Positions 1 to 64,000 of a DNA stretch of 64,000 bases are shown here, piece after piece. This stretch comes from an uncultured virus (IMG/VR IMGVR_UViG_3300027901_000780). Taxonomy: Duplodnaviria; Heunggongvirae; Uroviricota; Caudoviricetes. The stretch is taken from IMG/VR virus record IMGVR_UViG_3300027901_000780; one strand, given 5' to 3'. A program made the translations under genes and the position numbers. The notes beneath the pieces were generated by a model that saw nothing but the letters and a program-made list of their open reading frames with translations, was not told where the DNA came from and searched no databases. The number at the start of each line of letters is the position of its first letter. The first letter of the stretch is position 1.

Positions 1-1432
1 AATTCCATACACCAACCTCACTTGTATCTATTAATATATCTATTACACTACCATTACTCCATTCACTTGTCCAGTTATAACCATTATAAAGTGTCCCATT
101 TTTTTCTACCATATAATTACCAATTCCAAAATCATCATAAATAATCCATTGTATTTTTTTATTAATATCAAATTGTTTGTATGTAGCATTATCTGGTTGA
201 TTTATGTAAGGTTCATAATCTATTGTATAATTACATAATTTATATGTTAAATTAACCCAAAATATAATTGGTGTATGTATATATGTATTCCATGTTGATA
301 AATTTAACATAAATTGAAAATATTGACTTAAATCTTTGCTTATTGTAATATTTTCATAATATTCACTACTCCATGATGTCCAAATAACTTCATCCTCACT
401 TGTTCTATATTGTATAAATGATTCTGTATCTGGATTTATTTCTTCATTAAAATTTAATGTAACATAATTATATTCCATAGCATAACCTAAATCATAACTT
501 GGTGAAATATATGTACCATTTGTATAATATGTATTATACCAATTTCTGTTAATCCAATAACCACTTGACCAATTATAATCAACTGCATCTATCCAACATC
601 TAAAATTTCCATATGTTGAAGAACTTCCAGTACTAATCTTAAGTTTATTTATACAATCTGTATTAATTGCATAATCATATTCTCCAATATATGATAAATT
701 ATGATAAACTCTGAATTTATCTGTATTTGAATTAAATTCTATCTCTAAATAATTCCACATTTCTTCATAAAATGTTGTTGAAATAATATTCCAATTACTT
801 CCATCATAATACTCTAACTCATCATTATCAAAATCTGCCTTTATTGATATAATATAACTACTATCATGTCTTAAATAAATATAAACATCAGCACCACCAG
901 TATTATCATCACCATATATCCAAAGTGATATATTTCCACTTGTTTTACATCCAAATGTATTTTCCATATATGTTCTACAATAATAATAATTATCCCATAT
1001 TTCTACTACTTTATTATGCCCCTCTTTTTCTGAAATAACATTTGTATATGTATTACTATACTCTGAAACAAACCATCCATCTGGATCACTATAATCTGTA
1101 TCTCCTATAAATGAATATTTTCCTATATAATTTCCAGTTAATTCTAATTTAACTTCATTATTACTTACAGTCACATTTTCCTTTTGATAACCTATAACAT
1201 CAAATATATCTTCTAATAAATAATTTGTTTCATTATGCCATACTTTTACTGCACCAGTTAAATAATTATCATCATTAATATTATCATCAATATTAACATT
1301 ATTATTTAATAATAATAATATAGGCATTAATATTAGCATCATTATTAATGGTATAACTATAATTTTTTTATTAAACTTTAATCTATTTACTTTACTTTTT
1401 TGTTTTTCAAACTTTTTTCTTATTTTTTCCAC
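1..1432 (-). CDS. Large secreted/surface beta-rich protein, runs off the window edge (not in ORF track)
   Basis: GTG at 1432 after AGGTGA RBS; translates MEKIRKKFEKQKSKVNRLKFNKKIIVIPLIMMLILMPILLLL (basic + hydrophobic anchor), then GNYIGKYSF..GHNKVVEIWD..WIDAVDYNWSSGYWINRN, homologous to a segment of the 2447-aa protein. Confidence 0.85.
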   Translation of the reverse strand, partial: MEKIRKKFEKQKSKVNRLKFNKKIIVIPLIMMLILMPILLLLNNNVNIDDNINDDNYLTGAVKVWHNETNYLLEDIFDVIGYQKENVTVSNNEVKLELTGNYIGKYSFIGDTDYSDPDGWFVSEYSNTYTNVISEKEGHNKVVEIWDNYYYCRTYMENTFGCKTSGNISLWIYGDDNTGGADVYIYLRHDSSYIISIKADFDNDELEYYDGSNWNIISTTFYEEMWNYLEIEFNSNTDKFRVYHNLSYIGEYDYAINTDCINKLKISTGSSSTYGNFRCWIDAVDYNWSSGYWINRNWYNTYYTNGTYISPSYDLGYAMEYNYVTLNFNEEINPDTESFIQYRTSEDEVIWTSWSSEYYENITISKDLSQYFQFMLNLSTWNTYIHTPIIFWVNLTYKLCNYTIDYEPYINQPDNATYKQFDINKKIQWIIYDDFGIGNYMVEKNGTLYNGYNWTSEWSNGSVIDILIDTSEVGVWN

Positions 1433-1444
1433 TTTTATCACCTA

Positions 1445-1918
1445 TTATTCTAATTTAATTGATTTTATAAAATCATTTACCACACCATCTAATTTATCTT
1501 CAAATGGCATAAACCTCTCTAATGGTTCTGTTATTCCTAATAATACTTCTTTATATGTTTCTACAAATACCTTTGATATAACTTCTGTTAATGCTAATAA
1601 ATATGTTATTATATTATTATTTTTTGATGTTTTACTTATCATTAATGTTGTAACATTAATTGGTGATTCTGGATAATAAAAAGTAAATATTTTATTACCA
1701 AATCTCATTTCTTCACATTTCTCACCTACAACTCCTCTATTAAATACATTAAGAAACCCATCCAACATTGCAGTAATCATTGGATTAGTAACTCCATCCC
1801 CAAAATTAAAGGTATCATCATAATCTTTTGTAAATAATGGAATACCACCTTTTCTTATTATCCATATATTCATTATTTTTACACCTAAAACCTCATTCAT
1901 CCTAATCATTATAATCAC
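1445..1918 (-). CDS. Longin/roadblock-like protein
   Basis: NIWIIRKGGIPLFTKDY beta hairpin, helix, beta strands, C-terminal helices ending FMPFEDKLDGVV; pattern typical of longin-fold proteins. Confidence 0.6.
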   Translation of the reverse strand: MIIMIRMNEVLGVKIMNIWIIRKGGIPLFTKDYDDTFNFGDGVTNPMITAMLDGFLNVFNRGVVGEKCEEMRFGNKIFTFYYPESPINVTTLMISKTSKNNNIITYLLALTEVISKVFVETYKEVLLGITEPLERFMPFEDKLDGVVNDFIKSIKLE

Positions 1919-1924
1919 TTCCCT

Positions 1925-2362
1925 CTATTCAAGTTTTATTCCTTTTTCTTCTAATTTATCTTCTACTGAACCCCAAAATCCCCTTCTTTTATCTGGTTTT
2001 ACTACTACTTCACATTCTCCATCCTTACATTTATTTTCATTATTTATATTATTTTCTTTTTTCATAAATTCTTCTATTTTTTTCTGTTTTACTTTTTCTT
2101 TTGTTGGTTCTTCTCTTGGCATTTTCAATATTGATAACATACAACTTTCATAATTTTTTCTTGCTCTTTCTAATTCCTTATTATATGCTTTTATTGCTTT
2201 TTCATGTTGTTGCATCATTTTTTTGAATTTTTTATCATGTGTTTGAAAATACATATCTTTATCTTTTTCATATTCTAACTGTTGTTGAATTTTCAACTTA
2301 GTTAATCTATCTATTTCTGTTTTAGCATTACCACAAAATCTTTCTACTATTTCTTCTGTCAT
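1925..2362 (-). CDS. Coiled-coil hairpin protein with paired Cys
   Basis: ORF with GGAGA RBS; FCGNAK...YESCML helical hairpin. Confidence 0.8.
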   Translation of the reverse strand: MTEEIVERFCGNAKTEIDRLTKLKIQQQLEYEKDKDMYFQTHDKKFKKMMQQHEKAIKAYNKELERARKNYESCMLSILKMPREEPTKEKVKQKKIEEFMKKENNINNENKCKDGECEVVVKPDKRRGFWGSVEDKLEEKGIKLE

Positions 2363-2377
2363 TTATATCTCTCCTTC

Positions 2378-2845
2378 TTATTTTAATACTGAATATAATA
2401 TCATAAATCCCAATATTAAAAACATTATTATTATATACATTAATCCTATGAATACATCTGCTAATGCAAGTATATCAAATGATTGTATTCCTAAATAAAC
2501 AGTTAATATCATTCTCAATAAATTCAATCCAAATACTGCTATATTTCCTATTATAACATATTTCCATCCATGCTTTATTAATGCTAATAATGTAAATATA
2601 ACCATAAACCATACAAATGTACATTCCCATGCTATAATTATATCCCCACTTACCGTTGTTATTCCATAAAATCCACTACTTGTTTGAAATACCTCTACAT
2701 TAAATATTAATCCTAATATATTAGCATATATTTGTGAAAATAATAATGCACCCCATGATAATAGTATTACTATTGTTATTATTATTATTATCCAAAACCA
2801 AAAACTTCTTGCATGTTTTGAATATTCTAAACCATCTTCTCCCAT
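2378..2845 (-). CDS. Exosortase/archaeosortase-family membrane protein
   Basis: Multiple TM segments, IIIAWECT (catalytic Cys) and NLLRM (Arg) motifs; probable start MGEDG at 2845. Confidence 0.75.
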   Translation of the reverse strand: MGEDGLEYSKHARSFWFWIIIIITIVILLSWGALLFSQIYANILGLIFNVEVFQTSSGFYGITTVSGDIIIAWECTFVWFMVIFTLLALIKHGWKYVIIGNIAVFGLNLLRMILTVYLGIQSFDILALADVFIGLMYIIIMFLILGFMILYSVLK

Positions 2846-2859
2846 TTTTTTATTCCCCT

Positions 2860-3717
2860 TTATTTCCCAACATAACACTTCATAGGTAATTGTTCCTTAA
2901 ATATTGGTATATATTTTTTTCCTGTTATCTTTGGTATTAACTCTATTTCTGTTATAATTATTGGTATTTTATTTTCATTCATTCTAATTTCTGCTTCTTC
3001 TTCTCCTAAATATGGATGAGTATTTAATAATATTGTATCTCTCCAATTTACATCTTTTTTGCTCACTAATCCTGTTATTAATATACTCTTTGTTTCCTTA
3101 CCAAAATCTTTTCTCCAATGTGCTTCTACCCTATTTTTATCCCAACTCCAATATTTTCCTATTTCCTCACAATTTAAATCATTAAAATCTTTTATTGTTA
3201 TCATTCTATATACTATAAATATATCATTAAAATCTTCAAATACATCCATTATATCTTCATATGTACCAATAATATCTTCTTTTAAATTTTCTTCTACCTT
3301 TTTCTTCAATTCTTTTTCTTCTTCTTCAGTTATTTCTCTTCCTAATTTTTTCTCTAAATTTGGTTTATATATATATTCTACTCTATCATCTATTTGTTCC
3401 TCAATATAATCACTATTCCACCCTTCCCAATCTTCATAAAAATCATCATAAGATTTAAATGCTTGATTTATTAATCTATTAATCTTTGCCTTTTGTTCCC
3501 ATTCTAACTTTGACCACTCCCATTTTTCTATTCCATCCTTTATTACTTTTACCTTACTTAAACATATATTTCCTATACAACAATCTTTAATGGCATTATC
3601 TAAATCATTTTCCTTAATATTTCCATCCATAATTTCTTTTATGGAATACCCATTTTGAATTAAACTATTTTTTATACAATTATTCATTAATTTTTCTAAT
3701 AAAGACATTTCAATCAT
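2860..3717 (-). CDS. C-x8-GY-x21-C domain fused to putative ADP-ribosyltransferase-like domain
   Basis: IVYRMI...GKYWSWD...EEEAEI resembles the R-S-E triad; N-terminal CIKNSLIQNGYS..IKDC module. Confidence 0.55.
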   Translation of the reverse strand: MIEMSLLEKLMNNCIKNSLIQNGYSIKEIMDGNIKENDLDNAIKDCCIGNICLSKVKVIKDGIEKWEWSKLEWEQKAKINRLINQAFKSYDDFYEDWEGWNSDYIEEQIDDRVEYIYKPNLEKKLGREITEEEEKELKKKVEENLKEDIIGTYEDIMDVFEDFNDIFIVYRMITIKDFNDLNCEEIGKYWSWDKNRVEAHWRKDFGKETKSILITGLVSKKDVNWRDTILLNTHPYLGEEEAEIRMNENKIPIIITEIELIPKITGKKYIPIFKEQLPMKCYVGK

Positions 3718-3747
3718 TTTTATTTCTTTATTTTAATTTCTTCAATT

Positions 3748-4287
3748 TTATCCCCATAATCTTCTCTTTTTTATTTTTCTTTTCATTCTAATAGTTATAT
3801 CACTATTACTATTATTTCTTATTTCTGATATTATTGATATTACATTCTTCTTATCTCCAAATAAAACATCATATAATCCTTTTGACTTAGTTAATTTATC
3901 ATCACAAATTCTTACTACTTTCATAAATTCTTCTTGATTTACCATATCACTCTCTATGTCATCTATTTTATAACCTAATCTAAATAAATATAATTTTGCT
4001 ACTGCCACAACAATATCATGCCTTAATTCATCAATTATTCTTTGATTAATAACCTTAATTTCATCATCCTTTAAGTTAAAAATATTTTTTATTCTATCTA
4101 ATTTATCTTTATCAACAATCAATATCTTTGTTCTTTCATTATTATCTTTAAACTCTATAAAATCTTCATTTACATTCTTACTTAGTTTATCTATGTTATT
4201 TGTATTTTCAAGAACCTTTAAAATCTCATCATCTGATTCAATTTCTAAAAATTCTGCTAAATCTTCATCTTCATCTTCAATTACCAT
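3748..4287 (-). CDS. Hypothetical protein with degenerate GY-x21-C module
   Basis: LFRLGYKIDDIESDMVNQEEFMKVVRIC. Confidence 0.8.
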   Translation of the reverse strand: MVIEDEDEDLAEFLEIESDDEILKVLENTNNIDKLSKNVNEDFIEFKDNNERTKILIVDKDKLDRIKNIFNLKDDEIKVINQRIIDELRHDIVVAVAKLYLFRLGYKIDDIESDMVNQEEFMKVVRICDDKLTKSKGLYDVLFGDKKNVISIISEIRNNSNSDITIRMKRKIKKRRLWG

Positions 4288-4290
4288 CTT

Positions 4291-5007
4291 TTATCCACCA
4301 CTTAATAATAAAATATTTTTTATATATTTCTTATTTGATTCTATTACTGATTTTTTACTAATATTTAAAGTTTTCATTATATCTTTATAATATTCTTCAC
4401 CTAATACATTTGCTATTATTCCACTTGCTATTCCTTTCTTACTTTTTCCACGAATTACTATCCTTGTCTTTGGTTCTATCTTTTGATATTTATTTACTAA
4501 TTTATTAATTTTCTTTACATCACTTTTCTTTATATCATGTTCCAATATGAATTTAGTTATCATTTCTTCTAATGAAAGTTTTTCTGGATGAAATTTCTCC
4601 CATATCAATTTTTCATATTCGTTTAACTCTTGTTCAAATATTTCTTTCTTCCTAAATGCAGATAATAATACTTCATATCTATATTCATCCCTATATCTTA
4701 CAGCATCTTCCTTTAATTTCTCTAATATAGGTGTAACCCATAAATTTCCTATAATTATCTTATCAAATGGTATATTTTCATATAAAATATCATTTATTAT
4801 CGGCATTAACCTATTTAAACAAATATGTTGAGCAATATCAACTAACTCCTTTTCATCCATTATAATTTCTTTACCTTTTTTGGTAAATCTATCAATAAAT
4901 GTTGTAATACAAGTATCATTCATATTCTCAATATATTCTACTTCTTCCTTTCTACCAACTCCTATTAATCTTTCCTTTAATGTCTTTTCTTCTGACAATA
5001 GTAACAC
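4291..5007 (-). CDS. Hypothetical protein
   Basis: Long ORF in operon-like run; paired Cys TCITT..HICLNRL. Confidence 0.8.
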   Translation of the reverse strand: MLLLSEEKTLKERLIGVGRKEEVEYIENMNDTCITTFIDRFTKKGKEIIMDEKELVDIAQHICLNRLMPIINDILYENIPFDKIIIGNLWVTPILEKLKEDAVRYRDEYRYEVLLSAFRKKEIFEQELNEYEKLIWEKFHPEKLSLEEMITKFILEHDIKKSDVKKINKLVNKYQKIEPKTRIVIRGKSKKGIASGIIANVLGEEYYKDIMKTLNISKKSVIESNKKYIKNILLLSGG

Positions 5008-5076
5008 ACCTATAATAATATATTGATTGATTACTATTATTAATAATAAAAAATTAATATTTTTACTACTTTATTA

Positions 5077-5682
5077 TTATTCTTCTTCTTCTCCCGTTAT
5101 TATCTTTTCTATTTCAGTTGGTTCTTCTACCCTTCTTCTTGCTCTTTCAGTTACAATTTGACTTATTGTTTCTGGTGGTAATCCAAGTTTTCTATCTGTA
5201 CAACTGTCAGCAACATTAATTATTTCATCAATTCCTACTAATCCATTGAGTATATCTTCTGCTGTATATCCTGCCTCTTGTAATGTATCAAGAATACAAC
5301 TTAAATTTCTATTAACATAATCATCCATCTTATTATGTAATTCATCTTTAATCTTTCCTTTTGCTCTCCATCTAAAGAAACCACCCCTTCTTATAGCATA
5401 ATAAAATGTTTCTCCTGCCCTTCCTACTCTACTAAATGCTGACATTATTTTACCAATTACCTTTTTCGTTGTCTTTGGTTCTTCTGTTTGTGGTAATTCT
5501 GGTTTAAATTTCTGTGGCTTTAATGCACCAAATTCTGGATTTCCATCTTCTACTGTATATATAGTATCTCCTTCAATGACTATTTCTCCTTTTTCAATTC
5601 CATCCATTAAATCTTTTACTGCTATTCCATCCATTTCTGTTCCATCTTCATATTCATACTTACATTTATTTTTTTCACTCAT
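5077..5682 (-). CDS. Hypothetical protein with C-x8-GY-x21-C module
   Basis: SCILDTLQEAGYTAEDILNG..VADSC; AGGTGA RBS. Confidence 0.85.
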   Translation of the reverse strand: MSEKNKCKYEYEDGTEMDGIAVKDLMDGIEKGEIVIEGDTIYTVEDGNPEFGALKPQKFKPELPQTEEPKTTKKVIGKIMSAFSRVGRAGETFYYAIRRGGFFRWRAKGKIKDELHNKMDDYVNRNLSCILDTLQEAGYTAEDILNGLVGIDEIINVADSCTDRKLGLPPETISQIVTERARRRVEEPTEIEKIITGEEEE

Positions 5683-5691
5683 TTACATCAC

Positions 5692-6105
5692 CTATTTTAT
5701 TTTCTTTAAATAAATTAAATTATTTTTTAAATTCCTTCTTCTTCTTTCATATGATTCTAATTCTTCTTTTGTTAATAATCTTTTTCCTAATGGTGGATGA
5801 AAAGACCAATATAATTGTGCTTTTTTCCTTTGTTCTTCTATTTCCTCTGATGTTAATAATGTAAATTTATGGAAAAATTTACCTAATTCTATACATTTTT
5901 TTCCTGCTAATTTTATTTCTTCATTTGTAAAAATAGTTTCATCCTTTATTACTTTTGAAATTAATGTTGTTACTTCTAATCCCCTCATTTCACTTAATCT
6001 CTTTAATAAACATAAAAATAATGGTATTTTATCATCTTGTTTTGATATTTCTAATATTTCTTTAAACTTTTCTTTAAAAAAACTCATATTATTACTTCCT
6101 TTCAC
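5692..6105 (-). CDS. Paralog of the isolated basic protein at 39349-39696
   Basis: FKEKFKEIL..IPLFLCLLKRL..EIKLAGKKCIELGKF aligns with FKGKFKGLL..VPQFMCLIRNL..EISDAGKACIDAGKF. Confidence 0.85.
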   Translation of the reverse strand: MKGSNNMSFFKEKFKEILEISKQDDKIPLFLCLLKRLSEMRGLEVTTLISKVIKDETIFTNEEIKLAGKKCIELGKFFHKFTLLTSEEIEEQRKKAQLYWSFHPPLGKRLLTKEELESYERRRRNLKNNLIYLKKIK

Positions 6106-6634
6106 ATATTAATATTTCTTTATTTGCCATATTCCATAACTTCATAAATTTATTTATATTTATTTTTCTATTTTTTCCTTTTTTTAATTGTGGCGATGGA
6201 TCATGATATATTATCTCCTTTATATTTCCTTCCTCATCCATTTCATAACCAGTTGGTACTATTGAATGACGACCATTTTTATTTATTTTCTTCCATTGCC
6301 ACCTTACTACTACTGAATCATCATTATCTATCATATCAATTAATTCATCTATTGAAAATAATTTCTTATTTTCACAATAAACATTCATATTTAATTTTAA
6401 CTTAACACCTAATAACTTATTTAAACAAACATCTATCCCTTCTAAACCTATTGCATCTGGATGTTCTTTCACTCCTAATATTATTGCACATTCTTTTATT
6501 AATTCATCTTGTGTTATCCTTCTATCTATTATACCTTTTTCTTTTAAATGTGCTGTTATCATCTCAATACCTGCTTCTGTACAGGTATTCTTTTTTGTTT
6601 CTTTAAAAAATGGTACTTCATTTAATATCCTCAT
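6092..6634 (-). CDS. C39-like cysteine peptidase
   Basis: VPFFKE..TCTEAGIEMI, GRHSIVPTGY, IIYHDP: Cys-His-Asp arrangement of C39-like peptidases. Confidence 0.8.
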   Translation of the reverse strand: MRILNEVPFFKETKKNTCTEAGIEMITAHLKEKGIIDRRITQDELIKECAIILGVKEHPDAIGLEGIDVCLNKLLGVKLKLNMNVYCENKKLFSIDELIDMIDNDDSVVVRWQWKKINKNGRHSIVPTGYEMDEEGNIKEIIYHDPSPQLKKGKNRKININKFMKLWNMANKEILICERK

Positions 6635-9405
6635 TATTTTCCACTACTATTCCCTTTCATTTTATAATATTTTTGTACTATTCCAACAAATTCTTCATAC
6701 CCATCAGTTATCATTAATTCTCCATCAGTTATTGGTCTAAATGGTGATATTAATTCTGGTTTTCTATATATTACTACATCATTTCCAATAAAATCAATTT
6801 TATAATAATTTCCTGATTCTATTATATTCTCTATTATTAATTTAAACCTTTCATTATCTACTCCTTTTTTATCAAGTTTTAATTCTCTTAACATCTTTCC
6901 TATATGAAATGTAATCTTATTTGTTAATACCTTTATTGCAAAATCTTCAGCCTTTGATCTCTTAAACTTTTCAAATTCTTCTAATGATATATTAAAGTTT
7001 TCAACTTTCTTATCTAAATTATTTATAATTTCTTCTAACTTATTAATTCCAATAGTATATCTTCTTTTTGTTTTTAATGTTCTTGCCTTTTTCTTTTTAT
7101 AATTTAATTCATCCAATTCTCTATTTAATACAATTAATTGATTTTTTAATTTATTTAATATTTTTTTCTCATATTCCTCAATTTCTTCTACATCTTCTTT
7201 ATTTATTATTGCATATGTAAATCCTTCTTCTACATTATATTCTATTGGTGCTTTAAACATATTTATTACTTTAAAATGAAAATCAGTTGAAAATTCCCTT
7301 ATCTTTTTCCTTGTTAATTTAAATGGATATACTAACTCTAATTCATCTTTTGACATTTGTGTATATTTTGCTGGTACTTCATATAATCTACCAGTCCTTA
7401 TACCCTTTCTTATATATTTTATATTAACTGTTAAATCATTTATCTTCTCTCTTAATCCTAATAAAAACAAATCATAATCAAATATCCCTTTTAATTCACC
7501 TATTTCCAAATTTAATAATATTAAATTCTCCTTTTCATTTAAATCTTCTATTAAAATATCTCCAGAAATAATTTTATTTCTTAATTCTTTTAATTTATTT
7601 AATCTTTCATTTCTTATTGTTACTAATCTTTTGAATCCTTCAATCCTTTTATGTAATGGTCTTACTTTTAACTTACCCTTTAATTCTGATAATAATTTCT
7701 TTGTTTCAAATGGTAATGTTAATTCAACACCTAATTCTTCTTCTCTTACTTTCCTTCCAGTTACTACTATTTCTTTTACTTTCCATCCTTTTGGTATATC
7801 ATCTTCAAATCCTATAACCTTTTTAACTTTATAAAACTCTGGTTCTTCTGGTGTTGTTGCCACCATTTTCTCTCCAATATATTTATAAATTGTTCCAGTT
7901 GGAATATTATATGCTTCCTCTTCTTTAAATATTCCCAACATTTCTTCTTTCTCTATATCAATATTTTCTTGTTTTAAAAAATTTCTCCATTTTCCAATAA
8001 ATCTTATAAATCTTACTATTGCTTTATTATTTCTTTTTATCTGACCTTCAACTTGTTTTCTTCTTTCTAAATTAATAGTACTTTTTAATTGGAAATCTAA
8101 TTGTTCATTAATTTCTGTTAATAGACTTATTTCCTTTCTTATTTTGTCATATGAGAACTCTAATTTCTCCCCTGTTATTGGGCTTTTTAATCCACCTACT
8201 TTCATTGTTGAAATAAATTCTAAATTTACTGGCTTTTCTAATTCATAATCTATATCATCTTTTACCTTTTTAAAATTATCTATAAAATCCTCTTTTGTTT
8301 TATAATCATATTTTATTGGTACTAATATAACATATCCTTCTAATAATTCTGTATATTCCTTTACACTCTCTACTGGCATTAATAACTTATTTCTTTCTGC
8401 TGTTGCCCTCTCATTTCCAGATAATTTAAACTTTTTTGCAAATTTTGTTCCTTTAGGTTTCATAATAACTGCTTCTTTTTGTATTACTTCTTTTATTGGA
8501 AAAACATCATCACCAATAATACTCTCTCCTTCAATTATTTGTTTTGTCATTGTTATTTTTGGTTTTGCTATAAAACATTTATCTTCATAACATAAATAAA
8601 TATCATCTAAAACACATGATTTCATTGCTAATTGTAAATCACTCTGTAATTTTAAATCATTTTTATTAACCAATTTTATTATATTAATTAATTCACCATA
8701 TCTATCTTTATTAATACTTCTTAATGTATCTAATAAACAAAATAGATGTCCAACATTAATATCCTTTGTTACCCCACCACCCCATATCTTTTTTCTTCCT
8801 ATTCCACCCTTTTCCCAATCTGTTTTATTTCTTACTTCCTTTAATTTTGAATACCAATTTCTTAATGTTTGCTCAAAAACAACTTTATCTTCTTCACTTA
8901 ATTTTTCAGTTTGTGTAATTATTTCTTTTTGAGTTAATTTATCTTTTAATTGTTCTATTACTATACCAATAGGCTGATTTCTCCCAACCTTTATTCTATC
9001 TTCTGCACCTAATGAAACTGTTTTATTTATTTTTTCTAATTTATTTTCTAAATCAACTATTTCTAAATTAGTTTGATTAATCATTTCTTCTATCTTATTT
9101 AATTGATTTATTGTTAAATCTTTATTATATGATAATTTATATAATCTTTCTTCATTATCTTTTAATTTATTTAATCTTTTTTCAATTAAATTACCTTTTT
9201 TTAATAATATTTCATTTTCTTTATTTATTATATCTTTTCCTTCATGTAACTTTTGTTCTAATTCTTCTAATTGTTCCTCTATCTTCTCTAACTCCTTCAT
9301 TGAAATTTTCTTCTTTGAAATAAATGTTATTTTGCCTAAACCAGAAATTTCTTCTATTTCATCCAAATCTCTCAATGTTCTTTCTTTAGGTTTATTATTA
9401 GACAA
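6634..9405 (-). CDS. Large coiled-coil-rich hypothetical protein
   Basis: 923-aa ORF, several heptad stretches, paired-Cys module FCLLDTL..AMKSC. Confidence 0.85.
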   Translation of the reverse strand: MSNNKPKERTLRDLDEIEEISGLGKITFISKKKISMKELEKIEEQLEELEQKLHEGKDIINKENEILLKKGNLIEKRLNKLKDNEERLYKLSYNKDLTINQLNKIEEMINQTNLEIVDLENKLEKINKTVSLGAEDRIKVGRNQPIGIVIEQLKDKLTQKEIITQTEKLSEEDKVVFEQTLRNWYSKLKEVRNKTDWEKGGIGRKKIWGGGVTKDINVGHLFCLLDTLRSINKDRYGELINIIKLVNKNDLKLQSDLQLAMKSCVLDDIYLCYEDKCFIAKPKITMTKQIIEGESIIGDDVFPIKEVIQKEAVIMKPKGTKFAKKFKLSGNERATAERNKLLMPVESVKEYTELLEGYVILVPIKYDYKTKEDFIDNFKKVKDDIDYELEKPVNLEFISTMKVGGLKSPITGEKLEFSYDKIRKEISLLTEINEQLDFQLKSTINLERRKQVEGQIKRNNKAIVRFIRFIGKWRNFLKQENIDIEKEEMLGIFKEEEAYNIPTGTIYKYIGEKMVATTPEEPEFYKVKKVIGFEDDIPKGWKVKEIVVTGRKVREEELGVELTLPFETKKLLSELKGKLKVRPLHKRIEGFKRLVTIRNERLNKLKELRNKIISGDILIEDLNEKENLILLNLEIGELKGIFDYDLFLLGLREKINDLTVNIKYIRKGIRTGRLYEVPAKYTQMSKDELELVYPFKLTRKKIREFSTDFHFKVINMFKAPIEYNVEEGFTYAIINKEDVEEIEEYEKKILNKLKNQLIVLNRELDELNYKKKKARTLKTKRRYTIGINKLEEIINNLDKKVENFNISLEEFEKFKRSKAEDFAIKVLTNKITFHIGKMLRELKLDKKGVDNERFKLIIENIIESGNYYKIDFIGNDVVIYRKPELISPFRPITDGELMITDGYEEFVGIVQKYYKMKGNSSGK

Positions 9406-9423
9406 AATAACAACTCCATATAA

Positions 9424-9858
9424 TTATAACTTACTTACAATTTTCTTACAAGCATTACTAAAATTTTTATCTTCTACTAATTGTACTAACATCATTTGTG
9501 AAGCATCACAATTACTACACATATCAGTAGTTTTATTCTTTAATGATTTTAATTTAACTTCTTTATTATATTTTATTCCATTATCCATTAAATTATCTAC
9601 AATCTTAGTAATATCTGTTATAAGTTTCTCTGCATCTCCACCATCATTTAATGATTTATTTATTTTAATTAAATCCTTTTTTGAATCTTTTACATTATTT
9701 TTAAACTTTTTATGTGTTTCATCCTCTAATATAATTTCACATTGTTTCACAAGAGTAATAACAGTAGATGAAACCTCTTCCTTTATTTGTTTTTGATAAA
9801 TTTCTTGTGCCTTCTTTAATAATTCTTCTTCTTTTTTTACTCTTTCTTTTCTTAACAT
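9424..9858 (-). CDS. Helical-bundle hypothetical protein, Cys-containing
   Basis: ORF in operon; ends NACKKIVSKL. Confidence 0.8.
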   Translation of the reverse strand: MLRKERVKKEEELLKKAQEIYQKQIKEEVSSTVITLVKQCEIILEDETHKKFKNNVKDSKKDLIKINKSLNDGGDAEKLITDITKIVDNLMDNGIKYNKEVKLKSLKNKTTDMCSNCDASQMMLVQLVEDKNFSNACKKIVSKL

Positions 9859-9863
9859 TTAAT

Positions 9864-10718
9864 TCACCATACCTCAAATGGTTTTATCATCCAATGTTTT
9901 AATTGACTTGGTTTCTCCTTTAATGGTCTTTTTGCTAATGCACCCAACTCTTCAACAGTAAATCCCATCTTATATGCTAAATACATTGCCTCTTTATTCT
10001 CTTTAGGTATTCTAAATGGAAATACTTTTTGTTGTTTTTCACTTAACTCACAAATATCATTTAATACTTCAACCATAAATTTAATGTCATCTCCTTCCTC
10101 TGGTAATGGTAATAACTCTTTAAACCGTAAAAAGAAAATTCTACTTATTAAATTTTTCTGTTCTTTATCACAAATTAATTTATCTAATATTATATTTGCT
10201 GTTTTCATATATGGTGTTCTCTCTATTTCATCTATAACATCCTTAAATACCCTAATTGAATATCTTTCTGGATATTTCTCCAAAAATTCTGCCTTTTTTG
10301 TAATTTCTTCCTCTACCTTTATCCTCTTTTTCCTTACTTTTCCACCTTCAATTATCTTAATAAACCTTTCTTTTTCAATAGATATTTTTTCTTTTTCAAG
10401 TAACATCTTTAATTGTTGTATAGTTATCTTTCCTTCACATACTTGACTTGCTATTCCTAAATATATTTTTCCCTTTTTTGTTTCTTCTATTTTCTTTATC
10501 CAATCAATATCACCAGTTTCTCTTGCCTTCTTTATTAAATTACCATAACCTAATAACTCTAATACCAATATTTCACAATTTAAAAATGTTCTTAATTTCT
10601 CCTTTTCTTCTTCTCTATATTGTATTACTGGATTGTCTATACCTCCAATTGGATAATTCATTGGTAGTTTCCTCATTCTTCCTATAATCTTTTCTTCATT
10701 CTCTGACAATGTAATCAC
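9864..10718 (-). CDS. Hypothetical protein
   Basis: ORF; NCEILVLELLGY..QVC variant of the GY module. Confidence 0.8.
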   Translation of the reverse strand: MITLSENEEKIIGRMRKLPMNYPIGGIDNPVIQYREEEKEKLRTFLNCEILVLELLGYGNLIKKARETGDIDWIKKIEETKKGKIYLGIASQVCEGKITIQQLKMLLEKEKISIEKERFIKIIEGGKVRKKRIKVEEEITKKAEFLEKYPERYSIRVFKDVIDEIERTPYMKTANIILDKLICDKEQKNLISRIFFLRFKELLPLPEEGDDIKFMVEVLNDICELSEKQQKVFPFRIPKENKEAMYLAYKMGFTVEELGALAKRPLKEKPSQLKHWMIKPFEVW

Positions 10719-10946
10719 TTACAATATCATTTTTAATTTATTTTCTATTTTCTTTATAGGAACATTCATCCTAATTTCACATGAATCAATTGCACTTGTT
10801 AGGTCTTTCATATTTATTCTTCCAGTCTTTATATCATTCTCACTATAACCTAATTCCTTTAATTTTTCTATGATACAACTGTAATCTATTTTATCTGATT
10901 CAATTTCTTCTTCTATTTTATCCCATATTTCCATATACATCACCAT
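10719..10946 (-). CDS. Stand-alone C-x8-GY-x21-C protein
   Basis: SCIIEKLKELGYSENDIKTG..AIDSCEIRM. Confidence 0.85.
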   Translation of the reverse strand: MVMYMEIWDKIEEEIESDKIDYSCIIEKLKELGYSENDIKTGRINMKDLTSAIDSCEIRMNVPIKKIENKLKMIL

Positions 10947-11047
10947 ACTTTTATTGAGTATATATGATGAAATTTATATTCCTACTACTTACTTTTTATG
11001 TTTTTTATTTACCAAATACAAAACACAATATTACTTTACTTATTTAT

Positions 11048-11287
11048 CTATTTTTCAAATCCAAAAAATCTTTTTACACTCGCCCCTAATCCATCTGACT
11101 TTACTCTTACTGGTACTGCACTTATTGGTAATCTACCTATATTACATGCAGTCATTACTGTTTTTAAATCTTCTCTTGATACTCCACCATGTTCTATTTC
11201 ATCAAGTGAGTATCCTAACTCTTGTAATTTATCTTTTACACATTTTATGGATTCGGGACTTACCTTTCCATTTCCCATATTTTTCAT
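11048..11287 (-). CDS. Stand-alone C-x8-GY-x21-C protein
   Basis: KCVKDKLQELGYSLDEIEHG..VMTACNIGRL. Confidence 0.85.
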   Translation of the reverse strand: MKNMGNGKVSPESIKCVKDKLQELGYSLDEIEHGGVSREDLKTVMTACNIGRLPISAVPVRVKSDGLGASVKRFFGFEK

Positions 11288-11306
11288 CTCCTTAATATAT
11301 TTAAGA

Positions 11307-11672
11307 TTATAATCTATATACTTTTTGTCTTGCTAAAAATACACAAACCAATATTACTACTATTACTATTAATATATTCATTAATGTGGATAACCAATCC
11401 CAACTTATTGCTATGGTATCATATGCAAATATGACACTCCCTGCTGATATAAATAATCCACCTATAAACCCCACAACTATTGTCATACTCATTGCTATTA
11501 ATATTAAACCCAATGCCCAAAATCTAAATTGTACTCCCATTGAATATTCAAACCACTCTGGAAATGCTAATTGTAAATTATCCATTAATGCAACACTTGC
11601 TATACTACCTATTAATGCACCTATACCTACCGTTAAACCGCCTCTTGCTATTCCACCTACTTCTTCACTCAT
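11307..11672 (-). CDS. Small multi-TM membrane protein
   Basis: 3-4 hydrophobic Gly-rich segments. Confidence 0.85.
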   Translation of the reverse strand: MSEEVGGIARGGLTVGIGALIGSIASVALMDNLQLAFPEWFEYSMGVQFRFWALGLILIAMSMTIVVGFIGGLFISAGSVIFAYDTIAISWDWLSTLMNILIVIVVILVCVFLARQKVYRL

Positions 11673-12642
11673 CTCTTCTCATCTCAAAATCATTATATAT
11701 CTTTATTGTTTTATTTTTCTTTCTATATTTCTTTACATTATTATCCCTTAATATATCATATATCATATATATAATCCAACTTAATAAACCATAAATAAAT
11801 ACTAATAATACTGCTATAAATATATCTATGAATCCAAATGTCATTATACTATATAATAATGTTAAATATTCTGTTAATATCATAAATTGAAAATTTCTAT
11901 ATCTTATTGCTCTCTCTATTAATCCTATTGTATTGTAATAATATTCATTATTATTTCTATTCTTTAGTTTTGTGTATATTTTTGTTCCTGTTTCCCTAAA
12001 AAAACATTTACAAGATTTTAATTTTTGACTTTTTTTCAAATTTTCATACAATCGTATAATGTTTTTCGTGATATAGAATAAAAAATCACCACCCTTATTA
12101 AGAAAAACAATAAAATATTTTTTTAATTTTTTACTATATTGTGGTATGTTTATTATCATAGTATATATTATTATATTTATATATAACCATATTTTATTTA
12201 GTTCATTTTTTAATTTCTCTTTTTGTCTTAATTTTTCATTTCTATTTTTCTTCCTATTAAATATTTTAATTCTTTTTATTTCTTTTAATTCTTCACTTAT
12301 CTCATTAATTTTGTTATCTTCTATAAATTTAGCAAAATCTTTTCTCCTCATTATTGTAAAATTCATCCAAACCCCATCAACAAATGTCAAAATATTTATT
12401 CTTTCCATATCTTCAGTTATTTTACCATTAACACCAAATATTCCCAATTTTGTATTGAATACTTTAATGTTATTATTATTATCATTTTCAACAATTTCTT
12501 TCCTTTCTTCATTGATAATAATTTCCTCTATTTCTTCATTTAATTCAATTTTATTTATTTCTTCAATAACTGGAATTATATTTTCTTCTTCTTTTATTGT
12601 TAATTCTTTTATTATTTCCCCTTCATAATCTATAAATGGCAT
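11665..12642 (-). CDS. Membrane protein with N-terminal MPF tag
   Basis: Starts MPFIDYEGEIIKE; C-terminal TM segments. Confidence 0.8.
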   Translation of the reverse strand: MPFIDYEGEIIKELTIKEEENIIPVIEEINKIELNEEIEEIIINEERKEIVENDNNNNIKVFNTKLGIFGVNGKITEDMERINILTFVDGVWMNFTIMRRKDFAKFIEDNKINEISEELKEIKRIKIFNRKKNRNEKLRQKEKLKNELNKIWLYINIIIYTMIINIPQYSKKLKKYFIVFLNKGGDFLFYITKNIIRLYENLKKSQKLKSCKCFFRETGTKIYTKLKNRNNNEYYYNTIGLIERAIRYRNFQFMILTEYLTLLYSIMTFGFIDIFIAVLLVFIYGLLSWIIYMIYDILRDNNVKKYRKKNKTIKIYNDFEMRRDE

Positions 12643-15600
12643 TTATTCCTCCTCCTCTTTACTTAATCCTATTGATCTCTTTAAAAATGCTACCGTACCT
12701 TTTTCTTTTGCTACTACTTTTTCTAATTTTCTCTTTTCTTCTTTTTCTTCTTTTTCACCCACAACTAATAATTTTATTTGTTGTGATATTGACTTACCTT
12801 CTGCTTTCTCCCTATAATTTCTTATTGCATTAATTATTGTTGTTCTCTTCAAATATGCTATAAATCCTACTACTGCCACAATTAAAAATATTAAAATAGG
12901 TTTTAACCATAATGATATTATCTCTAATTGTATTGCAACAACCTCAACCCTTATTATAATTTCTCCTTTTAATAATATATAATCATTTATTGCTATTTTA
13001 TATAATCTATCATTATATGACCAATTAATATATGATGTTATATCTACATAACCAGTTCCATTTATATTCTCATAAATACTAAAATTTAAATAATGTGTTA
13101 CTGGATTATATTCATACCTTCCTAACCTTCCTATAAATTCATATAAAAATCCATACACATTTCTATCTACCTCTATTGTTGTTTCTATTATACCTACTGT
13201 CGGTCTATCTAATATTTCTTCATATAGTGATATAAATGGACTATATATGAAATGTAATTCACCAGTTGAATTTTCTATAATATCTACTGGTATATTCCAA
13301 CTTATTTCATTTACTATTCTTGAAAATCCTATTGAAACTCCTTCATACCTTACAAATAATATTGTCCATTTCTCACTTATATTTGCTTTCCAAAAAGTAC
13401 CATCTTCTGCATAATTTAATACTCCAATATAATATACAATCTCTCCTTTTCTAACCACATCTGTTATTTGTATAACATCTATTATTTCAACATATTTTCT
13501 CTCTTCTGGAAAAGTTGTACCATTTAATATATACCAATTATTGTTATAGTCATCTGTTAAATTTATGTTAATAAATGTAAAGTTATAATAATTTCCTAAT
13601 TCTATTGTTAATTTAAAATTTGTTACTCTTGTATATGTCATTCCATTGTATTTCCATAATGAATAATTTATTTGATAATAATTACCTAAATAATTATTTA
13701 ATATAATACTATAATTTATTATTCTCCAAAAATCTTCTATGTTACTCTTTAATTTTATTCTTAATTTAAAATAATCTGCCAAATCAACCAATGCTGTTAT
13801 ATCTTCTTGAACTATTGGTGTTTGTCCAACCAATAAATATTGTGATTCTGTTTTATTAGTATATATTCTTGGTATTGACATCTGTAACTTCCAATCCCAT
13901 GTTACTGTTAAACCTATTTCTCCTGTTATATCCTTATATTCACTTGATGTTACATTATACCAATATAAAAAATATTCTTCCTGTTCATAATATGTTAAAC
14001 TAAAATATCTTATATCTTTTTCAAAATACACATTATCATAATAATTCTTTGCAAAATTATCTAATTCTGTATCATTTGAATATAACCAAACCTTCAATTC
14101 AAATTTATCATTAATATCTAATTGTATTCCATGTTCTTCTTTAAATGGTAACATTGTCGCTATAAAATCAACTCTTGTATTATAATAATCCCACACATAA
14201 TAATCAAAATACATTACTTCTTGTGATGTACTTATTCCATACATATAATCTTCATTATTTATTAATAAATTAATAACTTCCCTATTACTTATATTAATCC
14301 ACCACTTACTCCTACTACTTGTTTCTAATGATGTATTAAAATTACCTTCATATCTATAATATACTACACCATAAAAGTTATATGTTGTATTTAATGTTCT
14401 TCTCCTGAAAAATAATGGTTCTCCTTCCAAAGAATACATCTCTATAAAGAAATTAGTAATATTTTCTTCATATATCATATTTTCTAACTTATATACCTCT
14501 AATCTTTCTGTTCCAATATCTAAATAATATTCATAATTATATAATCTTGTATAATTTATATATATTTTAAATTCTGTAATATTAATACCACTTAATTCAA
14601 ATAAACTTATATTTAAATTACTTCCTTTATGAATATACATATATTCTACCATATAATTCTCTCTTATATCTTCTACATAAAACCATAATGTGTAATTTAT
14701 ATATAAATCATAAAAAAAGTTATCTTTACTCGTAATTATGTCTATATATAATATATCTGTTCCATTTGAAAACCTATCAAAAGAAAACTCATATAATGAT
14801 TTATTAACTGGAATTAATTCATTTCCCCAACTATAAGTAATATTTAATGTTACATTTCCTGCCTCATAAAAATATCTTAATTCTAAATATAAACTCCAAT
14901 TTTGCCCTTCTATTAATTCATCTGTTATATTATCATATCCTAATGCTTCATGTATAATAATTGTACCATTTCTTGTTTTTAATCCAAATGAAGTAAAATC
15001 ATCAAACCCCGTTGTTATTAAGGTATCATTTATGTATAAATTCTCTAACTCATAAAACTCTGATATATTTGATATAATAATAGTATTTGTTGGTAATATA
15101 ATATTCATAGTACCATTTGTTGAACTTACTCCATGTTGATAAGTATATAACAACTCATCACTTAGTATCAATTCAATATTTTCTTTCCAATTAACAAATA
15201 TTTTATTTTCTAAGTTATAAACTACTCTCTTTACATAACCTAAAGTTATTTCATAATATAATGTATTTGATAATATATCATCTAAATCTGGAGATAAACC
15301 ACTAAACCTATAATTACTCATTTTATCATAATTTCTCCCTTCATAATATATTTCTGGAAAACCATCAGTAACATTACTCCAACTATAATCTATTGCATCT
15401 AAATAAACCATATCATTATCCCATAAATCAACAGTCCTATAATAATAATTATTTATTGAATAATTATTCTCTTGATAAAATAATACATTACTTTTCTTCA
15501 AATCATTATCAATCCATATATTATAAGTGTAATTATCAAATATCTCTAATTTAAAGTGATACCATACCCCTCTTGTTAATGATATTATATCCTCTAATAA

Positions 15601-18600
15601 ATATCCATTAATTACATCAACACCATCTACCATATCATATAATAACTTAATACATATCATATCATCATACCTTAATTCAAGTGTATGCTCACGACAAGTA
15701 TAACTATATGAATCTTCAACAGCAAACCACCACTCTATTATTCCACTTGACATATTACCATTATTTTTACTATTTGTACTATTAAAAAAATTCATTATTG
15801 AATTATAATCATCATCCCAATAATCCCATAATCTCACTACTTTACTATGTTCCTTAAAATTATCAACCCCCCTAACATCACCACCATTTTCATATTCATC
15901 CCATTCATCAATCTCTCCTCCCTTTGTATATGTAAATGAATATGTACCTTTATAATTGTTATATAATGGTGTCCCATTTAATCTTAAATCAATACTACCA
16001 TCTGGTAAAGTTGTATAATTATCAAATAGATTTATATTTATTAATAAACAATCTATTGTTATATTATAAAATATTGTTTCATTTATATTATATCCACTTA
16101 TATTAAATTGCATCTCCTTTATTTCTGTTCCTATCCTATTTCTTACATAATTACTTAAATTTGTTCTATCAATTAATATTGTTCCATTAGTTATTGTTAT
16201 ATTATTTAAATATGCAATTACATCCCATTCTACATTTGTATAATCATAAATACTAAATGATATATTTATATCACTAAATGAATCATTTATTATATTATTA
16301 TCTACATATGTAATATAATCCATATTATATTTAACCGTTATATTTGACATAAAATTTTCATAATAATATAATGTTTCATTAAATGTAATATTAACACTTC
16401 CTCTTGTTCCATTTGCTATATATAAATTTGCCCCATCACAATACCTTAATAATGTATCATTATTTAATTCACTTGTATTTACAAATGGTTGTAATACTGC
16501 ATAATCAATATATACAGCAGAAGAATTATCTGTTATTAAATTAAAACCTCCATCAAACTTAAATAATAAAGTTTTATTATTTTTTTCAACTAATCCATTT
16601 AAGTCATTTACAATATACCATGTATAATTATAATTATTTGGTAATATAAAGTCCCAATCCTTTTCTTCTAATATATACCATTCATTACTACTCCAATTCC
16701 ATATTTCTATTGATACACCTTCTGGTTGTGTAGTACCCATTCCCCAATGTAATGTTAAATTTAATTTTAATGCTTCATATATTAAATTCATTCCATATTC
16801 CGTTAAATTATAGTATAAATATATCTGTGAAACAACATCATCATCATAATTTGAACTTGCAAATACCCTATATACTGAATCATAATCTTCTGGTATTATT
16901 AAATCCCATGTACTTGTATAATTATTAAATACTCCATCAGTAATTGTTCCATATGAATAATTATATCCATCATGTGCATATCTTGTATCATTAAAATAAA
17001 TTAATTCACCTTCTCCTATAAATCCTTCTGTTATATTAATATACTCTAATATATAATTAGTATTATAATATGTTTCATTATAATCAATAAATATATCAAC
17101 CCCTGTTGTATTCCATTGTGTATTTTGGGTAGTCCCATATCCTTGTGGCATAACCCAATATAATGAATTATCTCCTTCCAAAATATTATTTGTAATATCT
17201 CCTTCTATATATCCATCTAATTCAAATGTTGGATCACTTTTATTGTATAAACTCACATTTTCAAATTGTATTGATGTTTGATTAATATTCCAACTTATAT
17301 TATCATATTCATTATATGTTCTATTAATATAATATGAATAATTTCCATTTATTTGATTCCAATACATTGAATTATTTGAATTAATATTAACATCATAATA
17401 TCCTCTCCAATCATATATATATTGGTTTTCACACTCCCTATATATTGGTTCTTCTGTAATTACCTTTAACTCTAATATTGAATTATTAGTAAATTTATTA
17501 TCTGGTTCAAGTACCATATTAAATCCACTTGTACCCACCTTTAATTCTTGGTCACCTGAATTAAATGTAACTCCAGTTGTTATTTCTGTCCAATCTACAT
17601 CTACCCCATATGAATTTTTACAAGTTAAATGTACATTTTGAAATGTCATTATATCAAATATATATATTTCTGGATTAGTTAAATTACCCTCTACTGGATT
17701 AGTTATTATATATCCCATAGTCCATTCATCTATCAATGTAAGTTCATCTATCATCCAAAATCTTCCAGTTATTTCTATATCTGCTATAACCTTTATTCTT
17801 TTTCCAGTTCTCCAATCTATTCCAGTTGTAAAATTAATTGATCTCTTTGGCATTAATGTATTTAATAACTTTCCTTTTCCTAATCCACTATCAGATATAC
17901 TTATATTATTTGCCCGTAAATTTATTTCTCCACATTGTACTGTATCAAAAAATGTTATATTATTTACATTTACTGATAATTCATATTCTCCTGCTAAATT
18001 ACCACCACTACTTTCAAATCGTATTCTATAATAAAAGAAATTTGTATAACTAAAGTATAATATTGTACTATGACTTGGTGGATTACTTACATAAGTTGTA
18101 TATTGATATATTTTATTTATATCATACACATCAACATAAAATCTTGTATATGCTATTGTCGCTATTACATCTCCTTCTGGTACAACCGTAAATTCTTGAT
18201 TATATAAAAATGATATATTTATACTACTTGCATAATGAAACATAGTATGATTCATTAATTCAGTATGTACCCCAACCCATCCACCACTATCATAATGCAT
18301 CTCAAAATAATTATTTGCCTCTGCAAAACTATATGTACTTGGTGTAGAAACACAACCAACATCTCTTAATGTTTCATTTACCATCCTTATATAATCAATT
18401 AATACTGATATATTTCCATTATCTGAAGCAACTGTTTCTGTTAAATTTATTCCTATATGTGTAATATCTTCATCTATTGTTATTGGCAATTCTAACCTTC
18501 CCCATTGTGTTACACTATAATATGATGACCACACCCATCCAAACGTATCATACCTTACTCCTATACATGAATGTATATTTTGTATAGTTCCACTCCATCT

Positions 18601-19986
18601 ATAATTTGTTAATATTGCTTGACAATAATTACCATTATAATTTACATCTGGTATATCTTTTATTATTGTTATATTATTTATCTCTTCGTAAAAACCAAAA
18701 TCATTTATTCCATGACTATCAATACTTAACATTAATTTATCATCACCATATGTTGTTGGAAATAACTTTACCTCATAACTTCCATTAGGAAAATTATTAC
18801 TATCATCTTGTGTTGTCATAGCACCTATATACCACTCATCTTCTAATAATAAATTACTACTAAAATCCATATTTTGATAATCATATACTGGATTTGCAAA
18901 TGTTACCTTTATATATAAATAATCATACATTACATATTTGTCTATTGCTGGTGATGTAGTATATCCAGAATGAACAGCAATAGACATATAACCATTATTT
19001 GTCCAATCTATATAATCCTTACCATTTCTTTTCCATAATGTTCCTCCACTCTGTCTTTCATATAATGTAATAAATCCTACTTGCCAATAACTTACATCTG
19101 TACCTGCCCAATTAAATAATTCTTCATCTAAATCACCACCAGTTGTTGTCCATATAAATACTCTTCCCCTATCTAATGCACCTGTACTACCCTTTCCATG
19201 TGCAAATAAACCGTAATAAACATCAACCCTTTCTATATAATTTTGCCAATTTCCTAATGAACCAATTTGTCCTTGTTTATCTCTATCGTTACCATATCTA
19301 TTATTTACTAAATCAATATCTCCTATATAATAATCAAAAAAGGATAATGTATTCATTCCTGCCGCTGTATCATACCTTCCATCTGTTTCAAAATTATAAG
19401 TATCATTATAATCTACTTCATCATTATCTCCCCAAAAATTATCTGAATCAATATAAGCACCTTGTGTATGTATTTCAATATTATTATATATTCCCCTATA
19501 ACTATATGTTGAATAAGTACCTGTTACTGCATGTTGTACCGAAGTTTCATCCTTTGCATATATATTTGCACTTATTCCCCAAAAATCATCACTATTATCA
19601 TTAAAATCTTCTATTATTATATTACCATCATATAAACTTTCATCTTCTAATATTTCTGCACTATAATTATATTCAAATGTTTGATTATATGTATCATATA
19701 CCTTTAATCTATTAATTAATATACTACTATTTACTATATCAAATTGTGGTGATAATTTATCCCAATAATTAGGTATATAATAATCATATTCATAATATGT
19801 CTGAGTACCAACTATCCCTATTGTTGAATCAAACAAATCTATTTCACTACTTGATTTTTCATTTATACTATTATAAATATTATTTTTTTCATTATATAAT
19901 ATATTATTTTTCATATAAAATATACTTATAAAAAATTGAAATATTAATATTAATATAATTACTGTACTTACTATTTTTTTATTCAT
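12643..19986 (-). CDS. Giant membrane-anchored surface glycoprotein / adhesin-like protein
   Basis: 2447 aa; N-terminal signal MNKKIVSTVIILILIF, very many N-x-S/T sequons, beta-rich, C-terminal TM followed by KR and a charged tail. Confidence 0.9.
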   Translation of the reverse strand: MNKKIVSTVIILILIFQFFISIFYMKNNILYNEKNNIYNSINEKSSSEIDLFDSTIGIVGTQTYYEYDYYIPNYWDKLSPQFDIVNSSILINRLKVYDTYNQTFEYNYSAEILEDESLYDGNIIIEDFNDNSDDFWGISANIYAKDETSVQHAVTGTYSTYSYRGIYNNIEIHTQGAYIDSDNFWGDNDEVDYNDTYNFETDGRYDTAAGMNTLSFFDYYIGDIDLVNNRYGNDRDKQGQIGSLGNWQNYIERVDVYYGLFAHGKGSTGALDRGRVFIWTTTGGDLDEELFNWAGTDVSYWQVGFITLYERQSGGTLWKRNGKDYIDWTNNGYMSIAVHSGYTTSPAIDKYVMYDYLYIKVTFANPVYDYQNMDFSSNLLLEDEWYIGAMTTQDDSNNFPNGSYEVKLFPTTYGDDKLMLSIDSHGINDFGFYEEINNITIIKDIPDVNYNGNYCQAILTNYRWSGTIQNIHSCIGVRYDTFGWVWSSYYSVTQWGRLELPITIDEDITHIGINLTETVASDNGNISVLIDYIRMVNETLRDVGCVSTPSTYSFAEANNYFEMHYDSGGWVGVHTELMNHTMFHYASSINISFLYNQEFTVVPEGDVIATIAYTRFYVDVYDINKIYQYTTYVSNPPSHSTILYFSYTNFFYYRIRFESSGGNLAGEYELSVNVNNITFFDTVQCGEINLRANNISISDSGLGKGKLLNTLMPKRSINFTTGIDWRTGKRIKVIADIEITGRFWMIDELTLIDEWTMGYIITNPVEGNLTNPEIYIFDIMTFQNVHLTCKNSYGVDVDWTEITTGVTFNSGDQELKVGTSGFNMVLEPDNKFTNNSILELKVITEEPIYRECENQYIYDWRGYYDVNINSNNSMYWNQINGNYSYYINRTYNEYDNISWNINQTSIQFENVSLYNKSDPTFELDGYIEGDITNNILEGDNSLYWVMPQGYGTTQNTQWNTTGVDIFIDYNETYYNTNYILEYINITEGFIGEGELIYFNDTRYAHDGYNYSYGTITDGVFNNYTSTWDLIIPEDYDSVYRVFASSNYDDDVVSQIYLYYNLTEYGMNLIYEALKLNLTLHWGMGTTQPEGVSIEIWNWSSNEWYILEEKDWDFILPNNYNYTWYIVNDLNGLVEKNNKTLLFKFDGGFNLITDNSSAVYIDYAVLQPFVNTSELNNDTLLRYCDGANLYIANGTRGSVNITFNETLYYYENFMSNITVKYNMDYITYVDNNIINDSFSDINISFSIYDYTNVEWDVIAYLNNITITNGTILIDRTNLSNYVRNRIGTEIKEMQFNISGYNINETIFYNITIDCLLININLFDNYTTLPDGSIDLRLNGTPLYNNYKGTYSFTYTKGGEIDEWDEYENGGDVRGVDNFKEHSKVVRLWDYWDDDYNSIMNFFNSTNSKNNGNMSSGIIEWWFAVEDSYSYTCREHTLELRYDDMICIKLLYDMVDGVDVINGYLLEDIISLTRGVWYHFKLEIFDNYTYNIWIDNDLKKSNVLFYQENNYSINNYYYRTVDLWDNDMVYLDAIDYSWSNVTDGFPEIYYEGRNYDKMSNYRFSGLSPDLDDILSNTLYYEITLGYVKRVVYNLENKIFVNWKENIELILSDELLYTYQHGVSSTNGTMNIILPTNTIIISNISEFYELENLYINDTLITTGFDDFTSFGLKTRNGTIIIHEALGYDNITDELIEGQNWSLYLELRYFYEAGNVTLNITYSWGNELIPVNKSLYEFSFDRFSNGTDILYIDIITSKDNFFYDLYINYTLWFYVEDIRENYMVEYMYIHKGSNLNISLFELSGINITEFKIYINYTRLYNYEYYLDIGTERLEVYKLENMIYEENITNFFIEMYSLEGEPLFFRRRTLNTTYNFYGVVYYRYEGNFNTSLETSSRSKWWINISNREVINLLINNEDYMYGISTSQEVMYFDYYVWDYYNTRVDFIATMLPFKEEHGIQLDINDKFELKVWLYSNDTELDNFAKNYYDNVYFEKDIRYFSLTYYEQEEYFLYWYNVTSSEYKDITGEIGLTVTWDWKLQMSIPRIYTNKTESQYLLVGQTPIVQEDITALVDLADYFKLRIKLKSNIEDFWRIINYSIILNNYLGNYYQINYSLWKYNGMTYTRVTNFKLTIELGNYYNFTFININLTDDYNNNWYILNGTTFPEERKYVEIIDVIQITDVVRKGEIVYYIGVLNYAEDGTFWKANISEKWTILFVRYEGVSIGFSRIVNEISWNIPVDIIENSTGELHFIYSPFISLYEEILDRPTVGIIETTIEVDRNVYGFLYEFIGRLGRYEYNPVTHYLNFSIYENINGTGYVDITSYINWSYNDRLYKIAINDYILLKGEIIIRVEVVAIQLEIISLWLKPILIFLIVAVVGFIAYLKRTTIINAIRNYREKAEGKSISQQIKLLVVGEKEEKEEKRKLEKVVAKEKGTVAFLKRSIGLSKEEEE

Positions 19987-20030
19987 TAATATTTACCTCA
20001 TATTCTAATATTATAATTTTTATTATTTAT

Positions 20031-20327
20031 TTATCCAATTACACCATATGCTATATCATATGCAAGTTCTATACTATGATATAATTCAATAAGTATTAAA
20101 AAGGTAAAAACAATTACTATTATACCAATAATACTTGAAAATCTTCCTAAACTTTTTATTTCTACCTCTAATTCTACCTTCTCTCCTTTTTTTATATCAA
20201 TTCTATTACTTAATATTCTTCTTACTATTATTGCCCTTATCTCAATCATTACAAATATTATCAATAATATAGATAATATAAATGTAATAATAAAGAAATA
20301 AGAAAATTCAAGTTGTACAATTGCCAT
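20031..20327 (-). CDS. Small two-TM protein
   Basis: Two hydrophobic helices. Confidence 0.8.
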   Translation of the reverse strand: MAIVQLEFSYFFIITFILSILLIIFVMIEIRAIIVRRILSNRIDIKKGEKVELEVEIKSLGRFSSIIGIIVIVFTFLILIELYHSIELAYDIAYGVIG

Positions 20328-20350
20328 TTCTCATTCATCTCCTTTATATT

Positions 20351-20740
20351 TTACTTTATTTTCTTCATATTACAATTCTTTTCATCATATATTTTAATAA
20401 AATTATTTAACTCTTTTAGCCTCATATCCCTTTGTTCTGACAATGTATTTATATCTTTATTCCTTGACCTAATAATAGAATTTATATACTCTATTCTCTT
20501 CTTATATGATTCTATTAATTCATCTTCTTCAGAAAACTTTTCTCCTGCTTCTAATTTTTCAATTTTCTTTTTTGCTAAACTAATTATTATCTTTTCAGCA
20601 TTAATTTTTTCTTTATCTAAATTTCTATTATATTGATATTTTTCTTCCATTGATTTAACTATCTTACTTATATTATCTATTTCCTTTTCTAATTCTTTCT
20701 TCATTTCTTCACATGATAATCCTCTAAAAAGTATTTCCAT
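20351..20740 (-). CDS. Paired-Cys coiled-coil hairpin protein (CxxKKL family)
   Basis: LSCEEMK...CNMKKIK. Confidence 0.85.
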   Translation of the reverse strand: MEILFRGLSCEEMKKELEKEIDNISKIVKSMEEKYQYNRNLDKEKINAEKIIISLAKKKIEKLEAGEKFSEEDELIESYKKRIEYINSIIRSRNKDINTLSEQRDMRLKELNNFIKIYDEKNCNMKKIK

Positions 20741-20747
20741 TTTTATT

Positions 20748-21104
20748 TCACTCCTTTTTCTTTATGAATAATGCCCAAGTTCTTCCATATAATCCTTTTT
20801 GTTCATGTCCCATACCTAATATTTCAAATCCCTTTTTATTCATTTCTGATTTCCACTCTTCCTCTGTAATACTTAATCCTTTTAACATACAATAATCTTT
20901 CATTTCTTCTTCAGTTATTTTACTAATAGGTTTCTTTAATTCTAATGAAAGTTCTGCCAATGGTATGCAACTACCACTCCAACCTTCATATTTTACTATA
21001 AAATTATCATTTAACTTTTCTTCTCCACACTCATCTGACACTTCATCTACTATTTCCCATAATCTATTTAATACTTTCTCTGGTATTATATCCTTTATAC
21101 CCAT
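20748..21104 (-). CDS. Hypothetical protein
   Basis: ORF with GAGGT RBS. Confidence 0.8.
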   Translation of the reverse strand: MGIKDIIPEKVLNRLWEIVDEVSDECGEEKLNDNFIVKYEGWSGSCIPLAELSLELKKPISKITEEEMKDYCMLKGLSITEEEWKSEMNKKGFEILGMGHEQKGLYGRTWALFIKKKE

Positions 21105-21116
21105 AAAACTTATACC

Positions 21117-21983
21117 TCAATTAATATTTAATAATTTATTTATTTCTTCATATTTTCCACTTTCTTCTAACATATATATTTTTATTGCTAAATTTGAATC
21201 CTCCCTAAATATAAATGGAAAAAAGTTTATTCCAAATTTAAGATTAGGAAATTCTTCTCTTTTTTCCAATTCTTTTTCTTGTTCTTCTGTTAAATAAAAT
21301 AAATATCCCTTTCCCATTAATAATGATTTAATATTATCTAAATAGTCTTTAGTAATTGGTGTATCTTTTAATTCTTGTTGTAAAAATATTATTAATTTAT
21401 TTGTACTTATAAATTCATTTTTATCTAAATAATCATCTAACTTATCTTTTATCTTTCTAAATTCTGCTTCCATACCCAAACTCGTACCTAAATCATGAAT
21501 AATAATTAATTTATTTATATCACAACTCTTATTTTTTGCTATATCTTCAATAAATTTTATAATATTATCTCTATTTTCCATTTCTTTCCAAATATTATCC
21601 AACTTTATAGTTAATTCATTAATCATACCTTGAATAACATTTTTATCTATACCCTTCCATTTCTCTTGCATTTCTATTTTTCTACCAATACAATCAGGAC
21701 ATATTTTTAATACTCCTTCTTCTTCCAATCTTTTCCATTCTTCTATTTCTTCTTCTGTATATGGTTCTTCTATCATTATAGATAAACCACCCCTCTCTCC
21801 TGCTATTTTATTATATATATCTAATAAATTTTTCTTTTCTACTATAAATTTATCAATTTCATTTTGTAATTTATTACAATCCATTTTCTCTATTTTTTCT
21901 TTTATTTTTGTTATATCTACTTCTGTCTTTAACATTATTCTTTTTGCATCTAATATACCATTATCATCCATTTTTATCATCAA
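21117..21983 (-). CDS. Paired-Cys hairpin fused to C-terminal domain
   Basis: MDCNKLQ...SCDINKL internal motif, CPDC insert. Confidence 0.8.
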   Translation of the reverse strand: MMIKMDDNGILDAKRIMLKTEVDITKIKEKIEKMDCNKLQNEIDKFIVEKKNLLDIYNKIAGERGGLSIMIEEPYTEEEIEEWKRLEEEGVLKICPDCIGRKIEMQEKWKGIDKNVIQGMINELTIKLDNIWKEMENRDNIIKFIEDIAKNKSCDINKLIIIHDLGTSLGMEAEFRKIKDKLDDYLDKNEFISTNKLIIFLQQELKDTPITKDYLDNIKSLLMGKGYLFYLTEEQEKELEKREEFPNLKFGINFFPFIFREDSNLAIKIYMLEESGKYEEINKLLNIN

Positions 21984-23098
21984 CCCATAAATACAAAGTT
22001 TAAAAATAATATCTTTAAATTATGAAATGAATGTACCTCTATTGCACATATTACATGATAAGTCATTGATAATGCTGATAAAATTAATCCCATACAGAAT
22101 ATATATAATACTGAATCCATTACTAAATCAGCACCTAATATAACCACTAATTGAAATGTATGTAATAATGCAAATACTACATTACTTATAATATGACTGA
22201 ATCCCCTTATTACTGTTGTACTTACATTATATCTTAATTTATCAACCATTGTCCTATGAATTAATGGAAATAATATTCTATCTGGAAATACTCCATGAAA
22301 GAATATACTCTCTCCAAATGGTACTAATGTAAAATTAAGGAATATCTCCGTACTAAATGGTATAGACATACTCATACTAACAACAGTACCTTCTGGTTCT
22401 AAATATTCATACCCAAGCATTGCCATACTTGCTAAACTCATCATACTACTTATTCCTATAAATATAACAATACCAAATGCTATACCCTCCAATATTCTCT
22501 TTATACTTACCCCACCTATATCTTTTAAATCTATGTCATCTACTCCTTCTTCATTAAAATATTCCTTTCTTTCTTTTGACAAACCTCCTCTTCTTACCTC
22601 TAACACATCTTCTACTCTGAAATTTTTCTCTAACATATCTCTCTCTTTTACTTGTTGAAGAGTATTCGGTGACAAAAACACTATCATACCAAATATTATG
22701 AGGAATGTATCTAATAGAAATATTGTTAAATTAGTTGGTATTTCATATCTTACCACACTCAATAGAAATACTATACTAAATAGAAATATTATTCCCAATA
22801 CTAAGAACATAATATTTACTTGTCGCCTTTCTAAACCTTCCGCCTCTAATAATGTTCTATAATCTTCTTCTAAACCATCCAACACTTCCTCATTTGTTCT
22901 TGGTATTTCTTCCTCATCAATATACATATATCTTCTCTTTGTTTTCTTCGTTCTTTTCTTTTCTTCTTTAAAAGTCTTTTTCTTTGCTTCCTCTATTTTT
23001 TGTATATTTCCATTTCTTACATTACTCATTAATTGTGCCAAATTTTGGGTATTTTTCTTCTTTATATCCTCTATTAATTCTTCTTTCTTTTTTACCAT
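21980..23098 (-). CDS. CPBP (Abi/type II CAAX) intramembrane protease
   Basis: VPFGESIFFHG (degenerate EExxFR), SNVVFALLH, HSFHN motifs with TM helices. Confidence 0.8.
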   Translation of the reverse strand: MVKKKEELIEDIKKKNTQNLAQLMSNVRNGNIQKIEEAKKKTFKEEKKRTKKTKRRYMYIDEEEIPRTNEEVLDGLEEDYRTLLEAEGLERRQVNIMFLVLGIIFLFSIVFLLSVVRYEIPTNLTIFLLDTFLIIFGMIVFLSPNTLQQVKERDMLEKNFRVEDVLEVRRGGLSKERKEYFNEEGVDDIDLKDIGGVSIKRILEGIAFGIVIFIGISSMMSLASMAMLGYEYLEPEGTVVSMSMSIPFSTEIFLNFTLVPFGESIFFHGVFPDRILFPLIHRTMVDKLRYNVSTTVIRGFSHIISNVVFALLHTFQLVVILGADLVMDSVLYIFCMGLILSALSMTYHVICAIEVHSFHNLKILFLNFVFMG

Positions 23099-23140
23099 TA
23101 CTATTCTTCCATAATTAATTTAATATTATTTAATATTTAT

Positions 23141-23452
23141 TTAAATTATCCCAAATTCTTTTAATCTTTCTTCTCTTAATTTTTTAATTTCTAATTTTCT
23201 TGATGCTAATTTTAATGCACCACAACTATCTAATGCCTTTAATATTTTATCTTTTGGAATATTATGCATCTCTACATCTATCATTTCATATCCATAAGAA
23301 TCTAAAGCACCTGCTAAACAATGTGGATCAACTAAATCTACTAAATTATCATATTCATGGTTTGTTATTTTCTTAATTTTTCTTATAAAATTCCTTTCAC
23401 TTGATTCTGTTTTTAAATATATTGGTCTTGCATCTTCCTTTTCCTTACTCAT
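23141..23452 (-). CDS. C-x8-GY-x21-C protein
   Basis: HCLAGALDSYGYEMIDVEM..ALDSC. Confidence 0.85.
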   Translation of the reverse strand: MSKEKEDARPIYLKTESSERNFIRKIKKITNHEYDNLVDLVDPHCLAGALDSYGYEMIDVEMHNIPKDKILKALDSCGALKLASRKLEIKKLREERLKEFGII

Positions 23453-23476
23453 TTATATTACCTTCTTTTTATAATT

Positions 23477-23872
23477 TCATAATTTCTTTAAATCACACTT
23501 ATTACTAAATGCTACTACAATATTTATAATATTCTTTTCTTCCATTATTTTAGAATTTCTTAATTTATTTATCTTTTCTATTATTTCTCTTTTCTTATAT
23601 TTTAATTTTTTTATTTCTTCTATTGGTATGCTCATACTAACTCCTATACCAATAGTTGTTAATCCTGCTGAATATGCACTTCTCATTGATTCTTCTAAAT
23701 CTTCAATTTTCTTATCTATTTCATATTTTTCTTTTGTCTTTTCTTCTATCATTTCTAATGTTTCTTTATAATCACCCACTAAATTCGCCAATGTATTTTT
23801 TATTACATTACAACCCATTTTTTCCATTTGTTCTACACTAAACAATAATTCTGCCATTCTTTCTAATCCCAT
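23477..23872 (-). CDS. CxxKKL family hairpin protein
   Basis: MGCNVIK...CDLKKL. Confidence 0.85.
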   Translation of the reverse strand: MGLERMAELLFSVEQMEKMGCNVIKNTLANLVGDYKETLEMIEEKTKEKYEIDKKIEDLEESMRSAYSAGLTTIGIGVSMSIPIEEIKKLKYKKREIIEKINKLRNSKIMEEKNIINIVVAFSNKCDLKKL

Positions 23873-23910
23873 TTTTATATCACATCCTACATTAAATATT
23901 AATATTAATA

Positions 23911-24231
23911 TTAATATAATTTCTTTAATTCACATCTCTTCTTTTTTGCCATAATTAAAATTCTTGCTATATTTTCCTCAAATATTCCTTTATTTTCTTT
24001 ATTTATAATCAATTTTTCTTTCTTTCTTTTTATCTGTTCCCTCATAGAACTTTTAATTTCTGTTGGTGGCATTAAACCTACTGTTTCTTCCATTGCCTTA
24101 ATTATTTTTATTAATCTTTCAATATCTTCTAATGTTTCTTCATAACTATTTACTTGTAATTCCAACATATCTTTTAAGTCATCACAATCAAGAATTTCTA
24201 TTTCTTTTATAACTACCTTTTCTTCAATCAT
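23911..24231 (-). CDS. CxxKKL family hairpin protein
   Basis: LDCDDLK...CELKKLY. Confidence 0.85.
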   Translation of the reverse strand: MIEEKVVIKEIEILDCDDLKDMLELQVNSYEETLEDIERLIKIIKAMEETVGLMPPTEIKSSMREQIKRKKEKLIINKENKGIFEENIARILIMAKKKRCELKKLY

Positions 24232-24533
24232 AATTTCCTCAACTCACAACTCTCTAATGGTATTTCTTTCTTTAATTTTGAATCTATAAATGATTCTAAT
24301 ATCATCTTTTTCTTTTCTATATCAATATACACATGTATTGGATGTATATTAAATTCAAATATTTCACTATTTTTTAATTCATTTATCTTTTCATGTAAAT
24401 AATCATAATCTATACATAAATTTTCTCCTTCTAACTTTAACATTTTTTCTTCTACTAACGACATTATTCTTTCTTCACCTGTAACTGGTACTCCCTTTAA
24501 TTTTTCTTGTACCTTTTTCCAGAACATTGTCAT
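24228..24533 (-). CDS. CxxKKL family protein
   Basis: LCID...SCELRKL. Confidence 0.85.
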   Translation of the reverse strand: MTMFWKKVQEKLKGVPVTGEERIMSLVEEKMLKLEGENLCIDYDYLHEKINELKNSEIFEFNIHPIHVYIDIEKKKMILESFIDSKLKKEIPLESCELRKL

Positions 24534-24554
24534 TTATATCATCCATATCTATAT

Positions 24555-24956
24555 CTATAATTTCTTAAATTTACAATCTGAATATTTATCTAATATATTA
24601 TTTAATTCTATTTTAATTTTATCTGCTTCCCTTATATTTTCTGCCCTTTTTTCATCTGCCTCTAATAAATCTTTTTCTTTCATTCTCATTAATTTTACTG
24701 CATTATTCCATTCTCTTTGTAATATTATTTTTGATTCTGGTTTTGCCCTTTTCATCCTTTTCTCTAAATTAATAACATACATTCTTGCTCTTGCTAATAC
24801 CATATGTGCATTATCAAAATCATAATCTAAATATTTTCTTGATTGAAATAATTTTTCTAATTTTTCTAAATTATCATTAAATTCATTTCTTATATCAGTA
24901 CAAGTTAATTGCCCAATTAATTCTTTTACTTCTTCCTTCTTTGCTTCAAATGGCAT
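24555..24956 (-). CDS. CxxKKL family hairpin protein with MPF N-terminus
   Basis: MPFEAK..LTCTDIR...CKFKKL. Confidence 0.85.
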   Translation of the reverse strand: MPFEAKKEEVKELIGQLTCTDIRNEFNDNLEKLEKLFQSRKYLDYDFDNAHMVLARARMYVINLEKRMKRAKPESKIILQREWNNAVKLMRMKEKDLLEADEKRAENIREADKIKIELNNILDKYSDCKFKKL

Positions 24957-26110
24957 TATTTACCTCCCCTTCCAAATAATTTTCCTATACCCTTTCTTAT
25001 CACATTTGCCAATCTTACCCCATCTATTATTAACCATGCTATAATAAACCCTATAATTGACATTAAGAAAAAGTTACCTACCATACCTAATATATCAACA
25101 CCTGCATTTCCTGTTACAGTCATATCTAATGATAAACCAAATGTATAATTTATTCCACCTATATTAAGGTAATTAAATGGATTATATCCTAATATTGCTA
25201 TCATTATATTTACTACTAATGCACCTCCATACAACATTGCACCAAAGAATATTGTTTTAGTTCCTCCTTCTGGATCACGACCTATTGTTGCATAGAATAT
25301 ACCTATTGCTATGATCATTCCTGGTAATACATATATTATGAAATTAAAAAAGTTCTTGAATGAACTAAATGCACCTAATATTGCACCTATTACACCACTA
25401 AAATCTCCACTCATTATACCACCCCATGCTTGATTTTGTTGCTCTGGATCACTTGTTACATAACTTAATTTTATATGAAATGGTAAAATATATACACTTG
25501 CCACCGTTTGTGACCATACCTCTACTTTTATTTTAACTATATTTCCATCTTCTATATTATATAATGTTTCTATAAATATTATTTGATCACTATCATCATC
25601 TGTATATTCTATCCAATAAAATTGTTCTTGATCATTTTCTATATATGTTATTACCATACTCCATCCATCTGGATTATGCCTATATCCTTCTGCCAATGCA
25701 GTTATTTCTATTGTAAATGATTCTAATTCTCCTAATGTTACAATTTCTCCTCCTATCCATACACCATAATATTCTGGTTGGTTACAATATATTTGTTGCT
25801 GACTTTCATGATATGTTGTTCCTAAATCTCCCGCTGATAACATTAATATTCCTGTTGATGTGAATAAATTACTTGCAAACATGAATAAAAATAGACTTAT
25901 TATAAACCACTTAATCTTTCCCGTCTTTAATAATATATAGAACGATAATATAAACCCTAAAATTGTTATTAAATATCGTAAATCTAATCCTATTGATGTT
26001 ACAAAGAAATATCCACCAACAAATGCACCTATAAGCATTAATGGTAATAGAAATGGTATTCTCTCTAAATTAACTAACCTCTTTCTTTTTGCTGGTCTTA
26101 ATTTTTCCAT
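24956..26110 (-). CDS. Polytopic membrane protein with extracellular beta domain; paralog of 27702-28427
   Basis: About 3 N-terminal TMs, soluble domain, about 3-4 C-terminal TMs. Confidence 0.85.
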   Translation of the reverse strand: MEKLRPAKRKRLVNLERIPFLLPLMLIGAFVGGYFFVTSIGLDLRYLITILGFILSFYILLKTGKIKWFIISLFLFMFASNLFTSTGILMLSAGDLGTTYHESQQQIYCNQPEYYGVWIGGEIVTLGELESFTIEITALAEGYRHNPDGWSMVITYIENDQEQFYWIEYTDDDSDQIIFIETLYNIEDGNIVKIKVEVWSQTVASVYILPFHIKLSYVTSDPEQQNQAWGGIMSGDFSGVIGAILGAFSSFKNFFNFIIYVLPGMIIAIGIFYATIGRDPEGGTKTIFFGAMLYGGALVVNIMIAILGYNPFNYLNIGGINYTFGLSLDMTVTGNAGVDILGMVGNFFLMSIIGFIIAWLIIDGVRLANVIRKGIGKLFGRGGK

Positions 26111-26144
26111 TTACTATTACCTTATACTAAATATTTATATTAAT

Positions 26145-26486
26145 TTATTTCATCCTTCTTAAATTACATAACTCTAATTCGCCCAATACAAATTGTGGAT
26201 CAATTTTATATATCTTTATTAAATCTTCTATACTTTTAATTTCTGTATCAAATTCTTTGTTTAAACTCTTTACTAAACATTCTATATTTCTCACATTTAT
26301 CAAATGTTTTAATTCATCTTGTTCCATTCCTGCAAACATTTCTTTTAATTCTGGTATTTCTTCAAATTTATTTTTTAATTCATTATATATTTGCATACCA
26401 CCTATTTCATCTGATTCTAAATCTTCTCCAAACAATTGTTTTGATATAATTCCATCTTTCTCTTTTTCATTTGACATATAAATCAC
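26145..26486 (-). CDS. Half ferritin-like (rubrerythrin-type) protein with paired-Cys C-terminal module
   Basis: ESDEIGGMQIY...QDELKH (E..Y / ExxH), then ECLVKSL..LCNLRRMK. Confidence 0.65.
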   Translation of the reverse strand: MIYMSNEKEKDGIISKQLFGEDLESDEIGGMQIYNELKNKFEEIPELKEMFAGMEQDELKHLINVRNIECLVKSLNKEFDTEIKSIEDLIKIYKIDPQFVLGELELCNLRRMK

Positions 26487-26493
26487 TCCTTAT

Positions 26494-27102
26494 TTATACT
26501 AATTCTATATGTTCTGCTCTTTCAAAATATTTCTCCTTTTCTTCTTCTGTAAGATGTTTATCCAAAGAAAATACAATCTTTTTTAATCCACAACCACGTA
26601 ACCTTAACTGATTCATCATAGACATTATACTTAATACTCTTGCCTTTGCCTTTCTTTCTTCCTCTAAAGCACTACCGATTCCTTTATATTTCTTTAATAA
26701 TTCAATATTCTTAATATGTTCATTAAAGATTCTTATTTGATTACCTAAATCATCACCCCACATAATACACTTAAGTTTCATATCAAATGGTTCATCTGGA
26801 TATTTTTCCTCATGTTCCTCTTTTTCTCTTGCTATTAGTTGTTCATCTTTATCACTTAATTTTCCTAATGGTAATCCCTTATATTTTATAAGTCTTACCG
26901 CACCACCAAACTTAATTAAATCTACATCTGGTATCAATGATTGTGCCTCTTCTACACCCATCTCACGTAAAATTAAACCTTTTATACTACTTAATCTTGG
27001 TTGCTTTGCAAACTTATTAAATTCTTCCTTAACATATTTAACTAATTCTTTATCTGACATATCCACTAATTCCATAATTTTCTTCATTTCCATATTTTTC
27101 AC
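26494..27102 (-). CDS. Protein with internal CxxKKI hairpin module
   Basis: KCIMW...RGCGLKKI. Confidence 0.8.
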   Translation of the reverse strand: MKNMEMKKIMELVDMSDKELVKYVKEEFNKFAKQPRLSSIKGLILREMGVEEAQSLIPDVDLIKFGGAVRLIKYKGLPLGKLSDKDEQLIAREKEEHEEKYPDEPFDMKLKCIMWGDDLGNQIRIFNEHIKNIELLKKYKGIGSALEEERKAKARVLSIMSMMNQLRLRGCGLKKIVFSLDKHLTEEEKEKYFERAEHIELV

Positions 27103-27110
27103 CTTTTTAT

Positions 27111-27623
27111 TTATTTTAATTCTATATACTTACATCCATCTTTATTCATTTTTAATAATATACCAACCATCTTACTTGATACTTTAATCTTTTCTTTCAT
27201 TATTAACTTAATTTTATCATTTAATTCTTCTAATTCTTCAGATGTTAATGGTTCTATCGGATTTAAGTATAATGAAGCACCATACTCTGCTTCTTCTATT
27301 AATTTAAATTTAAATTCATTCTCCAACTTTTCTATTTCTTCATTTAATATCTTATATTTTAAGAATAGATGTTCAAATAATAAATATAATCCAATACCAT
27401 CTTTTTCTTCTCTTTTACCAATATTTAATTCTGGTATTAATTCCATTATTGGTTTTAATCCACCATCAGAACCGTTATTATCCTTTAAAAAGGTTATTTC
27501 TCTCTTTAATTGCATATTTTTTAGTATTAATGAACCTATTATTTCTGTCTTTGTTCTTAACTGTATTTCCATCATTCTTACATCTATTTTACTATAATTA
27601 ATCATTCCTTCTGTCATAATCAT
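27111..27623 (-). CDS. Coiled-coil protein, paralog of 37142-37780
   Basis: KNMQL..KPIMELIP..SLYLNP; ends GCKYIELK. Confidence 0.8.
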   Translation of the reverse strand: MIMTEGMINYSKIDVRMMEIQLRTKTEIIGSLILKNMQLKREITFLKDNNGSDGGLKPIMELIPELNIGKREEKDGIGLYLLFEHLFLKYKILNEEIEKLENEFKFKLIEEAEYGASLYLNPIEPLTSEELEELNDKIKLIMKEKIKVSSKMVGILLKMNKDGCKYIELK

Positions 27624-27701
27624 TTCTCCATTATTTTTATTATATTATTGCATTACTATTCTTTATAATAAAAAATAATATAATTTATGTTATATTATAT
27701 T

Positions 27702-28427
27702 CTATTCTCTTCTTTTCCAATACCATACGCCTACTATTAGTCCAAAGAATGGCAATAGCATTAATAAGTATAATCCTAATCCTATGAAACCTATTGCTAT
27801 TGAATTACCTGCATACGCTGGAAAGGCATCTGTTATTGCACTAAACATTGGTTGTGGCATCCTAAATACACCTAATTCTAATGTTTCTAATCCACCTGCA
27901 CCTAATATAGTATTCATCAATACAAGTACTATACATGCTATGATACATGATAATACTTTACCCCATGAACCATTCATTGCAAATATCGCCCCTGCCACTA
28001 TTAAAAAGAATGGCACTATTACCTTTATTAAATCTACCCATACCCATATTCCTGTTGTATCTCCACTTATAGCAAACATTATTTCACTATATACTGGTAT
28101 ATATGAACCCCTTAATGCTGTTATATCTGTAAAGAACTCTGGTATTTCTCCACCTGTTATTTCTAATGATAAACCTGTTGCTAACATAAATGTTCCAAAT
28201 ATTGCTACTATACCTACTGCTAATATTACTGCTTTTAATTTGTTTTCAAATGAGAGTAATCCAAATCCCAAAAATATTATTCCTATGAATATTATGAAAT
28301 TCATACCTTGCAATGCTTCCATAAAGTATAATGCTATCATTAATGCAAATAACATCATTGCTATTAAAAAATAATGGGATTTTAAGTACCCTCTTATTGA
28401 TTCATATCTATGTTTTCCTACTTCCAT
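27702..28427 (-). CDS. Polytopic membrane protein
   Basis: About 6 TM segments, ends WYWKRRE. Confidence 0.85.
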   Translation of the reverse strand: MEVGKHRYESIRGYLKSHYFLIAMMLFALMIALYFMEALQGMNFIIFIGIIFLGFGLLSFENKLKAVILAVGIVAIFGTFMLATGLSLEITGGEIPEFFTDITALRGSYIPVYSEIMFAISGDTTGIWVWVDLIKVIVPFFLIVAGAIFAMNGSWGKVLSCIIACIVLVLMNTILGAGGLETLELGVFRMPQPMFSAITDAFPAYAGNSIAIGFIGLGLYLLMLLPFFGLIVGVWYWKRRE

Positions 28428-28441
28428 TTATCTTCTCTCCT

Positions 28442-28954
28442 TTATTTTTTTATTTTTAAATAAAATGATTCTCTCAATAAATCAAATTCATCCTTTTCTT
28501 TATTTTCTTCTATTTTTACTAATTTATCCTTTATATTTTTTATATTAAACTTTTTTTCTCTTTCTACTATACTTCCATTATTCATATCAGTATTTTTATT
28601 AAATATATTATTATTATAAAAAAATGTACTTAACATATTATCTATTTTACCACCATTATTCTGTTCAACCATTAATTTCTTTATAAATTTTTCTAACTTA
28701 GAATTAAATGAATTAATTTTATTTGTATTCATATTATTTATTATAATTGTTAATTCTTCATATATTATATTATGTTTTAATTTACAATATTCAAATTCAT
28801 CTAAAATAGTATCTTCACTTATTTCTCTTAATAACCTTTGAAAAACTGCCCTACCTAATCTACCAAATAAATCAATGAAAAATATACTACTATCTTCCCT
28901 TAGAAATACCACTTTACAATCTTTACAACTAAATTCTACACTCATACTTATCAA
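28442..28954 (-). CDS. Hypothetical protein with N-terminal CxxC
   Basis: FSCKDCK. Confidence 0.75.
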   Translation of the reverse strand: MISMSVEFSCKDCKVVFLREDSSIFFIDLFGRLGRAVFQRLLREISEDTILDEFEYCKLKHNIIYEELTIIINNMNTNKINSFNSKLEKFIKKLMVEQNNGGKIDNMLSTFFYNNNIFNKNTDMNNGSIVEREKKFNIKNIKDKLVKIEENKEKDEFDLLRESFYLKIKK

Positions 28955-29566
28955 CTATTTTTTTCCTTTTACTATCCATTTCATAACCTTTTCCATATCA
29001 AGATTTATAAATCTCTCCCTCATCTCCTTTAATCCCTTCTTTATATCCTTTTCTATATTTTGTAATTCAAACTCATAATAATCAATAGGTATTGGTACTT
29101 CCTTCTCAAGAAAATATAAATAATTATTACACCAATATAATGTGTTTATATCTTCTAATTTCTCACTTGTCTTTCTTGCTCTCCCCAAAACAACCTTTCT
29201 TAATATTCTTTCCTCTGCCATTCCTTCTTCTGATTTTTTAAATTCTTCACCTATCTCATTAATAAAACTATTTATACTTGCTTTTGTATAATTAAAAATA
29301 CTTGCTAATTGTGATATTGAATAACCAGATAAATACATTAAATACATTGGCTTAAATATTAAATTTCTATTTTTATCTCTTGCTTCTCTTGCCTTTTCTA
29401 ACATATTATATAATTGTCTTTTTGAATATTTTTTATACTCTTCAGTATCATCCTCTTCTGTAATAGAATCAGATTTTGATTCTTCTTTAGTAAGACTATT
29501 AATTTGTTTTAATTTTTCTAATTCTTGTTGTTTATCTAATATTTGTGTCATACTCTTAATCCTCAT
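28955..29566 (-). CDS. Helix-turn-helix DNA-binding protein
   Basis: YLSGYSISQLASIFNYTKASINSFI. Confidence 0.65.
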   Translation of the reverse strand: MRIKSMTQILDKQQELEKLKQINSLTKEESKSDSITEEDDTEEYKKYSKRQLYNMLEKAREARDKNRNLIFKPMYLMYLSGYSISQLASIFNYTKASINSFINEIGEEFKKSEEGMAEERILRKVVLGRARKTSEKLEDINTLYWCNNYLYFLEKEVPIPIDYYEFELQNIEKDIKKGLKEMRERFINLDMEKVMKWIVKGKK

Positions 29567-29605
29567 ATTATATTCTTCTAATTTCTCCCATTATTTCTTC
29601 TATTA

Positions 29606-29916
29606 TTATAATTTCTTTAATTCACAACCCATCTTTTTTAACTTTAACATTTTATCTGCTATATTCACACTTAACTCTTTTATACCATCCATCATAAATC
29701 TAAGAGTTTCTCCTTCTTTATCTAATTCTTCAGTTAATGGAATTTTTTACCCCACCAAAATATTTCATTTTCTCCTATTATTTTCTTTTTATGTTCTTCT
29801 ACTTTTCCCAAATATATATCTTTCTTTTCATAATATATTTTATTTTCTCTTTCTAACTCTTTTAATTCCTTATTCAAACTATTTAATAATATATCACAAT
29901 CTTCCATACATTTCAC
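29606..29916 (-). pseudogene. Frameshifted CxxKKL family member
   Basis: 5' part MEDCDILL...WWGKK; -1 frame continues IPLTEELDK...MGCELKKL-stop at 29606; junction at an A6 run (T6 at 29743-29748 on + strand). Confidence 0.65.
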
Positions 29917-29917
29917 C

Positions 29918-32020
29918 TCATGTTATATACATTTGTGTATTTTCTTCTACTATCTTTTCTTGTAATTCAGTTATATCAATAATTCTTTCTCCCCTTATTC
30001 CTATATCTATATTTGGAACAACTACCTCCTCTTCAATTTTATTTTCAATATTTTCCTTTGATAATCTTTCTATTAAAAATTCTGCTGGATTTACACCATC
30101 CATCAAGAATTGCTCTATTAATCTTTCTTCAGTTAATATATTTCTCAATATACCATACTTTTTTAATGGTATATATCCTAATAAATAACCTAATTGTTTA
30201 TCTAAATAAATTGCATCAACAAATCTTCCTTTTGTTTTCTCTCTTTTTCCATGTTCATATTTTATGTATTCAAAATTACCATTTACCAAATCTTTTAACT
30301 CATTTATTGTTATACTACCTTTTATCCCTTGATATAAATTTAAACCACTTAACATTATTGGTATATTCTTACAATAACATGATTCTGCAAACATTAATCC
30401 ATTATCTGTTTGTGTATTTACCTTCTGTATTTGTAACATTTTCTTTACCTTTGGATTATTAAACCATAATATAAAATCTTGAAAATCTCCACTACTTTCT
30501 AACTTTTCACAATATGCACATGGATGTGACGTTTCACCTGTTACTGGATCAATTGTCTTATCTAACTTTGTAAATACATATACTGTTCCTTTTACATCAT
30601 TTTTTTCAAGAAATATTGATAATGCACCTAATATACTATCTTCTATATCTACTTCATTTCTAATTTTTTCATTAAAAGGTATTTTTGTTAATAATAATAA
30701 TTGTTCCAACTCATTTAATATAATAATCATTTCATTTGTTAAATGAAAAAAATCAATATAATGTCCTGAAAATTGACTTCTTAATAATAATTTATGTAAT
30801 ACTTCAAACCTATCAAAAAATGCACTTACACTTATCATTAATTCTGGTTTTCTTAATGATAACTTTTTAATTAATTCATTATTTGATATTATATTTAATT
30901 CTCCTCTCAATCTAAATAAATATATTAAAAATTTCATTATATCATCTGTTTCAAATTCAATATTACCACTAAATACTGTTTTAACCATTTTATAATTCCA
31001 TATAAAATCATAATCTTTTATATGACTTAACAACATATCTGACCTTATTTCTTCTATATTTAATTTATCTATATATGATTCTATTGTTAATAAATAACTT
31101 TCTATTCTTTGTAATAATGGGATAATACTTCCATTTGATAGAAAAATAATATTACTAATAATTCTTTTCATTATATAATTACATATACCTCTAATATATA
31201 TTGGTTCTTTTAAATTATTTATATTTCCACCATTATAACTCTTATCAAAATATGAATAAACATTAACTATTAATGAAATATTTTTTACCTTTATTAATAA
31301 TTCTTCTAATTTCTTACTAAATGGTATTGACACAAAAGAATATTCTAATCTACTGTAATCTCTTGCATACATAGGAAAATCATCTTCTAACCTATATAAA
31401 CAATCAACATAAATTGAAAACAATTCCTCTATCTCTATTATACAATTTTTTAATTCTTCTTTTAATGATATTGTTTCTACTTTATTTTCTTGTTCCATAC
31501 TTAATTTTGTTTCTATTTCTGCCCTCAACTCTTCTTCTATTTCATTACCTATACTATTTAAGTCAATTTCAACAATACTACCTTTTGTATTTGTTGTATT
31601 ATTTATATCTTCAATACCAATATCTTCTTCTCCAATATCATCAACAAAAATAATTGGTGCATTTCTACTTGTTTTTATTTCTTTACTTTTTTCTTGTTGT
31701 TTTATTTTTTTAGATATTTCATTTATTTCATTATTTATACTTTCTATTTTTTCTTCTACCTCAGTTAAATTATTCATTATTATTTCAGTCTTATATTCTA
31801 ATTTTTCAATTTTCTCCTTTTCTGCACCTTCCTCAATTAATTCTTGATATTCTATATATTTTTCTTCTAATTGTATCCTAATTTTCTCATATTCTCCTTC
31901 AAGTTCTTTTTTCATATTCATTAATACAATAATTTTTTCATTTAATCTTTCTTCTTTAGAACTTTTTTTCTCTATATTAGTAACTTTATTATTTATTTCA
32001 ACTTTTTCTTCAAATGGCAT
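29918..32020 (-). CDS. Coiled-coil protein with possible C-terminal thioredoxin/glutaredoxin-like CxxC domain; MPF N-terminus
   Basis: MPFEEK; VYVFTK..HPCAYCEKLE. Confidence 0.75.
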   Translation of the reverse strand: MPFEEKVEINNKVTNIEKKSSKEERLNEKIIVLMNMKKELEGEYEKIRIQLEEKYIEYQELIEEGAEKEKIEKLEYKTEIIMNNLTEVEEKIESINNEINEISKKIKQQEKSKEIKTSRNAPIIFVDDIGEEDIGIEDINNTTNTKGSIVEIDLNSIGNEIEEELRAEIETKLSMEQENKVETISLKEELKNCIIEIEELFSIYVDCLYRLEDDFPMYARDYSRLEYSFVSIPFSKKLEELLIKVKNISLIVNVYSYFDKSYNGGNINNLKEPIYIRGICNYIMKRIISNIIFLSNGSIIPLLQRIESYLLTIESYIDKLNIEEIRSDMLLSHIKDYDFIWNYKMVKTVFSGNIEFETDDIMKFLIYLFRLRGELNIISNNELIKKLSLRKPELMISVSAFFDRFEVLHKLLLRSQFSGHYIDFFHLTNEMIIILNELEQLLLLTKIPFNEKIRNEVDIEDSILGALSIFLEKNDVKGTVYVFTKLDKTIDPVTGETSHPCAYCEKLESSGDFQDFILWFNNPKVKKMLQIQKVNTQTDNGLMFAESCYCKNIPIMLSGLNLYQGIKGSITINELKDLVNGNFEYIKYEHGKREKTKGRFVDAIYLDKQLGYLLGYIPLKKYGILRNILTEERLIEQFLMDGVNPAEFLIERLSKENIENKIEEEVVVPNIDIGIRGERIIDITELQEKIVEENTQMYIT

Positions 32021-32076
32021 ACTATTGTATCACCTTACTACTTTTTACTATTTTCATTTCTTACTATTTTTAAATA

Positions 32077-33309
32077 TTAACCACTTATACCCAACTTGTC
32101 AGCAAGTTCTGGTGGTATTCCTAATCCACCATCTTTACTTGTAAATTGTGGTCTTAATATCTCATCAAAAGACTTTCTTACAGCAGAACCCACCTCTGCA
32201 CCTAAATCTACATATTCTAATATTTGTAATGCAAAATTAACTACTGTAATTTTCATTTTATTCATTCTTATTTCTTTTGCAGTTATATCTGAAACTTCAT
32301 CAGCCATTTCTCCTATGTGATGTTTAAATTCTCTTTCCCTCTTAATAAAATCATGCCTCATTTTTTCATATTCTCTTATCCATTCTCTTCTTCTCATTTG
32401 ATGTTGTAAATCTAATTGATTAACTAAATTTATATTTTCAAATAATTCTGCTGGTTCTATCACCGCTTCATTTAATGATAAAGAATATATATTATTTTTA
32501 TCATTAATAAACTGGAATGGTCTATCTATCATATCAATTAAATTTACTTCCTTTACTAATTTATCAACATTTGGATTTATACTAATTCTCGCCCTTACCA
32601 TTTCATTTAATGTTTTTTCATTTATACTATCAACTGGTCTTGTATATAATTTCAATTCTCTTTTCTTTGTTGGTAATTGTCCATAAAATACAATTGTCTT
32701 TTTTTCTTCATTTGTTGCCTTTTCAAATAATTGTTCATCCATTAATTTAGGTTCTATATTTAATTTTATTAAATCTTCTTCCTTATAATATTCAATATCA
32801 CATTTTTCACATCTATAAACTTCAAATGTTTCTTGTTTTGTAACCTCCTTAGTTCCTAATATTTCACCATTCTCTAAATTTTTACTTATATTTTCTAATT
32901 GTTCTTTTGTTAATCTACTTAAATCTTTATTATTATATAATGTCCTCTTTATGTCTTTTAATATAATTGTCTTAAATACAATTGATTTACATTTTTTACA
33001 TGTTCTCCCCTTTTCAAATTTTCCATATAGCATATGAAACCCAAACATCTTAAATATAAAATATTGTCCCTCACTTCCATGTGCAAATATTAATTTACCT
33101 TTTCTCATAAACATTCTTTTTATATCTAAATAATGTAATAATATCCTTCCCATATATTGTCCTTCCCCTATTTTCAATCCTAATACCACTCTTTCTTCTA
33201 AATTCCATAATGTTATAATATATCCTAATGCAAATGCAAATATATTGAATACAATTATTGCACCCAATACAAATCCTATTAATAATATCACATAAAAATT
33301 TATATCCAT
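32077..33309 (-). CDS. Membrane-anchored protein with split Zn ribbon and coiled coil
   Basis: N-terminal TM; CKKC...CEKC. Confidence 0.8.
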   Translation of the reverse strand: MDINFYVILLIGFVLGAIIVFNIFAFALGYIITLWNLEERVVLGLKIGEGQYMGRILLHYLDIKRMFMRKGKLIFAHGSEGQYFIFKMFGFHMLYGKFEKGRTCKKCKSIVFKTIILKDIKRTLYNNKDLSRLTKEQLENISKNLENGEILGTKEVTKQETFEVYRCEKCDIEYYKEEDLIKLNIEPKLMDEQLFEKATNEEKKTIVFYGQLPTKKRELKLYTRPVDSINEKTLNEMVRARISINPNVDKLVKEVNLIDMIDRPFQFINDKNNIYSLSLNEAVIEPAELFENINLVNQLDLQHQMRRREWIREYEKMRHDFIKREREFKHHIGEMADEVSDITAKEIRMNKMKITVVNFALQILEYVDLGAEVGSAVRKSFDEILRPQFTSKDGGLGIPPELADKLGISG

Positions 33310-33840
33310 TTATATCATCTCCTTTATCTCTTCTTTTATTTCTTCAATTGGTATTACCATATAAAATTCATGATATTCAGGCATAGTTTTTCCCCTAAAG
33401 AATATTCTTTTTCCTCCTGCCTTCCTATATAATACTCCCCTATTTACTAATCTTTTTAATATATCTCCAACTTCTCTCCAATGTATTTTTTTACCAGTCT
33501 TTTCTTCTATTAAATTATATATTTCTTTTGTTCTAATTTTTTTATTCTCTCTTAAATAATTAATTAAAATAACTTTTACAATATCAAAATGGTCTGGTAT
33601 TTTACCTAATATTTCTACTTCACTAACTAATTTCTTTATATCACAACTCTTTTTAATTGCAATCATTTCAATATCACTAATTTTTAATTTTATATCATTT
33701 ATCTTTTTATCTATATCAGATGTACTAACACCTTCACTAATTAATAAGTTCTTTATTGCTTCAACCTTACTTAAATCTATATTATTTGTAAATAATAAAT
33801 TTGCTAAATTATTACAAGATAATTCTTCTAATTCTACCAT
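33310..33840 (-). CDS. Paired-Cys hairpin fused to winged helix-turn-helix
   Basis: LSCNNLA..SCDIKKL then RTKEIYNLI..WREVGDILKRLVNRGVL. Confidence 0.75.
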   Translation of the reverse strand: MVELEELSCNNLANLLFTNNIDLSKVEAIKNLLISEGVSTSDIDKKINDIKLKISDIEMIAIKKSCDIKKLVSEVEILGKIPDHFDIVKVILINYLRENKKIRTKEIYNLIEEKTGKKIHWREVGDILKRLVNRGVLYRKAGGKRIFFRGKTMPEYHEFYMVIPIEEIKEEIKEMI

Positions 33841-33871
33841 TTTTTATATCATTTTTAACTTATTTTTTATA

Positions 33872-34423
33872 TTATCTTAAATTTTTTAATTCACAACCTT
33901 TCATATATTCATATAATTTTCCTTTTGTTAAATGTTTTCCCTTTATACCCTTATAACTTCCCCTAATAATTAAATTTTTTATTAAATTATATGAATCAAT
34001 TTTATTTATATTTAATCCTAATGCAACTGATTCAACAATATAATTTATTTTATTTTCCTTTTTAATTATTTTATTCAATATTTCTTCTTTTTCTCCACTT
34101 TTCAATGTTATTATAGTTTTCCCTTTCCATAATTCTTTCAAAAATTTCTTATTAAAATTTTTTATTTCTTCATAAAATTTTTTTAATTTCTTTTCTCTTT
34201 CACTATATTCTCTTCCTATTTTTCTTCTTAATTTTATTAAATTATCTAATATATCTTCTGCTTCTCTTATTTCTACTAATTTTTCTGGATATTTCTTCCT
34301 CAATTCTTTTAATTTAATTCTTGTTATATTTACAAATTCCACAAAATTATGTTCAATTAAATCTTCAAATTTAATTCTTTCTTCTTTCATTTTTTTCCTT
34401 ATTTCTAATATTTCTTCACTCAT
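33872..34423 (-). CDS. CxxKKL family protein
   Basis: Ends GCELKNLR. Confidence 0.8.
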   Translation of the reverse strand: MSEEILEIRKKMKEERIKFEDLIEHNFVEFVNITRIKLKELRKKYPEKLVEIREAEDILDNLIKLRRKIGREYSEREKKLKKFYEEIKNFNKKFLKELWKGKTIITLKSGEKEEILNKIIKKENKINYIVESVALGLNINKIDSYNLIKNLIIRGSYKGIKGKHLTKGKLYEYMKGCELKNLR

Positions 34424-34453
34424 CTATTATAATTCTCCATATTACCATGAATT

Positions 34454-34669
34454 TTATTTAATCTTTTTCAATATACAATCCTTTTCTTTTGCAATTTCCT
34501 CAATTATTTTAATTCTACTATTAATATATTTTTTCAATTCTCCTCTACTAAATTCACTTAATTCTAATTCTTCTATCATTTGAAAAGCATCAACACTCAA
34601 CATTTCATATTCTTTTTGTAAATCTTCACAAGACATTCTTTTAATTACTCTCAACCATAATTCTGACAT
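34454..34669 (-). CDS. Minimal CxxKKL hairpin protein
   Basis: MSCEDLQ...DCILKKIK. Confidence 0.85.
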   Translation of the reverse strand: MSELWLRVIKRMSCEDLQKEYEMLSVDAFQMIEELELSEFSRGELKKYINSRIKIIEEIAKEKDCILKKIK

Positions 34670-34672
34670 TTA

Positions 34673-34987
34673 TTAAATCATCCTTATATCACATTGTCTT
34701 ATTATTTTATTTAAATTCCAAGATTCTTCTTCACTAAACTTAATTAATTGATTAATATTATTTATATTATAATCTCTTCTCAATCTTTCAAATATACAAT
34801 CTAAAATTGCTATGTTTTTTCCTACTTTAAATCCACTTTCTGACATCTCTTTTAGATAATTATGTAATATTGGTATTTCTTCTACTGCCTCTGCTATCCT
34901 ATTAAAAAACATTGATTCATTTACCATATCTTGTGCTAAAGTACTAATACCTAATATACTCCTTACATATTCCCCATCCTTTGACAT
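34673..34987 (-). CDS. Degenerate paralog of the ferritin-like protein at 26145
   Basis: EEIPILHNYLKEM vs EEIPELKEMFAGM; DCIFERL..QCDIRMI. Confidence 0.75.
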   Translation of the reverse strand: MSKDGEYVRSILGISTLAQDMVNESMFFNRIAEAVEEIPILHNYLKEMSESGFKVGKNIAILDCIFERLRRDYNINNINQLIKFSEEESWNLNKIIRQCDIRMI

Positions 34988-34989
34988 AA

Positions 34990-35445
34990 TTAAAATACCC
35001 CTAACACTTTTCTTCTCTTTTCTGGTATTATTTTACTCACATATTCTGGTTTAAACCAATACCTCCCATATTCTGCTGTCCATACCTTATATCCCTTTTC
35101 TTTATCAATATCTTCTACCTTTCCAGTTGTTGATACCAAACCACTTATCATTACATTTACTTGTTCTCCTATTTCAATTGGTTTTTCCTTTTTACCATTA
35201 GACATTATCATTTCTGTTATATTTAATTCTATTGGTATAATTATTTTTTTAATTATACAACTTTTACTTTTTAATGTATTTAATATATTATTTAATTCTA
35301 TTTGTCTTTCTGTAATTTGTCCTTCACTTACATTTATACCAACATTTTTTAATTGATTTATTAAATATAATTCTTCACCCTTTTTCTTATATATTTTATT
35401 TAATTCTTCACAATCTTTTTCTTTTATTTCTTTTAGACTTAACAT
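34990..35445 (-). CDS. Paired-Cys hairpin fused to SH3/KOW-like barrel
   Basis: KDCEELN..SCIIKKI then IEIGEQVNV..GKVEDI..GYKVW. Confidence 0.7.
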   Translation of the reverse strand: MLSLKEIKEKDCEELNKIYKKKGEELYLINQLKNVGINVSEGQITERQIELNNILNTLKSKSCIIKKIIIPIELNITEMIMSNGKKEKPIEIGEQVNVMISGLVSTTGKVEDIDKEKGYKVWTAEYGRYWFKPEYVSKIIPEKRRKVLGVF

Positions 35446-35457
35446 AATATATTACTC

Positions 35458-35844
35458 CTATATTTTCTTTATTTCACAATCTTTCTCTCTAAATAGTTTT
35501 TCTAATGCCTTTTTTTCTTCTTTCCATTGATTTATTTGTTGTTCTCTTAATGGATGATAAGGTAATATACTCTCCATAGTTATAAGTATATTTAAATTTG
35601 ATATTGCTTTATCCACATTTTCACATGGTTGTTCTTCATATTTTTCTAATGTTCTTAATTTTTCTAATTCCACAAATATTTCATTACTTACTGTTTTTAC
35701 TCTTTCTCCAGTTCTTGTTTTTACTGTTTTTATATCTGAATATTCTAATACATCTTTCTCTCTTAAAAACATTTCATCATTATAAGTAAGTACTCTTGTT
35801 TGCCTTCCAAATTCATCAAACACATATCTAACTATATCACTCAT
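35458..35844 (-). CDS. CxxKKL family protein
   Basis: PCENVD...DCEIKKI. Confidence 0.85.
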   Translation of the reverse strand: MSDIVRYVFDEFGRQTRVLTYNDEMFLREKDVLEYSDIKTVKTRTGERVKTVSNEIFVELEKLRTLEKYEEQPCENVDKAISNLNILITMESILPYHPLREQQINQWKEEKKALEKLFREKDCEIKKI

Positions 35845-35856
35845 ATCTATTATCTC

Positions 35857-36183
35857 CTATAACCTTTTTAATCCACATTCCATAATTTTATCCTTAAATA
35901 ATTCTACTGTTTCTTTTAACTTTTCTTTAGCATCTATAAATAATTTATTTATATAAAATTCTTCTATTATATCTATATTAACATTAATATGTTCAATCTC
36001 TACTCCACTACAATTATCCTTTAATTCTATTATTATTTCTCTAATATTATCAAAATATTGAACCACATTTTCAAAATCAGTATATTTATTTAATAATTTC
36101 CTTAATTCATCTGTTGTATTTAAAAAAGTAATTATATCTTTTCCACATTCACATGATGTATCTTCTTCTCCCATATATATCAT
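35857..36183 (-). CDS. CxxKKL family helical protein
   Basis: SCECGK...ECGLKRL. Confidence 0.85.
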   Translation of the reverse strand: MIYMGEEDTSCECGKDIITFLNTTDELRKLLNKYTDFENVVQYFDNIREIIIELKDNCSGVEIEHINVNIDIIEEFYINKLFIDAKEKLKETVELFKDKIMECGLKRL

Positions 36184-36212
36184 CTCCTTATTTTATTTAT
36201 CTTATAATTATT

Positions 36213-36566
36213 CTAAAAAATTGTTGGAAATTTTGATAATACTTTCTTTATATCTTTTTCTATACTTTCTGGTGTTAAATCAGTTTCACCACCCATCTCT
36301 ATAAATTCTTTCATACTCTCTTTACTCTTTTCTAAAAAATTTAAATGTACCCCTAATGCTTGACATCCTAATAACATTCCATCTAATTTTTCTAATAAAT
36401 TCTCTTCACCAATAGACCATATATCTCCTCCAATAATCATTCTTCCTCTTATACCTATTCCTTGCATTAATCTTATTTCTCCATCACTTATTTCAACATG
36501 TAAATTTATTCCACAAAATTCATTTATCTTTTCTATTTTTTTCTTTATTTTCTCTTCAAATTCCAT
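36213..36566 (-). CDS. Hypothetical protein
   Basis: ORF in operon; two Cys. Confidence 0.8.
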   Translation of the reverse strand: MEFEEKIKKKIEKINEFCGINLHVEISDGEIRLMQGIGIRGRMIIGGDIWSIGEENLLEKLDGMLLGCQALGVHLNFLEKSKESMKEFIEMGGETDLTPESIEKDIKKVLSKFPTIF

Positions 36567-36579
36567 TTATAACACTATC

Positions 36580-36885
36580 CTACATTTTCTTACTTTCACA
36601 ACTTTTTTCTAATTCTCTCAATTCTCTTAAATTACCTAATATTTCTGTTTGAGAACCATCCATAATAAGCATTTGATCTTGTATTACTTTTGGTATTTGT
36701 TGCCAATCCATCTTCTTTATATCATCCATTTTTAAATTAAATGCTGAAAGTAAATTAAGATATTCATTTCTTGCTGTATCATGTTTATCTAAATTCCAAT
36801 ATATTATATTTTTTTTCTTTTCTATTTCTTCATTACATTCTTCTAATTCAAATATAGTAATTTTTTCTTCTCCCATATTTATCAC
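36580..36885 (-). CDS. CxxKKL family hairpin protein
   Basis: EECNEEI...SCESKKM. Confidence 0.85.
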   Translation of the reverse strand: MINMGEEKITIFELEECNEEIEKKKNIIYWNLDKHDTARNEYLNLLSAFNLKMDDIKKMDWQQIPKVIQDQMLIMDGSQTEILGNLRELRELEKSCESKKM

Positions 36886-36886
36886 C

Positions 36887-37129
36887 CTATAATTTTTTCA
36901 ATTCACATTTATTATCTTTTGCCAATTCTTCAATTAACTCAAGTTTTTTCTCTTGTATCCTTATATCACCAACAAATTCTTTTGTTACCTTTTCATAATA
37001 TTGAGGCATTGTATATAACAATTCATCCTCTAAATCCTGTTGTAATATTCTTATATTTTCTTTAATTCTATTATATTCTTGTTGTAATATTCTTGAACAT
37101 ATTTCTATCTTTCCTTCTTCAATAATCAT
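36887..37129 (-). CDS. CxxKKL family hairpin protein
   Basis: EICSRIL...KCELKKL. Confidence 0.85.
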   Translation of the reverse strand: MIIEEGKIEICSRILQQEYNRIKENIRILQQDLEDELLYTMPQYYEKVTKEFVGDIRIQEKKLELIEELAKDNKCELKKL

Positions 37130-37141
37130 TTTTTCATCTCC

Positions 37142-37780
37142 CTATAAATTTAATATCTTCTTTTTTGCTTCTCCACTTAATCCTATTAATCTATAACCTT
37201 CTCTCCTCATATCTAATAATAAATTTATTACTCTTTCCGATAAAATAATTTTCTCCCGTTCTAAAAATATAATTTCATCTATAATTTCTTTTAATCCTTC
37301 TGGTAATATATATTCACTTGGATTTAAATATATAGAACCAAAATGTGATTCATTTCTAACCTTTTTCTCATATTGTTTTTTTAATTCATCAACTTTTTCA
37401 ACAATAATATCATATTCACTTATATACATTTCATTTAGTTTTTCACACTTATTAATATATTTTATATATATTTCAAATTTCTTGAAACCATCCTTATTCT
37501 TAGAATCAATATTTAAATTATTTTCAGATATATCTCTTTCAAAATTTATATCTGGTATTATTTCTATTAATGGTTTAATATTATTACCACTACTTAATAA
37601 CATATCCCTATTTTTTTCTTTTTCTATTTCTAATTCTTTGGTTAATTGCATATTTTTATTAAGTAATGTTTGTATAACCCTTATCTTTGTTTCTAATTCT
37701 ATTTCTAATCTTTTTTCTTTGGTATTAACCTTCACCCCAATTTTATCAACTTTATTTTTTTGTTGAAATGTAATATTCAT
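37142..37780 (-). CDS. Coiled-coil protein, paralog of 27111-27623
   Basis: KNMQL..KPLIEIIP..SIYLNP. Confidence 0.8.
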   Translation of the reverse strand: MNITFQQKNKVDKIGVKVNTKEKRLEIELETKIRVIQTLLNKNMQLTKELEIEKEKNRDMLLSSGNNIKPLIEIIPDINFERDISENNLNIDSKNKDGFKKFEIYIKYINKCEKLNEMYISEYDIIVEKVDELKKQYEKKVRNESHFGSIYLNPSEYILPEGLKEIIDEIIFLEREKIILSERVINLLLDMRREGYRLIGLSGEAKKKILNL

Positions 37781-37793
37781 AATTCTTCTTCCA

Positions 37794-38051
37794 TTATTTA
37801 GTACTAATTATCATATATTTATTTCTATTTCCTTCTTTTCCTGTTATTTTTATTAGATTATTTCTTAATAAATTTTCTATTGTACCCCTTATTTTATTAT
37901 ATACCATATTAATATCTCTATTTATTTCTCTTATTGTACAATTAGGATTATTTTTTATATAATTATATATTTCTAATCTTCTTTCTCTTGCTTTTTCTAC
38001 TATTATATTTTTACTTATATTAAATAGTAGATTTGAATGTATAATTCCCAT
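37794..38051 (-). CDS. Winged helix-turn-helix protein
   Basis: EIYNYIKNNPNCTIREINRDINM..IENLLRNNLI. Confidence 0.75.
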   Translation of the reverse strand: MGIIHSNLLFNISKNIIVEKARERRLEIYNYIKNNPNCTIREINRDINMVYNKIRGTIENLLRNNLIKITGKEGNRNKYMIISTK

Positions 38052-38404
38052 TATTATTTCTTCCTATTTTATGTATTGCAATATCATTTGTCGAATTGTT
38101 TTGTATCTTCGACATATATCTAAATAATTGGAGTTATTTGTATAAAAATCTTGCTAAGGCATTTTTTGAAAAGTTGTCATAACATAATAATTATTCCTCA
38201 ATAAAGTTACATATATAAACAAAATAATACACAAAACAAGATATAAATAATTTTATCCAAAACTAAATTTTTACCTATATATTATTACTGTTTTATTATG
38301 TTCTATAACTTTGTTAATGACATATATCTTCATTCTATATTTATTATAATTTTACCTTAATGTATATATTCCCCATATTCACTTAGTGGAAATAAAGTGT
38401 TGAG

Positions 38405-38434
38405 CAGACCGCCTTCGTTCAGAAGGGCGGTCTG
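38405..38434. other. GC-rich inverted repeat (hairpin)
   Basis: CAGACCGCC-TTCGTTCAGAAG-GGCGGTCTG: perfect 9-bp stem, extendable by TTC/GAA with a bulge. Confidence 0.85.
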
Positions 38435-38624
38435 TGAAACAATTAGAATATATATTATATATATTTATAGTATTATTTTAGATAATTATATATATTCAAT
38501 AGGAACATTATGTTCAATATTTATTATAATTTATATATATTAAAATATATATACCTCTATATATTCATTTAATATAAAAAAATAAATGAATTTTATATAT
38601 ATGGCATTTTTGTGTATCTCATTT

Positions 38625-38652
38625 CCCTATCCACCCCCACCCAACCCCACCC
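38625..38652 (-). other. G-quadruplex-type G-run cluster
   Basis: Minus strand GGGTGGGGTTGGGTGGGGGTGGATAGGG: five runs of 3 or more G. Confidence 0.8.
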
Positions 38653-39348
38653 TATGATACTCCTATAATATTTTTTTTCTTATTTATTAGATGTCATTCT
38701 ATTGCATAGTTATTCATTGTTTATCTATTTTATTTTATTGTTACTTTATATCATAAACAAAAAAATATATTATTAAATAAAATAAAAAATAAAATAATAA
38801 AAAAAAATAATAAAATAAAATAATAATTTTTTAAAAATGTAATAAATGATAGATAATAATACTATAATTATATATTAGATTATAGTTATACATAAAGATA
38901 AGATAAAGAGATATAAAGATAAATAAAAAGAAAGAAAAAATACATGAAAATACATAACAAGACATATAAAAAAATAATCTTGAAAAAAAGTCAAAATATT
39001 TTTATTTTTTTTTTATAACTTTTTTAAAATATAATAGAAGAAAGAAAAATATAACTAATTTTTGTATTATAAAGTTACATTGTTAAATATTATTAATAGA
39101 TTAAACATAATTAATTAATTATATTTATATATTTCATACCATTTTAAGAACAAAAATTATATTAGAAAAACCCGCCTTTTTTACCTTATTTATAGGAATA
39201 AATTTGTGTATGAAATATTTTTATAAATATTTTATGGAGTTTTCACTTTTTTAGTGTAAAAATATGATAAAAATTAGTTATTATTTATTATATTATATTT
39301 AAAAAAATAGTTTAAAAATTAAAAAAAGAGAAAAAAATTGTATTTATT

Positions 39349-39696
39349 TTATTTTGGTTTTACTGTACCTTTAATGACTTTCTTGCCACCTACTTTTTCT
39401 TCAACCTTTACCCAAAAGATTGATTTACCTTCGTATCCCTTTCGTACTTTTGCAAATGTACTCTTTAAGTCTGTTACTGTTCTGAATTTACCTGCATCAA
39501 TACATGCTTTTCCTGCATCAGAAATTTCTTTCTTTGTTGGTACATAATCACCTGTTAATAGCATTGCTGTTAATTCGGATGCTGTGATTCCTTTTATTTT
39601 GGCAAGGTTTCTGATAAGACACATGAATTGTGGTACGTTTTCTCCAATCATTGCTTCTTTAAGTAGTCCTTTAAATTTACCTTTAAAATCAACCAT
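39349..39696 (-). CDS. Small basic protein, isolated transcription unit; candidate abundant nucleoprotein/structural protein
   Basis: MVDFKGKFK...; Lys-rich tail; GGAGAG RBS; T-rich tracts downstream. Confidence 0.85.
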   Translation of the reverse strand: MVDFKGKFKGLLKEAMIGENVPQFMCLIRNLAKIKGITASELTAMLLTGDYVPTKKEISDAGKACIDAGKFRTVTDLKSTFAKVRKGYEGKSIFWVKVEEKVGGKKVIKGTVKPK

Positions 39697-39855
39697 TTTA
39701 CATCTCTCCATTATTTATTTTTATATACAATATTTCCTTTATTACTATATAATTGTTTGTTATTGTGTATATATGTTATTTATTTATTCTTTATATGTAT
39801 ATTTAAAATTATGTAATATAATAAAGAAAGTATTGCCAAAGTAACATTTTATTTA

Positions 39856-39875
39856 CTTTTATATAAAGGTTTTGA
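39856..39875 (-). promoter_or_regulatory. Archaeal BRE/TATA promoter, probably for 39349-39696
   Basis: Minus strand CAAAACCTTTATATAAAAG. Confidence 0.5.
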
Positions 39876-40140
39876 AAGTAAATACAAATATTTTTTATAT
39901 ATTATATATTATTATAAAATTTTTTTGATATATTTTTCTTTCTTATTTGAAATATTTGTTTATGTGTTTTTGTTTAGTGTATATTTATGTATTTTGTTGG
40001 TATGGAATTTATGTAATGTATAATTGAGAATAGATATATATATAGTATTGTTTGAATTAATAATATAATATGTTATATATGTTAAATGCTCTAATTTTAG
40101 ATAAGTGTAACTTTATCTCTCTTAATCTCTCTCTATTTAA

Positions 40141-40160
40141 CAAAGAAAACATTTATATAG
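40141..40160 (+). promoter_or_regulatory. Archaeal BRE/TATA promoter for the right arm
   Basis: CAAAGAAAACATTTATATAG upstream of the first plus-strand gene. Confidence 0.5.
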
Positions 40161-40311
40161 GAGAAAGAAGAATTTCTTTATCAACTATAATCCAAATAAA
40201 TCTTACATATTTTTGAATGATAAACAAAATTAAATAGTAAATTAAATATATATTATAAATAAAAATGTGAATAAGTAATATATAAAAAATATAAAGGAAG
40301 TGGTATAAAAT

Positions 40312-40908
40312 ATGCCATTTAAAGAATATACTGAAATAATAAGTGATAATAAAGAAAAAAGAAAAGAAAGAAGAAAATTAAGGAAAATAAATAAAATAAA
40401 AGAAGAATATTATGATATTAGAAATAATTTTATTGGTGTAATATCAAATATAATATCTAATGAAGATAATCTTGATAATAAATTAAAAGAAATACTTAGA
40501 AATGGTGTTCAATTTATTTCAATAAAGATGGAAGATATAAAAAATTCAAAAAGTGATGAAGAGAGAAATTTTGAAATATTAGAATATATACATAAACTAT
40601 TAGATATATATAAAAATTTAGAAATATTATGGACTGATAAAAAAAGAAAATATATTAAAATGAATAAAGAAGAAAACATTAGTGTATTAATTAAGAAAGA
40701 AACAAAAAATGATATTATAGAAAAATTGAAAATAATGAAAATATTAAATAAATTAGTAATAAGTGCCATAGAAATGTATGAATTAATATATGAAGATAAT
40801 GAATTTAATTTAAGACAGGTATTAATAAATAAATATCAACAATATTCAATATATATGAAAAAGATAAATTTTGATTATGTATATAAAGTTGAAATTAATA
40901 AAGAATGA
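40312..40908 (+). CDS. Hypothetical protein, MPF N-terminus
   Basis: MPFKEY... Confidence 0.8.
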   Translation: MPFKEYTEIISDNKEKRKERRKLRKINKIKEEYYDIRNNFIGVISNIISNEDNLDNKLKEILRNGVQFISIKMEDIKNSKSDEERNFEILEYIHKLLDIYKNLEILWTDKKRKYIKMNKEENISVLIKKETKNDIIEKLKIMKILNKLVISAIEMYELIYEDNEFNLRQVLINKYQQYSIYMKKINFDYVYKVEINKE

Positions 40909-41120
40909 AATATATTATTCGTAAAAAATTTATATTATATGGATGCAAAATGTTATCAATGGATATAATAATAAATAAAATCAGAAAATTATTTAAGTTA
41001 TTAAATGAAATGGGATATAATATAATATATACAGAAGTGGTTTCTGGATATATTATATTATCTAAAAATAATAAGTTATATGAATCAAATATAAAAAAAT
41101 TATTAAATAAAATGAAGTGA
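40905..41120 (+). CDS. Hypothetical protein
   Basis: Short ORF overlapping the upstream gene end. Confidence 0.6.
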   Translation: MKYIIRKKFILYGCKMLSMDIIINKIRKLFKLLNEMGYNIIYTEVVSGYIILSKNNKLYESNIKKLLNKMK

Positions 41121-41124
41121 TTTA

Positions 41125-41775
41125 TTGAGTATAAAACATTATAACAGTCCTAAGATAAGAGGAATATATGAACTAAGAAAGATGGGATTACCAATATTAG
41201 ATATTAAAGTATTAAATTTATTTAAATATGATAATAATAAGTTATGGAATGAAATAAAAAAATGGGCGATTATGAATAATCCATTTGCATTTAGGACTGG
41301 TATTATGAAGAGTAATATGAGGGAGATAGGTACTCCATATCTAATAAATATTAATATTAATAAAGATTTTAATTTAAATGACTTAAAAGATATAAGAAAA
41401 AATTTGATTAATTGGATACATAAGAATGTTATAAATAAAGATTATTATTTAATATTATCACAATATGTAAATAAACCAATATGTAATGGTATTGCTATTG
41501 TAAATAATGGTAATATCAATATTGAATTTATACCAAGAGATTTACCAGATTTAGCAAGAGGAAAATATACTCCAACATTTAAAGATAAATTATATTATAA
41601 TAAAGATAATGGAATATTATATCCATGTTTAATTATTTCAGGAAAGGAAAATGCCAATTTAATAAGTCTATTAATTAAGGCAAAAAATGGAATATATGAA
41701 TTTGGGATTGGAGATGTAAATGGATTATATGGGGTATATTTTTACGAATATAAGAGGAGGATGAGTAATGAATAG
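41125..41775 (+). CDS. Hypothetical protein, possibly ATP-grasp-like
   Basis: KIRGIYELRKMGLP..AFRTG; weak resemblance only. Confidence 0.6.
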   Translation: MSIKHYNSPKIRGIYELRKMGLPILDIKVLNLFKYDNNKLWNEIKKWAIMNNPFAFRTGIMKSNMREIGTPYLINININKDFNLNDLKDIRKNLINWIHKNVINKDYYLILSQYVNKPICNGIAIVNNGNINIEFIPRDLPDLARGKYTPTFKDKLYYNKDNGILYPCLIISGKENANLISLLIKAKNGIYEFGIGDVNGLYGVYFYEYKRRMSNE

Positions 41776-42175
41776 TGATAAGTTTATACTTATTATATAT
41801 TTAATAAAAGATAAAAAATATAAGAAATTATTTAATAAGATTAAAGTTATTTGTAAAGAAAGGAAGAAGGAAGATAAAACATTTAATTATAAAGTAATAA
41901 AGAGTAAGGGTTTCTTTGTTATAAAAGTATTTGGAAATATAAGTAGGGAACAGGTTTATAATAGGGGAAAATATATTAGGAGTAAATTAAGTAGAGGGGC
42001 AAATAGAAGGGTATTTTTAGGTATTATTAAAAGGGTTGATAAAGTAAGAATTAAGATAAAAAGATCAATGGGTTATCCAGATTTTGAGGAAAGTGAAGAT
42101 TTAATGATGGATTTAGTAAGATTATTTGATGATGATAAATTATTAGAAGAAATAATAACTGATAAAGAATATTAG
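41768..42175 (+). CDS. Hypothetical protein, paralog of 51917-52264
   Basis: IKVICKERKKEDKTFNYK..VIKVFGN..RGK. Confidence 0.8.
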   Translation: MNSDKFILIIYLIKDKKYKKLFNKIKVICKERKKEDKTFNYKVIKSKGFFVIKVFGNISREQVYNRGKYIRSKLSRGANRRVFLGIIKRVDKVRIKIKRSMGYPDFEESEDLMMDLVRLFDDDKLLEEIITDKEY

Positions 42176-42182
42176 TGATATT

Positions 42183-42518
42183 ATGGAAATGTTAAAAAGT
42201 ATAAAATATAAATTAAAGACACATGAATCTAATAAAATTGATTGGTATTTAGAGATAAATTTACCAGTAACATATAATAGTAATGAAAAGGAAAAATTGT
42301 TATATGATAGGAATTTTCATTTTCAGCAATGTATGGTTATAAAAAATAAATATAATAGAATAATAGAAAAACAAAATAAAGGACATTTAATTATAAGGGT
42401 TGAATTTTTGGATGAAATAATAGAACAATTACAAAAAATAAGTATGGTTGTAAAAGATGCAATAAAAAATAATAAGATAATAGAACCAATTATTAAATGT
42501 ATAAAAAATAATATTTAA
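42183..42518 (+). CDS. Hypothetical protein
   Basis: ORF in operon. Confidence 0.75.
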   Translation: MEMLKSIKYKLKTHESNKIDWYLEINLPVTYNSNEKEKLLYDRNFHFQQCMVIKNKYNRIIEKQNKGHLIIRVEFLDEIIEQLQKISMVVKDAIKNNKIIEPIIKCIKNNI

Positions 42519-42538
42519 TATTAGTAGGATGAGTATAT

Positions 42539-43420
42539 ATGTTTCATTTTAAAAAAGATAAAAAAACAAATATATTAAATATAGGTAGAAGAATAGAAGG
42601 TATGTATTTACCAAACATAGATGAAAATAGTAGTATAAAAGAAAAGATAATAACAATGTTTAAAATATGTACTATAATTTCATATGAATTAACAGAAGAA
42701 GATTTGAATTTTTGTAATGATGAGATTGATGTTTCATTTGATGATGATGCCAAAAAGATTTGGCTTTATACATATAAAGAACCATTAAAGGCTTTATTAA
42801 TAGGTAAAGATGGAATAAATACAAGAAATTTACATAATGTATTAATGTTAATATCTTTATTAACTGGTGATAAGGATTTAGAGAAATATGAGAGGTATGA
42901 TGTGAAAGTTGAATTACATCCAAGTATTAAAGGTAAAATTGAAAAAATAAGTGATGATACAAAAAGAAAAAAAGAAAAAATAATTATGGGAAAAAGAAAA
43001 AATTTAAATATTAATGGTAATGAAACAGATAAGAGGGAAAATAATATGACAAAAAGTAAAAGAAGTAAAAGAACTATAAACTTAAATGAGAATGAATTAG
43101 TTATAAAAATAAAAGAAATAACTTTAAGTATGTTTGATTCAAAAATAAATAAAAAGGATAAGGTTGAAAAATTAAAAAAATTAGATGAAGAGTTATTATA
43201 TAAACTTAGAGAAATAGGAGATAAAACTATATATTCATTATTGAGAAATAATGTGTCATATATTATTGATACTGTTACATTACGTTCAGCAGAGAAATAT
43301 AAGATAGATAGTATAATAAAAATTGATAAATTTTTTAAAGAGATACATAGATTATGTTCTCAAAAATCAATAAAAGAGAAAGATGTAGTAGGAACAATTG
43401 CTTTTTTTAAGAAGCAATAA
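42539..43420 (+). CDS. KH-domain RNA-binding protein
   Basis: ALLIGKDGINTRNL GxxG loop. Confidence 0.7.
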   Translation: MFHFKKDKKTNILNIGRRIEGMYLPNIDENSSIKEKIITMFKICTIISYELTEEDLNFCNDEIDVSFDDDAKKIWLYTYKEPLKALLIGKDGINTRNLHNVLMLISLLTGDKDLEKYERYDVKVELHPSIKGKIEKISDDTKRKKEKIIMGKRKNLNINGNETDKRENNMTKSKRSKRTINLNENELVIKIKEITLSMFDSKINKKDKVEKLKKLDEELLYKLREIGDKTIYSLLRNNVSYIIDTVTLRSAEKYKIDSIIKIDKFFKEIHRLCSQKSIKEKDVVGTIAFFKKQ

Positions 43421-43444
43421 AATATTATGAATAGAAAAAATAAG

Positions 43445-43771
43445 AAATAGAAATTTATAAAAAATAAGAAGGTGTATTAAATGGTAGATTTTACAGAATT
43501 AGAAGAAAAAATGAAAGAAGTAAAAACAAAGTTAGATGATTTAAATGATGACTTGATGACAGCAAAAGAGGTATGTGAAGGACTTAGTAAGTCAAAGGAT
43601 GCAGATATAGATTTAGAATCAGATGACGAAGAAATTGCATTACCATCTTTGTTATTAAGTGAGATTGAAGAATCAATGAATAAGGCAAATGAAACCTTAG
43701 ATGCAATTCTTTCATCATTTAAATAAAATAAAAATAAAATAAAGTATAAACAAATAGAAATTTATAAAAAA
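43445..43771 (+). repeat. 20-bp direct repeat, promoter-like, two copies
   Basis: AAATAGAAATTTATAAAAAA at 43445-43464 and 43752-43771, upstream of consecutive genes. Confidence 0.7.
43481..43726 (+). CDS. Small acidic helical-hairpin protein
   Basis: AGGTG RBS; strongly acidic. Confidence 0.85.
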   Translation: MVDFTELEEKMKEVKTKLDDLNDDLMTAKEVCEGLSKSKDADIDLESDDEEIALPSLLLSEIEESMNKANETLDAILSSFK

Positions 43772-43872
43772 CAAATAAATAAAATAAATAATAATAAAAA
43801 ACAAATAGTATAAATAGTAAATTAAATTAGTAATAAAAATATATTAAATAAAAAATAATAAACAAATAATAG

Positions 43873-44709
43873 GTGAAAAAAATGAGTGAAGAAATTAAAG
43901 AAACAGTTGAAGATTTTGACCATCCGTTTAAGGATGAACAATATAATATGTGGCTACAAAATTTAGCAAAAAATTTAGGTAAAACAACAAAACAATTATT
44001 CAATGAACTAAAGGATGATGAATCAACTATTGGAATACCAATAGTTAATCAGTTATATGCAAAGGCAAGAGAACAAGGATTAATTGGTGGAATAAGAAAG
44101 GTTATAATCATGACAGATGAAGGACCGATAGAGGTTGGGGTAGAACTACTTGATACAGCAATAATTAAATGTGGAACAACTGTAAGGGTGAAAAATGCTA
44201 TTGGTGTTGTATATGGTATTTCAGCACCAAGAACTAAACAAACATATAAAGGTCTTGAATTGGCAAAGATAACTGCAACTGATGAAGAAACCAAAATATT
44301 ACCACCAATAAGGGGTTTAAAACCAGAAAAGATGACATTGGTAAAAGATAAATGTACGAAGGCAGGAAAGAAAGGTTATGAAGAAATAGTATCAGGAACA
44401 ATTACAAGTGTTGAACAACCATCAGAAAAATTCAGTAGTTATAGAATGAGAGTAAGTGATGTAACTTTTAAAGGTGCATTTGGAGTAATATTAGACAATG
44501 ATGCAATAGAGAGATTTGGTCTTGATGAAATTCTTGAAAAACCAGAAACAGATGAAAATGGAGAGAAAGAGTATGACTTAAAACCATTAGAAAATAGGAT
44601 GGCAAAGGTATATGGTTGGTGGAATGTTCAAAAAGGAAAGACTGGTGGTAGAGAGTTTGTTAATGGGTATCCTTATTATGTTTGGTGTGAAGGGATGCCA
44701 AAAGACTAA
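43873..44709 (+). CDS. Putative OB-fold single-stranded DNA-binding protein
   Basis: IVSGTITSV..RMRVSD..AKVYGWW strand pattern; heads the replication cluster. Confidence 0.5.
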   Translation: MKKMSEEIKETVEDFDHPFKDEQYNMWLQNLAKNLGKTTKQLFNELKDDESTIGIPIVNQLYAKAREQGLIGGIRKVIIMTDEGPIEVGVELLDTAIIKCGTTVRVKNAIGVVYGISAPRTKQTYKGLELAKITATDEETKILPPIRGLKPEKMTLVKDKCTKAGKKGYEEIVSGTITSVEQPSEKFSSYRMRVSDVTFKGAFGVILDNDAIERFGLDEILEKPETDENGEKEYDLKPLENRMAKVYGWWNVQKGKTGGREFVNGYPYYVWCEGMPKD

Positions 44710-44758
44710 ATAAATGAATAAATAATAACAATAGTAAATTTTTAATAGTATAAATATC

Positions 44759-44807
44759 AATAGTATAATATTAATTAATATAATATATTATACTATTACT
44801 TTTTTTC
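44759..44807 (+). terminator. Inverted repeat plus T tract
   Basis: AATAGTATAATAT...ATATTATACTATT followed by ACTTTTTTTC. Confidence 0.55.
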
Positions 44808-44837
44808 TAATTAATCTAATTATAATTGGTGTATTAA

Positions 44838-45422
44838 ATGAGTATTAATTTTGAAGAATTAAATAATAGATTAGAAGAATCAAAGAGATTGGTTAGTGAT
44901 AATGATTATTTATTCATTACAAAGTATATTTATAGTACAACATGGAAGGGAAAAATATTTGATTTATTTGAATTTTATGCTTATGTTTGTTTTGAATTAT
45001 ATTTAATGAAACCAAGTACTTTTGATATATATTTTGATCGTTGTATTGAATTAAATATAATAAAAGTAGAAAATAGGAAGGTATATTTATTAATAAATAT
45101 AAATAATATATATGAGGAATTATTAAATATAGAAAATCCTATAAAGAAAAATATAAAAAAATATATTAATAAATTATTAATAGATACTGATTTTGAATAT
45201 GAAAAAGTTGATAAAAATGGAATAGTAATATGTTATAAACCAAAAACATATAATATTAGGATTAATTTATCAGAAAGTTATAAAAATAAATATGGATTAA
45301 TAAGTTGTGATTGTATGGGTTGGAAATACCATAGAAATTGTAGGCATTGTAGTTCGTTAAATGAAATAATAAAGGATAGTATTAATGATATAAAAAATAT
45401 TTGGAAAGAATATTTAAATTAA
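44838..45422 (+). CDS. SWIM zinc-finger protein
   Basis: SCDCMGWKYHRNCRH. Confidence 0.8.
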   Translation: MSINFEELNNRLEESKRLVSDNDYLFITKYIYSTTWKGKIFDLFEFYAYVCFELYLMKPSTFDIYFDRCIELNIIKVENRKVYLLININNIYEELLNIENPIKKNIKKYINKLLIDTDFEYEKVDKNGIVICYKPKTYNIRINLSESYKNKYGLISCDCMGWKYHRNCRHCSSLNEIIKDSINDIKNIWKEYLN

Positions 45423-45440
45423 AATAAAGGGAGTGATATA

Positions 45441-46289
45441 TTGACACCTTTTACAACAAAGGAAGGAATTTTAAAAGATGAAAGATTTAAACAGATATAT
45501 GGTGTTGAAGTTGAGGTTCTTAATGAAGAAGTAAATAATTATGGTAGTGGAAATGAAGAATTGGATAAGGTGATTGGAGAAATAATAAGAGGAATAAATA
45601 CATTTATTGGTGGATTTGCAACTGGAAAATCAACATTATGTAAAATGTATGTAATGAGGGCAATAAATATTGGTGATCATGTAATATATATAGATACAGA
45701 GAATAAAGTAACAAAACATAGATTTAAACAAATGATAGAATATTATAATATTGATGAGGATAAATTTAGTGAAAAATTTCATTTAATAAGAGTAAGAAGG
45801 TTGGATGAATTAATAGAGAAGATTGAAGAAATATTTACAAAAGAAGAATGGAAAGAAAAAAGGACTAATTGTTTATTAATAATAGATGGATTTAGCACAC
45901 CATATATGGAAGAATTTAGAACAGTAAGTGATAAATTTGAATTAGCAAGTACAAAAAATTCATTTTTCTTTTATTTAGAAACATATTTAACAATGAATAA
46001 TACAGTATGTGTTGTAACAATAAAATTAAAATCAGAATTAACAATAATAGATGAATTGAAAAAGAGAGATGAAATAAAAGGAAATAAAGAAATATTACAA
46101 GATTTGATGTTATTTAAGCATGGACAAGATATGGGTTATGATTCTGGTATGATGTTAATGTTTCGTAAGTTAAAGAAAAAGAGATTTTTTACAATAGAAA
46201 AACATCCATATAAAAAGGAGTATTGTGATTCAGAAGAAAAACATTACTTTAAAATTAATGATGGTGGATTAGAATTAAAAGATGTATAA
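45441..46289 (+). CDS. RecA-superfamily ATPase (RadA/RadB-like)
   Basis: SGNEELDKVIG, Walker A GGFATGKS, VIYIDTE, Walker B LLIIDG. Confidence 0.85.
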   Translation: MTPFTTKEGILKDERFKQIYGVEVEVLNEEVNNYGSGNEELDKVIGEIIRGINTFIGGFATGKSTLCKMYVMRAINIGDHVIYIDTENKVTKHRFKQMIEYYNIDEDKFSEKFHLIRVRRLDELIEKIEEIFTKEEWKEKRTNCLLIIDGFSTPYMEEFRTVSDKFELASTKNSFFFYLETYLTMNNTVCVVTIKLKSELTIIDELKKRDEIKGNKEILQDLMLFKHGQDMGYDSGMMLMFRKLKKKRFFTIEKHPYKKEYCDSEEKHYFKINDGGLELKDV

Positions 46290-46359
46290 ATGATTTACTT
46301 TATAAGGAGGGGTTTAATTAAATTATTATATTTATAAAAAAATTATTATTTAGATGTGA

Positions 46360-47757
46360 ATGATAGTGCCATTTCAGGGTAAAGATGAAATATATTATTC
46401 ATCAAAAGATAGAACTGATAAGGTAAAATCAGGCATTATCATGACAGATGAAATATCTGATGAAGAGATGGCAAGGGGAAAAAGAAAGTTAGATGATATG
46501 TTATTTGGAAAAAGAAAACAAGAAAAGAGTAAAATAATAATAAGTGATTTAGGTTTATTACCAGAATGGGTAAAAGAATCGTGTCCTATTACATGGAAAA
46601 TATATAATTTATTTGAAAAATATTTACCATTTTCAGGACATTTGGCAATATTAATAGCAACAGTATGGGAGAGTATGTTTTTAAAGGGTGAAGAAGGAAA
46701 AGATATAAGACCAATAAGTTTAATAATAGTTGGTGAAGGTGCTGGTGGTAAAACATATTGTACAGAACAATTTAAGAGATTACCAAATTTAGTAGATATA
46801 GAATATCCAACATATAGTACATTCTTAAAACAGTATGGAGATACACAATTAAGTAGTCAAAAAAGTAGGTCATTAAATAATAAGTTTTTATATTTAACAG
46901 AGATGGCTATGATAGCAAGAACAAGTGAGCAAACAAGAAAGAATTTATTTTCATGTTGGAATAGTATTATGACAGAAGGAAAGTATCAAGGTGCATTAAA
47001 GGGAACTACATATTATATAGGTGAAAGATTAAAACCAATAAGATTTGGTTTAATGGGTGTAATGGTAATGGAGGATTTTTATGAGAGAGTATTTCCTATA
47101 ACTGACTTTGCAACAAGAATATTAATAGCATTTCATTTATTTCAAATTGAAGAAGCATTGGTTATAGATGAAGGAATATTATATGAGGCATTTGGGGATG
47201 TTGATGTATCGGATACTGTATATAATTTAGTACCAAAACATACAGAAAGATTAACTATTGATTATGATCCACATTCATTAGATATGTCTGGTGTAAAGAG
47301 AATAGTTGGTATAATATCAAAAACAAGAAAAGAAGCATATGGGTTTCGTGGTACTCAAGATGTAAAAAAGTTATTAAAGGCACATGCTATATTAAATAAA
47401 AGAAAAAAGGTAATTAATGATGATATAAAAATGCTTAGAGCATTAAGTACATTATTTAAGAATCCATGTAGTAATACATGTAATTTTCAAATAATATTGA
47501 GATCACAGGAAACTGATGATATTGCAAGTGTATTGGATAGTATGAAAAATTATAGGGTATTTAAGATACATAATGAACATATAATGTATAATGAGAATAC
47601 TATAAATAGGTGTATGCAAAGTTTATTAATGTCTAATTATTTTGGTGTTGATAAAGCAAAGATGGTAACAAAAAAAGTAAAAGATAAAAAAGAAGCAGAA
47701 GGAAAGAGAAATGTAATATTAAATTTTTTTAAAGATGAAAATATTGGTGATATTTAA
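46360..47757 (+). CDS. MCM-like AAA+ ATPase/helicase
   Basis: LIIVGEGAGGKT, LYLTEM, FATRIL, GFRGTQDVKKLLKAHAILNKRKKVINDDI (MCM-like lid); likely start GTG 46366 (MPF). Confidence 0.7.
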   Translation: MIVPFQGKDEIYYSSKDRTDKVKSGIIMTDEISDEEMARGKRKLDDMLFGKRKQEKSKIIISDLGLLPEWVKESCPITWKIYNLFEKYLPFSGHLAILIATVWESMFLKGEEGKDIRPISLIIVGEGAGGKTYCTEQFKRLPNLVDIEYPTYSTFLKQYGDTQLSSQKSRSLNNKFLYLTEMAMIARTSEQTRKNLFSCWNSIMTEGKYQGALKGTTYYIGERLKPIRFGLMGVMVMEDFYERVFPITDFATRILIAFHLFQIEEALVIDEGILYEAFGDVDVSDTVYNLVPKHTERLTIDYDPHSLDMSGVKRIVGIISKTRKEAYGFRGTQDVKKLLKAHAILNKRKKVINDDIKMLRALSTLFKNPCSNTCNFQIILRSQETDDIASVLDSMKNYRVFKIHNEHIMYNENTINRCMQSLLMSNYFGVDKAKMVTKKVKDKKEAEGKRNVILNFFKDENIGDI

Positions 47758-48069
47758 ATGGTAAAGAGAAAAACTTCAAGTGATAATGAATTAATGGAAG
47801 TAATATATAATGAGTTAAAATATGGTGAATTTAAGAATCGTTATACTACTGTAAATGAGATAAGAGATTTTCTTAAGAGAAATGATTATAGTTATAATCA
47901 TGATTTAATTTTAAAACTAATATTAGTATTAATGTTTAAGGGGATTGTTGAGATAAAAAGGCAAATTATGTGGGAAAATGCTTATATATATACATATATA
48001 AAATATATAAAAGGAAAAAATTTAATATTAAAGGATATAACAACAAATAAAATAAGGGTAGTGATGTGA
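47758..48069 (+). CDS. Winged-helix protein
   Basis: TVNEIRDFL..LILVLMFKGIVE. Confidence 0.65.
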   Translation: MVKRKTSSDNELMEVIYNELKYGEFKNRYTTVNEIRDFLKRNDYSYNHDLILKLILVLMFKGIVEIKRQIMWENAYIYTYIKYIKGKNLILKDITTNKIRVVM

Positions 48070-48075
48070 TATATT

Positions 48076-49290
48076 ATGATAGATTATCCAATAAAAACAA
48101 AATATATAAATATAAAGCCAATATGTAATAATTGTGCTGTAAATCAATTTGAAATACCAACAGAATTAATAGATGTTGTTGGTGCAAATATATGTAGTAA
48201 ATGTGATGATAAACCATGTACATTAGTACATATAACAGAAGTGGCATATTCATATTTTTTAACACCTTATGGATGGTTTCTTCAGAGAATAAAAGGAATA
48301 AAGGGTTTATCATCAATAATAACAACATCTGGTAGTTTATATCATGCAATGGATGATTTTATTTCAGTTGAATTTCCAGATAGATTTAATAAACTAAAGA
48401 AGATAGATAATAAGGTTATGTTATTTTATAAAATATTAAATTTATTGGTAAAACAATTAGAATTTGAAGTAATAAAAGTATTAAAGGTTGGTTACGAGAG
48501 ATTTGGATTTACACCATATGATATAATACCATTTATGATAGAGATGTCATTTCCAATGGTTTCAAAATTAGCACATAGAGAAACAAATAGAATATATAAT
48601 GCAGTAAAATATAAATTAAAATTTAATCCATATAAAAAGATAGGAAAATTTGTTAGAGAAAGAGTTATATTCTTTTATGAGGAAGTGACTATTATTGATG
48701 AAGAAAATGAATTAGAATATACATATAGAATATTAAATAAAGGTAGTATAGATGAAGTAAAAGATTTTAATAAATATTCGATAGGGTTTGATGATAAATC
48801 AGCAAATATGCCTGAAAGAGAATATGATAGTTATTCAATACAATTTGGGGGTTATAATAGGGGGCATAAGTTTGTTTATAATAAACCATTAATATCTTGT
48901 AATATGAGATACCCTATGTTTGAATTGGTTGTACCAATAGAACCAGATGAAAATAGGTATATGGAATTATTAAAAGAGATGTGTAAGGTAGATTATTATT
49001 ATACAAAATCACCAACAAAAAGGATATTGGTTGATAAAACACAATGTAATTATGCTTTATGTAAGGAACAATTTTGTAGTTTATATTTTCCATGTAGATC
49101 AAAGATATTTGAGATAAATGAAGTAATAAAAAGAATAGTTGAAAGTGCTAATAAAGAAATAGATAAATGGAGGGTTGGTTCAACTGTGATATTTAATAAT
49201 TTTTCAAGTAATATATTAAATAAACATAATATAAAACAAGAAGAAAAGAAATTATATAATATAGAAGAAATAGAAGAAGAAGGAGAGTGA
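48076..49290 (+). CDS. Cas4/AddB-like PD-(D/E)xK nuclease
   Basis: GSLYH, KGSIDEV, DDKS, QFGGY, C-terminal Cys cluster. Confidence 0.7.
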   Translation: MIDYPIKTKYINIKPICNNCAVNQFEIPTELIDVVGANICSKCDDKPCTLVHITEVAYSYFLTPYGWFLQRIKGIKGLSSIITTSGSLYHAMDDFISVEFPDRFNKLKKIDNKVMLFYKILNLLVKQLEFEVIKVLKVGYERFGFTPYDIIPFMIEMSFPMVSKLAHRETNRIYNAVKYKLKFNPYKKIGKFVRERVIFFYEEVTIIDEENELEYTYRILNKGSIDEVKDFNKYSIGFDDKSANMPEREYDSYSIQFGGYNRGHKFVYNKPLISCNMRYPMFELVVPIEPDENRYMELLKEMCKVDYYYTKSPTKRILVDKTQCNYALCKEQFCSLYFPCRSKIFEINEVIKRIVESANKEIDKWRVGSTVIFNNFSSNILNKHNIKQEEKKLYNIEEIEEEGE

Positions 49291-49294
49291 TTTT

Positions 49295-51220
49295 ATTCCA
49301 TTTACAACAGAAACAGATGAAGAAATAAAAGAAAGAACAACAAAAACTATAATAAAACCAGAAATAATAAAGGAAAAGGAGAAAAAGAGTGAATATTTTT
49401 CAATGAAGAATTTAAATGATGAAAGGTTAATGGAATTAATAGAAAGAAATACAATTTATGTTGGTTCAAAATATACAACTATTGATTTATTATATAGTGA
49501 TATAGTTGATGATAGTGGTTATATATTAGAAAAAAATGATATTTGTAAAATAAGGTTAATGTTAGAACAATTAAGTATAAAGAATATAATAATTATTGGA
49601 GAAGATTCAAAAGGGAGTGAAACATTTAGATTAATAGAACCAATTGATTTGAAGTTACCAAAGCCAGTACTTTATAATATATTAAGTGTTTCAATACCAT
49701 TTGATTTAAAGACAGATAAATTAAAAGAATTAGAGAAAGAATATTGGGGTGAAGTTAGACAAGATGCAAGATATATAGATGTAAAGAGTAATTTTGATGA
49801 TTCAATAAAAATGTTAATAGATGGTAGAAAAGGTTTTAAAGAATTATTTGTTAAAGGAAAGAAAAAAGAAGAAGAAATATTAGGAAAGGAGAAGCAATTG
49901 TCGGCAGTTGAAAAAATGTTGGAGGATGGTGATGGTATAATAGAAAGTACAATAAAAAGGAGTATGAGTAAGGAAGGAGATGATATAATAGTTGGTAGTG
50001 ATTCTAATATAGAGTTTATAGATGATATGGATGATAAAATAAGGAAAGAACAAGATGATAGTAATAAGTCAATAAATGTTATTGTAGAAAAGAAATGGTT
50101 TAGTAAAATTATATCTTTTATTAATTCGATAACTGGAGAGGCAATAATGTGTTTTAAAAAGGATATGTTATTATTTTCATTTTGGGGGGATTTGGGTGAA
50201 TATATAAGAGTAGAAATTCCAAATGAGGCATTTGTAGTTTATAAAATTGAAACTGGAGATAATGATTATATATTGATAAATCCAGACATAAGTATGTTTG
50301 CTATGAAGATAGATAGAATGGATGAATTTATTGTAATTAGTAATGATTTTAATATTAATCAATTAATACTTGCATCAAAGAGATCAGATAAAAAGATATT
50401 AAAAAAATCAAAGGTAAAGCAAATTGATTTTGATATGTTTGATGAGGCTATGTTAAATAAAATATTTGATAAAAGAAGTCCAACAATAACATTAAGATTT
50501 GGATTTAATATTAATATAAGTGAATTTAAGGATATAGTAAGTTTATTTGGTAAAACAAAGAAGGATGATTTTATATATTCATATATATTTTTAGTAAATA
50601 AAGTGGGAGAAGATAAAAAGGTAAGATATTTAATATTTTCTAATAGGAGTGGTGATGAATATATTATTTATTCAAAAGAATTAAATGAGTTTTATTATAA
50701 AAAATATGTATATAGGACAGAAGAAGATTATGAGAATAATAATTTAACATTTGTAAAGAAGATAAATTTAAAAGAAAAGACTTTAGATAGTGTAGATTTG
50801 TTAAGTGAAGAGGATGAAGGTAGTGATAAGGATATAAATATTGATTTTGTTGATAATATAATAGATGAAGCAAAAGAGGAAATTGTTGATGTAGATTCAT
50901 ATACTGAAGTATTTGAAACAATTGATAATTATAGAACAAAAAATATATTATTAATTAATGGTACAGTAGGTGGAATTTATGGATATAATCATATAGAAAA
51001 CATAAGTAATTTATTTGGAATAGATGATAAAATGACAGTTGAATTTGATTCTTGGAGTTTAACTAAGCCACAACCATTAATAATAAAAATAAATAAGATG
51101 GTACAAAATAGTAAAGGAGAATATATTGATAAAGCCATAAAATTGTTGTATGCTATACCACCAATTGATAATAAAGATGATCCAGTATTATTTGAATTAA
51201 GGGAGAGAAATTTAAGATGA
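49295..51220 (+). CDS. Divergent PCNA sliding clamp with long N-terminal extension
   Basis: FSKIISFINSITGEAIMCFKKD..VEIPNEAFVVYKIE matches the PCNA N-terminal pattern; frame open upstream to ATT at 49295. Confidence 0.65.
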   Translation: MPFTTETDEEIKERTTKTIIKPEIIKEKEKKSEYFSMKNLNDERLMELIERNTIYVGSKYTTIDLLYSDIVDDSGYILEKNDICKIRLMLEQLSIKNIIIIGEDSKGSETFRLIEPIDLKLPKPVLYNILSVSIPFDLKTDKLKELEKEYWGEVRQDARYIDVKSNFDDSIKMLIDGRKGFKELFVKGKKKEEEILGKEKQLSAVEKMLEDGDGIIESTIKRSMSKEGDDIIVGSDSNIEFIDDMDDKIRKEQDDSNKSINVIVEKKWFSKIISFINSITGEAIMCFKKDMLLFSFWGDLGEYIRVEIPNEAFVVYKIETGDNDYILINPDISMFAMKIDRMDEFIVISNDFNINQLILASKRSDKKILKKSKVKQIDFDMFDEAMLNKIFDKRSPTITLRFGFNINISEFKDIVSLFGKTKKDDFIYSYIFLVNKVGEDKKVRYLIFSNRSGDEYIIYSKELNEFYYKKYVYRTEEDYENNNLTFVKKINLKEKTLDSVDLLSEEDEGSDKDINIDFVDNIIDEAKEEIVDVDSYTEVFETIDNYRTKNILLINGTVGGIYGYNHIENISNLFGIDDKMTVEFDSWSLTKPQPLIIKINKMVQNSKGEYIDKAIKLLYAIPPIDNKDDPVLFELRERNLR

Positions 51221-51714
51221 GTTATTATAAAGGAATAAGGAGAAGAGGAACGAAAACAGAAAGAGATTTGGTTGAATTATTATTTAGAATAAATATAGTT
51301 GCAGTAAGGATGCCTGTTAGTGGTGGTGGTGCATTAAGAATATATAATAATGATGGACAATATAAAGATAGTATGAATAGAAATTATGATAATGAACCAG
51401 TATTTCCAGATGTAATAGCAGTTGATGAATTTAGAAAACAATTACTTGCTTTTCAAGTAAAAGATACAAAGACAAAGAATAAATATATTAATAAGGAAGA
51501 TTTATATGGATTAAGAAATTTTAAAATATTGTTTGATAATATTATAGAGGATATTAGGTTATTTATTGTTGTAAAGTTTGAAGGTAATAATTGGTGTATA
51601 AAAGAGGTATTTGATGATACAATAACATGTAGGGTAGATTTAAAAGATTCACAAATAAGAAAAATATTTGAATGGAAATTAAAGGATATATTATTTAAAA
51701 AGGAGGAAAAATAG
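51217..51714 (+). CDS. hjc: Archaeal Holliday junction resolvase
   Basis: RRGTKTERDLVELL, AVRMPVSG, PDVIA, AFQVK. Confidence 0.85.
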   Translation: MSYYKGIRRRGTKTERDLVELLFRINIVAVRMPVSGGGALRIYNNDGQYKDSMNRNYDNEPVFPDVIAVDEFRKQLLAFQVKDTKTKNKYINKEDLYGLRNFKILFDNIIEDIRLFIVVKFEGNNWCIKEVFDDTITCRVDLKDSQIRKIFEWKLKDILFKKEEK

Positions 51715-51914
51715 TGAAATTAGATATAAAATTTAATGGAAAGAGTATTCCACTTGATATAAGTGATAAATGTATAAATGGAAAGTGTAAAAAGAAAGAT
51801 ATAGTATTAGTAAAAATATTTGAAGATAGGGTAAATAGTGAATTTTTAATAAACCTAAGTTGTAATAGTTGTGGTTTTGGGTGGGGAATAAAAATAATTA
51901 TGGGTGTGATATAG
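51714..51914 (+). CDS. Small Zn-ribbon protein
   Basis: CINGKC...CNSCG. Confidence 0.75.
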   Translation: MKLDIKFNGKSIPLDISDKCINGKCKKKDIVLVKIFEDRVNSEFLINLSCNSCGFGWGIKIIMGVI

Positions 51915-51916
51915 TT

Positions 51917-52264
51917 ATGCCAATAATAAAAAGAGATGGAACTGTAATAAAGGAAGTAGAAACTAAGGAAGGTGAAGAAGAATTATATGTTGTAGATTTA
52001 CTAATATTAAAGGAAAATAGAGAAATATTTGAAAGAGTAAAAAAAGTTTGTGAAGATATTAGTAAGAAAGATGAAACATTTGAGTATAAAATTTCAATGG
52101 AAAGTGATAAAACTAAATTCTTAGTTATAAAGGTATTTGGTAATGAAAATTTTAATCAAGCAAAGAAAAGGGGTAAATGGTTTAATTATAAGGTAGATGG
52201 AAAAATATTATATAAGGTACATAAAGTTGTTTATGGAGATGATTATGGTGGCAAGACCAAGTAA
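51917..52264 (+). CDS. Hypothetical protein, paralog of 41768-42175
   Basis: Start MPIIKRDG after GGTGTGA; VKKVCEDISKKDETFEYK..VIKVFGN..RGK. Confidence 0.8.
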   Translation: MPIIKRDGTVIKEVETKEGEEELYVVDLLILKENREIFERVKKVCEDISKKDETFEYKISMESDKTKFLVIKVFGNENFNQAKKRGKWFNYKVDGKILYKVHKVVYGDDYGGKTK

Positions 52265-52376
52265 TCCATGTAAGGGATGTACAGAAAAGAATCCTGAAGC
52301 ATGTAGGCAATGTGAAGAATATGAAAGAAATAATGATCCATTATATAAAGATAGAGAAAGAATTTTTACTTTATGA
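52245..52376 (+). CDS. Small Cys-rich protein (43 aa, not in ORF track)
   Basis: MVARPSNPCKGCTEKNPEACRQCEEY...; GGAGATGA RBS. Confidence 0.65.
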   Translation: MVARPSNPCKGCTEKNPEACRQCEEYERNNDPLYKDRERIFTL

Positions 52377-52389
52377 GTTGATATAAATA

Positions 52390-52521
52390 ATGCCTTTTGA
52401 TAAGGAAAAAGAAAAAACATTAGAAAAAGATAAAAATTATAAAAAATTAGATAAAAAAATAAAAAATAATGATAAATATACACAAATATTAAAAAAAATA
52501 TGTTCGGATTTAGATAAATAA
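52390..52521 (+). CDS. Small basic protein with MPF N-terminus (43 aa, not in ORF track)
   Basis: MPFDKEKEKTLEKDK...ICSDLDK. Confidence 0.6.
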   Translation: MPFDKEKEKTLEKDKNYKKLDKKIKNNDKYTQILKKICSDLDK

Positions 52522-52532
52522 GTGATAAGTAT

Positions 52533-52766
52533 ATGGATGATGAAGATGAAGAATTATATGAATTATTAAGAACATCAAATAAAAAAGAATTATTAAAAAA
52601 TATTGATGAAAGTAAAATAAAAATATGTGAAAGATGTGGATTAAAGTTTATATTTAAGTTTTCACATGTAAATAAGAAAACAAGAAAACCAATATTTAAA
52701 AGGTATCATATAAATACAAGGGATGGAAGTTGTCCAAGAAAAGGAAAGAAATATTTTCCAAAATAA
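52533..52766 (+). CDS. Small Zn-finger protein
   Basis: CERC...H......C. Confidence 0.75.
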   Translation: MDDEDEELYELLRTSNKKELLKNIDESKIKICERCGLKFIFKFSHVNKKTRKPIFKRYHINTRDGSCPRKGKKYFPK

Positions 52767-52789
52767 ATTAATAAGGAGATAAATAGATA

Positions 52790-55510
52790 ATGCCATTTTT
52801 AACTACTACTGGAGAAGAAATAAAAAAAGTGTATGGAGTGGATGAACCAGTAGAAGATAATATATATATGGTAGTAGGTGTCGATTATAATGGTTATGAA
52901 AAAAAGATGGTTGGTAATATTGAGATAAGGGGTTGTGCAATAATAAAATTATATGATATAATGACAGGAGAAATAAAGTTTTGGAATGATAATACAAATC
53001 ATTTACCTTATATGTTGGCAATAATAAGAAAGGGTGATGGAGAGGATTATTATTTAATAAAGGAAAGAGTTGAAAGTAATATAATACTTAATCCAGAGAA
53101 GAGTGAAAATATAATATTTTTTGAAAGTATTATAAAGAAAAATCCATTGATTGATGAAGAAGAAGAGGAATATGTTAAAGTTGTTGCTGGTGATCCACTT
53201 ACGATAGGAGATTTAAGGAGAAGAATGAGGGATGAAAATATAAAAGAAGGAAAAATAAGATATTATAAGTGTTATACTTATGATGAGAAAATAGAAATAG
53301 GATTAATGTATAAGATAGTTGATGACAAATTAATAAAGGTAGATACTGAGATAGATGATAAAATAAGAAAATTTTTCAAAGAAAGGATAGAATTAAAAAC
53401 AGATGATGAAATAAGGGTATTTAGTAGGATGTTAAAGTCATTTTTTGTTAAGATTCCTACATTTAAGAAGGTATTAGGGTTAGATATTGAAGTATATAAT
53501 GTTGGTGTAACACCAAAAGAGTTTAAGACATTTGCAGAGGATGGAAATTATCCAATAGTTACAATATCATTTGTTTCTGATGATGGAATGATGAAAGTAT
53601 TTTCATTAAATATAAAAGGGAGAAAGAGAGGTAATAAAGAAGAAATTATTAAAAAAATGAAAAAACAATATCAGTTTAATTATAAATTAGATGATGTAGA
53701 ATTTGAATTTTTTGATAGTGAAAAAAGGATGTTAGAAAATACATTTGAAATAATAGATAGATATTCAATTGTATGTACATTTAATGGAGATGAATTTGAT
53801 TTTAGGTATATATATAATAGGGCAATGAATAAATATGGATTTAAAAAGTGGCAATTTCCATTTATTATGAGAGATTTTATGGGAAAACATACAATAAATT
53901 TGAAGAATGGTATTCATATAGATGAATATCATTTTATAGGTGAAAATCAATCAATAAGAACATATGCACTAAGAGGTAAATTAAAGTTTAAGAGTTTAGA
54001 TCATGCAGGAGAAAAATTGTTAGATGAAAGAAAGTTAGATGTTAGTATGGATGATATAGATAAATATGATGATTATGAATTAGGATTTTATTGTTTGCAA
54101 GATTCATATATAACATATAAATTAATGACATATAATAATCAAATGTTGTTAAAGTTAGTAGTAATGTTAATGAGATTAACTACAACGACAATGGATGATT
54201 TATGTAGATACCAAATAAGTAATTGGTTACATAATATGATGGATTGTTATCATAGATATTTAAATATGGTTATACCTAATCCAATTGAAATAAGAAAGAA
54301 GGTAAAGTATGCTCATACAAAGGCAAAAGTAAAGGGAAAGAAATTTCAAGGTGCAATAGTAGTACAACCAAAGTTAGGAGTACATTTTAATGTAGTATGT
54401 TTAGACTTTGGTTCATTATATCCAACAGTAATAAAGGATTGGAATTTGTCATATGAAACAGTAAATTGTGGTCATGATGAATGTATTGAGTGTGAAACTA
54501 ATAAAATACCAGAAACAAAACATTATTATTGTATAAAAAGGAGAGGAATATTTAGTTTATTAATTGGACTAATAAGAGATTTTAGATTATATTATTTTAA
54601 GGAGAAGGCAAAGAATAAGGATAAATCATTAACACCAGAAGAAGAAGAATTATATAAAACAATTGAACAAGCATTAAAAGTTATAATGAATGCAAGTTAT
54701 GGTGTTGAAGGAAGTGAAGAATTTTATTATTTTTCATTACCAGTAGCAGAGAGTACAACAGCAATAGCAAGATATTCAACTAAAAAATTAATTAAGAAAT
54801 GTGAAGAAATGGGAATATTTGTTATATATGGTGATACTGATAGTGTATTTTTATATGAACCGACAGAAGAACAAATAAATAATTTGATAGGTTGGTCATT
54901 TAATGAATTAGGTATTGAATTAGGTATAGATTATGAATTTATATGGTGTGCATTTAGTGAAAGAAAGAAGAATTATGTTGGATTAGGTGTAGATGGAGAA
55001 TTGAGTATAAAAGGATTAACTGGAAAAAAGAAGCATGTACCAGAGTTTCTTAAGAATATATTTAATTTAATAACACAATTATTAATATCAATGAGAAATC
55101 AAAGGGATGTATTAGATACTGTTAATTTAATAAAAGGTTCAGTAAGAGATATGTTAAATAAATTTTATAAGAGAAGGTTTGAATTAGAAGATTTAGTATA
55201 TAGAGTAGAGTTACATAGAGATATAGAAGATTATAAAGGTAATCCACCACATGTAAAGGTGGCAATGATGCTACAAAATAGTGGGGAAGATGTAAAGGCA
55301 GGAGATACAATAGAATATATAAAAACAACAGGAAAACATAGTGCTAAACCATTAAAATTTGTGAGAAGGCATGAAGTAAATACAAAACAATATGAAAGAG
55401 AAATGAAATCAATGTTAGAACAAGTTTTAGATTGTTTTAATATAAATTGGAGTGAAGTTAAAGGTCAAATATCAAAGGGACAATTTGAAAATATGTTGGG
55501 AATGGTATAA
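52790..55510 (+). CDS. polB: Family B DNA polymerase, archaeal PolB1-like
   Basis: ExoI LDIEV, ExoII FNGDEFD, ExoIII YCLQD, DFGSLYP, QALKVIMNASYG, YGDTDS, KKNY. Confidence 0.97.
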   Translation: MPFLTTTGEEIKKVYGVDEPVEDNIYMVVGVDYNGYEKKMVGNIEIRGCAIIKLYDIMTGEIKFWNDNTNHLPYMLAIIRKGDGEDYYLIKERVESNIILNPEKSENIIFFESIIKKNPLIDEEEEEYVKVVAGDPLTIGDLRRRMRDENIKEGKIRYYKCYTYDEKIEIGLMYKIVDDKLIKVDTEIDDKIRKFFKERIELKTDDEIRVFSRMLKSFFVKIPTFKKVLGLDIEVYNVGVTPKEFKTFAEDGNYPIVTISFVSDDGMMKVFSLNIKGRKRGNKEEIIKKMKKQYQFNYKLDDVEFEFFDSEKRMLENTFEIIDRYSIVCTFNGDEFDFRYIYNRAMNKYGFKKWQFPFIMRDFMGKHTINLKNGIHIDEYHFIGENQSIRTYALRGKLKFKSLDHAGEKLLDERKLDVSMDDIDKYDDYELGFYCLQDSYITYKLMTYNNQMLLKLVVMLMRLTTTTMDDLCRYQISNWLHNMMDCYHRYLNMVIPNPIEIRKKVKYAHTKAKVKGKKFQGAIVVQPKLGVHFNVVCLDFGSLYPTVIKDWNLSYETVNCGHDECIECETNKIPETKHYYCIKRRGIFSLLIGLIRDFRLYYFKEKAKNKDKSLTPEEEELYKTIEQALKVIMNASYGVEGSEEFYYFSLPVAESTTAIARYSTKKLIKKCEEMGIFVIYGDTDSVFLYEPTEEQINNLIGWSFNELGIELGIDYEFIWCAFSERKKNYVGLGVDGELSIKGLTGKKKHVPEFLKNIFNLITQLLISMRNQRDVLDTVNLIKGSVRDMLNKFYKRRFELEDLVYRVELHRDIEDYKGNPPHVKVAMMLQNSGEDVKAGDTIEYIKTTGKHSAKPLKFVRRHEVNTKQYEREMKSMLEQVLDCFNINWSEVKGQISKGQFENMLGMV

Positions 55511-55539
55511 TAATATAATATAAAATGGAGATGATATAG

Positions 55540-56013
55540 ATGTTAAAAGAAGAAGAATTAAAAAAAATAAAAAATATTAAAAAAGAAGAAAAAGAAGAAA
55601 TGAAAAATAAATATTATAAGTTTCCAAATAATATAGAAGAAGTAAGAAGTATAGTAGTAGAAGAAAATGAAAATAATAAAATAATAATTATAGATTATTT
55701 TACTAATTCATGTACTCCATGTAAGTTTTTAGATAATATATTATTGGGAGTATTTAAGTATTATGAAGATAAAGGAATAAAGGATAAATTTTCATTATTA
55801 AAAATTAATTTAGATAATGATAATTTATTAGATTTAGCGGTAACATTTGGTATAAAGGCAATACCAACATTAATGTTTATAAAGAATAGTGAATTACAAA
55901 AAGTAAAAATGAAGGATGATGATGGAGAAATAAGGGAACATGAAATATTGGTTGGGTTGAAAGAACCTGAGGTATATGTTAGTATATTTAATAAGATAAT
56001 GGAAGGTAAATAA
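55540..56013 (+). CDS. Thioredoxin
   Basis: IIDYFTNSCTPCK, FGIKAIPTLMFIKN. Confidence 0.9.
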   Translation: MLKEEELKKIKNIKKEEKEEMKNKYYKFPNNIEEVRSIVVEENENNKIIIIDYFTNSCTPCKFLDNILLGVFKYYEDKGIKDKFSLLKINLDNDNLLDLAVTFGIKAIPTLMFIKNSELQKVKMKDDDGEIREHEILVGLKEPEVYVSIFNKIMEGK

Positions 56014-56529
56014 ATGGTAAAAGAAAATATAATATTTGATTTTGATGGTACATTACAATCAAATGTATTTAGTGAATTATCATATGGAGAATATTTAACA
56101 ATACCATTTGAAGAAAAGGTAGGTAGAATAAAAAATTCTGGATATTATGAAAGTGCTAAGATAATTATGAATGAATTAAAAGGTAAATATAATATTTATA
56201 TAGTAACGGGGAGAAGTGAAGATTTGAGGGAGGTAAGTGAGGAATGGTTGAATAAATATAATTTTATTTATGATGAATTAATTATGATACCTGAGGAATG
56301 GAAAACAATAGATGAATATTATACATTTAAGATTAAAGAGGTAAATAATATAAAACCTATTATTGTAATAGATGATTCAATAGTATTTTTGGGTAAGGTA
56401 ATAGCATTTTCATTTAAGGTTGGGAATCCAATTGGAGTATTTTATATAAGAAATGAAAAATCATGGAATTTTAAATTTTTAAAGAATATAATAAATAATA
56501 TTAAAGAAGAAAGAAATAGGAGTAAATAA
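56014..56529 (+). CDS. HAD-family phosphatase (nucleotidase/PNKP-like)
   Basis: IFDFDGTL, IVTGR, K, VIDDS. Confidence 0.9.
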   Translation: MVKENIIFDFDGTLQSNVFSELSYGEYLTIPFEEKVGRIKNSGYYESAKIIMNELKGKYNIYIVTGRSEDLREVSEEWLNKYNFIYDELIMIPEEWKTIDEYYTFKIKEVNNIKPIIVIDDSIVFLGKVIAFSFKVGNPIGVFYIRNEKSWNFKFLKNIINNIKEERNRSK

Positions 56530-56531
56530 AA

Positions 56532-56801
56532 ATGAGTGTATATCATAAGAAATATGAATATTATGTTAAAGTAATTGATAATGAAAAAGAGGTTAGAGAA
56601 TTAATAAGGAAATATTTATTAGAGAAGTTAAGTGATTCACTAAATATAGATTTTGAATTTAATATTAGTAATATAGCAAGTAAATTTAATTGTTATATAA
56701 AATGGGTTATAGAAGAAATGAATAAGATATTAAAAACTTTAAAAAATAATATTACTAAATTAGAAATTTGTTTATATAATTATAAAAAATATAGAAAATA
56801 A
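56532..56801 (+). CDS. Hypothetical protein
   Basis: ORF in operon. Confidence 0.7.
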   Translation: MSVYHKKYEYYVKVIDNEKEVRELIRKYLLEKLSDSLNIDFEFNISNIASKFNCYIKWVIEEMNKILKTLKNNITKLEICLYNYKKYRK

Positions 56802-56805
56802 ATGG

Positions 56806-57129
56806 ATGTTAATTAGTTTGGGAATTTATACAAAGAAAGGATTAAAAATAGCAGATGGATATATAAGGATTATATATGGTGATAGGGGCGATTATATAGA
56901 GGTTAATTCAAGACAAATTATATTAGGTAATTTACATATACCAGAAGATAAAAAGTGGAAGGAAAGTAATTATAAAGTTTATTATATAGAATATAGAAGC
57001 AATGATAAATGTAATGTAAAGGTATATTATCAAAAGAAAGAGGTTAGTTATGCTGATTATAAAATTGGATATTATTATATATCTCTTAATGATGTAAATA
57101 TAATAAGTGAAACAATAAAGATGAGTTGA
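56806..57129 (+). CDS. Hypothetical protein
   Basis: IADGYIRIIYGDRGDYIE..YADYKIGYYYIS. Confidence 0.75.
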   Translation: MLISLGIYTKKGLKIADGYIRIIYGDRGDYIEVNSRQIILGNLHIPEDKKWKESNYKVYYIEYRSNDKCNVKVYYQKKEVSYADYKIGYYYISLNDVNIISETIKMS

Positions 57130-57133
57130 TAAA

Positions 57134-57838
57134 ATGAATAATATTAATGAAACAATTAAAATAGGAATGGTGGGAACACATGGTATTGGAAAAACTGAAT
57201 ATGTTAAGATGTTGTATAATTGGTTCATTAATGATAATAGTATAAAATATACAAAAGATGATATTGCATATATATATGAAATAGTTAGGGATTGTCCATA
57301 TCAAGTAAATGAAAAGACATCATTAAAGGCACAAAAATGGATTCTTGATAATCAAATTGATAGAGAAAGACATTTTTATGAATTAAATAAAAAAATTATA
57401 ATAACTGATAGAACAGTTATAGATAATTTTGCATATTTATTATATGCAAAGAGGGTATCAGCAAAAGATATGAAAGTTAAAGATGTTGTAAAGTATGCGG
57501 GTGATGTTGATTTTTGGTTGGATGTTCATCCATATAATATAATATTTTATATAAGGATACCTAATAATTTAGAATATAATGAAATAACTATATATGATGA
57601 TGGTTTTAGGTCTATAAATAAGAAATTTCAATTAGAAATAGATAAAATAATTGAAGTAATATTAATTAATAGATTTAATTTAAATGTGATAGATTATTAT
57701 GAAATTGATGAAGAATATGTAAGGATTCATAAATATAATAATATATTTATGATTAATGCTGATTATGGTAATTTAACAGAAGGGTTTAATAAGATATTAG
57801 AGGTAATAAAGAAATATAATGGGATGGGGTTGATATAG
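57134..57838 (+). CDS. P-loop nucleoside/nucleotide kinase-like (NadR/AAA_28 type)
   Basis: GTHGIGKT, ITDRTVIDNFAY, DDGFRS. Confidence 0.85.
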   Translation: MNNINETIKIGMVGTHGIGKTEYVKMLYNWFINDNSIKYTKDDIAYIYEIVRDCPYQVNEKTSLKAQKWILDNQIDRERHFYELNKKIIITDRTVIDNFAYLLYAKRVSAKDMKVKDVVKYAGDVDFWLDVHPYNIIFYIRIPNNLEYNEITIYDDGFRSINKKFQLEIDKIIEVILINRFNLNVIDYYEIDEEYVRIHKYNNIFMINADYGNLTEGFNKILEVIKKYNGMGLI

Positions 57839-58650
57839 TGCCATTTTCAAATGAAACTGATGAGGAAATAAAAGAGAGAACAATGGAAATTATTAAAATT
57901 AGTGATGAAGATAAATATTTGATAGAACAATTAAAGAAAAACATTAAGAATGGTGTAAGAAAGAGTAGAATAAAATCAGTTGTTTATTATAAGAATAGAG
58001 GACATTGGGGAGATAATAAATTTAGAGGAAATACAACAGGAAAATTATTAATAGATTTATTTAACTATTATTTACCAACTAAGGTATATGATCCAATGGA
58101 AGGAAGTGGAACAGTAAGAGATGTATGTATAGAAGCAGAGATAGATTATATTGGGAATGATTTAATAAGTGGGGGTTATGATTTATTATATTTACCAGAA
58201 TTGAGATTATTAAAGAATTTAAAGGTGGAGTTAATTGATTTTATTTTCTTTCATCCGCCATATTGGGACATTATAAAGTATTATGATTTGTATAATACAA
58301 ATAAGGATGATTGTTTAAGTGGGTGTGAAACATATAAAGAATATTTAGAATCTTTAAGATTATGTATAGATATATTATGGCAAATATTAAGAAAAGGTGG
58401 GCATTTGGTTATACAATTAGGAGATAAAAGAAAGGATAATAGATATTATCCAATAACATTTGATATATATCAAAGATTAAGTAATTTATTTATAATACCA
58501 AATCAATTATATTTAGAACAGATAATAATAAAAGTACAAGAGTATTATAAAAATGGGACAGAAGGTGTTGGTATTGAAGGGTATAATATGTTTGGAACAC
58601 CAATAATACCAATAAATCATGAATATATATTAATATTAAGGAAGATTTAA
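57838..58650 (+). CDS. DNA amino-methyltransferase (N4-C/N6-A)
   Basis: YDPMEGSGT SAM-binding motif, FFHPPYW catalytic motif. Confidence 0.9.
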   Translation: MPFSNETDEEIKERTMEIIKISDEDKYLIEQLKKNIKNGVRKSRIKSVVYYKNRGHWGDNKFRGNTTGKLLIDLFNYYLPTKVYDPMEGSGTVRDVCIEAEIDYIGNDLISGGYDLLYLPELRLLKNLKVELIDFIFFHPPYWDIIKYYDLYNTNKDDCLSGCETYKEYLESLRLCIDILWQILRKGGHLVIQLGDKRKDNRYYPITFDIYQRLSNLFIIPNQLYLEQIIIKVQEYYKNGTEGVGIEGYNMFGTPIIPINHEYILILRKI

Positions 58651-58653
58651 AAG

Positions 58654-58830
58654 ATGCCATTTGAAAAAATAATTGATGAGATTGATGATAATAATAAATC
58701 TAAAAAGAAACCTAAATATATTAAAAAATGTATTAAATGTAATAAAGATATGATAGGAAAAAAGAAGGGAAATATTATAACATATTTTCATAAAGAATGT
58801 AGGTATGGATTATTAGTGGTGATAAATTAA
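58654..58830 (+). CDS. Small Zn-finger protein with MPF N-terminus (58 aa, not in ORF track)
   Basis: MPFEKIIDE..CIKC..FHKEC. Confidence 0.7.
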   Translation: MPFEKIIDEIDDNNKSKKKPKYIKKCIKCNKDMIGKKKGNIITYFHKECRYGLLVVIN

Positions 58831-58831
58831 T

Positions 58832-59086
58832 ATGAGTAAGGTATTAGTATTAACAGATTTACAAGTATATTTATTATTAAATAAGTTACTACATTCATGT
58901 GGTCATTGTATTAGAAGTCCTAAAGAGAGAAATTGTAGAGAGTGTGAATGGAAAACACTAATATTAGAATTATATGAGCCAAAAGACCAAGAAGAAGAAG
59001 AATATTTAAGTCGTTATGATATTGATGAACCATTACCTTTATATGATATTAGAAAAGGAATGAATGAGAGGATGAAACCAAAATGA
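58832..59086 (+). CDS. Small Cys-rich protein
   Basis: CGHC..CREC. Confidence 0.75.
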   Translation: MSKVLVLTDLQVYLLLNKLLHSCGHCIRSPKERNCRECEWKTLILELYEPKDQEEEEYLSRYDIDEPLPLYDIRKGMNERMKPK

Positions 59087-59583
59087 GTAGAGTACTAACA
59101 AAAGATGAACAGGGAATTATATGTGATGGTTGTTGTAGATCAATAGAAGATTTTATGATAGAAAAAATGGTATTATATAGAAAATATAAGTGGAAAAATG
59201 AAGAAGGAAAATATTATTTAAAAATTGGAGAAAGACCAAAAGAAATACCAAATTATAAGTTTTGGAGAGCAAGATTACTTAAATTTCATAATGAAGAATG
59301 TGTAAAAAAGAGATGTGAAATGTTTAATAAGGTATGTGGGGATAATGATGGATTATGTTATAGTAAGAAGAAAGGAACAAAATGTTATTTAGTAGTTATA
59401 TGTAGATTTATTAATTTAGTTATATATTTAGAAAGAGATTTAGATTATCAACAAAAGAATATTGAAAGATTAAAAAGATTAGGGTTATATATAGAACCAG
59501 AAGATAAGAGATATTGTAAGAAATGTGGTTATATGATGCACAAAGATTTTATTAAAGAACATGAAGCAAAGTGTAAAAAATAG
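59083..59583 (+). CDS. Cys-rich Zn-finger protein
   Basis: CDGC..HNEEC, CKKC..HEAKC. Confidence 0.8.
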   Translation: MSRVLTKDEQGIICDGCCRSIEDFMIEKMVLYRKYKWKNEEGKYYLKIGERPKEIPNYKFWRARLLKFHNEECVKKRCEMFNKVCGDNDGLCYSKKKGTKCYLVVICRFINLVIYLERDLDYQQKNIERLKRLGLYIEPEDKRYCKKCGYMMHKDFIKEHEAKCKK

Positions 59584-59586
59584 GAG

Positions 59587-60234
59587 ATGAATAAATTGAA
59601 TGGAGATAAAGAGAAAAGGTTTGGAATAGTAAATTATTTTGAAATAGAAATGAATAATGGAGAAATAAAAGTATTAATGGAACATTGTCCTAAATGTGAG
59701 AGTATTTTAGATAAATATGAACCAAATAGGTGTAAGTGGGTTGATTGTAATTGGAATATAAAAAGAGAGGAAATAATAGGTTCAGTATTATTAATAGGGA
59801 GTATGAGATTTAATAAGTTATTCTTTGAATTAGAGAAACAATTAACATTTTTTGGATATAATATAATAATGCCATATATAGATGGTATATATAATAAAAG
59901 TAATTATTCTAAAGAACAATGGAATTATTTAGAGTTACATATATTAAAGAAGATTGATTTAGTAGATGCGGTATTTGTTATAAATGATAAAATGGATGTT
60001 AGTGATGAAGAAGGTTATATTGGAGAACATACAAAAGAAGAAATTTTATATACAATACTAACAAAGAGTAATAGTAATTATGAAGATTGGTGGAAATATA
60101 TTGGTAAAATATACAAGATTGATGTATATAAAATATTAGAAAAGGATAATGTAAGTAGTAAAATACAAAAATGGAATAATTGGGGAATGAATTTTCATAG
60201 TGAAGAAATAATGAATCTTATTAAGGCATTATAA
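59587..60234 (+). CDS. Zn ribbon plus nucleoside 2-deoxyribosyltransferase-like domain
   Basis: LIGSMRF, KKIDLVDAVFVIN, GYIGEHTKEEI. Confidence 0.65.
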   Translation: MNKLNGDKEKRFGIVNYFEIEMNNGEIKVLMEHCPKCESILDKYEPNRCKWVDCNWNIKREEIIGSVLLIGSMRFNKLFFELEKQLTFFGYNIIMPYIDGIYNKSNYSKEQWNYLELHILKKIDLVDAVFVINDKMDVSDEEGYIGEHTKEEILYTILTKSNSNYEDWWKYIGKIYKIDVYKILEKDNVSSKIQKWNNWGMNFHSEEIMNLIKAL

Positions 60235-60371
60235 GGGAGAAGATATGGTATAGAATATATTTTTGTGATGATGAATAAACCTCTAATTAATTGATAGAGT
60301 TTTTTTCATATTTTCTCTATTAATATGAAGAAGAAATGTAGAACTGAACAAAAATATAAATATATTTAATA

Positions 60372-60944
60372 ATGGTGATGTATATGAAATATACAGAAGA
60401 ATTTCATAATATATATATATTAATAAGAGATGAAGTATTACTCTTTATAAAAAGAAATAATAATGGAGTAGAATCAGAATTTATACATTATTATATTAGA
60501 AATTTAAAAGAAAATCCAAGAAATGATAAAGATAAGAAATATAAGATATTAAATTTTGAAGAAAGACTTGATGGATGGGGTTTTCATATTAAAATTAATT
60601 ATTATTGTGAAATATTACAGAAGGTATTAAATGAATTAGTAAGAAGAAGTATAATAACAATAAAAGAATTTGATAAGTATATATTAACAGAAGTAGGATT
60701 GGGGTTAATTAATTTAGAAATAGAAAATAAACCACATATTTTTCCATTAGATAAGATGATTAAAATAAATAAGGCAACGGTAGGACAAAAATGGTTATAT
60801 ATGGTAAAAGAATTAGGGGGTATGGGAAATATGTTATGGGAAAATATAGATGTAGATGTATTAATGGATTCATTTGCCAGTAGGATAATGAAGGAAACAA
60901 TGGAATTAATGATGTTAATAAGAAAAAGGAGAGAAAATAAATGA
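60372..60944 (+). CDS. Winged-helix-containing hypothetical protein
   Basis: VLNELVRRSII..YILTEVG. Confidence 0.7.
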   Translation: MVMYMKYTEEFHNIYILIRDEVLLFIKRNNNGVESEFIHYYIRNLKENPRNDKDKKYKILNFEERLDGWGFHIKINYYCEILQKVLNELVRRSIITIKEFDKYILTEVGLGLINLEIENKPHIFPLDKMIKINKATVGQKWLYMVKELGGMGNMLWENIDVDVLMDSFASRIMKETMELMMLIRKRRENK

Positions 60945-61426
60945 ATAATGATGAATTTATAAAGAAATTAGAAAGTTATAAATTTGTGGATAGGGTAATA
61001 TCATTTTTTGAAGGAGAAAAGAAAGTATTTAGAAAGGTTAAAAATCCATATTTAAAGATTGGATTTAAAGATATAGATGTAAATAATATGTTTATAGTGA
61101 AGATAACAGAGAGAGGAATTTATATAGTAAGAAATTTTGGATTAAGTATAAATGTATATGCTGAAAGTATTAATGATGATATAGAAGGATGTAAAAATAA
61201 ATTAATTTTAGATATTATTAGTACATTAGATGAGATTGATTATATATTAAAAATTAATGAAAGTGATGTAACATGTGATACTTGTAATAGAAGGTATAAT
61301 GAAGATAATATAAAAAGATGTCCTTTTGGGGTAATAGTATGTTATAAGTGTGAAAATAATCCAGATAAGTGTGATTATATAAGTTTTAATCAGTCATGTA
61401 CAAATAAATGTGGTAAAAAAATATAA
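60941..61426 (+). CDS. Hypothetical protein with C-terminal Zn finger
   Basis: CDTC..CPFG..CYKC. Confidence 0.75.
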   Translation: MNNDEFIKKLESYKFVDRVISFFEGEKKVFRKVKNPYLKIGFKDIDVNNMFIVKITERGIYIVRNFGLSINVYAESINDDIEGCKNKLILDIISTLDEIDYILKINESDVTCDTCNRRYNEDNIKRCPFGVIVCYKCENNPDKCDYISFNQSCTNKCGKKI

Positions 61427-61448
61427 GTGAATTAGAAGGTATTAAGGC

Positions 61449-61814
61449 TTGAAATTAAAAAAGAAAAAAAAGAATAATAATAATAATTATTTTAGTATAA
61501 TAGTAGAAAAGGAAAAGGATAAAGAAGATAAATTATATTATAATATACATTTTAAATATCATAAATTTAGTAAGAGTGATATAATGTATGCAATATTACA
61601 TTTATTTTTTAATGATGTAATGAAAGCAATTAGGAAAAATAAAAATAAACATAATTTAGATGAAAAGAAAGATAAAAAAACTATAAGGATGATTGCTTAT
61701 CAATCATTAATTAATCAAATAAATGGTAATCTTTTAAGACTTTTAAAGAATATAAATAATAATTTAGAAAATAAAAAAGATAATAATAAGGAAGAGTTTA
61801 ATTATTTTATATAG
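61449..61814 (+). CDS. Hypothetical protein
   Basis: ORF in operon. Confidence 0.7.
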   Translation: MKLKKKKKNNNNNYFSIIVEKEKDKEDKLYYNIHFKYHKFSKSDIMYAILHLFFNDVMKAIRKNKNKHNLDEKKDKKTIRMIAYQSLINQINGNLLRLLKNINNNLENKKDNNKEEFNYFI

Positions 61815-61827
61815 GGAGATGATATAT

Positions 61828-62700
61828 ATGCCATTTGATAAAATAGGAGAAAAGAAAGAAGAAAAAATAGAAATTGGTAGTAGTAGTGAATTAGAAAATA
61901 AAGAAATATCAAAAGAGGAAGATTCAATAAATGTTGATGAATTAGAAAAATTGGATATAAATAGAGTAGTAATGGAAGTAGCAAAACCATTAGTGGAAAA
62001 AATTGAAAAATTAGAAAAAAATATATTAGATAGTAAAATATATAAAAATGAATTAGTGAATCAGGTAGTAGATAATTTACTAAATTTAATAGTTCCATTA
62101 AAAGAGTTTAATGGAACATATATAGACTTAAATAAAAATTTAATTAATACAAATAATAAATTAGTTAATTCTATTAATGAATTATTAAAAAATATAAAAG
62201 ATTTAGCAAATGATTTAAATGATGAATTTATGGTAATGGTTAATACAATGAGAACAGTTGAATCATTAGTAAGAATGGTTGAATCATTAATATTAAAGTT
62301 AGATGTTAGACCAGTAATTAATTTAAGTCCAATAATAGAAGTTAAAATAGATGAAAAGAATAAAGTTATTCCAATAAAACCAAAGAAAGAACCAGTAAAA
62401 TCAATAAAAAAGGAGGAAGATGATACAATTAGAACACCATTAAAACCAGATGAAATGATAGAAGAACTTGATGAATTTACAGATAAAAAGGTGCAAAAAA
62501 TAGTTGGTGGAGATGAAAAGTTGATAATGTTTGAAGGAGAAATGATAGGTATAAAAATTATTACTATAAAGAAATTAATGGAAAAGACTGGTTTAACTAA
62601 GAAAGATATTATAAAATTTTCAAAGGAAAAAGGATATAAGATAACAAAAACAAGGATATATACTGATATTAAAGTAAAAAATTTAATAGAAAAAGAATAA
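61828..62700 (+). CDS. Coiled-coil protein with MPF N-terminus
   Basis: ATG 61828 after GGAGATGA; MPFDKIGEK. Confidence 0.8.
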   Translation: MPFDKIGEKKEEKIEIGSSSELENKEISKEEDSINVDELEKLDINRVVMEVAKPLVEKIEKLEKNILDSKIYKNELVNQVVDNLLNLIVPLKEFNGTYIDLNKNLINTNNKLVNSINELLKNIKDLANDLNDEFMVMVNTMRTVESLVRMVESLILKLDVRPVINLSPIIEVKIDEKNKVIPIKPKKEPVKSIKKEEDDTIRTPLKPDEMIEELDEFTDKKVQKIVGGDEKLIMFEGEMIGIKIITIKKLMEKTGLTKKDIIKFSKEKGYKITKTRIYTDIKVKNLIEKE

Positions 62701-62714
62701 AATGGAGGAATAAT

Positions 62715-62915
62715 ATGAGTAAATTGGAGATAGCATATTTTATATTTGGATTTGTATCTATAATATATGCAGTAATTTTTATTTTTAATAACTTTTTTGT
62801 AGAAGATATAGGTACAATAGATATATTATTAAATGTAACAGCAGGTATAACATTTCTTATATTTGGATTTATATTTTCTATTTTATCTTTTGAAGAATTT
62901 AGAAAGTCAATATAG
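62715..62915 (+). CDS. Small two-TM protein
   Basis: GGAGG RBS; two hydrophobic helices. Confidence 0.8.
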   Translation: MSKLEIAYFIFGFVSIIYAVIFIFNNFFVEDIGTIDILLNVTAGITFLIFGFIFSILSFEEFRKSI

Positions 62916-62930
62916 ATGGGGTGATTAACA

Positions 62931-63530
62931 TTGGTTAATATAATGGAAATTAATAAAAATGAATATTATGTTAATACAGTTGTTGTATTAAATAAAGAAA
63001 TATATAAAGATAAAAAAATTTATGCTATAATTGGTACAAGAGAACCAAATAGATATGAAAAGGATATTGCATATAATTTAGGAAGGAGGTTTGCAATAAA
63101 GGATATAGTAGTTATAACTGGTGGTGCAAATGGAATAGATTATTATGCTACTGATGGATGTTTAAGAAATGGTGGAAATGTTATATGGGTTTTAGCAAAG
63201 TTTAAGGATGATATATTAATTCCACAAAAGAATTTTGATTATGCTTTGAATAATATAGAAAATGGATTAGATATAATAATAATTGATTATATAGAAGAAT
63301 TAACATTAAAACAACAATATTTAGAGAGAAATATAGTAATATTAGAAACAGCAACAAAAATATTTATACCAATGTATTATGATGATTGTATGAAAAAGAA
63401 ATATGGAGTATATAAACAAATAAAAAATAATTATTTAAAAAATAAAAATATATATAATAAAGATAATAATAAAAAATTTATATTTATGCACGATATAATA
63501 AGGGCAATAGGTAATAGTAATATATTTTAG
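62931..63530 (+). CDS. DprA/Smf-like Rossmann-fold (SLOG) protein
   Basis: AIIGTR, VITGGANGID, YLERNIVI. Confidence 0.8.
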   Translation: MVNIMEINKNEYYVNTVVVLNKEIYKDKKIYAIIGTREPNRYEKDIAYNLGRRFAIKDIVVITGGANGIDYYATDGCLRNGGNVIWVLAKFKDDILIPQKNFDYALNNIENGLDIIIIDYIEELTLKQQYLERNIVILETATKIFIPMYYDDCMKKKYGVYKQIKNNYLKNKNIYNKDNNKKFIFMHDIIRAIGNSNIF

Positions 63531-63542
63531 GATATGGTATAT

Positions 63543-63689
63543 ATGAGTGATTTTGAAGGTATGTGGGAAGAATTAAAGAAATATATAGAAGATGATAATT
63601 TATATATGACAATTTATCCTTTTGATGTACAAACAAAAATTAAAACTAAAATGGAAGAATTAGAAAATAAGTATATAGATAGTGATTAA
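63543..63689 (+). CDS. Small hypothetical protein (48 aa, not in ORF track)
   Basis: MSDFEGMWEELKKYIEDD... Confidence 0.55.
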   Translation: MSDFEGMWEELKKYIEDDNLYMTIYPFDVQTKIKTKMEELENKYIDSD

Positions 63690-63924
63690 TATGGATTATG
63701 ATTCAAATGTAGAAAGAGTTAAAAAAGAAAAAATAGAAGAACTATTAAAGAATAAGAAGAATGGAGATAAAATAAGATTTGAAATAGAAAAGGTGGTGGT
63801 AGATTTGGAAGATTATAGTAATTTAAAATTAGTGGATTTTATAAGAAAGATAAAGAGTAATGTGTATGAATTTGATAAGAAAAGTAATAATATAGATACA
63901 TTAGCATTAAAAACATTCAAATAA
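63682..63924 (+). CDS. Hypothetical protein
   Basis: ORF in operon. Confidence 0.7.
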   Translation: MINMDYDSNVERVKKEKIEELLKNKKNGDKIRFEIEKVVVDLEDYSNLKLVDFIRKIKSNVYEFDKKSNNIDTLALKTFK

Positions 63925-64000
63925 AATGGTATTACAATGGATGGAATTGTAAAAAAGGATAAACATAAGATAAGGGAAGGGTGTTCAAATGCAATTGTGT

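Follow-up and report, generated by a model that had tools for sequence, protein, structure and literature searches.

The window analysed here, a 64,000-nucleotide stretch of DNA, is part of the genome (at least 76.7 kb, 24% GC) of an uncultivated virus- or plasmid-like element of archaea. Searching all ORFs of its six reading frames (n = 596) with a regular expression for C-x8-GY-x21-C, we found the exact motif in five of them, exclusively on the minus strand, whereas 2000 residue shuffles of these ORFs yielded a mean of 0.0095 occurrences and never more than one; the five proteins singled out by the initial annotation therefore carry a real motif, and the strings following the second Cys are those quoted there. 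As it also stated, the protein encoded at 3748-4287 retains GY-x21-C and lacks the first Cys; a profile HMM built from the five seeds likewise recovers it (E-value 1.2e-4 among the window ORFs, 1.6e-4 when the ORFs of L001, a 15.4-kb metagenome contig syntenic with the window, are included, and 1e-12 after iteration). The two Cys residues are located 31 residues apart, one at each end of a mini-domain, which is found N-terminally, internally or stand-alone, in agreement with the coordinates (Table 1); in three small proteins, it is flanked by only 15-44 residues per side.

Table 1 Copies of the mini-domain and associated features in the window
Feature	Coordinates	Strand	Support
N-terminal mini-domain, 285-aa protein 2860-3717 (residues 14-46)	3580..3678	-	regex, HMM, P0016 identity
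Degenerate copy in 3748-4287, GY-x21-C without first Cys	3880..4014	-	HMM
Mini-domain near C-terminus, 201-aa protein 5077-5682 (residues 129-161)	5200..5298	-	regex, HMM, orthologues
Papain-like cysteine protease within the mini-domain gene cluster	6092..6634	-	Pfam
Expanded variant C-x40-C inside 923-aa protein 6634-9405	8614..8739	-	hhalign score 20.6
Mini-domain, 75-aa protein 10719-10946 (residues 24-56)	10779..10877	-	regex, HMM, AlphaFold2, orthologue
Mini-domain, 79-aa protein 11048-11287 (residues 16-48)	11144..11242	-	regex, HMM, orthologue
Array with most Cys-bracketed alpha-hairpin paralogues ending C-x-[LI]-[KR]-[KR]-[LIM]	20351..37129	-	
Rce1-like (CPBP) intramembrane protease domain, C-terminal half of membrane protein 21980-23098	21980..22540	-	PF02517
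Mini-domain, 103-aa protein 23141-23452 (residues 45-77)	23222..23320	-	regex, HMM

Five of the six copies are grouped at 2860-11287, with conserved synteny in L001, and the sixth (23141-23452) directly adjoins the gene of the Rce1-like protease. When the C-terminal half of the latter was scanned alone, PF02517 was matched with an E-value of 2.4e-6 (28.2 bits, cut-off 22.4). The residues of the three Rce1-family motifs (Glu, His, His and Asn) appear, by reading, to be present. The papain-like protease matches Peptidase_C70 (E-value 3.6e-6) and Peptidase_C39_2 (1.9e-5); at the matching place of L001 (5028-5582) lies an ORF that, judged by eye and unaligned, is similar in size and sequence. The left arm of the element is rich in membrane proteins.

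The Cys pair and its spacing are kept by orthologues at 49-58% identity, and those on L001 retain the pair. The 75-aa protein has its orthologue at L001:1199-1423 (58% identity, both Cys kept), the 79-aa protein as P0023 and at L001:830-1057 (53% identity, both Cys kept, NY in place of GY), and in the orthologues of the 201-aa protein (P0009 and L001:6388-6921) both Cys and their spacing are retained; the orthologue of 3748-4287 (L001:8591-9223) also lacks the first Cys. The iterated profile converged, at an E-value of 1e-11 or lower, on a family of six window ORFs, five L001 ORFs and the protein P0016, and additionally took in a frame of 39 aa that is spurious (L001:15138-15254). Invariant positions of the 11-sequence alignment are the second Cys, the Tyr and Leu10; nine of the sequences have the first Cys. 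The codons of the motif differ at synonymous sites and its residues vary conservatively, so that selection acts on the protein and not on the DNA; a DNA-level signal for the C-terminal motif was ruled out on the same grounds. Among 1.84 billion proteins searched with a profile, only the copies of the window itself and three relatives were found. Neither PolB, P0009, P0016, alignment A4 nor a back-translated peptide pattern had a match in IMG/VR, nor did alignment A4 in the GTDB genomes; three bacterial matches to the peptide pattern arose by chance and carry no family signal. In the sequence collections searched, relatives of the mini-domain are thus not detectable outside this rare lineage.

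The portability proposed initially is evident from three proteins, in which closely similar N-terminal modules precede unrelated parts. The module of 2860-3717, directly followed by C-x4-C (C47, C52), shares 47% identity over 55 residues with the N-terminus of P0016, and the remainders of both proteins are unrelated: the former continues into an unknown domain, the latter into a JAB-like one (Prok-JAB, E-value 3.3e-5, near threshold, with a visible HxHx7SxxD pattern). In L001:9747-10841, the module is joined to an AP_endonuc_2 TIM barrel of the endonuclease-IV type (E-value 2.9e-17).

Based on AlphaFold2, the mini-domain is predicted to consist of three helices, as had been suggested. With the family alignment in a 45-residue frame, these span residues 3-12, 17-22 and 27-42 (mean pLDDT 84.9), and the same three were obtained for the full 75-residue protein (22-31, 36-41 and 46-55; pLDDT about 83-86). 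No family was assigned to any module-bearing protein by Pfam (51 left-arm and 26 right-arm proteins) or by PHROGs (the 51 proteins), and Foldseek against the PDB, run twice, gave nothing at an E-value of 0.001 or lower. Two wide VIA-align runs, the later one over 48,161 chains, reached a best Z of 4.5, with four HMG boxes at 3.1-3.8; the BFVD fold search contained no outstanding match (best E-value 1.5), and a search of the ESM Atlas by features no usable one for the 75-aa protein. PDB profile searches with the 923-aa protein and with the 201-aa protein were both empty. Two PDB sequence profile matches were dismissed as artefacts, one to the 'AGYS' decapeptide repeats of DotG/IcmE, in which no single stretch was significant, and one to influenza PB1 (21 residues, E-value 0.018). 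DotG/IcmE-type repeat proteins also made up 26 of the 35 rows of a further search. A description of such a family was not found in the literature listings. Sequence and fold searches assign the module to no recognised family; as Pfam, PHROGs, the PDB sequences and the structure libraries do not contain it, the family constitutes a new entry rather than an extension of an old one. Complex prediction for the families of the 75-aa and 79-aa proteins returned a score of 0.01, the mark being 0.32, which is evidence neither way.

The seven looser variants listed by the initial annotation fared differently: one, in 6634-9405, received modest profile support, the other six none. Not one of the seven was found by the iterated mini-domain HMM at an E-value of 0.01 or lower. 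Aligned by hhalign to the family alignment, the segment of the 923-aa protein exceeded the maximum of 150 random controls (15.8); its C-x40-C is followed by C-x7-C-x4-C, and all four Cys are invariant in the L001 orthologue. The alignment of 34673 spans both Cys with a score of 13.7, which is within noise, and 9864, 4291, 5692/39349 and 26145 gave local matches of 9-13 columns only.

A wider family of Cys-bracketed alpha-hairpins, with Cys-Cys spacings of 29 to 118 residues, fills the left arm. For 15 hairpin paralogues (Cys-Cys spans, 35-113 residues), which are non-independent observations, the distance from the exact Cys-Cys midpoint to a Pro or Gly is at most 1.5 residues in eight (1.9 expected) and at most 3.5 residues in eleven (3.6 expected), counts that were each reached in none of 20,000 shuffles. 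With the helix breakers at the exact midpoint, the Cys pair of the hairpins is in register, and its members therefore meet at the open end. An ESM Atlas model of 24555-24956 (pLDDT 0.85) has long helical, coiled-coil hairpins as neighbours (TM 0.82-0.95). Since the first Cys is absent from the hairpins 27111 and 33872, as it is from the 3748 pair, a clasp is not obligatory. The link between mini-domain and hairpins drawn by the initial annotation is plausible by architecture and by one L001 mini-domain member with a perfect tail (CRLKKM), the residues following the second Cys in the other mini-domains forming a degenerate C-x-[LI]-[KR]-[KR]-[LIM]; statistically, the profiles do not support it. 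A hairpin C-terminal HMM, which recovered 23 of its 23 seed segments, matched no mini-domain Cys motif at an E-value of 10 or lower, the sole mini-domain protein found (11048) scoring 8.8 outside the motif, and the mini-domain HMM reached 0.2-0.7 at best on hairpin proteins. Homology of the two is what we infer from architecture and tail.

Several known systems resemble parts of this picture. CHCH proteins also tie the helices of an alpha-hairpin by facing cysteines, but with two Cys per helix (twin Cx9C) and two disulfides, whereas the window family has one Cys per end at variable spacing and no sequence similarity to them. Cys pairs on helical hairpins as possible half-sites recall the Rad50 zinc hook and the CD4-Lck zinc clasp; in contrast to the hook, the mini-domain Cys would be located at the open end and not at the apex, and CxxC is absent, a CPDC at the midpoint being found in 21117-21983 only. 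Dockerins and the phage T4 capsid-targeting sequence are likewise short modules common to otherwise unrelated proteins of a single system, including enzymes, but no homology was found: the mini-domain segments match no dockerin or EF-hand family in Pfam at an E-value of 10 or lower, and with the conserved Gly set as position 6, the calcium-ligand position 3 is occupied by a nearly invariant Ile.

The reading we favour, although we hold it at slightly less than even confidence, is that of a module for folding and docking, clasped by Cys and specific to this lineage, a short branch of the hairpin family that would hold cargo on an assembly built of paralogues. The five exact matches and 3748 would be paralogous copies of a self-folding, lineage-specific domain of about 40 residues. 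Its helix 1 starts with C-h-x-x-x-L and leads through a G-Y turn into a short helix 2, which a G-x-[IV] turn connects to helix 3; the latter ends in [DK]-[SD]-C, behind which come a weak h-basic-basic-h tail and, often, a proline linker. The domain would represent the shortest branch of the Cys-bracketed antiparallel hairpins, in which the first helix begins with one Cys and the last helix closes with the other. The two would thus meet and clasp the open end, stabilising so small a unit enough for its transfer between proteins. The element may use the module, alone or joined to variable cargo, for association, in line with the initial proposal of an interaction module that addresses proteins to a shared structure, and the module would probably keep this cargo on the assembly. 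The left-arm proteins with exactly two Cys, and the C-x4-C behind the bracket pair in 2860 and 6634, agree with this reading. Chemically, the clasp may be a disulfide within the molecule or half of a metal site to which other Cys contribute the rest. Were the mini-domain a plain up-down-up bundle, its two Cys would lie at opposite ends, which would count against a clasp, and depending on the redox state of the host, a disulfide may be unable to form. Thermophily as a support for disulfides was considered and set aside: the IVYWREL fraction of 0.46 translates, by the formula for this index, into about 97 °C, an estimate that is confounded by AT-richness and coiled-coil content and therefore not relied on.

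Very small domains usually fold only with the help of a disulfide or a metal, and the Cys pair could be a fold-stabilising staple only, holding small helical units of paralogues that act independently, for instance in host interaction, with neither a common docking target nor an addressing role. Exactly two Cys in 25 of the 51 left-arm proteins, the highly divergent sequences between the Cys and the fact that no binding signal was obtained are consistent with such a staple; however, closely similar modules on three unrelated C-terminal parts, together with five of six copies in a cluster syntenic in L001, look like shared function rather than mere stability, and the conserved tail and invariant Tyr point to a surface recognised by something else. 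We regard this explanation as rather unlikely. Improbable, in our view, is also a Zn or Fe half-site completed by a second Cys pair in cis or on another module, through which units would dimerise or chain, as in the metal sharing of the zinc hook and zinc clasp. It would function in a reducing cytoplasm, and it would suit the conserved C-x4-C after the bracket, giving four Cys in 2860/P0016 and in 6634 and its L001 orthologue, as well as the C-P-D-C at the hairpin tip of 21117-21983 (residues 95-98, bracket Cys 36 and 154, exact midpoint 95), but no metal-binding family is matched in Pfam, His or Asp ligands are not conserved, and the 3748 pair has a single Cys.

The Rce1-like protease beside 23141-23452, above its curated cut-off, raises a different alternative, to which we assign a very low probability: the second Cys and its basic amphipathic tail could be an undescribed archaeal C-terminal processing or lipid-anchoring signal, CaaX-like and read by this enzyme on about 20 hairpin substrates, the mini-domain being a degenerate form of it, moved to an internal position, through which enzymes would be recruited to one and the same membrane-bound assembly. 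Of the strict-motif ORFs of the window, 13 of 18 end 5-6 residues past the Cys, and the left arm encodes many membrane proteins; archaeal Rce1 homologues are not known to have any identified natural substrate, and these proteins would be the first set. Against a CaaX box, the hairpin Cys stands at -6 or -7 and not at -4, being followed by 5-6 residues (for example, ELKKL) instead of three, and these are charged or basic, not aliphatic; in the mini-domain, the motif is internal with its Cys at least 19 residues from the protein end, Pfam finds no prenyltransferase in the window, and mobile elements often encode CPBP proteases for unrelated reasons. Least credible to us is a divergent UBA/TS-N-like domain binding a ubiquitin-like protein, in spite of its fit to the JAB-type isopeptidase fusion in P0016. 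Like the module, UBA/TS-N domains comprise about 40 residues in three helices, have a Gly-aromatic turn following helix 1 and serve as portable units beside enzymes, and one of six segments gave a partial match to PF00627 (E-value 0.093). This match covers 19 residues only (3-21) and remains below the gathering score (13.0 bits versus 22.4); UBA is missing among the 50 best structural neighbours in VIA-align, all at Z of 4.5 or lower, as it is from the empty Foldseek result; the bracketing Cys pair is foreign to it, nor did we see a ubiquitin-like gene in the window.

Should the clasped docking module be confirmed, much of the 'dark' proteome of this element would follow one design, in which two Cys close a helical hairpin whatever its length, with the 33-residue form serving as a movable tag on enzymes, and about 30 otherwise unannotatable proteins could be sorted into one system. 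It would also offer protein engineering a minimal, naturally portable clasped helical scaffold, and the conserved Cys pair as well as the proposed common partner lend themselves to direct testing.

All five open reading frames (ORFs) that the initial annotation had named by their start coordinates (2860, 5077, 10719, 11048 and 23141) carry the exact C-x8-GY-x21-C spacing on the minus strand, as found by a regular-expression search of all six-frame ORFs, and residue shuffles within the 596 ORFs yielded a mean of 0.0095 such matches by chance. The frame at 3748-4287, described as keeping GY-x21-C without the first Cys, does so and is detected by an HMM of the five exact copies (E 1.2e-4). When 1.84 billion representative proteins were searched with a profile of the six segments, 35 matched at E≤0.001. 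Of these, five belong to the window itself and three are true relatives, each a singleton cluster from a single contig: P0009, an orthologue of 5077; P0023, an orthologue of 11048 with NY instead of GY; and P0016, a protein of 339 aa. P0034, a short repeat protein, matches a retrotransposon peptidase, and the other 26 are multi-stretch alignments to long proteins; the one of these inspected, P0022, is a tandem AGYS-type repeat protein. The repeat-protein matches were rejected as relatives and regarded as an artefact, like the match of DotG/IcmE among the PDB sequences. Proteins with tandem decapeptide repeats of the type L-K-x-A-G-Y-S-A-x-[DE] (P0001, P0007-P0035; PDB 7muc) cross-match the module profile by summing weak stretches, and such proteins, for example DotG/IcmE, are a trap when searching with the module motif.

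A metagenome contig of 15.4 kb and 27% G+C, L001, is syntenic with window positions 1925-12642, and counterparts of 11048, 10719, 9864, 6634, 6092, 5077, 4291, 3748 and 1925 can be recognised on it by eye; the four pairs that were aligned (5077 with P0009, and 6634, 10719 and 11048 with their L001 partners) are 49-58% identical. Iterated over the window, L001 and P0016, the HMM converges on six window members, five L001 members and P0016, besides one spurious frame of 39 residues. An alignment of 11 sequences shows no variation at the second Cys, the Tyr and one Leu and almost none at the Gly and one Ile, while the first Cys is present in nine, the two sequences without it being the 3748 orthologue pair.

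The genome that carries these copies is AT-rich (24% G+C in the window), and its two strands differ extremely in composition: the GC skew, about -0.5 in the first ~40 kb, turns to +0.5 in the rest, an excess of G on the coding strand in both cases. Genes between 1 and 39.7 kb are encoded by the minus strand and those after 40.3 kb by the plus strand, so that two arms diverge from ~40 kb. Because the sign of the skew and the direction of the genes switch together, the coding strand is always purine-rich. The left arm is rich in membrane proteins and proteins of unknown nature, with almost no matches in Pfam or PHROGs; the right arm holds a replication module, including a DNA methylase and a DprA-like protein in addition to the genes listed in the table, and tRNA genes are absent from the window. 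No other protein found exceeds 39% identity to the DNA polymerase, whose named matches are cellular enzymes of Nitrososphaerota, Thorarchaeota and Bathyarchaeota and which occurs on three contigs, the longest of 76,711 bases. We take the element to be the genome of an uncultivated archaeal entity, virus- or plasmid-like and 76.7 kb or more in length; 'virus' stays an inference here, since no capsid hallmark was found.

Features of the window and of the syntenic contig L001 (hhalign scores are against the mini-domain family alignment)
Feature	Position	Strand	Observation
Papain-like cysteine protease	6092-6634	-	Peptidase_C70 E 3.6e-6; Peptidase_C39_2 E 1.9e-5
ORF similar to the former in size and sequence	L001 5028-5582		Matching place, by eye
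Protein of 2447 aa	12643-19986	-	Asn/Tyr/Thr-rich; hydrophobic segments at both ends; no family matched; may be a surface or envelope protein
Membrane protein	21980-23098	-	C-terminal half (21980-22540): PF02517, Rce1-like type II CAAX endopeptidase, E 2.4e-6, 28.2 bits vs cut-off 22.4, seen only when this half is scanned alone
Rad51/RadA-like ATPase	45441-46289		Right arm
Hjc resolvase	51217-51714		Right arm
Family B DNA polymerase	52790-55510	+	
Thioredoxin-fold protein	55540-56013	+	PF00085 E 1.6e-11; active site C-T-P-C; N-terminal extension of ~40 residues
Looser variant, internal segment, with L001 orthologue	6634-9405		hhalign 20.6; both Cys covered, two insertions
Looser variant	34673		hhalign 13.7; both Cys covered; within noise
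Looser variants	9864, 4291, 5692/39349, 26145		hhalign covers only 9-13 columns around one Cys

The mini-domain had been proposed to consist of three helices, and structure prediction agrees. For the 75-residue 10719 protein, AlphaFold2 with a five-row alignment places helices at residues 22-31, 36-41 and 46-55 (domain pLDDT 75-86); for the 45-residue domain alone, with 11 rows, helices span residues 3-12, 17-22 and 27-42 at a mean pLDDT of 84.9, the third continuing past the second Cys into the tail. No structural relative of this fold stood out: Foldseek gave nothing at E≤0.001 against the PDB, VIA-align over 48,161 chains reached a best Z of 4.5 with no UBA entry among the best 50 rows, and the best E in BFVD was 1.5. 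At E≤10, Pfam returned a partial UBA match in one of six segments (E 0.093, 13 bits vs 22.4) and the decapeptide-repeat artefact. We assign the module to no known family.

That the module is portable was likewise borne out. Over its first 55 residues, 2860-3717 shares 47% identity with P0016 (residues 26-80), and the two proteins show no similarity elsewhere; P0016 has a Prok-JAB match (PF14464, E 3.3e-5) of 24.2 bits, just under the cut-off of 25, and a visible HxHx7SxxD pattern. An L001 protein (9747-10841, plus strand) starts with a module copy in which an additional residue follows the Gly and the tail is a perfect C-R-L-K-K-M. It continues as a TIM barrel of the endonuclease IV type (AP_endonuc_2, PF01261, E 2.9e-17) and does not significantly resemble the C-terminal portion of 2860. 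In 5077, a conserved domain of unknown function precedes the module, which sits close to the C-terminus. Such varied fusions indicate that the module is exchanged among partners; two of these look like enzymes.

The seven looser variants fared differently. None was found by the iterated HMM at E≤0.01, and in hhalign comparisons, with 150 random 50-residue segments of the right arm as controls (maximum score 15.8), only 6634 scored above the noise. In each of them two Cys enclose a helical segment 29-45 residues long, and L001 orthologues, wherever they exist, retain the pair. The variants hold as a Cys-pair pattern, but homology is supported for 6634 at most and not for the rest. The frames 5692-6105 and 39349-39711 (both minus strand), ~33 kb apart, resemble paralogues by eye; in each, the first of two Cys spaced 38 residues apart lies in a C-x-L-[KR]-x-L string.

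A link to the hairpin family, the Cys-bracketed alpha-hairpin paralogues of the left arm, had also been suggested. The strict motif C-x-[LIVMFS]-[KR]-[KRNT]-[LIM] occurs in 18 ORFs of the window, at the extreme C-terminus in 13 of them, and in five further L001 ORFs; its codons differ at synonymous positions and its residue changes are conservative, which argues against a signal at the DNA level. An HMM built from 23 motif segments did not detect the mini-domain members, and the mini-domain HMM reached hairpin proteins at E 0.2-0.7 only, yet these top its sub-threshold list. The link consequently stands as a shared architecture, with a similar [DK]-[SD]-C context and one L001 member bearing the full motif, but not as HMM detection. 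A 46-residue frame between two larger genes (29609-29746, minus strand), with GCELKKL at its end, scores E 4.8e-6 against the C-terminal profile of the hairpins and is probably a small member of the hairpin family that had not been listed.

The geometry of the hairpin Cys pair was analysed in 15 window proteins whose second Cys falls in the motif (spans of 35-113 residues), leaving out 27111 and 33872 (single Cys), 5692 and 39349 (motif at the first Cys), 29609-29746 (small ORF) and 21117 (found later); in 35857, C58 was taken as the first Cys and the protein scored as a miss. A Pro or Gly lies within 1.5 residues of the exact Cys-Cys midpoint in 8 of 15 (1.9 expected) and within 3.5 residues in 11 of 15 (3.6 expected), values reached by none of 20,000 shuffles in either case, and in three proteins the sole Pro/Gly of the whole span sits 0.5 residues off the midpoint. 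The neighbours of the ESM Atlas model of 24555-24956 (pLDDT 0.85) are long coiled-coil hairpins. Together, these findings put the two Cys at the open end of an antiparallel hairpin, in register with each other. The corresponding midpoint in the mini-domain falls in the short helix 2, and helices 1 and 3 would correspond to the arms and helix 2 to the cap.

The two Cys may form a disulfide or belong to a shared metal site. Most strict-motif proteins contain exactly two Cys, and among 51 left-arm proteins 25 have two and seven have four; this excess of even numbers fits a disulfide-rich proteome, and a thioredoxin is encoded by the same element. Disulfide-rich proteomes are known from work on thermophiles; a composition-based temperature estimate for the element is confounded by its AT-richness. 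The thioredoxin may bear on the redox state of the many Cys-pair proteins. A metal site is suggested by a conserved C-x4-C that follows the bracket pair in 2860 and P0016 as well as in 6634 and its L001 orthologue, giving four Cys (CC-x4-C in 2860, 3541-3717, and C-x7-C-x4-C in 6634, 8575-8739, both minus strand), and by the 288-aa protein 21117-21983 (minus strand), in which bracket Cys 36 (MDCNKL) and 154 (SCDINKL) enclose a C-P-D-C at residues 95-98, at the exact midpoint (95), an arrangement resembling the zinc hook. The C-x4-C pairs and this C-P-D-C favour a reading of the Cys pairs as metal half-sites.

As for function, we prefer a docking or addressing role, which we infer from closely similar tags preceding unrelated cargo and from the clustering of five of the six copies within a single conserved block of genes (2860-11287) that also holds the papain-like protease and a 923-residue protein with an internal module variant. 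A more adventurous possibility is that the Cys-plus-tail motif serves to signal processing: the gene with the Rce1-like CAAX-protease match directly adjoins 23141-23452, which carries the mini-domain, and the arm in which both lie abounds in proteins ending in C-x-L-K-K-L, but for a classical CaaX box the Cys is too distant from the C-terminus and the tail is charged.

The observation itself is solid and the superfamily striking, and docking is a putative function of the module. A small Cys-closed helical unit used as a movable tag is a design principle of a kind already known. No description of such a family surfaced in a full-text literature search, and the module represents a domain family that is new and very narrow in its distribution.

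Follow-up and report, generated by a model that had tools for sequence, protein, structure and literature searches.

A recurrent Met-Pro-Phe N-terminus on unrelated proteins of an archaeal-type element, including most of its DNA-copying machinery

Results

In the window, i.e. the whole stretch of 64,000 nucleotides that we analyzed, a Met-Pro-hydrophobic start was found on 13 of about 90 genes (11 MPF, one MTPF at 45441 and, at 51917, one MPI). The tag is carried by roughly every seventh protein, most of the DNA-copying machinery of the element among them. The M-P-F starts are a real pattern, due neither to chance nor to mis-called starts, and the tag is a selected, protein-level short linear motif of the element's lineage. 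The element, an uncultured virus or plasmid, is archaeal in type, as indicated by its PolB1-like, Hjc and RadB-like proteins. The tag is concentrated on the replication/recombination arm, with 9-10 of the 13 tagged proteins in the right arm. All 12 M-P-F-type starts named in the preliminary description were present in the sequence at the coordinates given there, and so were the different start codons (ATG, GTG, TTG and ATT) and Pro codons (CCA or CCT) that it had reported. The tagged genes, with their start strings, are listed below; the one at 51917 was absent from that earlier list.

11665..12642, minus strand: 325 aa, starts MPFIDYEGEIIKE, directly 3' of the stop of a 2447-aa gene; ATGCCATTT with GAGGAGGAGG 4-11 nt upstream; no family match in family searches
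24555..24956, minus strand: 133 aa, starts MPFEAKKEEVKE, C-terminal Cys motif of the left arm (SDCKFKKL) at its end; ATGCCATTT with GGGGAGG 6-8 nt upstream and a 1-nt overlap with the upstream stop
29918..32020, minus strand: 700 aa, starts MPFEEKVEINNK; ATGCCATTT with AAGGTGAT 9-10 nt upstream; no family match in family searches
40312..40908, plus strand: 198 aa, opening the right arm, starts MPFKEYTEIISD, then a basic stretch; ATGCCATTT
45441..46289, plus strand: RadB/RadA-like recombinase, 282 aa, TTG start, M-T-P-F, Pro encoded by CCT; TTGACACCTTTT
46366..47757, plus strand: P-loop/AAA+ ATPase, 463 aa, GTG start, MPFQGKDEI; GTGCCATTT
49295..51220, plus strand: protein of PCNA-like predicted fold, 641 aa, ATT at the start position, (M)PFTTETDEEIKERT; ATTCCATTT
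51917..52264, plus strand: 115 aa, starts MPIIKRDGTV; ATGCCAATA (MPIIKRDG) behind GGGTGTGAT
52390..52521, plus strand: small ORF, 43 aa, MPFDKEKEK, Pro encoded by CCT; ATGCCTTTT with a weak SD (TTGAT)
52790..55510, plus strand: family-B DNA polymerase (PolB1-like), 906 aa, starts MPFLTTTGEEIKKVYGVDEP; ATGCCATTT
57838..58650, plus strand: DNA methyltransferase, 270 aa, GTG start, MPFSNETDEEIKERT; GTGCCATTT
58654..58830, plus strand: small Cys-rich protein, 58 aa, starts MPFEKIIDEIDD; ATGCCATTT with AAGGAAG 11 nt upstream
61828..62700, plus strand: 290 aa, starts MPFDKIGEKKEE; ATGCCATTT with GGGAG 9-10 nt upstream

The preliminary description had proposed a count of N-terminal tripeptides over the element. 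In the set of 90 sense-strand genes, this count gave 11 MPF starts, where the composition (P 2.0%, F 4.6%) would predict 0.08. In the same set, Pro at position 2 was followed by Phe at position 3 in 11/11 genes, and residues 2-3 held 11 of the 44 PF dipeptides (binomial p 2.5e-16). The string ATGCCATTT was counted eight times on the sense strand (0.3 expected) and zero times on the antisense strand. Over all 13 tags, the residue after Pro was Phe in 12 and Ile in one. In the control halovirus HCTV-5 (57 annotated CDS), the commonest N-terminal tripeptide was MTE (4/57), and only two of the five Pro-2 starts had a common tripeptide (MPK).

Each tagged start was preceded, 3-13 nt upstream, by an SD-like core (GGAG, GGTG, GAGG, AGGA or a GTGAT tail), which was weak at 46366 and 52390. 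An in-frame stop was located 0-20 codons upstream of the 12 starts described earlier and 16 codons upstream of the start at 51917. Weak start codons were used in 4 of the 13 tagged genes. For the gene at 61828, an alternative upstream ATG at 61819 was rejected as too near the SD. The 43-codon ORF at 52390 may not be a gene, and no counterpart of it was found in the related contig L001.

L001 was the sole relative found; it is syntenic with the window, has orthologues that are 41-69% identical, and spans the 44-55 kb region only. The tag state was concordant in all ten window/L001 orthologue pairs, five being tagged in both and five untagged in both. Between the orthologues, P-F was identical at 7 of 8 positions, in comparison to 5 of 16 for residues 4-7, and position 3 of the tag varied between F, I and L among orthologues and a strain variant. 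The orthologue of the recombinase (P0073/L001:1436) starts with ATGCCATTT (MPFTDAKG), the L001 PolB orthologue starts MPFINQEGEIVKKVYKKEEP, and the orthologue of the 51917 product (L001:7880-8347) starts MPFKTISEDRD, the C-terminal parts of the latter pair being 48% identical. L001 has ATG where the window has ATT at 49295 (L001 start ATGCCATTT, MPFTYQSDEEIRKE) and GTG at 46366 (ATGCCAATT, MPILGKDG, at the same position in a 65% identical orthologue). Since the N-terminal residues are also conserved, including those ahead of the first ATG (49403) of the 49295 gene, we accepted both of these non-ATG starts. For 46366, the near-identical variant P0070, seen at the protein level only, has P-L at the tag.

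The tagged proteins were unrelated beyond residue 20 (best all-against-all E-value 0.023). Their common layout is Met-Pro-hydrophobic, 2-5 variable residues, and then about 12 acidic hydrophilic residues. Over residues 4-15, the tagged proteins compared with 52 untagged N-termini at 33% versus 18% acidic residues (p<0.001) and 23% versus 39% hydrophobic residues (p=0.001). The carriers with an assigned likeness are the PolB, the RadB-like recombinase, the AAA+ ATPase, the protein of PCNA-like predicted fold and the DNA methylase. The earlier assignments of PolB to 52790 (Pfam DNA_pol_B 2.1e-44) and of a methyltransferase to 57838 (Pfam N6_N4_Mtase 2.2e-7, from residue 133) were confirmed. The 'RadA-like' product of 45441 proved to be a RadB/RadA-like recombinase (Pfam Rad51 1.4e-8; NCBIfam RadB 2e-16). 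The name 'MCM-like' given to the 46366 product was not upheld, its only matches being a weak AAA-lid and a P-loop. The methyltransferase and the PCNA-like protein were 68% identical over their first 19 residues, and we saw no other likeness between the two; in the stretch ETDEEIKERT (10 codons), common to both, three codons differ, all synonymously.

Because the start codons and the Pro codons vary, and one inserted Thr is tolerated, the signal acts at the protein level. The N-terminal recognition signal put forward in the preliminary description is thus partly supported: the protein-level signal stands, backed by the codon changes, the 10/10 concordance, the retention of P-F beside variable residues 4-7 and the unrelated carriers. 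The functions which it named (localisation to a compartment, a degron or stabiliser, a modification site) are candidates, and docking is a reading which that description omitted. It had also suggested that the tag complements the Cys tag at the C-termini of left-arm proteins; we found no link between them, except for the one protein that carries both (24555-24956).

None of 59 PolB1 homologues started with MP, a comparison that the earlier description had proposed. In 28 of them the extreme N-terminus, ahead of the core, has the motif L-x-x-[FY]-[FLYS], in 10 of the 28 as a Q-x-x-L-E-D-F-[FL]-type sequence, and the tag of the window PolB occupies this location. In S. solfataricus PolB1, the residues proposed in PMC1636371 for PCNA2 binding, Gln4 and Leu7-Phe8, lie at the same place. 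In the window PolB, a PCNA-binding-type motif was absent at both ends; the C-terminal L-x-x-[FYW]-[FLMWY], present in 45 of the 59 homologues, is missing. The whole element is without canonical PIP boxes, the sole pattern match in 94 ORFs being inside a signal-peptide-like stretch.

The element appears to encode its own clamp-like protein, a look-alike in predicted structure. The C-terminal two thirds of the 49295 product resemble the PCNA clamp in a comparison of its ESM Atlas model with structure clusters. Nine of the ten matches listed, all of the clamp family (PCNA or Rad1), had a TM by row of 0.72-0.84, and the tenth had 0.59; the TM by query was 0.37-0.40 and the model pLDDT 0.52, the PCNA-likeness resting on one predicted-model comparison. 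There was no sequence homologue among 1.84e9 representatives, and nothing was found in Pfam and PDB sequence searches. The earlier label 'PCNA-like' therefore holds for the predicted structure and finds no support in these sequence searches.

Discussion

Our favoured but tentative reading, which could well be correct, is that the tag serves as a docking label for one common partner. Methionine aminopeptidase cleaves Met ahead of Pro at position 2, and on account of this known specificity the host enzyme would be expected to remove the Met. Pro-Phe would then form a free tip, held by a flexible acidic leash; it may enter a hydrophobic pocket of one common partner, and such docking would gather the tagged proteins at replicating DNA. 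The tag is located where cellular PolB1 homologues often have a PCNA-binding-type motif, which suggests a docking motif. As a guess, the best candidate for the partner would be a sliding clamp, foremost the strongly diverged PCNA-like protein that the element itself encodes. There are objections: the clamp-like protein is itself tagged, a feature not foreseen by a simple client-clamp model; the left arm holds three tagged proteins without recognised function; and the element's Hjc and DprA-like protein are untagged. Hjc is a PCNA partner in Sulfolobus.

The archaeal PolB1 N-terminal motif/PIP box, Qxx(M/L/I)xxF(Y/F), is like the tag a short terminal motif with a hydrophobic/aromatic anchor. 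PIP-type motifs, like the tag, occur on many different DNA enzymes, and the PIP enzymes have one hub in common. Unlike the PIP box, the tag has no Gln and no 3-10-helix spacing, uses Pro-Phe as its sole anchor, and is also found on the clamp-like protein. Without Gln and with only a two-residue anchor, it is not a PIP box. As the tag begins at residue 2, the free N-terminus may belong to what is read. The bacterial SSB-Ct (DDDIPF), characterized in PMC5872125 as a docking tip for replication and repair, likewise has Pro-Phe at its very end next to a flexible, acidic stretch. The two are mirrored: SSB-Ct is a C-terminus with a carboxylate on one hub, whereas the tag is an N-terminus with an amine on many clients.

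The Pro codon and the following UUU, right after the start, could instead tune protein yield, either through slow first peptide bonds (aIF5A/EF-P dependence) or through the only C residues near the start, which could pair with the G-rich SD; we consider this unlikely. With C at only 5.7% of the sense strand, the CC beside the start is conspicuous, and the duplex with the SD region had a mean of -4.3 kcal/mol at tag starts versus -1.0 for untagged genes. This difference of about 3 kcal/mol in SD pairing makes RNA-level action possible and is a further objection to docking. At 40312, a predicted 10-bp hairpin, AAGUGGUAUA paired with UAUGCCAUUU, covers the SD and the AUG, its duplex (-9.6 kcal/mol) being stronger than in all 52 untagged upstream regions, and the weak start codons in 4 of 13 tagged genes also fit a signal in translation. 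However, the tag codons gave -4.25 kcal/mol with their own upstream regions and -3.94 with those of the 52 untagged genes (p=0.87), and the unpaired probability of the start region did not differ between tagged and untagged genes (p=0.28). The tag is therefore not accounted for by RNA pairing. Moreover, position 3 is hydrophobic throughout, yet its codon changes (TTT, ATT, ATA), with Leu in the variant P0070 (protein level only); the Pro codon changes, one tag has an extra Thr codon, and the tag leads into an acidic stretch of peptide. To our knowledge, one Pro alone does not make a classical EF-P stall motif. It seems improbable, too, that the tag is a stability or processing signal, in which the exposed N-terminal Pro would shield the protein from acetylation or aminopeptidases, or would hide a conditional N-degron. 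In the latter variant, an X-Pro dipeptidyl peptidase would clip Met-Pro and expose Phe, Ile or Leu, timing the turnover of replication proteins; we know of no N-degron pathway established in archaea. Pro-2 with a bulky, hydrophobic third residue, seen in 13/13 tags, is the layout that a hidden hydrophobic N-degron needs. Eukaryotic dipeptidyl peptidases that expose N-degrons are described in PMC11178506, and phage resistance upon mutation of the host methionine aminopeptidase is reported in PMC6761271. Nevertheless, family searches of the window found no ClpS-, GID4- or peptidase-type reader, and a degron leaves the acidic leash and the tag at the clamp-binding position of PolB unexplained.

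We give little credence to a targeting role, in which the tag, in the manner of the T4 capsid targeting sequence (CTS), would route its carriers to a growing virion or to a replication compartment and might be cut off later. At 6092-6634 of the window there is a gene for a papain-like cysteine protease (Pfam C70 3.6e-6, C39_2 1.9e-5). The tag is a short N-terminal peptide on unrelated proteins of both arms, and the internal proteins of T4, as summarized in PMC3012670, are diverse and have in common only the conserved short N-terminal CTS, which encapsidates them. However, the T4 carriers are packaged proteins that lose the CTS to the prohead protease, whereas the tag here is mainly on replication enzymes of the right arm. 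Family searches of 89 proteins recovered neither a capsid, portal or terminase family nor a prohead protease, so the element may or may not be a capsid-forming virus, and the T4-type [LI]xE cleavage site was not enriched (6/13 tagged versus 18/52 untagged, p=0.53). A very improbable alternative is that the tag, together with a YGV element, mimics the RadA/Rad51 polymerisation segment in a BRC-repeat-like manner, so that its carriers' partner for loading would be the RadB-like protein or RadA of the host. FxxA is the RadA/Rad51 polymerisation motif. When the RadB-like profile was aligned to S. solfataricus RadA (2bke), the P-F of the tag corresponded to P54-L55 and the conserved Y20-G-V region to RFKTA; PF...(I/V)YGV(D/E) is common to PolB and the RadB-like protein, and the L001 RadB orthologue has PFTDA. 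Against this, the N-terminal part of the HMMER alignment had low posterior support, Ala does not stand three residues behind Phe in any of the 13 window tags, and the YGV element is limited to the RadB-like protein and the window PolB (YKK in the L001 PolB). That the tag has no function at all, and comes from chance, from starts called wrongly, or from recombination that copied a start cassette between genes and left it to drift, is scarcely credible. PF dipeptides are generally over-represented (44 observed versus 18 expected; CCATTT 36 versus 12), the 19 similar N-terminal residues of 49295 and 57838 are possibly a recent copy, and 52390 is possibly not a gene. Nevertheless, the binomial p for PF at residues 2-3 speaks against chance, the SD sites and near upstream stops back the tagged starts, and the tag state is concordant in 10/10 pairs at 41-69% identity, with the residues right after P-F variable.

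The tagged starts

The preliminary description had listed twelve genes whose products begin with Met-Pro-Phe, one of them with an intervening Thr, and all twelve starts are present in the window sequence. A thirteenth tagged start was found at 51917 (ATGCCAATA, MPIIKRDG). The tag sequence is represented by peptides of the PFLTTTGEEIKK type, and the tagged genes are as follows:

12642 (-), left arm
24956 (-), left arm
32020 (-), left arm
40312, right arm
45441, right arm, RadB-like protein
46366, right arm, AAA+ ATPase
49295, right arm, clamp-like protein
51917, right arm
52390, right arm
52790, right arm, PolB
57838, right arm, methylase
58654, right arm
61828, right arm

MPF starts occur in 11 of 90 sense-strand genes, against 0.08 expected from composition. 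In this 90-gene set, Phe occupies position 3 in all 11 genes with Pro at position 2, and residues 2-3 hold 11 of the 44 PF dipeptides (binomial p 2.5e-16). At the nucleotide level, ATGCCATTT was found eight times on the sense strand, where 0.3 occurrences were expected, and never on the antisense strand. The halovirus HCTV-5 (57 CDS) served as a control: its commonest N-terminal tripeptide, MTE, occurs in 4/57, and just two of its five Pro-2 starts have a tripeptide in common (MPK). Past residue 20 the 13 tagged proteins are unrelated, the lowest E-value in the all-against-all comparison being 0.023. Internal PF dipeptides are also in excess (33, vs about 18 expected for all positions), as is CCATTT on the sense strand (36 vs 12 expected); several internal I-P-F tripeptides are encoded by ATACCATTT, and D/E-K frequently comes next, as in the tags.

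SD-like cores lie 3-13 nt upstream of the tagged starts, and an in-frame stop is found 0-20 codons upstream of the twelve starts listed earlier and 16 codons upstream of 51917. For the ATT start at 49295 and the GTG start at 46366, the orthologues in a related contig (L001, described below) show ATG at exactly the same position. We consider the predicted start calls credible; in the public gene calls of 49295 and 46366 the tag is missed or shifted. At 49288-49297, an ATT in the clamp-like gene stands in the place of the ATG of its orthologue; it lies 4 nt past the upstream gene's TGA, and immediately ahead of that TGA is GGAG. The simple reading is initiation of the clamp-like gene at the ATT of 49295; alternatively, a +1 shift at the stop before 49295 may fuse the 404-aa and 641-aa proteins.

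Conservation of the tag in a related contig

Protein searches recovered one related contig, L001, of 10.5 kb and 27% G+C, with a skew as in the window. Of its 12 ORFs, eleven have a counterpart in the window at 43.9-54.1 kb with 41-69% identity, and five of the matching pairs are tagged.

N-terminal tags of five protein pairs (protein; window; L001)
RadB-like; MTPF; MPF
AAA+ ATPase; MPF; MPI
Clamp-like; (ATT)PF; MPF
51917 / L001 7880; MPI; MPF
PolB; MPF; MPF

Five other pairs (44838, 47758, 48076, Hjc and 52533) are untagged in both the window and L001. Since the five tagged and the five untagged pairs all kept their state, the tag state is concordant in 10/10. In four window/L001 pairs, P-F was identical at 7/8 positions, as compared with 5/16 for residues 4-7. 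A near-identical variant of the window AAA+ protein, P0070, has P-L.

No relatives of the PolB, AAA+, clamp-like and 278-aa proteins were found in the viral contig collection, and the AAA+ and 278-aa proteins had no match in the genome contig collection. By tblastn, the AAA+ and 404-aa proteins had no match in phages and the AAA+ protein none in plasmids; PolB matched phage polymerases at just 23-25% identity. PDB sequence searches with four proteins and two profiles gave nothing useful. Literature searches on N-terminal MPF in archaea and on shared N-terminal targeting signals of archaeal viruses gave no description of the tag; the second brought up peroxisome papers only.

The conserved 278-aa neighbour (43873-44709), whose predicted structure was unusable (mean pLDDT 35), is a possible candidate for the reader of the tag. 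Adjoining the RadB-like gene is another conserved protein, of 194 aa (44838-45422; L001:808-1434), with a C-x-C...C-x-H pattern near the C-terminus (CDCMGWKYHRNCRH), which by eye resembles a SWIM-type zinc finger.

Protein-level and RNA-level signals

The N-terminal signal was originally placed at the protein level, and this view held, as start and Pro codons vary and the tag is conserved in L001. The tagged genes start with ATG, GTG, TTG or ATT and encode Pro by CCA or CCT; in 45441 an additional Thr codon precedes Pro. Among the orthologues and the strain variant, position 3 holds Phe, Ile or Leu, and the ETDEEIKERT segment common to 49295 and 57838 shows three codon differences, every one synonymous. 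Residues 4-15 of the tagged proteins have a higher acidic fraction than 52 untagged N-termini (0.33 vs 0.18, p<0.001) and a lower hydrophobic one (0.23 vs 0.39, p=0.001). The varied codons, the changes at position 3, the synonymous differences and the acidic stretch all point to the protein. The analysis bears out and extends the earlier observation: as judged from sequence comparison, the tag is an N-terminal motif conserved at the protein level.

The two C residues of the Pro codon are able to pair with the G-rich SD, with a mean duplex of -4.3 kcal/mol for tagged and -1.0 for untagged genes. The regions upstream of the tagged genes themselves, however, show no stronger pairing than those of untagged genes (-4.25 vs -3.94, p=0.87), and the accessibility of the start region does not differ between tagged and untagged genes (p=0.28). 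On these two comparisons, an SD-sequestering hairpin was rejected as a general cause, and there is no co-evolved RNA structure at the tagged starts. The tag codons may damp initiation generally. A 10-bp hairpin is present at 40312.

Carrier proteins

The tag is carried by PolB, a RadB/RadA-like protein, an AAA+/P-loop ATPase, a DNA methylase and the 641-aa clamp-like protein, as well as by two small K/C-rich proteins and six proteins without a function by family, three of those in the left arm. The searches give no support to the label 'MCM-like', first given to 46366. Like the metabolic enzymes (thioredoxin, phosphatase and kinase), Hjc and the DprA-like protein lack the tag.

In the ESM Atlas model of the 641-aa protein, residues ~215-592 resemble PCNA: about 241-268 residues align to PCNA clusters, with TM by row of 0.72-0.84 in 9 of the 10 rows listed and TM by query of 0.37-0.40. 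No Pfam (PCNA_N/PCNA_C) or PDB sequence match was obtained for this protein, and its 605-aa form had no sequence homologue among 1.84e9 representatives. The catalytic domain of the methylase begins at residue 133. The methylase (57838-58650) matches positions 1-105 alone of the 221-position Pfam N6_N4_Mtase, where the protein stops, and it may be split or truncated; the tagged gene after it, at 58654, encodes a Cys-rich protein of 58 aa.

The polymerase N-terminus and possible roles of the tag

In the comparison with homologous polymerases suggested in the preliminary description, none of the 59 PolB1 homologues nearest to the window PolB starts with MP. Right at the N-terminus, before the conserved core begins, 28 of the 59 carry L-x-x-[FY]-[FLYS], ten of these in the full QxxLEDF[FL]-type form, and a C-terminal L-x-x-[FYW]-[FLMWY] motif is present in 45. 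The window PolB has neither motif and shows MPF and an acidic stretch in the N-terminal place, where the tag sits on an extension of ~25 residues ahead of the core, in a position equivalent to that of the homologues' N-terminal motif. Directly after PolB (52790-55510) lies a thioredoxin gene (55540-56013), an order reminiscent of the pairing with thioredoxin reported for the T7 polymerase.

The passages of PMC1636371 on PCNA binding give the PIP consensus as Qxx(M/L/I)xxF(Y/F) and propose Gln4 and Leu7-Phe8, i.e. N-terminal residues, for PCNA2 binding by S. solfataricus PolB1. None of the tags matches this consensus. The canonical PIP pattern occurs once in 94 ORFs, within the signal-peptide-like N-terminus of a 2447-aa protein, which is an irrelevant hydrophobic leader. 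This protein (12643-19986 (-)) has no family match, and the tagged 325-aa gene comes directly after it. Like the PIP box, the tag is placed terminally, on a flexible part of DNA enzymes; the consensus itself is absent. The Pro-Phe and acidic stretch of the tag recall the SSB C-terminal tip DDDIPF (PMC5872125), but in mirrored form, as the tag is N-terminal and found on clients, not on an SSB.

The position of the PolB motif, the missing PIP boxes, the element's own clamp-like protein and the SSB-tip chemistry suggest a lineage-specific replacement of the clamp-client motif. Our favoured, though tentative, reading is that the tag is a docking label, with the element's own clamp-like protein as its probable partner; a terminal Pro-Phe on an acidic leash would take the place of the clamp-client motif. 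What speaks against this reading is that the clamp-like protein carries the tag too and that the left-arm carriers are unaccounted for. That the element swapped the universal PIP-box code for a private clamp-client code is rather unlikely; in such a code, an orphan PCNA-like clamp would have in common with at least ten clients a new motif whose anchor is the free N-terminus, and the viral replisome would be insulated from that of the host.

The T4 capsid targeting sequence (CTS) and the tag are alike in being short N-terminal peptides common to otherwise unrelated proteins (13 for the tag). The T4-type CTS cleavage site is (L/I)xE, shortly after the targeting peptide. A T4-like capsid targeting role, with the T4 CTS (PMC3012670) as its parallel, is weakened by the Pfam, PHROGs and NCBIfam scans, which detected none of the capsid, portal, terminase and prohead protease families (highly diverged ones could escape), and by the lack of enrichment of [LI]xE sites, present in 6/13 tagged vs 18/52 untagged N-termini (p=0.53). 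A stability or hidden-degron signal (PMC11178506) is a less likely role of the tag. No family of the N-degron readers ClpS and GID4 was found in the window, and the N-terminal Pro is presumed. Docking to a RecA-fold recombinase would agree with the PF...YGV common to PolB and the RadB-like protein and with the alignment of the RadB-like N-terminus, which in S. solfataricus RadA takes in the polymerisation-motif region and the last helix of the N-domain. In the RadA/Rad51 polymerisation motif, FxxA, Phe is followed by Ala at +3. This Ala is found in 0/13 window tags, so recombinase docking is just a minor rival; the sole FxxA-type tag is PFTDA in the L001 RadB orthologue. Thus, neither a T4-type cleavage site nor FxxA mimicry is supported.

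The short docking motifs that keep replisomes assembled, such as the PIP box, the beta-clamp motif and the SSB tip, are largely universal. If docking by the tag is true, a lineage motif anchored at the N-terminus of polymerase, clamp-like protein, recombinase, ATPase and methylase would represent a new replisome wiring, and could explain how the machinery of a mobile element stays separate from that of its host. The tag also marks 40312, 58654, 61828 and the three left-arm proteins as probable members of one assembly, and it offers a two-residue handle (P2, F3).

Gene content and the left-arm C-terminal motif

G+C content in the window is 20-26% and strand asymmetry is extreme, with a GC skew of about -0.5 as far as 40 kb and about +0.5 past it, and C makes up just 5.7% of the sense strand. 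Genes run leftward from ~39.7 kb and rightward from 40.3 kb. Between the two divergent arms lie ~2 kb of AT-rich non-coding DNA (38050-40310), which contain a G+C-rich hairpin (~38404-38436) and a C-rich tract (~38630-38655) and are probably a replication origin or control region. By Pfam, PHROGs and NCBIfam scans, the recognisable genes are archaeal in type; the majority of the remaining proteins have no family match, and tRNA and Rfam scans of the window gave no match.

Recognisable genes of the window
PolB1-like polymerase; best homologues apart from self come from Nitrososphaerota, Thorarchaeota and Bathyarchaeota, <=38% identity
RadB/RadA-like recombinase; family match
Hjc resolvase; family match
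Thioredoxin, HAD phosphatase, P-loop kinase; family matches
N6/N4 DNA methylase; family match
DprA-like protein; family match
Papain-like protease, 6092-6634 (-), left arm; Pfam Peptidase_C70 3.6e-6, Peptidase_C39_2 1.9e-5

The papain-like protease is a candidate processing enzyme for the N- or C-terminal tag, with no cleavage motif recognised; by eye, no AvrRpt2/C39-type site (Gly-Gly or P-x-F-G) was seen in the N-terminal tags.

Twelve small left-arm proteins (20351-37129 (-)) have C-x-(L/I/F/M)-(K/R)-(K/R)-(L/I/M) as their C-terminal motif, its Cys lying six or seven residues from the C-terminus, among them the following:

23477-23872 (-)
23911-24231 (-)
24228-24533 (-)
24555-24956 (-)
34454-34669 (-)
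35458-35844 (-)
36887-37129 (-)

Homology among the twelve is detectable for one pair (E 6.6e-5). By its sequence, this Cys motif is a second shared tag, and one protein, 24555-24956, has both the N-terminal and the C-terminal one. Of the sampled words from 45400-55399, 36-100% are present in four listed DNA runs from four studies, two of the runs being possible sources of the window; no RNA run is listed. Three of the four bear the label marine sediment metagenome, the other seawater metagenome.

Follow-up and report, generated by a model that had tools for sequence, protein, structure and literature searches.

Organization of the locus

The window, a stretch of 64,000 nucleotides from an uncultured virus, carries on its minus strand, between positions 20351 and 37129, a block of small genes, many of which encode proteins with near-identical C-terminal peptides (Table 1). 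Genes are named here by their lower coordinate. The block also encodes a membrane protein, and a thioredoxin-fold protein is found elsewhere in the window. The sequence-only reading listed 15 genes with the motif at the end and four with an internal copy, and all 19 copies are present as described; as a list of family members it needs correction at two genes, since 27111 is doubtful and 29606 is frameshifted.

Table 1. Genes of the hairpin family and two further proteins discussed in the text
Feature	Position	Strand	Length (aa)	Cysteines and motif	Remarks
Member	20351..20740	-	129	Cys10 (LSCEEM), Cys123 (CNMKKIK end)	
Member	21117..21983	-	288	Cys36-Cys154 (CDINKL, internal)	Hairpin with CPDC at tip, then 134-aa C-terminal part
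Member	23477..23872	-	131	Cys21, Cys126 (CDLKKL end)	Long hairpin
Member	23911..24231	-	106	Cys16 (LDCDDL), Cys100 (CELKKLY end)	
Member	24228..24533	-	101	Cys40, Cys96 (CELRKL end)	
Member	24555..24956	-	133	Cys19 (LTCTDI), Cys128 (CKFKKL end)	
Member	26145..26486	-	113	Cys70-Cys107 (CNLRRMK end)	N-terminal domain common to 34673
Member	26494..27102	-	202	Cys112-Cys171 (CGLKKI, internal)	31 residues past motif
Doubtful member	27111..27623	-	170	Single Cys (CKYIELK end)	
Split member	29606..29916	-		MEDCDIL; GCELKKL end at 29606	ORF 29734-29916 plus out-of-frame stretch
Member	33310..33840	-	176	Cys9 (LSCNNL)-Cys66 (CDIKKL, internal)	Hairpin, then weakly winged-helix-like domain
Member	33872..34423	-	183	Sole Cys177 (CELKNLR end)	No partner Cys
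Minimal member	34454..34669	-	71	Cys14 (MSCEDL), Cys65 (CILKKIK end)	Modelled protein
Member	34673..34987	-	104	Cys64-Cys99 (CDIRMI end)	
Member	34990..35445	-	151	Cys12 (KDCEEL)-Cys63 (CIIKKI, internal)	Hairpin, then 88-aa domain
Member	35458..35844	-	128	Cys74-Cys123 (CEIKKI end)	N-terminal domain before hairpin
Member	35857..36183	-	108	Cys58-Cys103 hairpin (CGLKRL end)	Four Cys
Member	36580..36885	-	101	Cys17, Cys96 (CESKKM end)	
Member	36887..37129	-	80	Cys11, Cys75 (CELKKL end)	
Membrane protein	21980..23098	-	372		Residues about 190-372 CPBP/Rce1-like (E263, FALLH313, H356-SFH-N360)
Thioredoxin-fold protein	55540..56013	+		CTPC active site	

The C-terminal motif

The strict form of the motif, C.[LIMF][KR][KRN][LIM], placed at most two residues from the end, terminates 11 of the 29 minus-strand ORFs of at least 40 amino acids inside 20351-37129, and a looser pattern terminates 14. 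Shuffling the same proteins 5000 times gives a mean of 0.0056 strict and 0.019 loose matches with a maximum of 1 and does not reproduce the observed frequency, which confirms that the motif is real. None of the 59 other ORFs of at least 50 amino acids in the window ends in it, and no right-arm protein carries it, in line with the earlier statement that replication proteins of the right arm lack it. Two outside control sets, both chosen because they contain a DNA word encoding the motif, show it in 0 of 1225 ORFs (31 IMG/VR loci) and in 3 of 1503 (119 metagenome loci), each of the three alone on its own locus.

A 26-residue profile built from 18 C-terminal ends gives 17.7–22.6 bits for 17 of them and 5.3 bits for 24228, the weakest fit. 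The scores of the members are circular, and the informative part is the absence of additional matches: among 765 six-frame segments, the best outside the family reaches 7.5 bits and no further members appear. In 14 intact genes and in the split copy, the invariant cysteine is the 6th or 7th residue counted from the C-terminus, the 14 proteins stopping 5 or 6 residues past it.

Conservation is at the protein level, as proposed earlier: Lys and Arg are exchanged, as are Leu, Ile and Met, the position following the cysteine is unconstrained, and the choice of synonymous codons varies to about the same extent as elsewhere in the genome. The idea that the conserved letters act at the DNA or RNA level, as a promoter, a terminator or a signal for re-initiation, with the peptide as a by-product, is close to refuted. 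It draws on the fairly uniform DNA (TGT GAx TTA AAG AAA TTA) and on AAG-AAA at seven of nine Lys-Lys sites compared with about 40% elsewhere, but codon bias alone accounts for the uniformity (TGT 99%, TTA 83%, GAA 84%), substitutions keep the amino-acid class and not the bases, and Leu at position +2 is encoded by TTG at three of nine sites versus 10% genome-wide. Moreover, the next start overlaps by 4 bases at one extreme and lies 38 bases away at the other, four copies lie mid-gene, searches yielded neither a terminator nor an Rfam match, and the partner cysteine described below would be left unexplained.

Members of the family and their relatedness

Two genes of the block stand apart. The end of 27111 matches only the loose pattern, and its close paralog at 37142-37780 (E 1e-19) lacks the motif end, which makes its membership doubtful. 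At 29606 the motif is encoded in an open stretch of 46 codons, whose frame differs from that of the 60-residue ORF carrying the partner cysteine; an A6 run marks the overlap of these frames, and the run contig X2 is identical to the window at 29606..29916. This copy is a frameshifted member.

With the motif removed, 13 of 136 member pairs still match at E<0.01, compared with 0–5 in 20 shuffled sets, and certain pairs align along their entire length. The proteins, described earlier as unrelated, thus have a weak kinship beyond the motif, with the appearance of tandem paralogs that have diverged and, in some cases, gained further domains. No relatives were found in public databases, and fold searches return only generic hairpins with E above 0.6. 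The best reading, with evidence from one genome, is a lineage-specific family of about 18 small, fast-diverging helical-hairpin proteins.

Paired cysteines and hairpin architecture

Exactly two cysteines are present in 14 of 17 members versus 5.4 expected (P about 4e-5). The sequence-only reading noted an upstream partner cysteine in most of the proteins, and in 16 of the 17 intact members it lies one hairpin ahead of the motif cysteine, wherever the module sits, the exception being 33872. The spacing between the two cysteines ranges from 35 to 118 residues. Of the 42 Gly and Pro residues that lie between them, 22 lie in the middle fifth of the interval (P 3e-6; 12 of 16 members), indicating that the turn tracks the midpoint across a threefold range of lengths. 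Both cysteines have hydrophobic flanks: against a background of 40%, position -2 from the first cysteine is hydrophobic in 10 of 16 members and position -5 in 12, while positions +2 and +5 from the second are hydrophobic in 15 and 16, respectively. No family member contains a hydrophobic segment.

The one member modelled with AlphaFold2 (34454, residues 2–71, single sequence) is confidently predicted as a hairpin, with a pLDDT of 91.5. Its first cysteine is the exact start of helix 1, helix 2 stops three residues ahead of the second cysteine, and the secondary-structure register places the second cysteine a few residues past the level of the first. The final ten residues, which include the tail, average a pLDDT of 86; the tail continues directly from helix 2 and is confidently placed, unlike a floppy peptide. 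For the ESM Atlas model of 23477 (pLDDT 0.78), the neighbours include long hairpins of the OmpH/Skp and OEP type, aligned over residues 17–129. Together with the spacing and the midpoint turn, the 34454 model agrees with the earlier proposal that a helical hairpin, whose length varies, lies between the paired cysteines.

These features suggest, with a probability of about one half, a tandemly expanded, lineage-specific family of cytoplasmic α-hairpins, whose open end is fastened by a two-cysteine clasp, probably a disulfide. The module would be an antiparallel α-helical hairpin with arms of freely variable length, in which helix 1 begins at the first cysteine, often within [STD]-C-[DEN]-[DEN]-hydrophobic, and helix 2 is followed by [SDK]-C-x-[LI]-[KR]-[KR]-[LI]. 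The hairpin base would bring both cysteines together, most likely in an intramolecular disulfide, and the hydrophobic and basic tail may pack back onto the hydrophobic and acidic N-terminal flank. Such a clasp could act as a heat-stabilizing staple, making the hairpin a stable adaptor or scaffold module, used alone or fused to other domains, in what appears to be a leftward operon of a heat-adapted archaeal-type virus. Against the clasp, the tail is more conserved than a disulfide alone requires, 33872 lacks the partner cysteine, and small proteins outside the region show no preference for even numbers of cysteines (one in 10 proteins, two in 10, three in 4 and four in 5).

Binding of a metal (Zn or Fe) by the cysteine pair, alone or as a four-cysteine site between two hairpins, for folding or pairing, is quite unlikely. 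Two conserved cysteines at one end of each hairpin, the additional CxxC- or CxC-like pairs of 21117 and 35857 and compatibility with a reducing cytoplasm speak for such a site; His or extra Cys ligands are, however, absent in 14 of 17 members, and the data do not separate metal from disulfide.

Alternative roles of the conserved end

Encapsulin cargo-loading peptides are short conserved C-terminal peptides found on diverse proteins. By analogy, the sequence-only reading took the tail, or the whole clasp, for a docking tag through which a virion or compartment scaffold gathers diverse payloads. The same short end does occur on proteins with differing added domains, and the arm with the block also carries the gene of a large surface protein and further genes presumed to be structural. 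We nevertheless give this analogy little chance and find no support for it. Searches of 86 window proteins with Pfam and of 49 left-arm proteins with PHROGs detect no family of encapsulins, capsids or shells, and the members have more in common than the tag. Unlike an encapsulin cargo peptide, the end contains a cysteine, belongs to a folded module and is internal in four genes; in the 34454 model it is contiguous with the helix and not borne on a linker. The two-cysteine end resembles a clasp built into the protein more than a tag for delivery. Two paralogs, 5692 and 39349, contain the motif-like CLLKRL and CLIRNL, which there belong to a different conserved helix.

The membrane protein 21980 looks like a CPBP/Rce1 (CAAX-protease family) intramembrane protease, an assignment with moderate support. 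In the ESM Atlas, 30 of 30 feature matches are to PF02517 (score 0.91), the structural TM-score is 0.71 over residues 192–372, and alignment to a verified PF02517 protein brings PF-E-I-F, F-LLH and H--HN into register. Its motif 1 is E-S...H and not E-E...R. Comparison by hhalign gives P 0.0024 over 103 columns with a probability of only 12%, no match is found in Pfam at E up to 10 or in NCBIfam, and phmmer against 1.84 billion proteins returns only the protein itself.

Substrates of CPBP enzymes include CaaX boxes and C-terminal sorting signals that bear a cysteine; no natural substrate is known for the archaeal MmRce1 (10.1101/2023.06.07.544157; PMC11980579). Since this enzyme family acts on Cys-containing C-terminal signals, C-x-[LI]-[KR]-[KR]-[LI] could also be a processing signal, with the cysteine modified, for example lipidated, and the tail cut by 21980, tethering the hairpins to the host membrane or viral envelope. 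The fixed distance of the invariant cysteine from the end and the probable CPBP enzyme in the same gene block favor such a role, as do five membrane proteins interspersed among the family genes and a giant glycoprotein-like anchor protein adjoining the block. It is still rather unlikely: the CPBP assignment fails every HMM test, the box is not of the C-a-a-X form and also differs from the tripartite motif-TM-Arg signal, the window contains no recognizable lipid transferase, and four copies are internal. The partner cysteine and the midpoint turn would be left unexplained, and a single protease gene in a 17-kb block is weak linkage.

Comparison with known systems

CHCH (twin Cx9C) domains and plant α-hairpinins are antiparallel helix-turn-helix structures with interhelix Cys-Cys links; their two disulfides have a fixed CX9C or CX3C spacing within the helices. 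The family presented here resembles them as an antiparallel, probably Cys-linked helical hairpin, but its one cysteine pair lies at the extreme ends, its arms can have any length and its basic tail is conserved. Searches by sequence and by fold gave no match. The SSV1 D-63-type helix-turn-helix adaptors are small all-helical hairpin proteins of archaeal viruses, with no known partner; they are not known to have a Cys clasp or a multigene expansion, and they show no detectable similarity to the family.

The CaaX/Rce1 and CPBP "myxosortase" systems (MYXO-CTERM, CGP-CTERM; 10.1101/2023.06.07.544157; PMC11980579) share with this family a short C-terminal signature with an invariant cysteine on many otherwise different proteins; a membrane protease, probably CPBP/Rce1-like, is likewise encoded in the genome, in this case within the gene block itself. 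Unlike in the CaaX box, where the cysteine is 4th from the end, it is 6th or 7th here and is followed by charged residues. No transmembrane segment or signal peptide is present here, and the second cysteine and the hairpin lack a counterpart there.

Composition and redox setting

The composition looks thermophile-like (IVYWREL 0.459, charged-minus-polar 0.13–0.16, strong purine loading); the temperature estimate comes from a formula and is inflated by A+T bias. The genome is best read as that of a thermophile-like orphan virus of archaeal type. Hyperthermophilic archaea and their viruses have disulfide-stabilized cytoplasmic proteins, the subject of a survey (PMC3177088) that lists Larson 2007 and Menon 2008 among its references.

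According to this survey, disulfides occur in the cytoplasm of thermophilic archaea other than methanogens and in the viruses of these archaea, and a methanogen host would make them unlikely (PMC3177088). Like the proteins covered there, the hairpin family consists of small intracellular viral proteins with paired cysteines and thermophile-like composition, with a thioredoxin-fold protein encoded alongside. Unlike them, it reuses one fixed two-cysteine clasp with conserved flanks in about 18 paralogs, the remaining proteins of the virus have no even-Cys bias, the PDO-type two-domain oxidoreductase is not seen here, and the disulfide is inferred. The thioredoxin-fold protein 55540 might be the redox partner of the cysteine pairs.

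The motif and the proteins that carry it

The motif C-x-[LI]-[KR]-[KR]-[LI] occurs in about 18 small minus-strand proteins encoded within 20351-37129, which are named here by their start coordinates. It stands mostly at the C-terminus and is internal in four members (21117, 26494, 33310 and 34990). A strict form of the pattern, C.[LIMF][KR][KRN][LIM] with no more than two residues after it, is present in 11 of the 29 minus-strand ORFs of this region and a loose form at the C-terminus in 14, far above the means of 0.0056 and 0.019, respectively, obtained from 5000 shuffles of the same proteins, in which the maximum was 1. In the rest of the window, 59 ORFs all lack the motif at the C-terminus. 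Among control ORFs it is found in 0 of 1225 from IMG/VR loci, which were picked for containing the motif DNA word, and, among the matches listed, in 3 of 1503 from metagenome loci likewise chosen for that word, each of the three being alone on its locus. The search of the window with a profile of the termini that the sequence-only reading had proposed revealed no further copies: the best non-member among 765 six-frame segments scores 7.5 bits with a 26-residue profile of the 18 ends, compared with 17.7–22.6 bits for 17 members, the latter range being circular, since the profile was built from the same ends.

Each peptide listed in that reading is indeed present in the sequence, and its membership list holds except at two places. 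Protein 27111 is a loose fit to the pattern, with no such end in its close paralog 37142, and the copy at 29606 is split between frames. The N-terminal half of the latter (ORF 29734-29916) and its C-terminal half overlap at an A6 run, where one frame reads GKKFH followed by a stop and the other KIPLTEE; the contig of a second run is identical here. In the reconstructed hairpin of this copy, the turn would fall exactly at the frame overlap. Possible explanations of the split at 29606-29916 (minus strand) are an assembly error, decay to a pseudogene and programmed slippage.

The motif is conserved at the protein level, as had been proposed: replacements stay within an amino-acid class (K/R, L/I/M), position +1 is free, and the uniform look of the motif DNA is accounted for by codon bias alone, which is extreme in the window (TGT 99%, TTA 83%, GAA 84%). 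A DNA-level signal at the gene ends, acting in place of a peptide, would agree with the modest excess of AAG-AAA, used at seven of nine Lys-Lys motif sites versus 36–40% of Lys-Lys pairs elsewhere. This explanation is rejected, as TTG makes up three of nine Leu codons at +2 versus 10% genome-wide, the gap to the next start codon varies from a 4-base overlap to 38 bases, and four copies of the motif lie mid-gene; promoter, terminator and Rfam scans gave nothing informative.

Kinship and the search for relatives

The proteins had been considered unrelated, but 13 of 136 pairs of members remain similar at E<0.01 once the motif is cut away, compared with 0–5 in 20 shuffled sets, and 46 do so at E<0.1, compared with 12–27, although part of this excess may reflect helical periodicity, which shuffling also destroys, and not ancestry. 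Two pairs, 23477 with 23911 and 26145 with 34673, align end to end. Given the tandem arrangement and common two-ended architecture, the simplest reading is that the members are diverged paralogs, some of them with added domains. Weak hints of these domains in Pfam scans are a winged-helix-like region in 33310 and a small beta domain in 34990. An origin of the four internal copies by gene fusion was considered and discarded, the DNA past the motif having no clear intergenic remnant.

No member matches Pfam, PHROGs or NCBIfam, in agreement with the earlier view of a family distinct from characterised domains. A profile of 12 members, searched against 5.8 billion proteins, returned only five of the window's own proteins, and protein library searches with the 288-aa member and with the domain of the protease-like protein 21980-23098 gave self-matches only. 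Neither IMG/VR nor the genome collection yielded loci related to a 700-aa neighbour gene or to the family B DNA polymerase (PolB); the latter is about 25% identical to its closest phage matches. Scans with motif DNA words hit 31 IMG/VR loci and at least 120 metagenome stretches, the matches listed being single chance occurrences. Homologue searches have low sensitivity for short proteins of biased composition, which pass E-value limits only when nearly identical, so that more distant relatives could have been missed. Foldseek with the model of 34454 returned generic hairpins (best E 1.9 in the PDB and 0.61 in BFVD), and 23477 is assigned no family in the ESM Atlas. No description of such a family was found in a literature search aimed at disulfides and CPBP proteins and not at the motif. 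The family is well documented as an observation, and disulfide-type stabilisation and viral multigene families are kinds already known; its members mark a virus lineage without detectable relatives in several billion public proteins.

The helical hairpin and its proposed closure

The motif Cys is invariant in 18 of 18 ends, and exactly two Cys are present in 14 of the 17 intact members, where 5.4 would be expected from the Cys frequency of the window (P about 4e-5). The partner Cys precedes the motif Cys by 35–118 residues, whatever the position of the module in the protein, and is not N-terminal in every member. Gly and Pro between the paired Cys concentrate centrally, with 22 of 42 in the central fifth (12 of 16 members, P 3e-6), indicating that the chain turns at its midpoint regardless of length, as predicted for an antiparallel hairpin with both Cys at the open end. 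The AlphaFold2 model of 34454, made from a single sequence and covering residues 2–71 (pLDDT 91.5), consists of a short N-terminal helix, helix 1 starting from the first Cys, a four-residue turn, and helix 2, which ends three residues ahead of the second Cys. This hairpin, together with the midpoint turn at such different spacings, supports the helical hairpin of variable length, bracketed by paired Cys, that was proposed earlier. The ESM Atlas model of 23477 (pLDDT 0.78) resembles long hairpins, e.g., the OmpH/Skp and OEP arms. A two-copy complex prediction for 34454 scores 0.06 against a mark of 0.32 and argues neither for nor against pairing.

The flanks of the two Cys are mirror-like, with acidic residues after the first and basic ones after the second. 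Hydrophobic residues occupy positions -2 and -5 from the first Cys in 10 and 12 of 16 members and positions +2 and +5 from the second in 15 and 16 of 16, respectively. Within the box, +1 is mostly E, D or N, +2 is aliphatic and +3 and +4 are K or R; all terminal members have 5–6 residues after the motif Cys. No member contains a hydrophobic segment, hence they are probably cytoplasmic.

The preferred reading, held at a probability of about 0.5, is that the two Cys form a clasp shutting the open end of the hairpin, most likely as an intramolecular disulfide. The complementary flanks would help to close this end and to form the bond, and the clasp would stabilise very small proteins at high temperature. 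A published survey (PMC3177088) documents cytoplasmic disulfides in thermophilic, non-methanogenic archaea and their viruses. The CTPC thioredoxin of the virus (55540-56013) could service the putative disulfide; both the thioredoxin-fold profile and the CxxC are present in this protein, and its TIGR01068 score of 48 bits is below the equivalog cut-off. Its CTPC active site is unusual, and it carries a 40-residue Lys/Glu-rich N-terminal extension. A metal site would be a chemically different version with the same two-Cys geometry, and appears improbable. CHCH or twin Cx9C hairpins differ from the members in having two CX9C pairs and four Cys, as opposed to two Cys set 35–118 residues apart. If the clasp is real, it would offer a clean natural example of a minimal stabilising device for a hairpin of any length, reused about 18 times in one virus; it would bear on how heat-adapted viruses keep tiny proteins folded and could provide a design motif.

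The motif had also been likened to a cargo-loading tag, and docking of the tail or of the whole clasp to some partner would give it such a role. This now seems unlikely: Pfam and PHROGs scans, which may pass over distant folds, reveal no shell, capsid or compartment family, and in the 34454 model the tail belongs to the folded end (average pLDDT 86 over the last ten residues, tail included) and is not a free peptide. An encapsulin cargo system would be expected to have an HK97-fold shell gene nearby, and none was detected in these scans. The paralogous proteins 5692 and 39349 contain a motif-like CL[LI][KR].L within a different conserved helix.

A protease-like gene among the hairpin genes

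The gene 21980-23098 encodes a 372-aa membrane protein with the segments GESIFFHG, FALLH and HSFHN, and is probably a CPBP/Rce1-like protease. In the ESM Atlas, PF02517 (Rce1-like, CPBP) appears in 30 of 30 feature hits (score 0.91, 167 shared features), and residues 192–372 match a PF02517 cluster structurally with a TM of 0.71. Plain alignment with a verified PF02517 protein, taken from a metagenome locus (E 2e-17), places all three motif blocks in register. When five PF02517 proteins are compared with the viral domain by hhalign, P is 0.0024 across 103 columns, but the probability is only 12%. Motif 1 reads E-S-I-F-F-H, keeping the first Glu of EExxxR but neither the second Glu nor the Arg; FALLH and HSFHN correspond to FxxxH and HxxxN. 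The PF02517 profile gave no row for this protein at E up to 10 and the NCBIfam CPBP model none at E up to 1, phmmer against 1.84 billion proteins found only the protein itself, and tblastn of the protease domain against plasmids gave no match. PF02517 was not found in two viral records, and the AlphaFold2 model (pLDDT 45.6) is unusable.

The gene matters because the substrates of CPBP enzymes include CaaX boxes and, among prokaryotes, sorting signals at the C-terminus that carry an invariant Cys, whereas the natural substrates of the archaeal MmRce1 are described as unknown (Haft preprint, 10.1101/2023.06.07.544157; Guo, Haft and Wall 2025, PMC11980579). By analogy, the Cys box of about 15 hairpin proteins could be modified at its Cys and then trimmed by the Rce1/CPBP-like protease of the operon, so that this diversified set would become attached to the membrane of the host or to the envelope of the virus. 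The presence of a probable CPBP enzyme inside the same gene block is in line with such tethering, which is nevertheless judged unlikely because the box is atypical, being neither C-a-a-X nor tripartite and having no transmembrane part, four copies are internal, and the partner Cys is left unexplained. In a CaaX box the Cys is fourth from the C-terminus and is followed by two aliphatic residues, whereas the members extend 5–6 residues past the Cys and only +2 is aliphatic, +1 being mostly E/D/N. Tripartite signals (MYXO-CTERM, CGP-CTERM) share the invariant-Cys signature with all 18 member ends, but these have a 5–6-residue tail and no hydrophobic segment. No protein prenyltransferase or other Cys lipid transferase was found by Pfam among the 86 window proteins; the remaining 12.7 kb of the contig, or the host, may supply one. 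If tethering did occur, the members would make up a natural set of substrates, the first for any relative of Rce1 from prokaryotes or viruses that acts on a short box, and, with enzyme and substrates side by side in one operon, the question of archaeal Rce1 substrates would become directly testable.

Genomic setting

Covering 64 kb of a 76.7-kb contig, the window has a G+C content of 24%. Minus-strand genes run leftward up to ~39.7 kb and plus-strand genes rightward from ~40.3 kb; the very strong purine bias of the coding strand flips at ~38-40 kb around an A+T-rich non-coding stretch, likely a control region or origin. In this stretch GC skew changes sign, transcription diverges and many imperfect repeats occur. 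The right arm encodes, by Pfam, a family B DNA polymerase, Hjc resolvase, RadA/Rad51-like ATPase, DNA methylase, DprA-like protein and thioredoxin. Taken with the TrmB-type winged-helix regulators, this gene set suggests a virus of archaeal type or a large mobile element. Nearly all of the left arm lacks matches in Pfam and PHROGs, and tRNA and Rfam family searches of the window found none.

Protein composition looks thermophilic (IVYWREL 0.459, charged-minus-polar 0.13–0.16), A+T bias inflating such estimates. The formula of Zeldovich and colleagues (2007) is said to convert this IVYWREL value to about 95 degrees C, a figure subject to the same inflation. Four runs with marine sediment or seawater metagenome labels contain near-identical contigs, and no RNA run is listed among the runs carrying the stretch; those run contigs that fit do not differ from the window, which leaves no variants with which to test selection.

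Further features of the window
Feature	Coordinates	Strand	Basis or description
Met-Pro-Phe starts	11665-12642, 24555-24956, 29918-32020	-	sequence
Met-Pro-Phe starts	40312, 52790, 57838, 58654, 61819	+	sequence
2447-aa protein	12643-19986	-	N-terminal hydrophobic segment, C-terminal membrane anchor, Lys/Glu-rich tail
Papain-like cysteine peptidase	6092-6634	-	Peptidase_C70 (E 4e-6), C39-like (E 2e-5)
Membrane proteins amid hairpin genes	20031-20327, 24956-26110, 27702-28427, 32077-33309	-	no family match
Dispersed paralogs	5692-6105 and 39349-39711	-	E 3e-13 and 2e-15 (two comparisons); straddle both ends of left arm
Dispersed paralogs	27111-27623 and 37142-37780	-	E 1e-19
Dispersed paralogs	41768-42175 and 51869-52264	+	E 6e-8
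Control region or origin candidate	about 38050-40300		~19% G+C, mostly non-coding
Thioredoxin	55540-56013	+	PF00085 E 1.6e-11, CTPC active site

The 2447-aa protein has 87 N-x-S/T sequons where 35 are expected and no family match in Pfam or PHROGs; judged from its sequence, it resembles a surface or envelope protein with heavy glycosylation. The papain-like peptidase, possibly a maturation protease from its family matches, adjoins a 923-aa protein without known family. The membrane protein 32077-33309 carries two CxxC pairs as well. A Met-Pro-Phe start, possibly an N-terminal or start-site signal, opens 8 of the 86 proteins, with both arms represented and PolB and the DNA methylase among the eight, where about 0.08 would be expected from composition; it is encoded as ATG CCA TTT, with a GTG start once.
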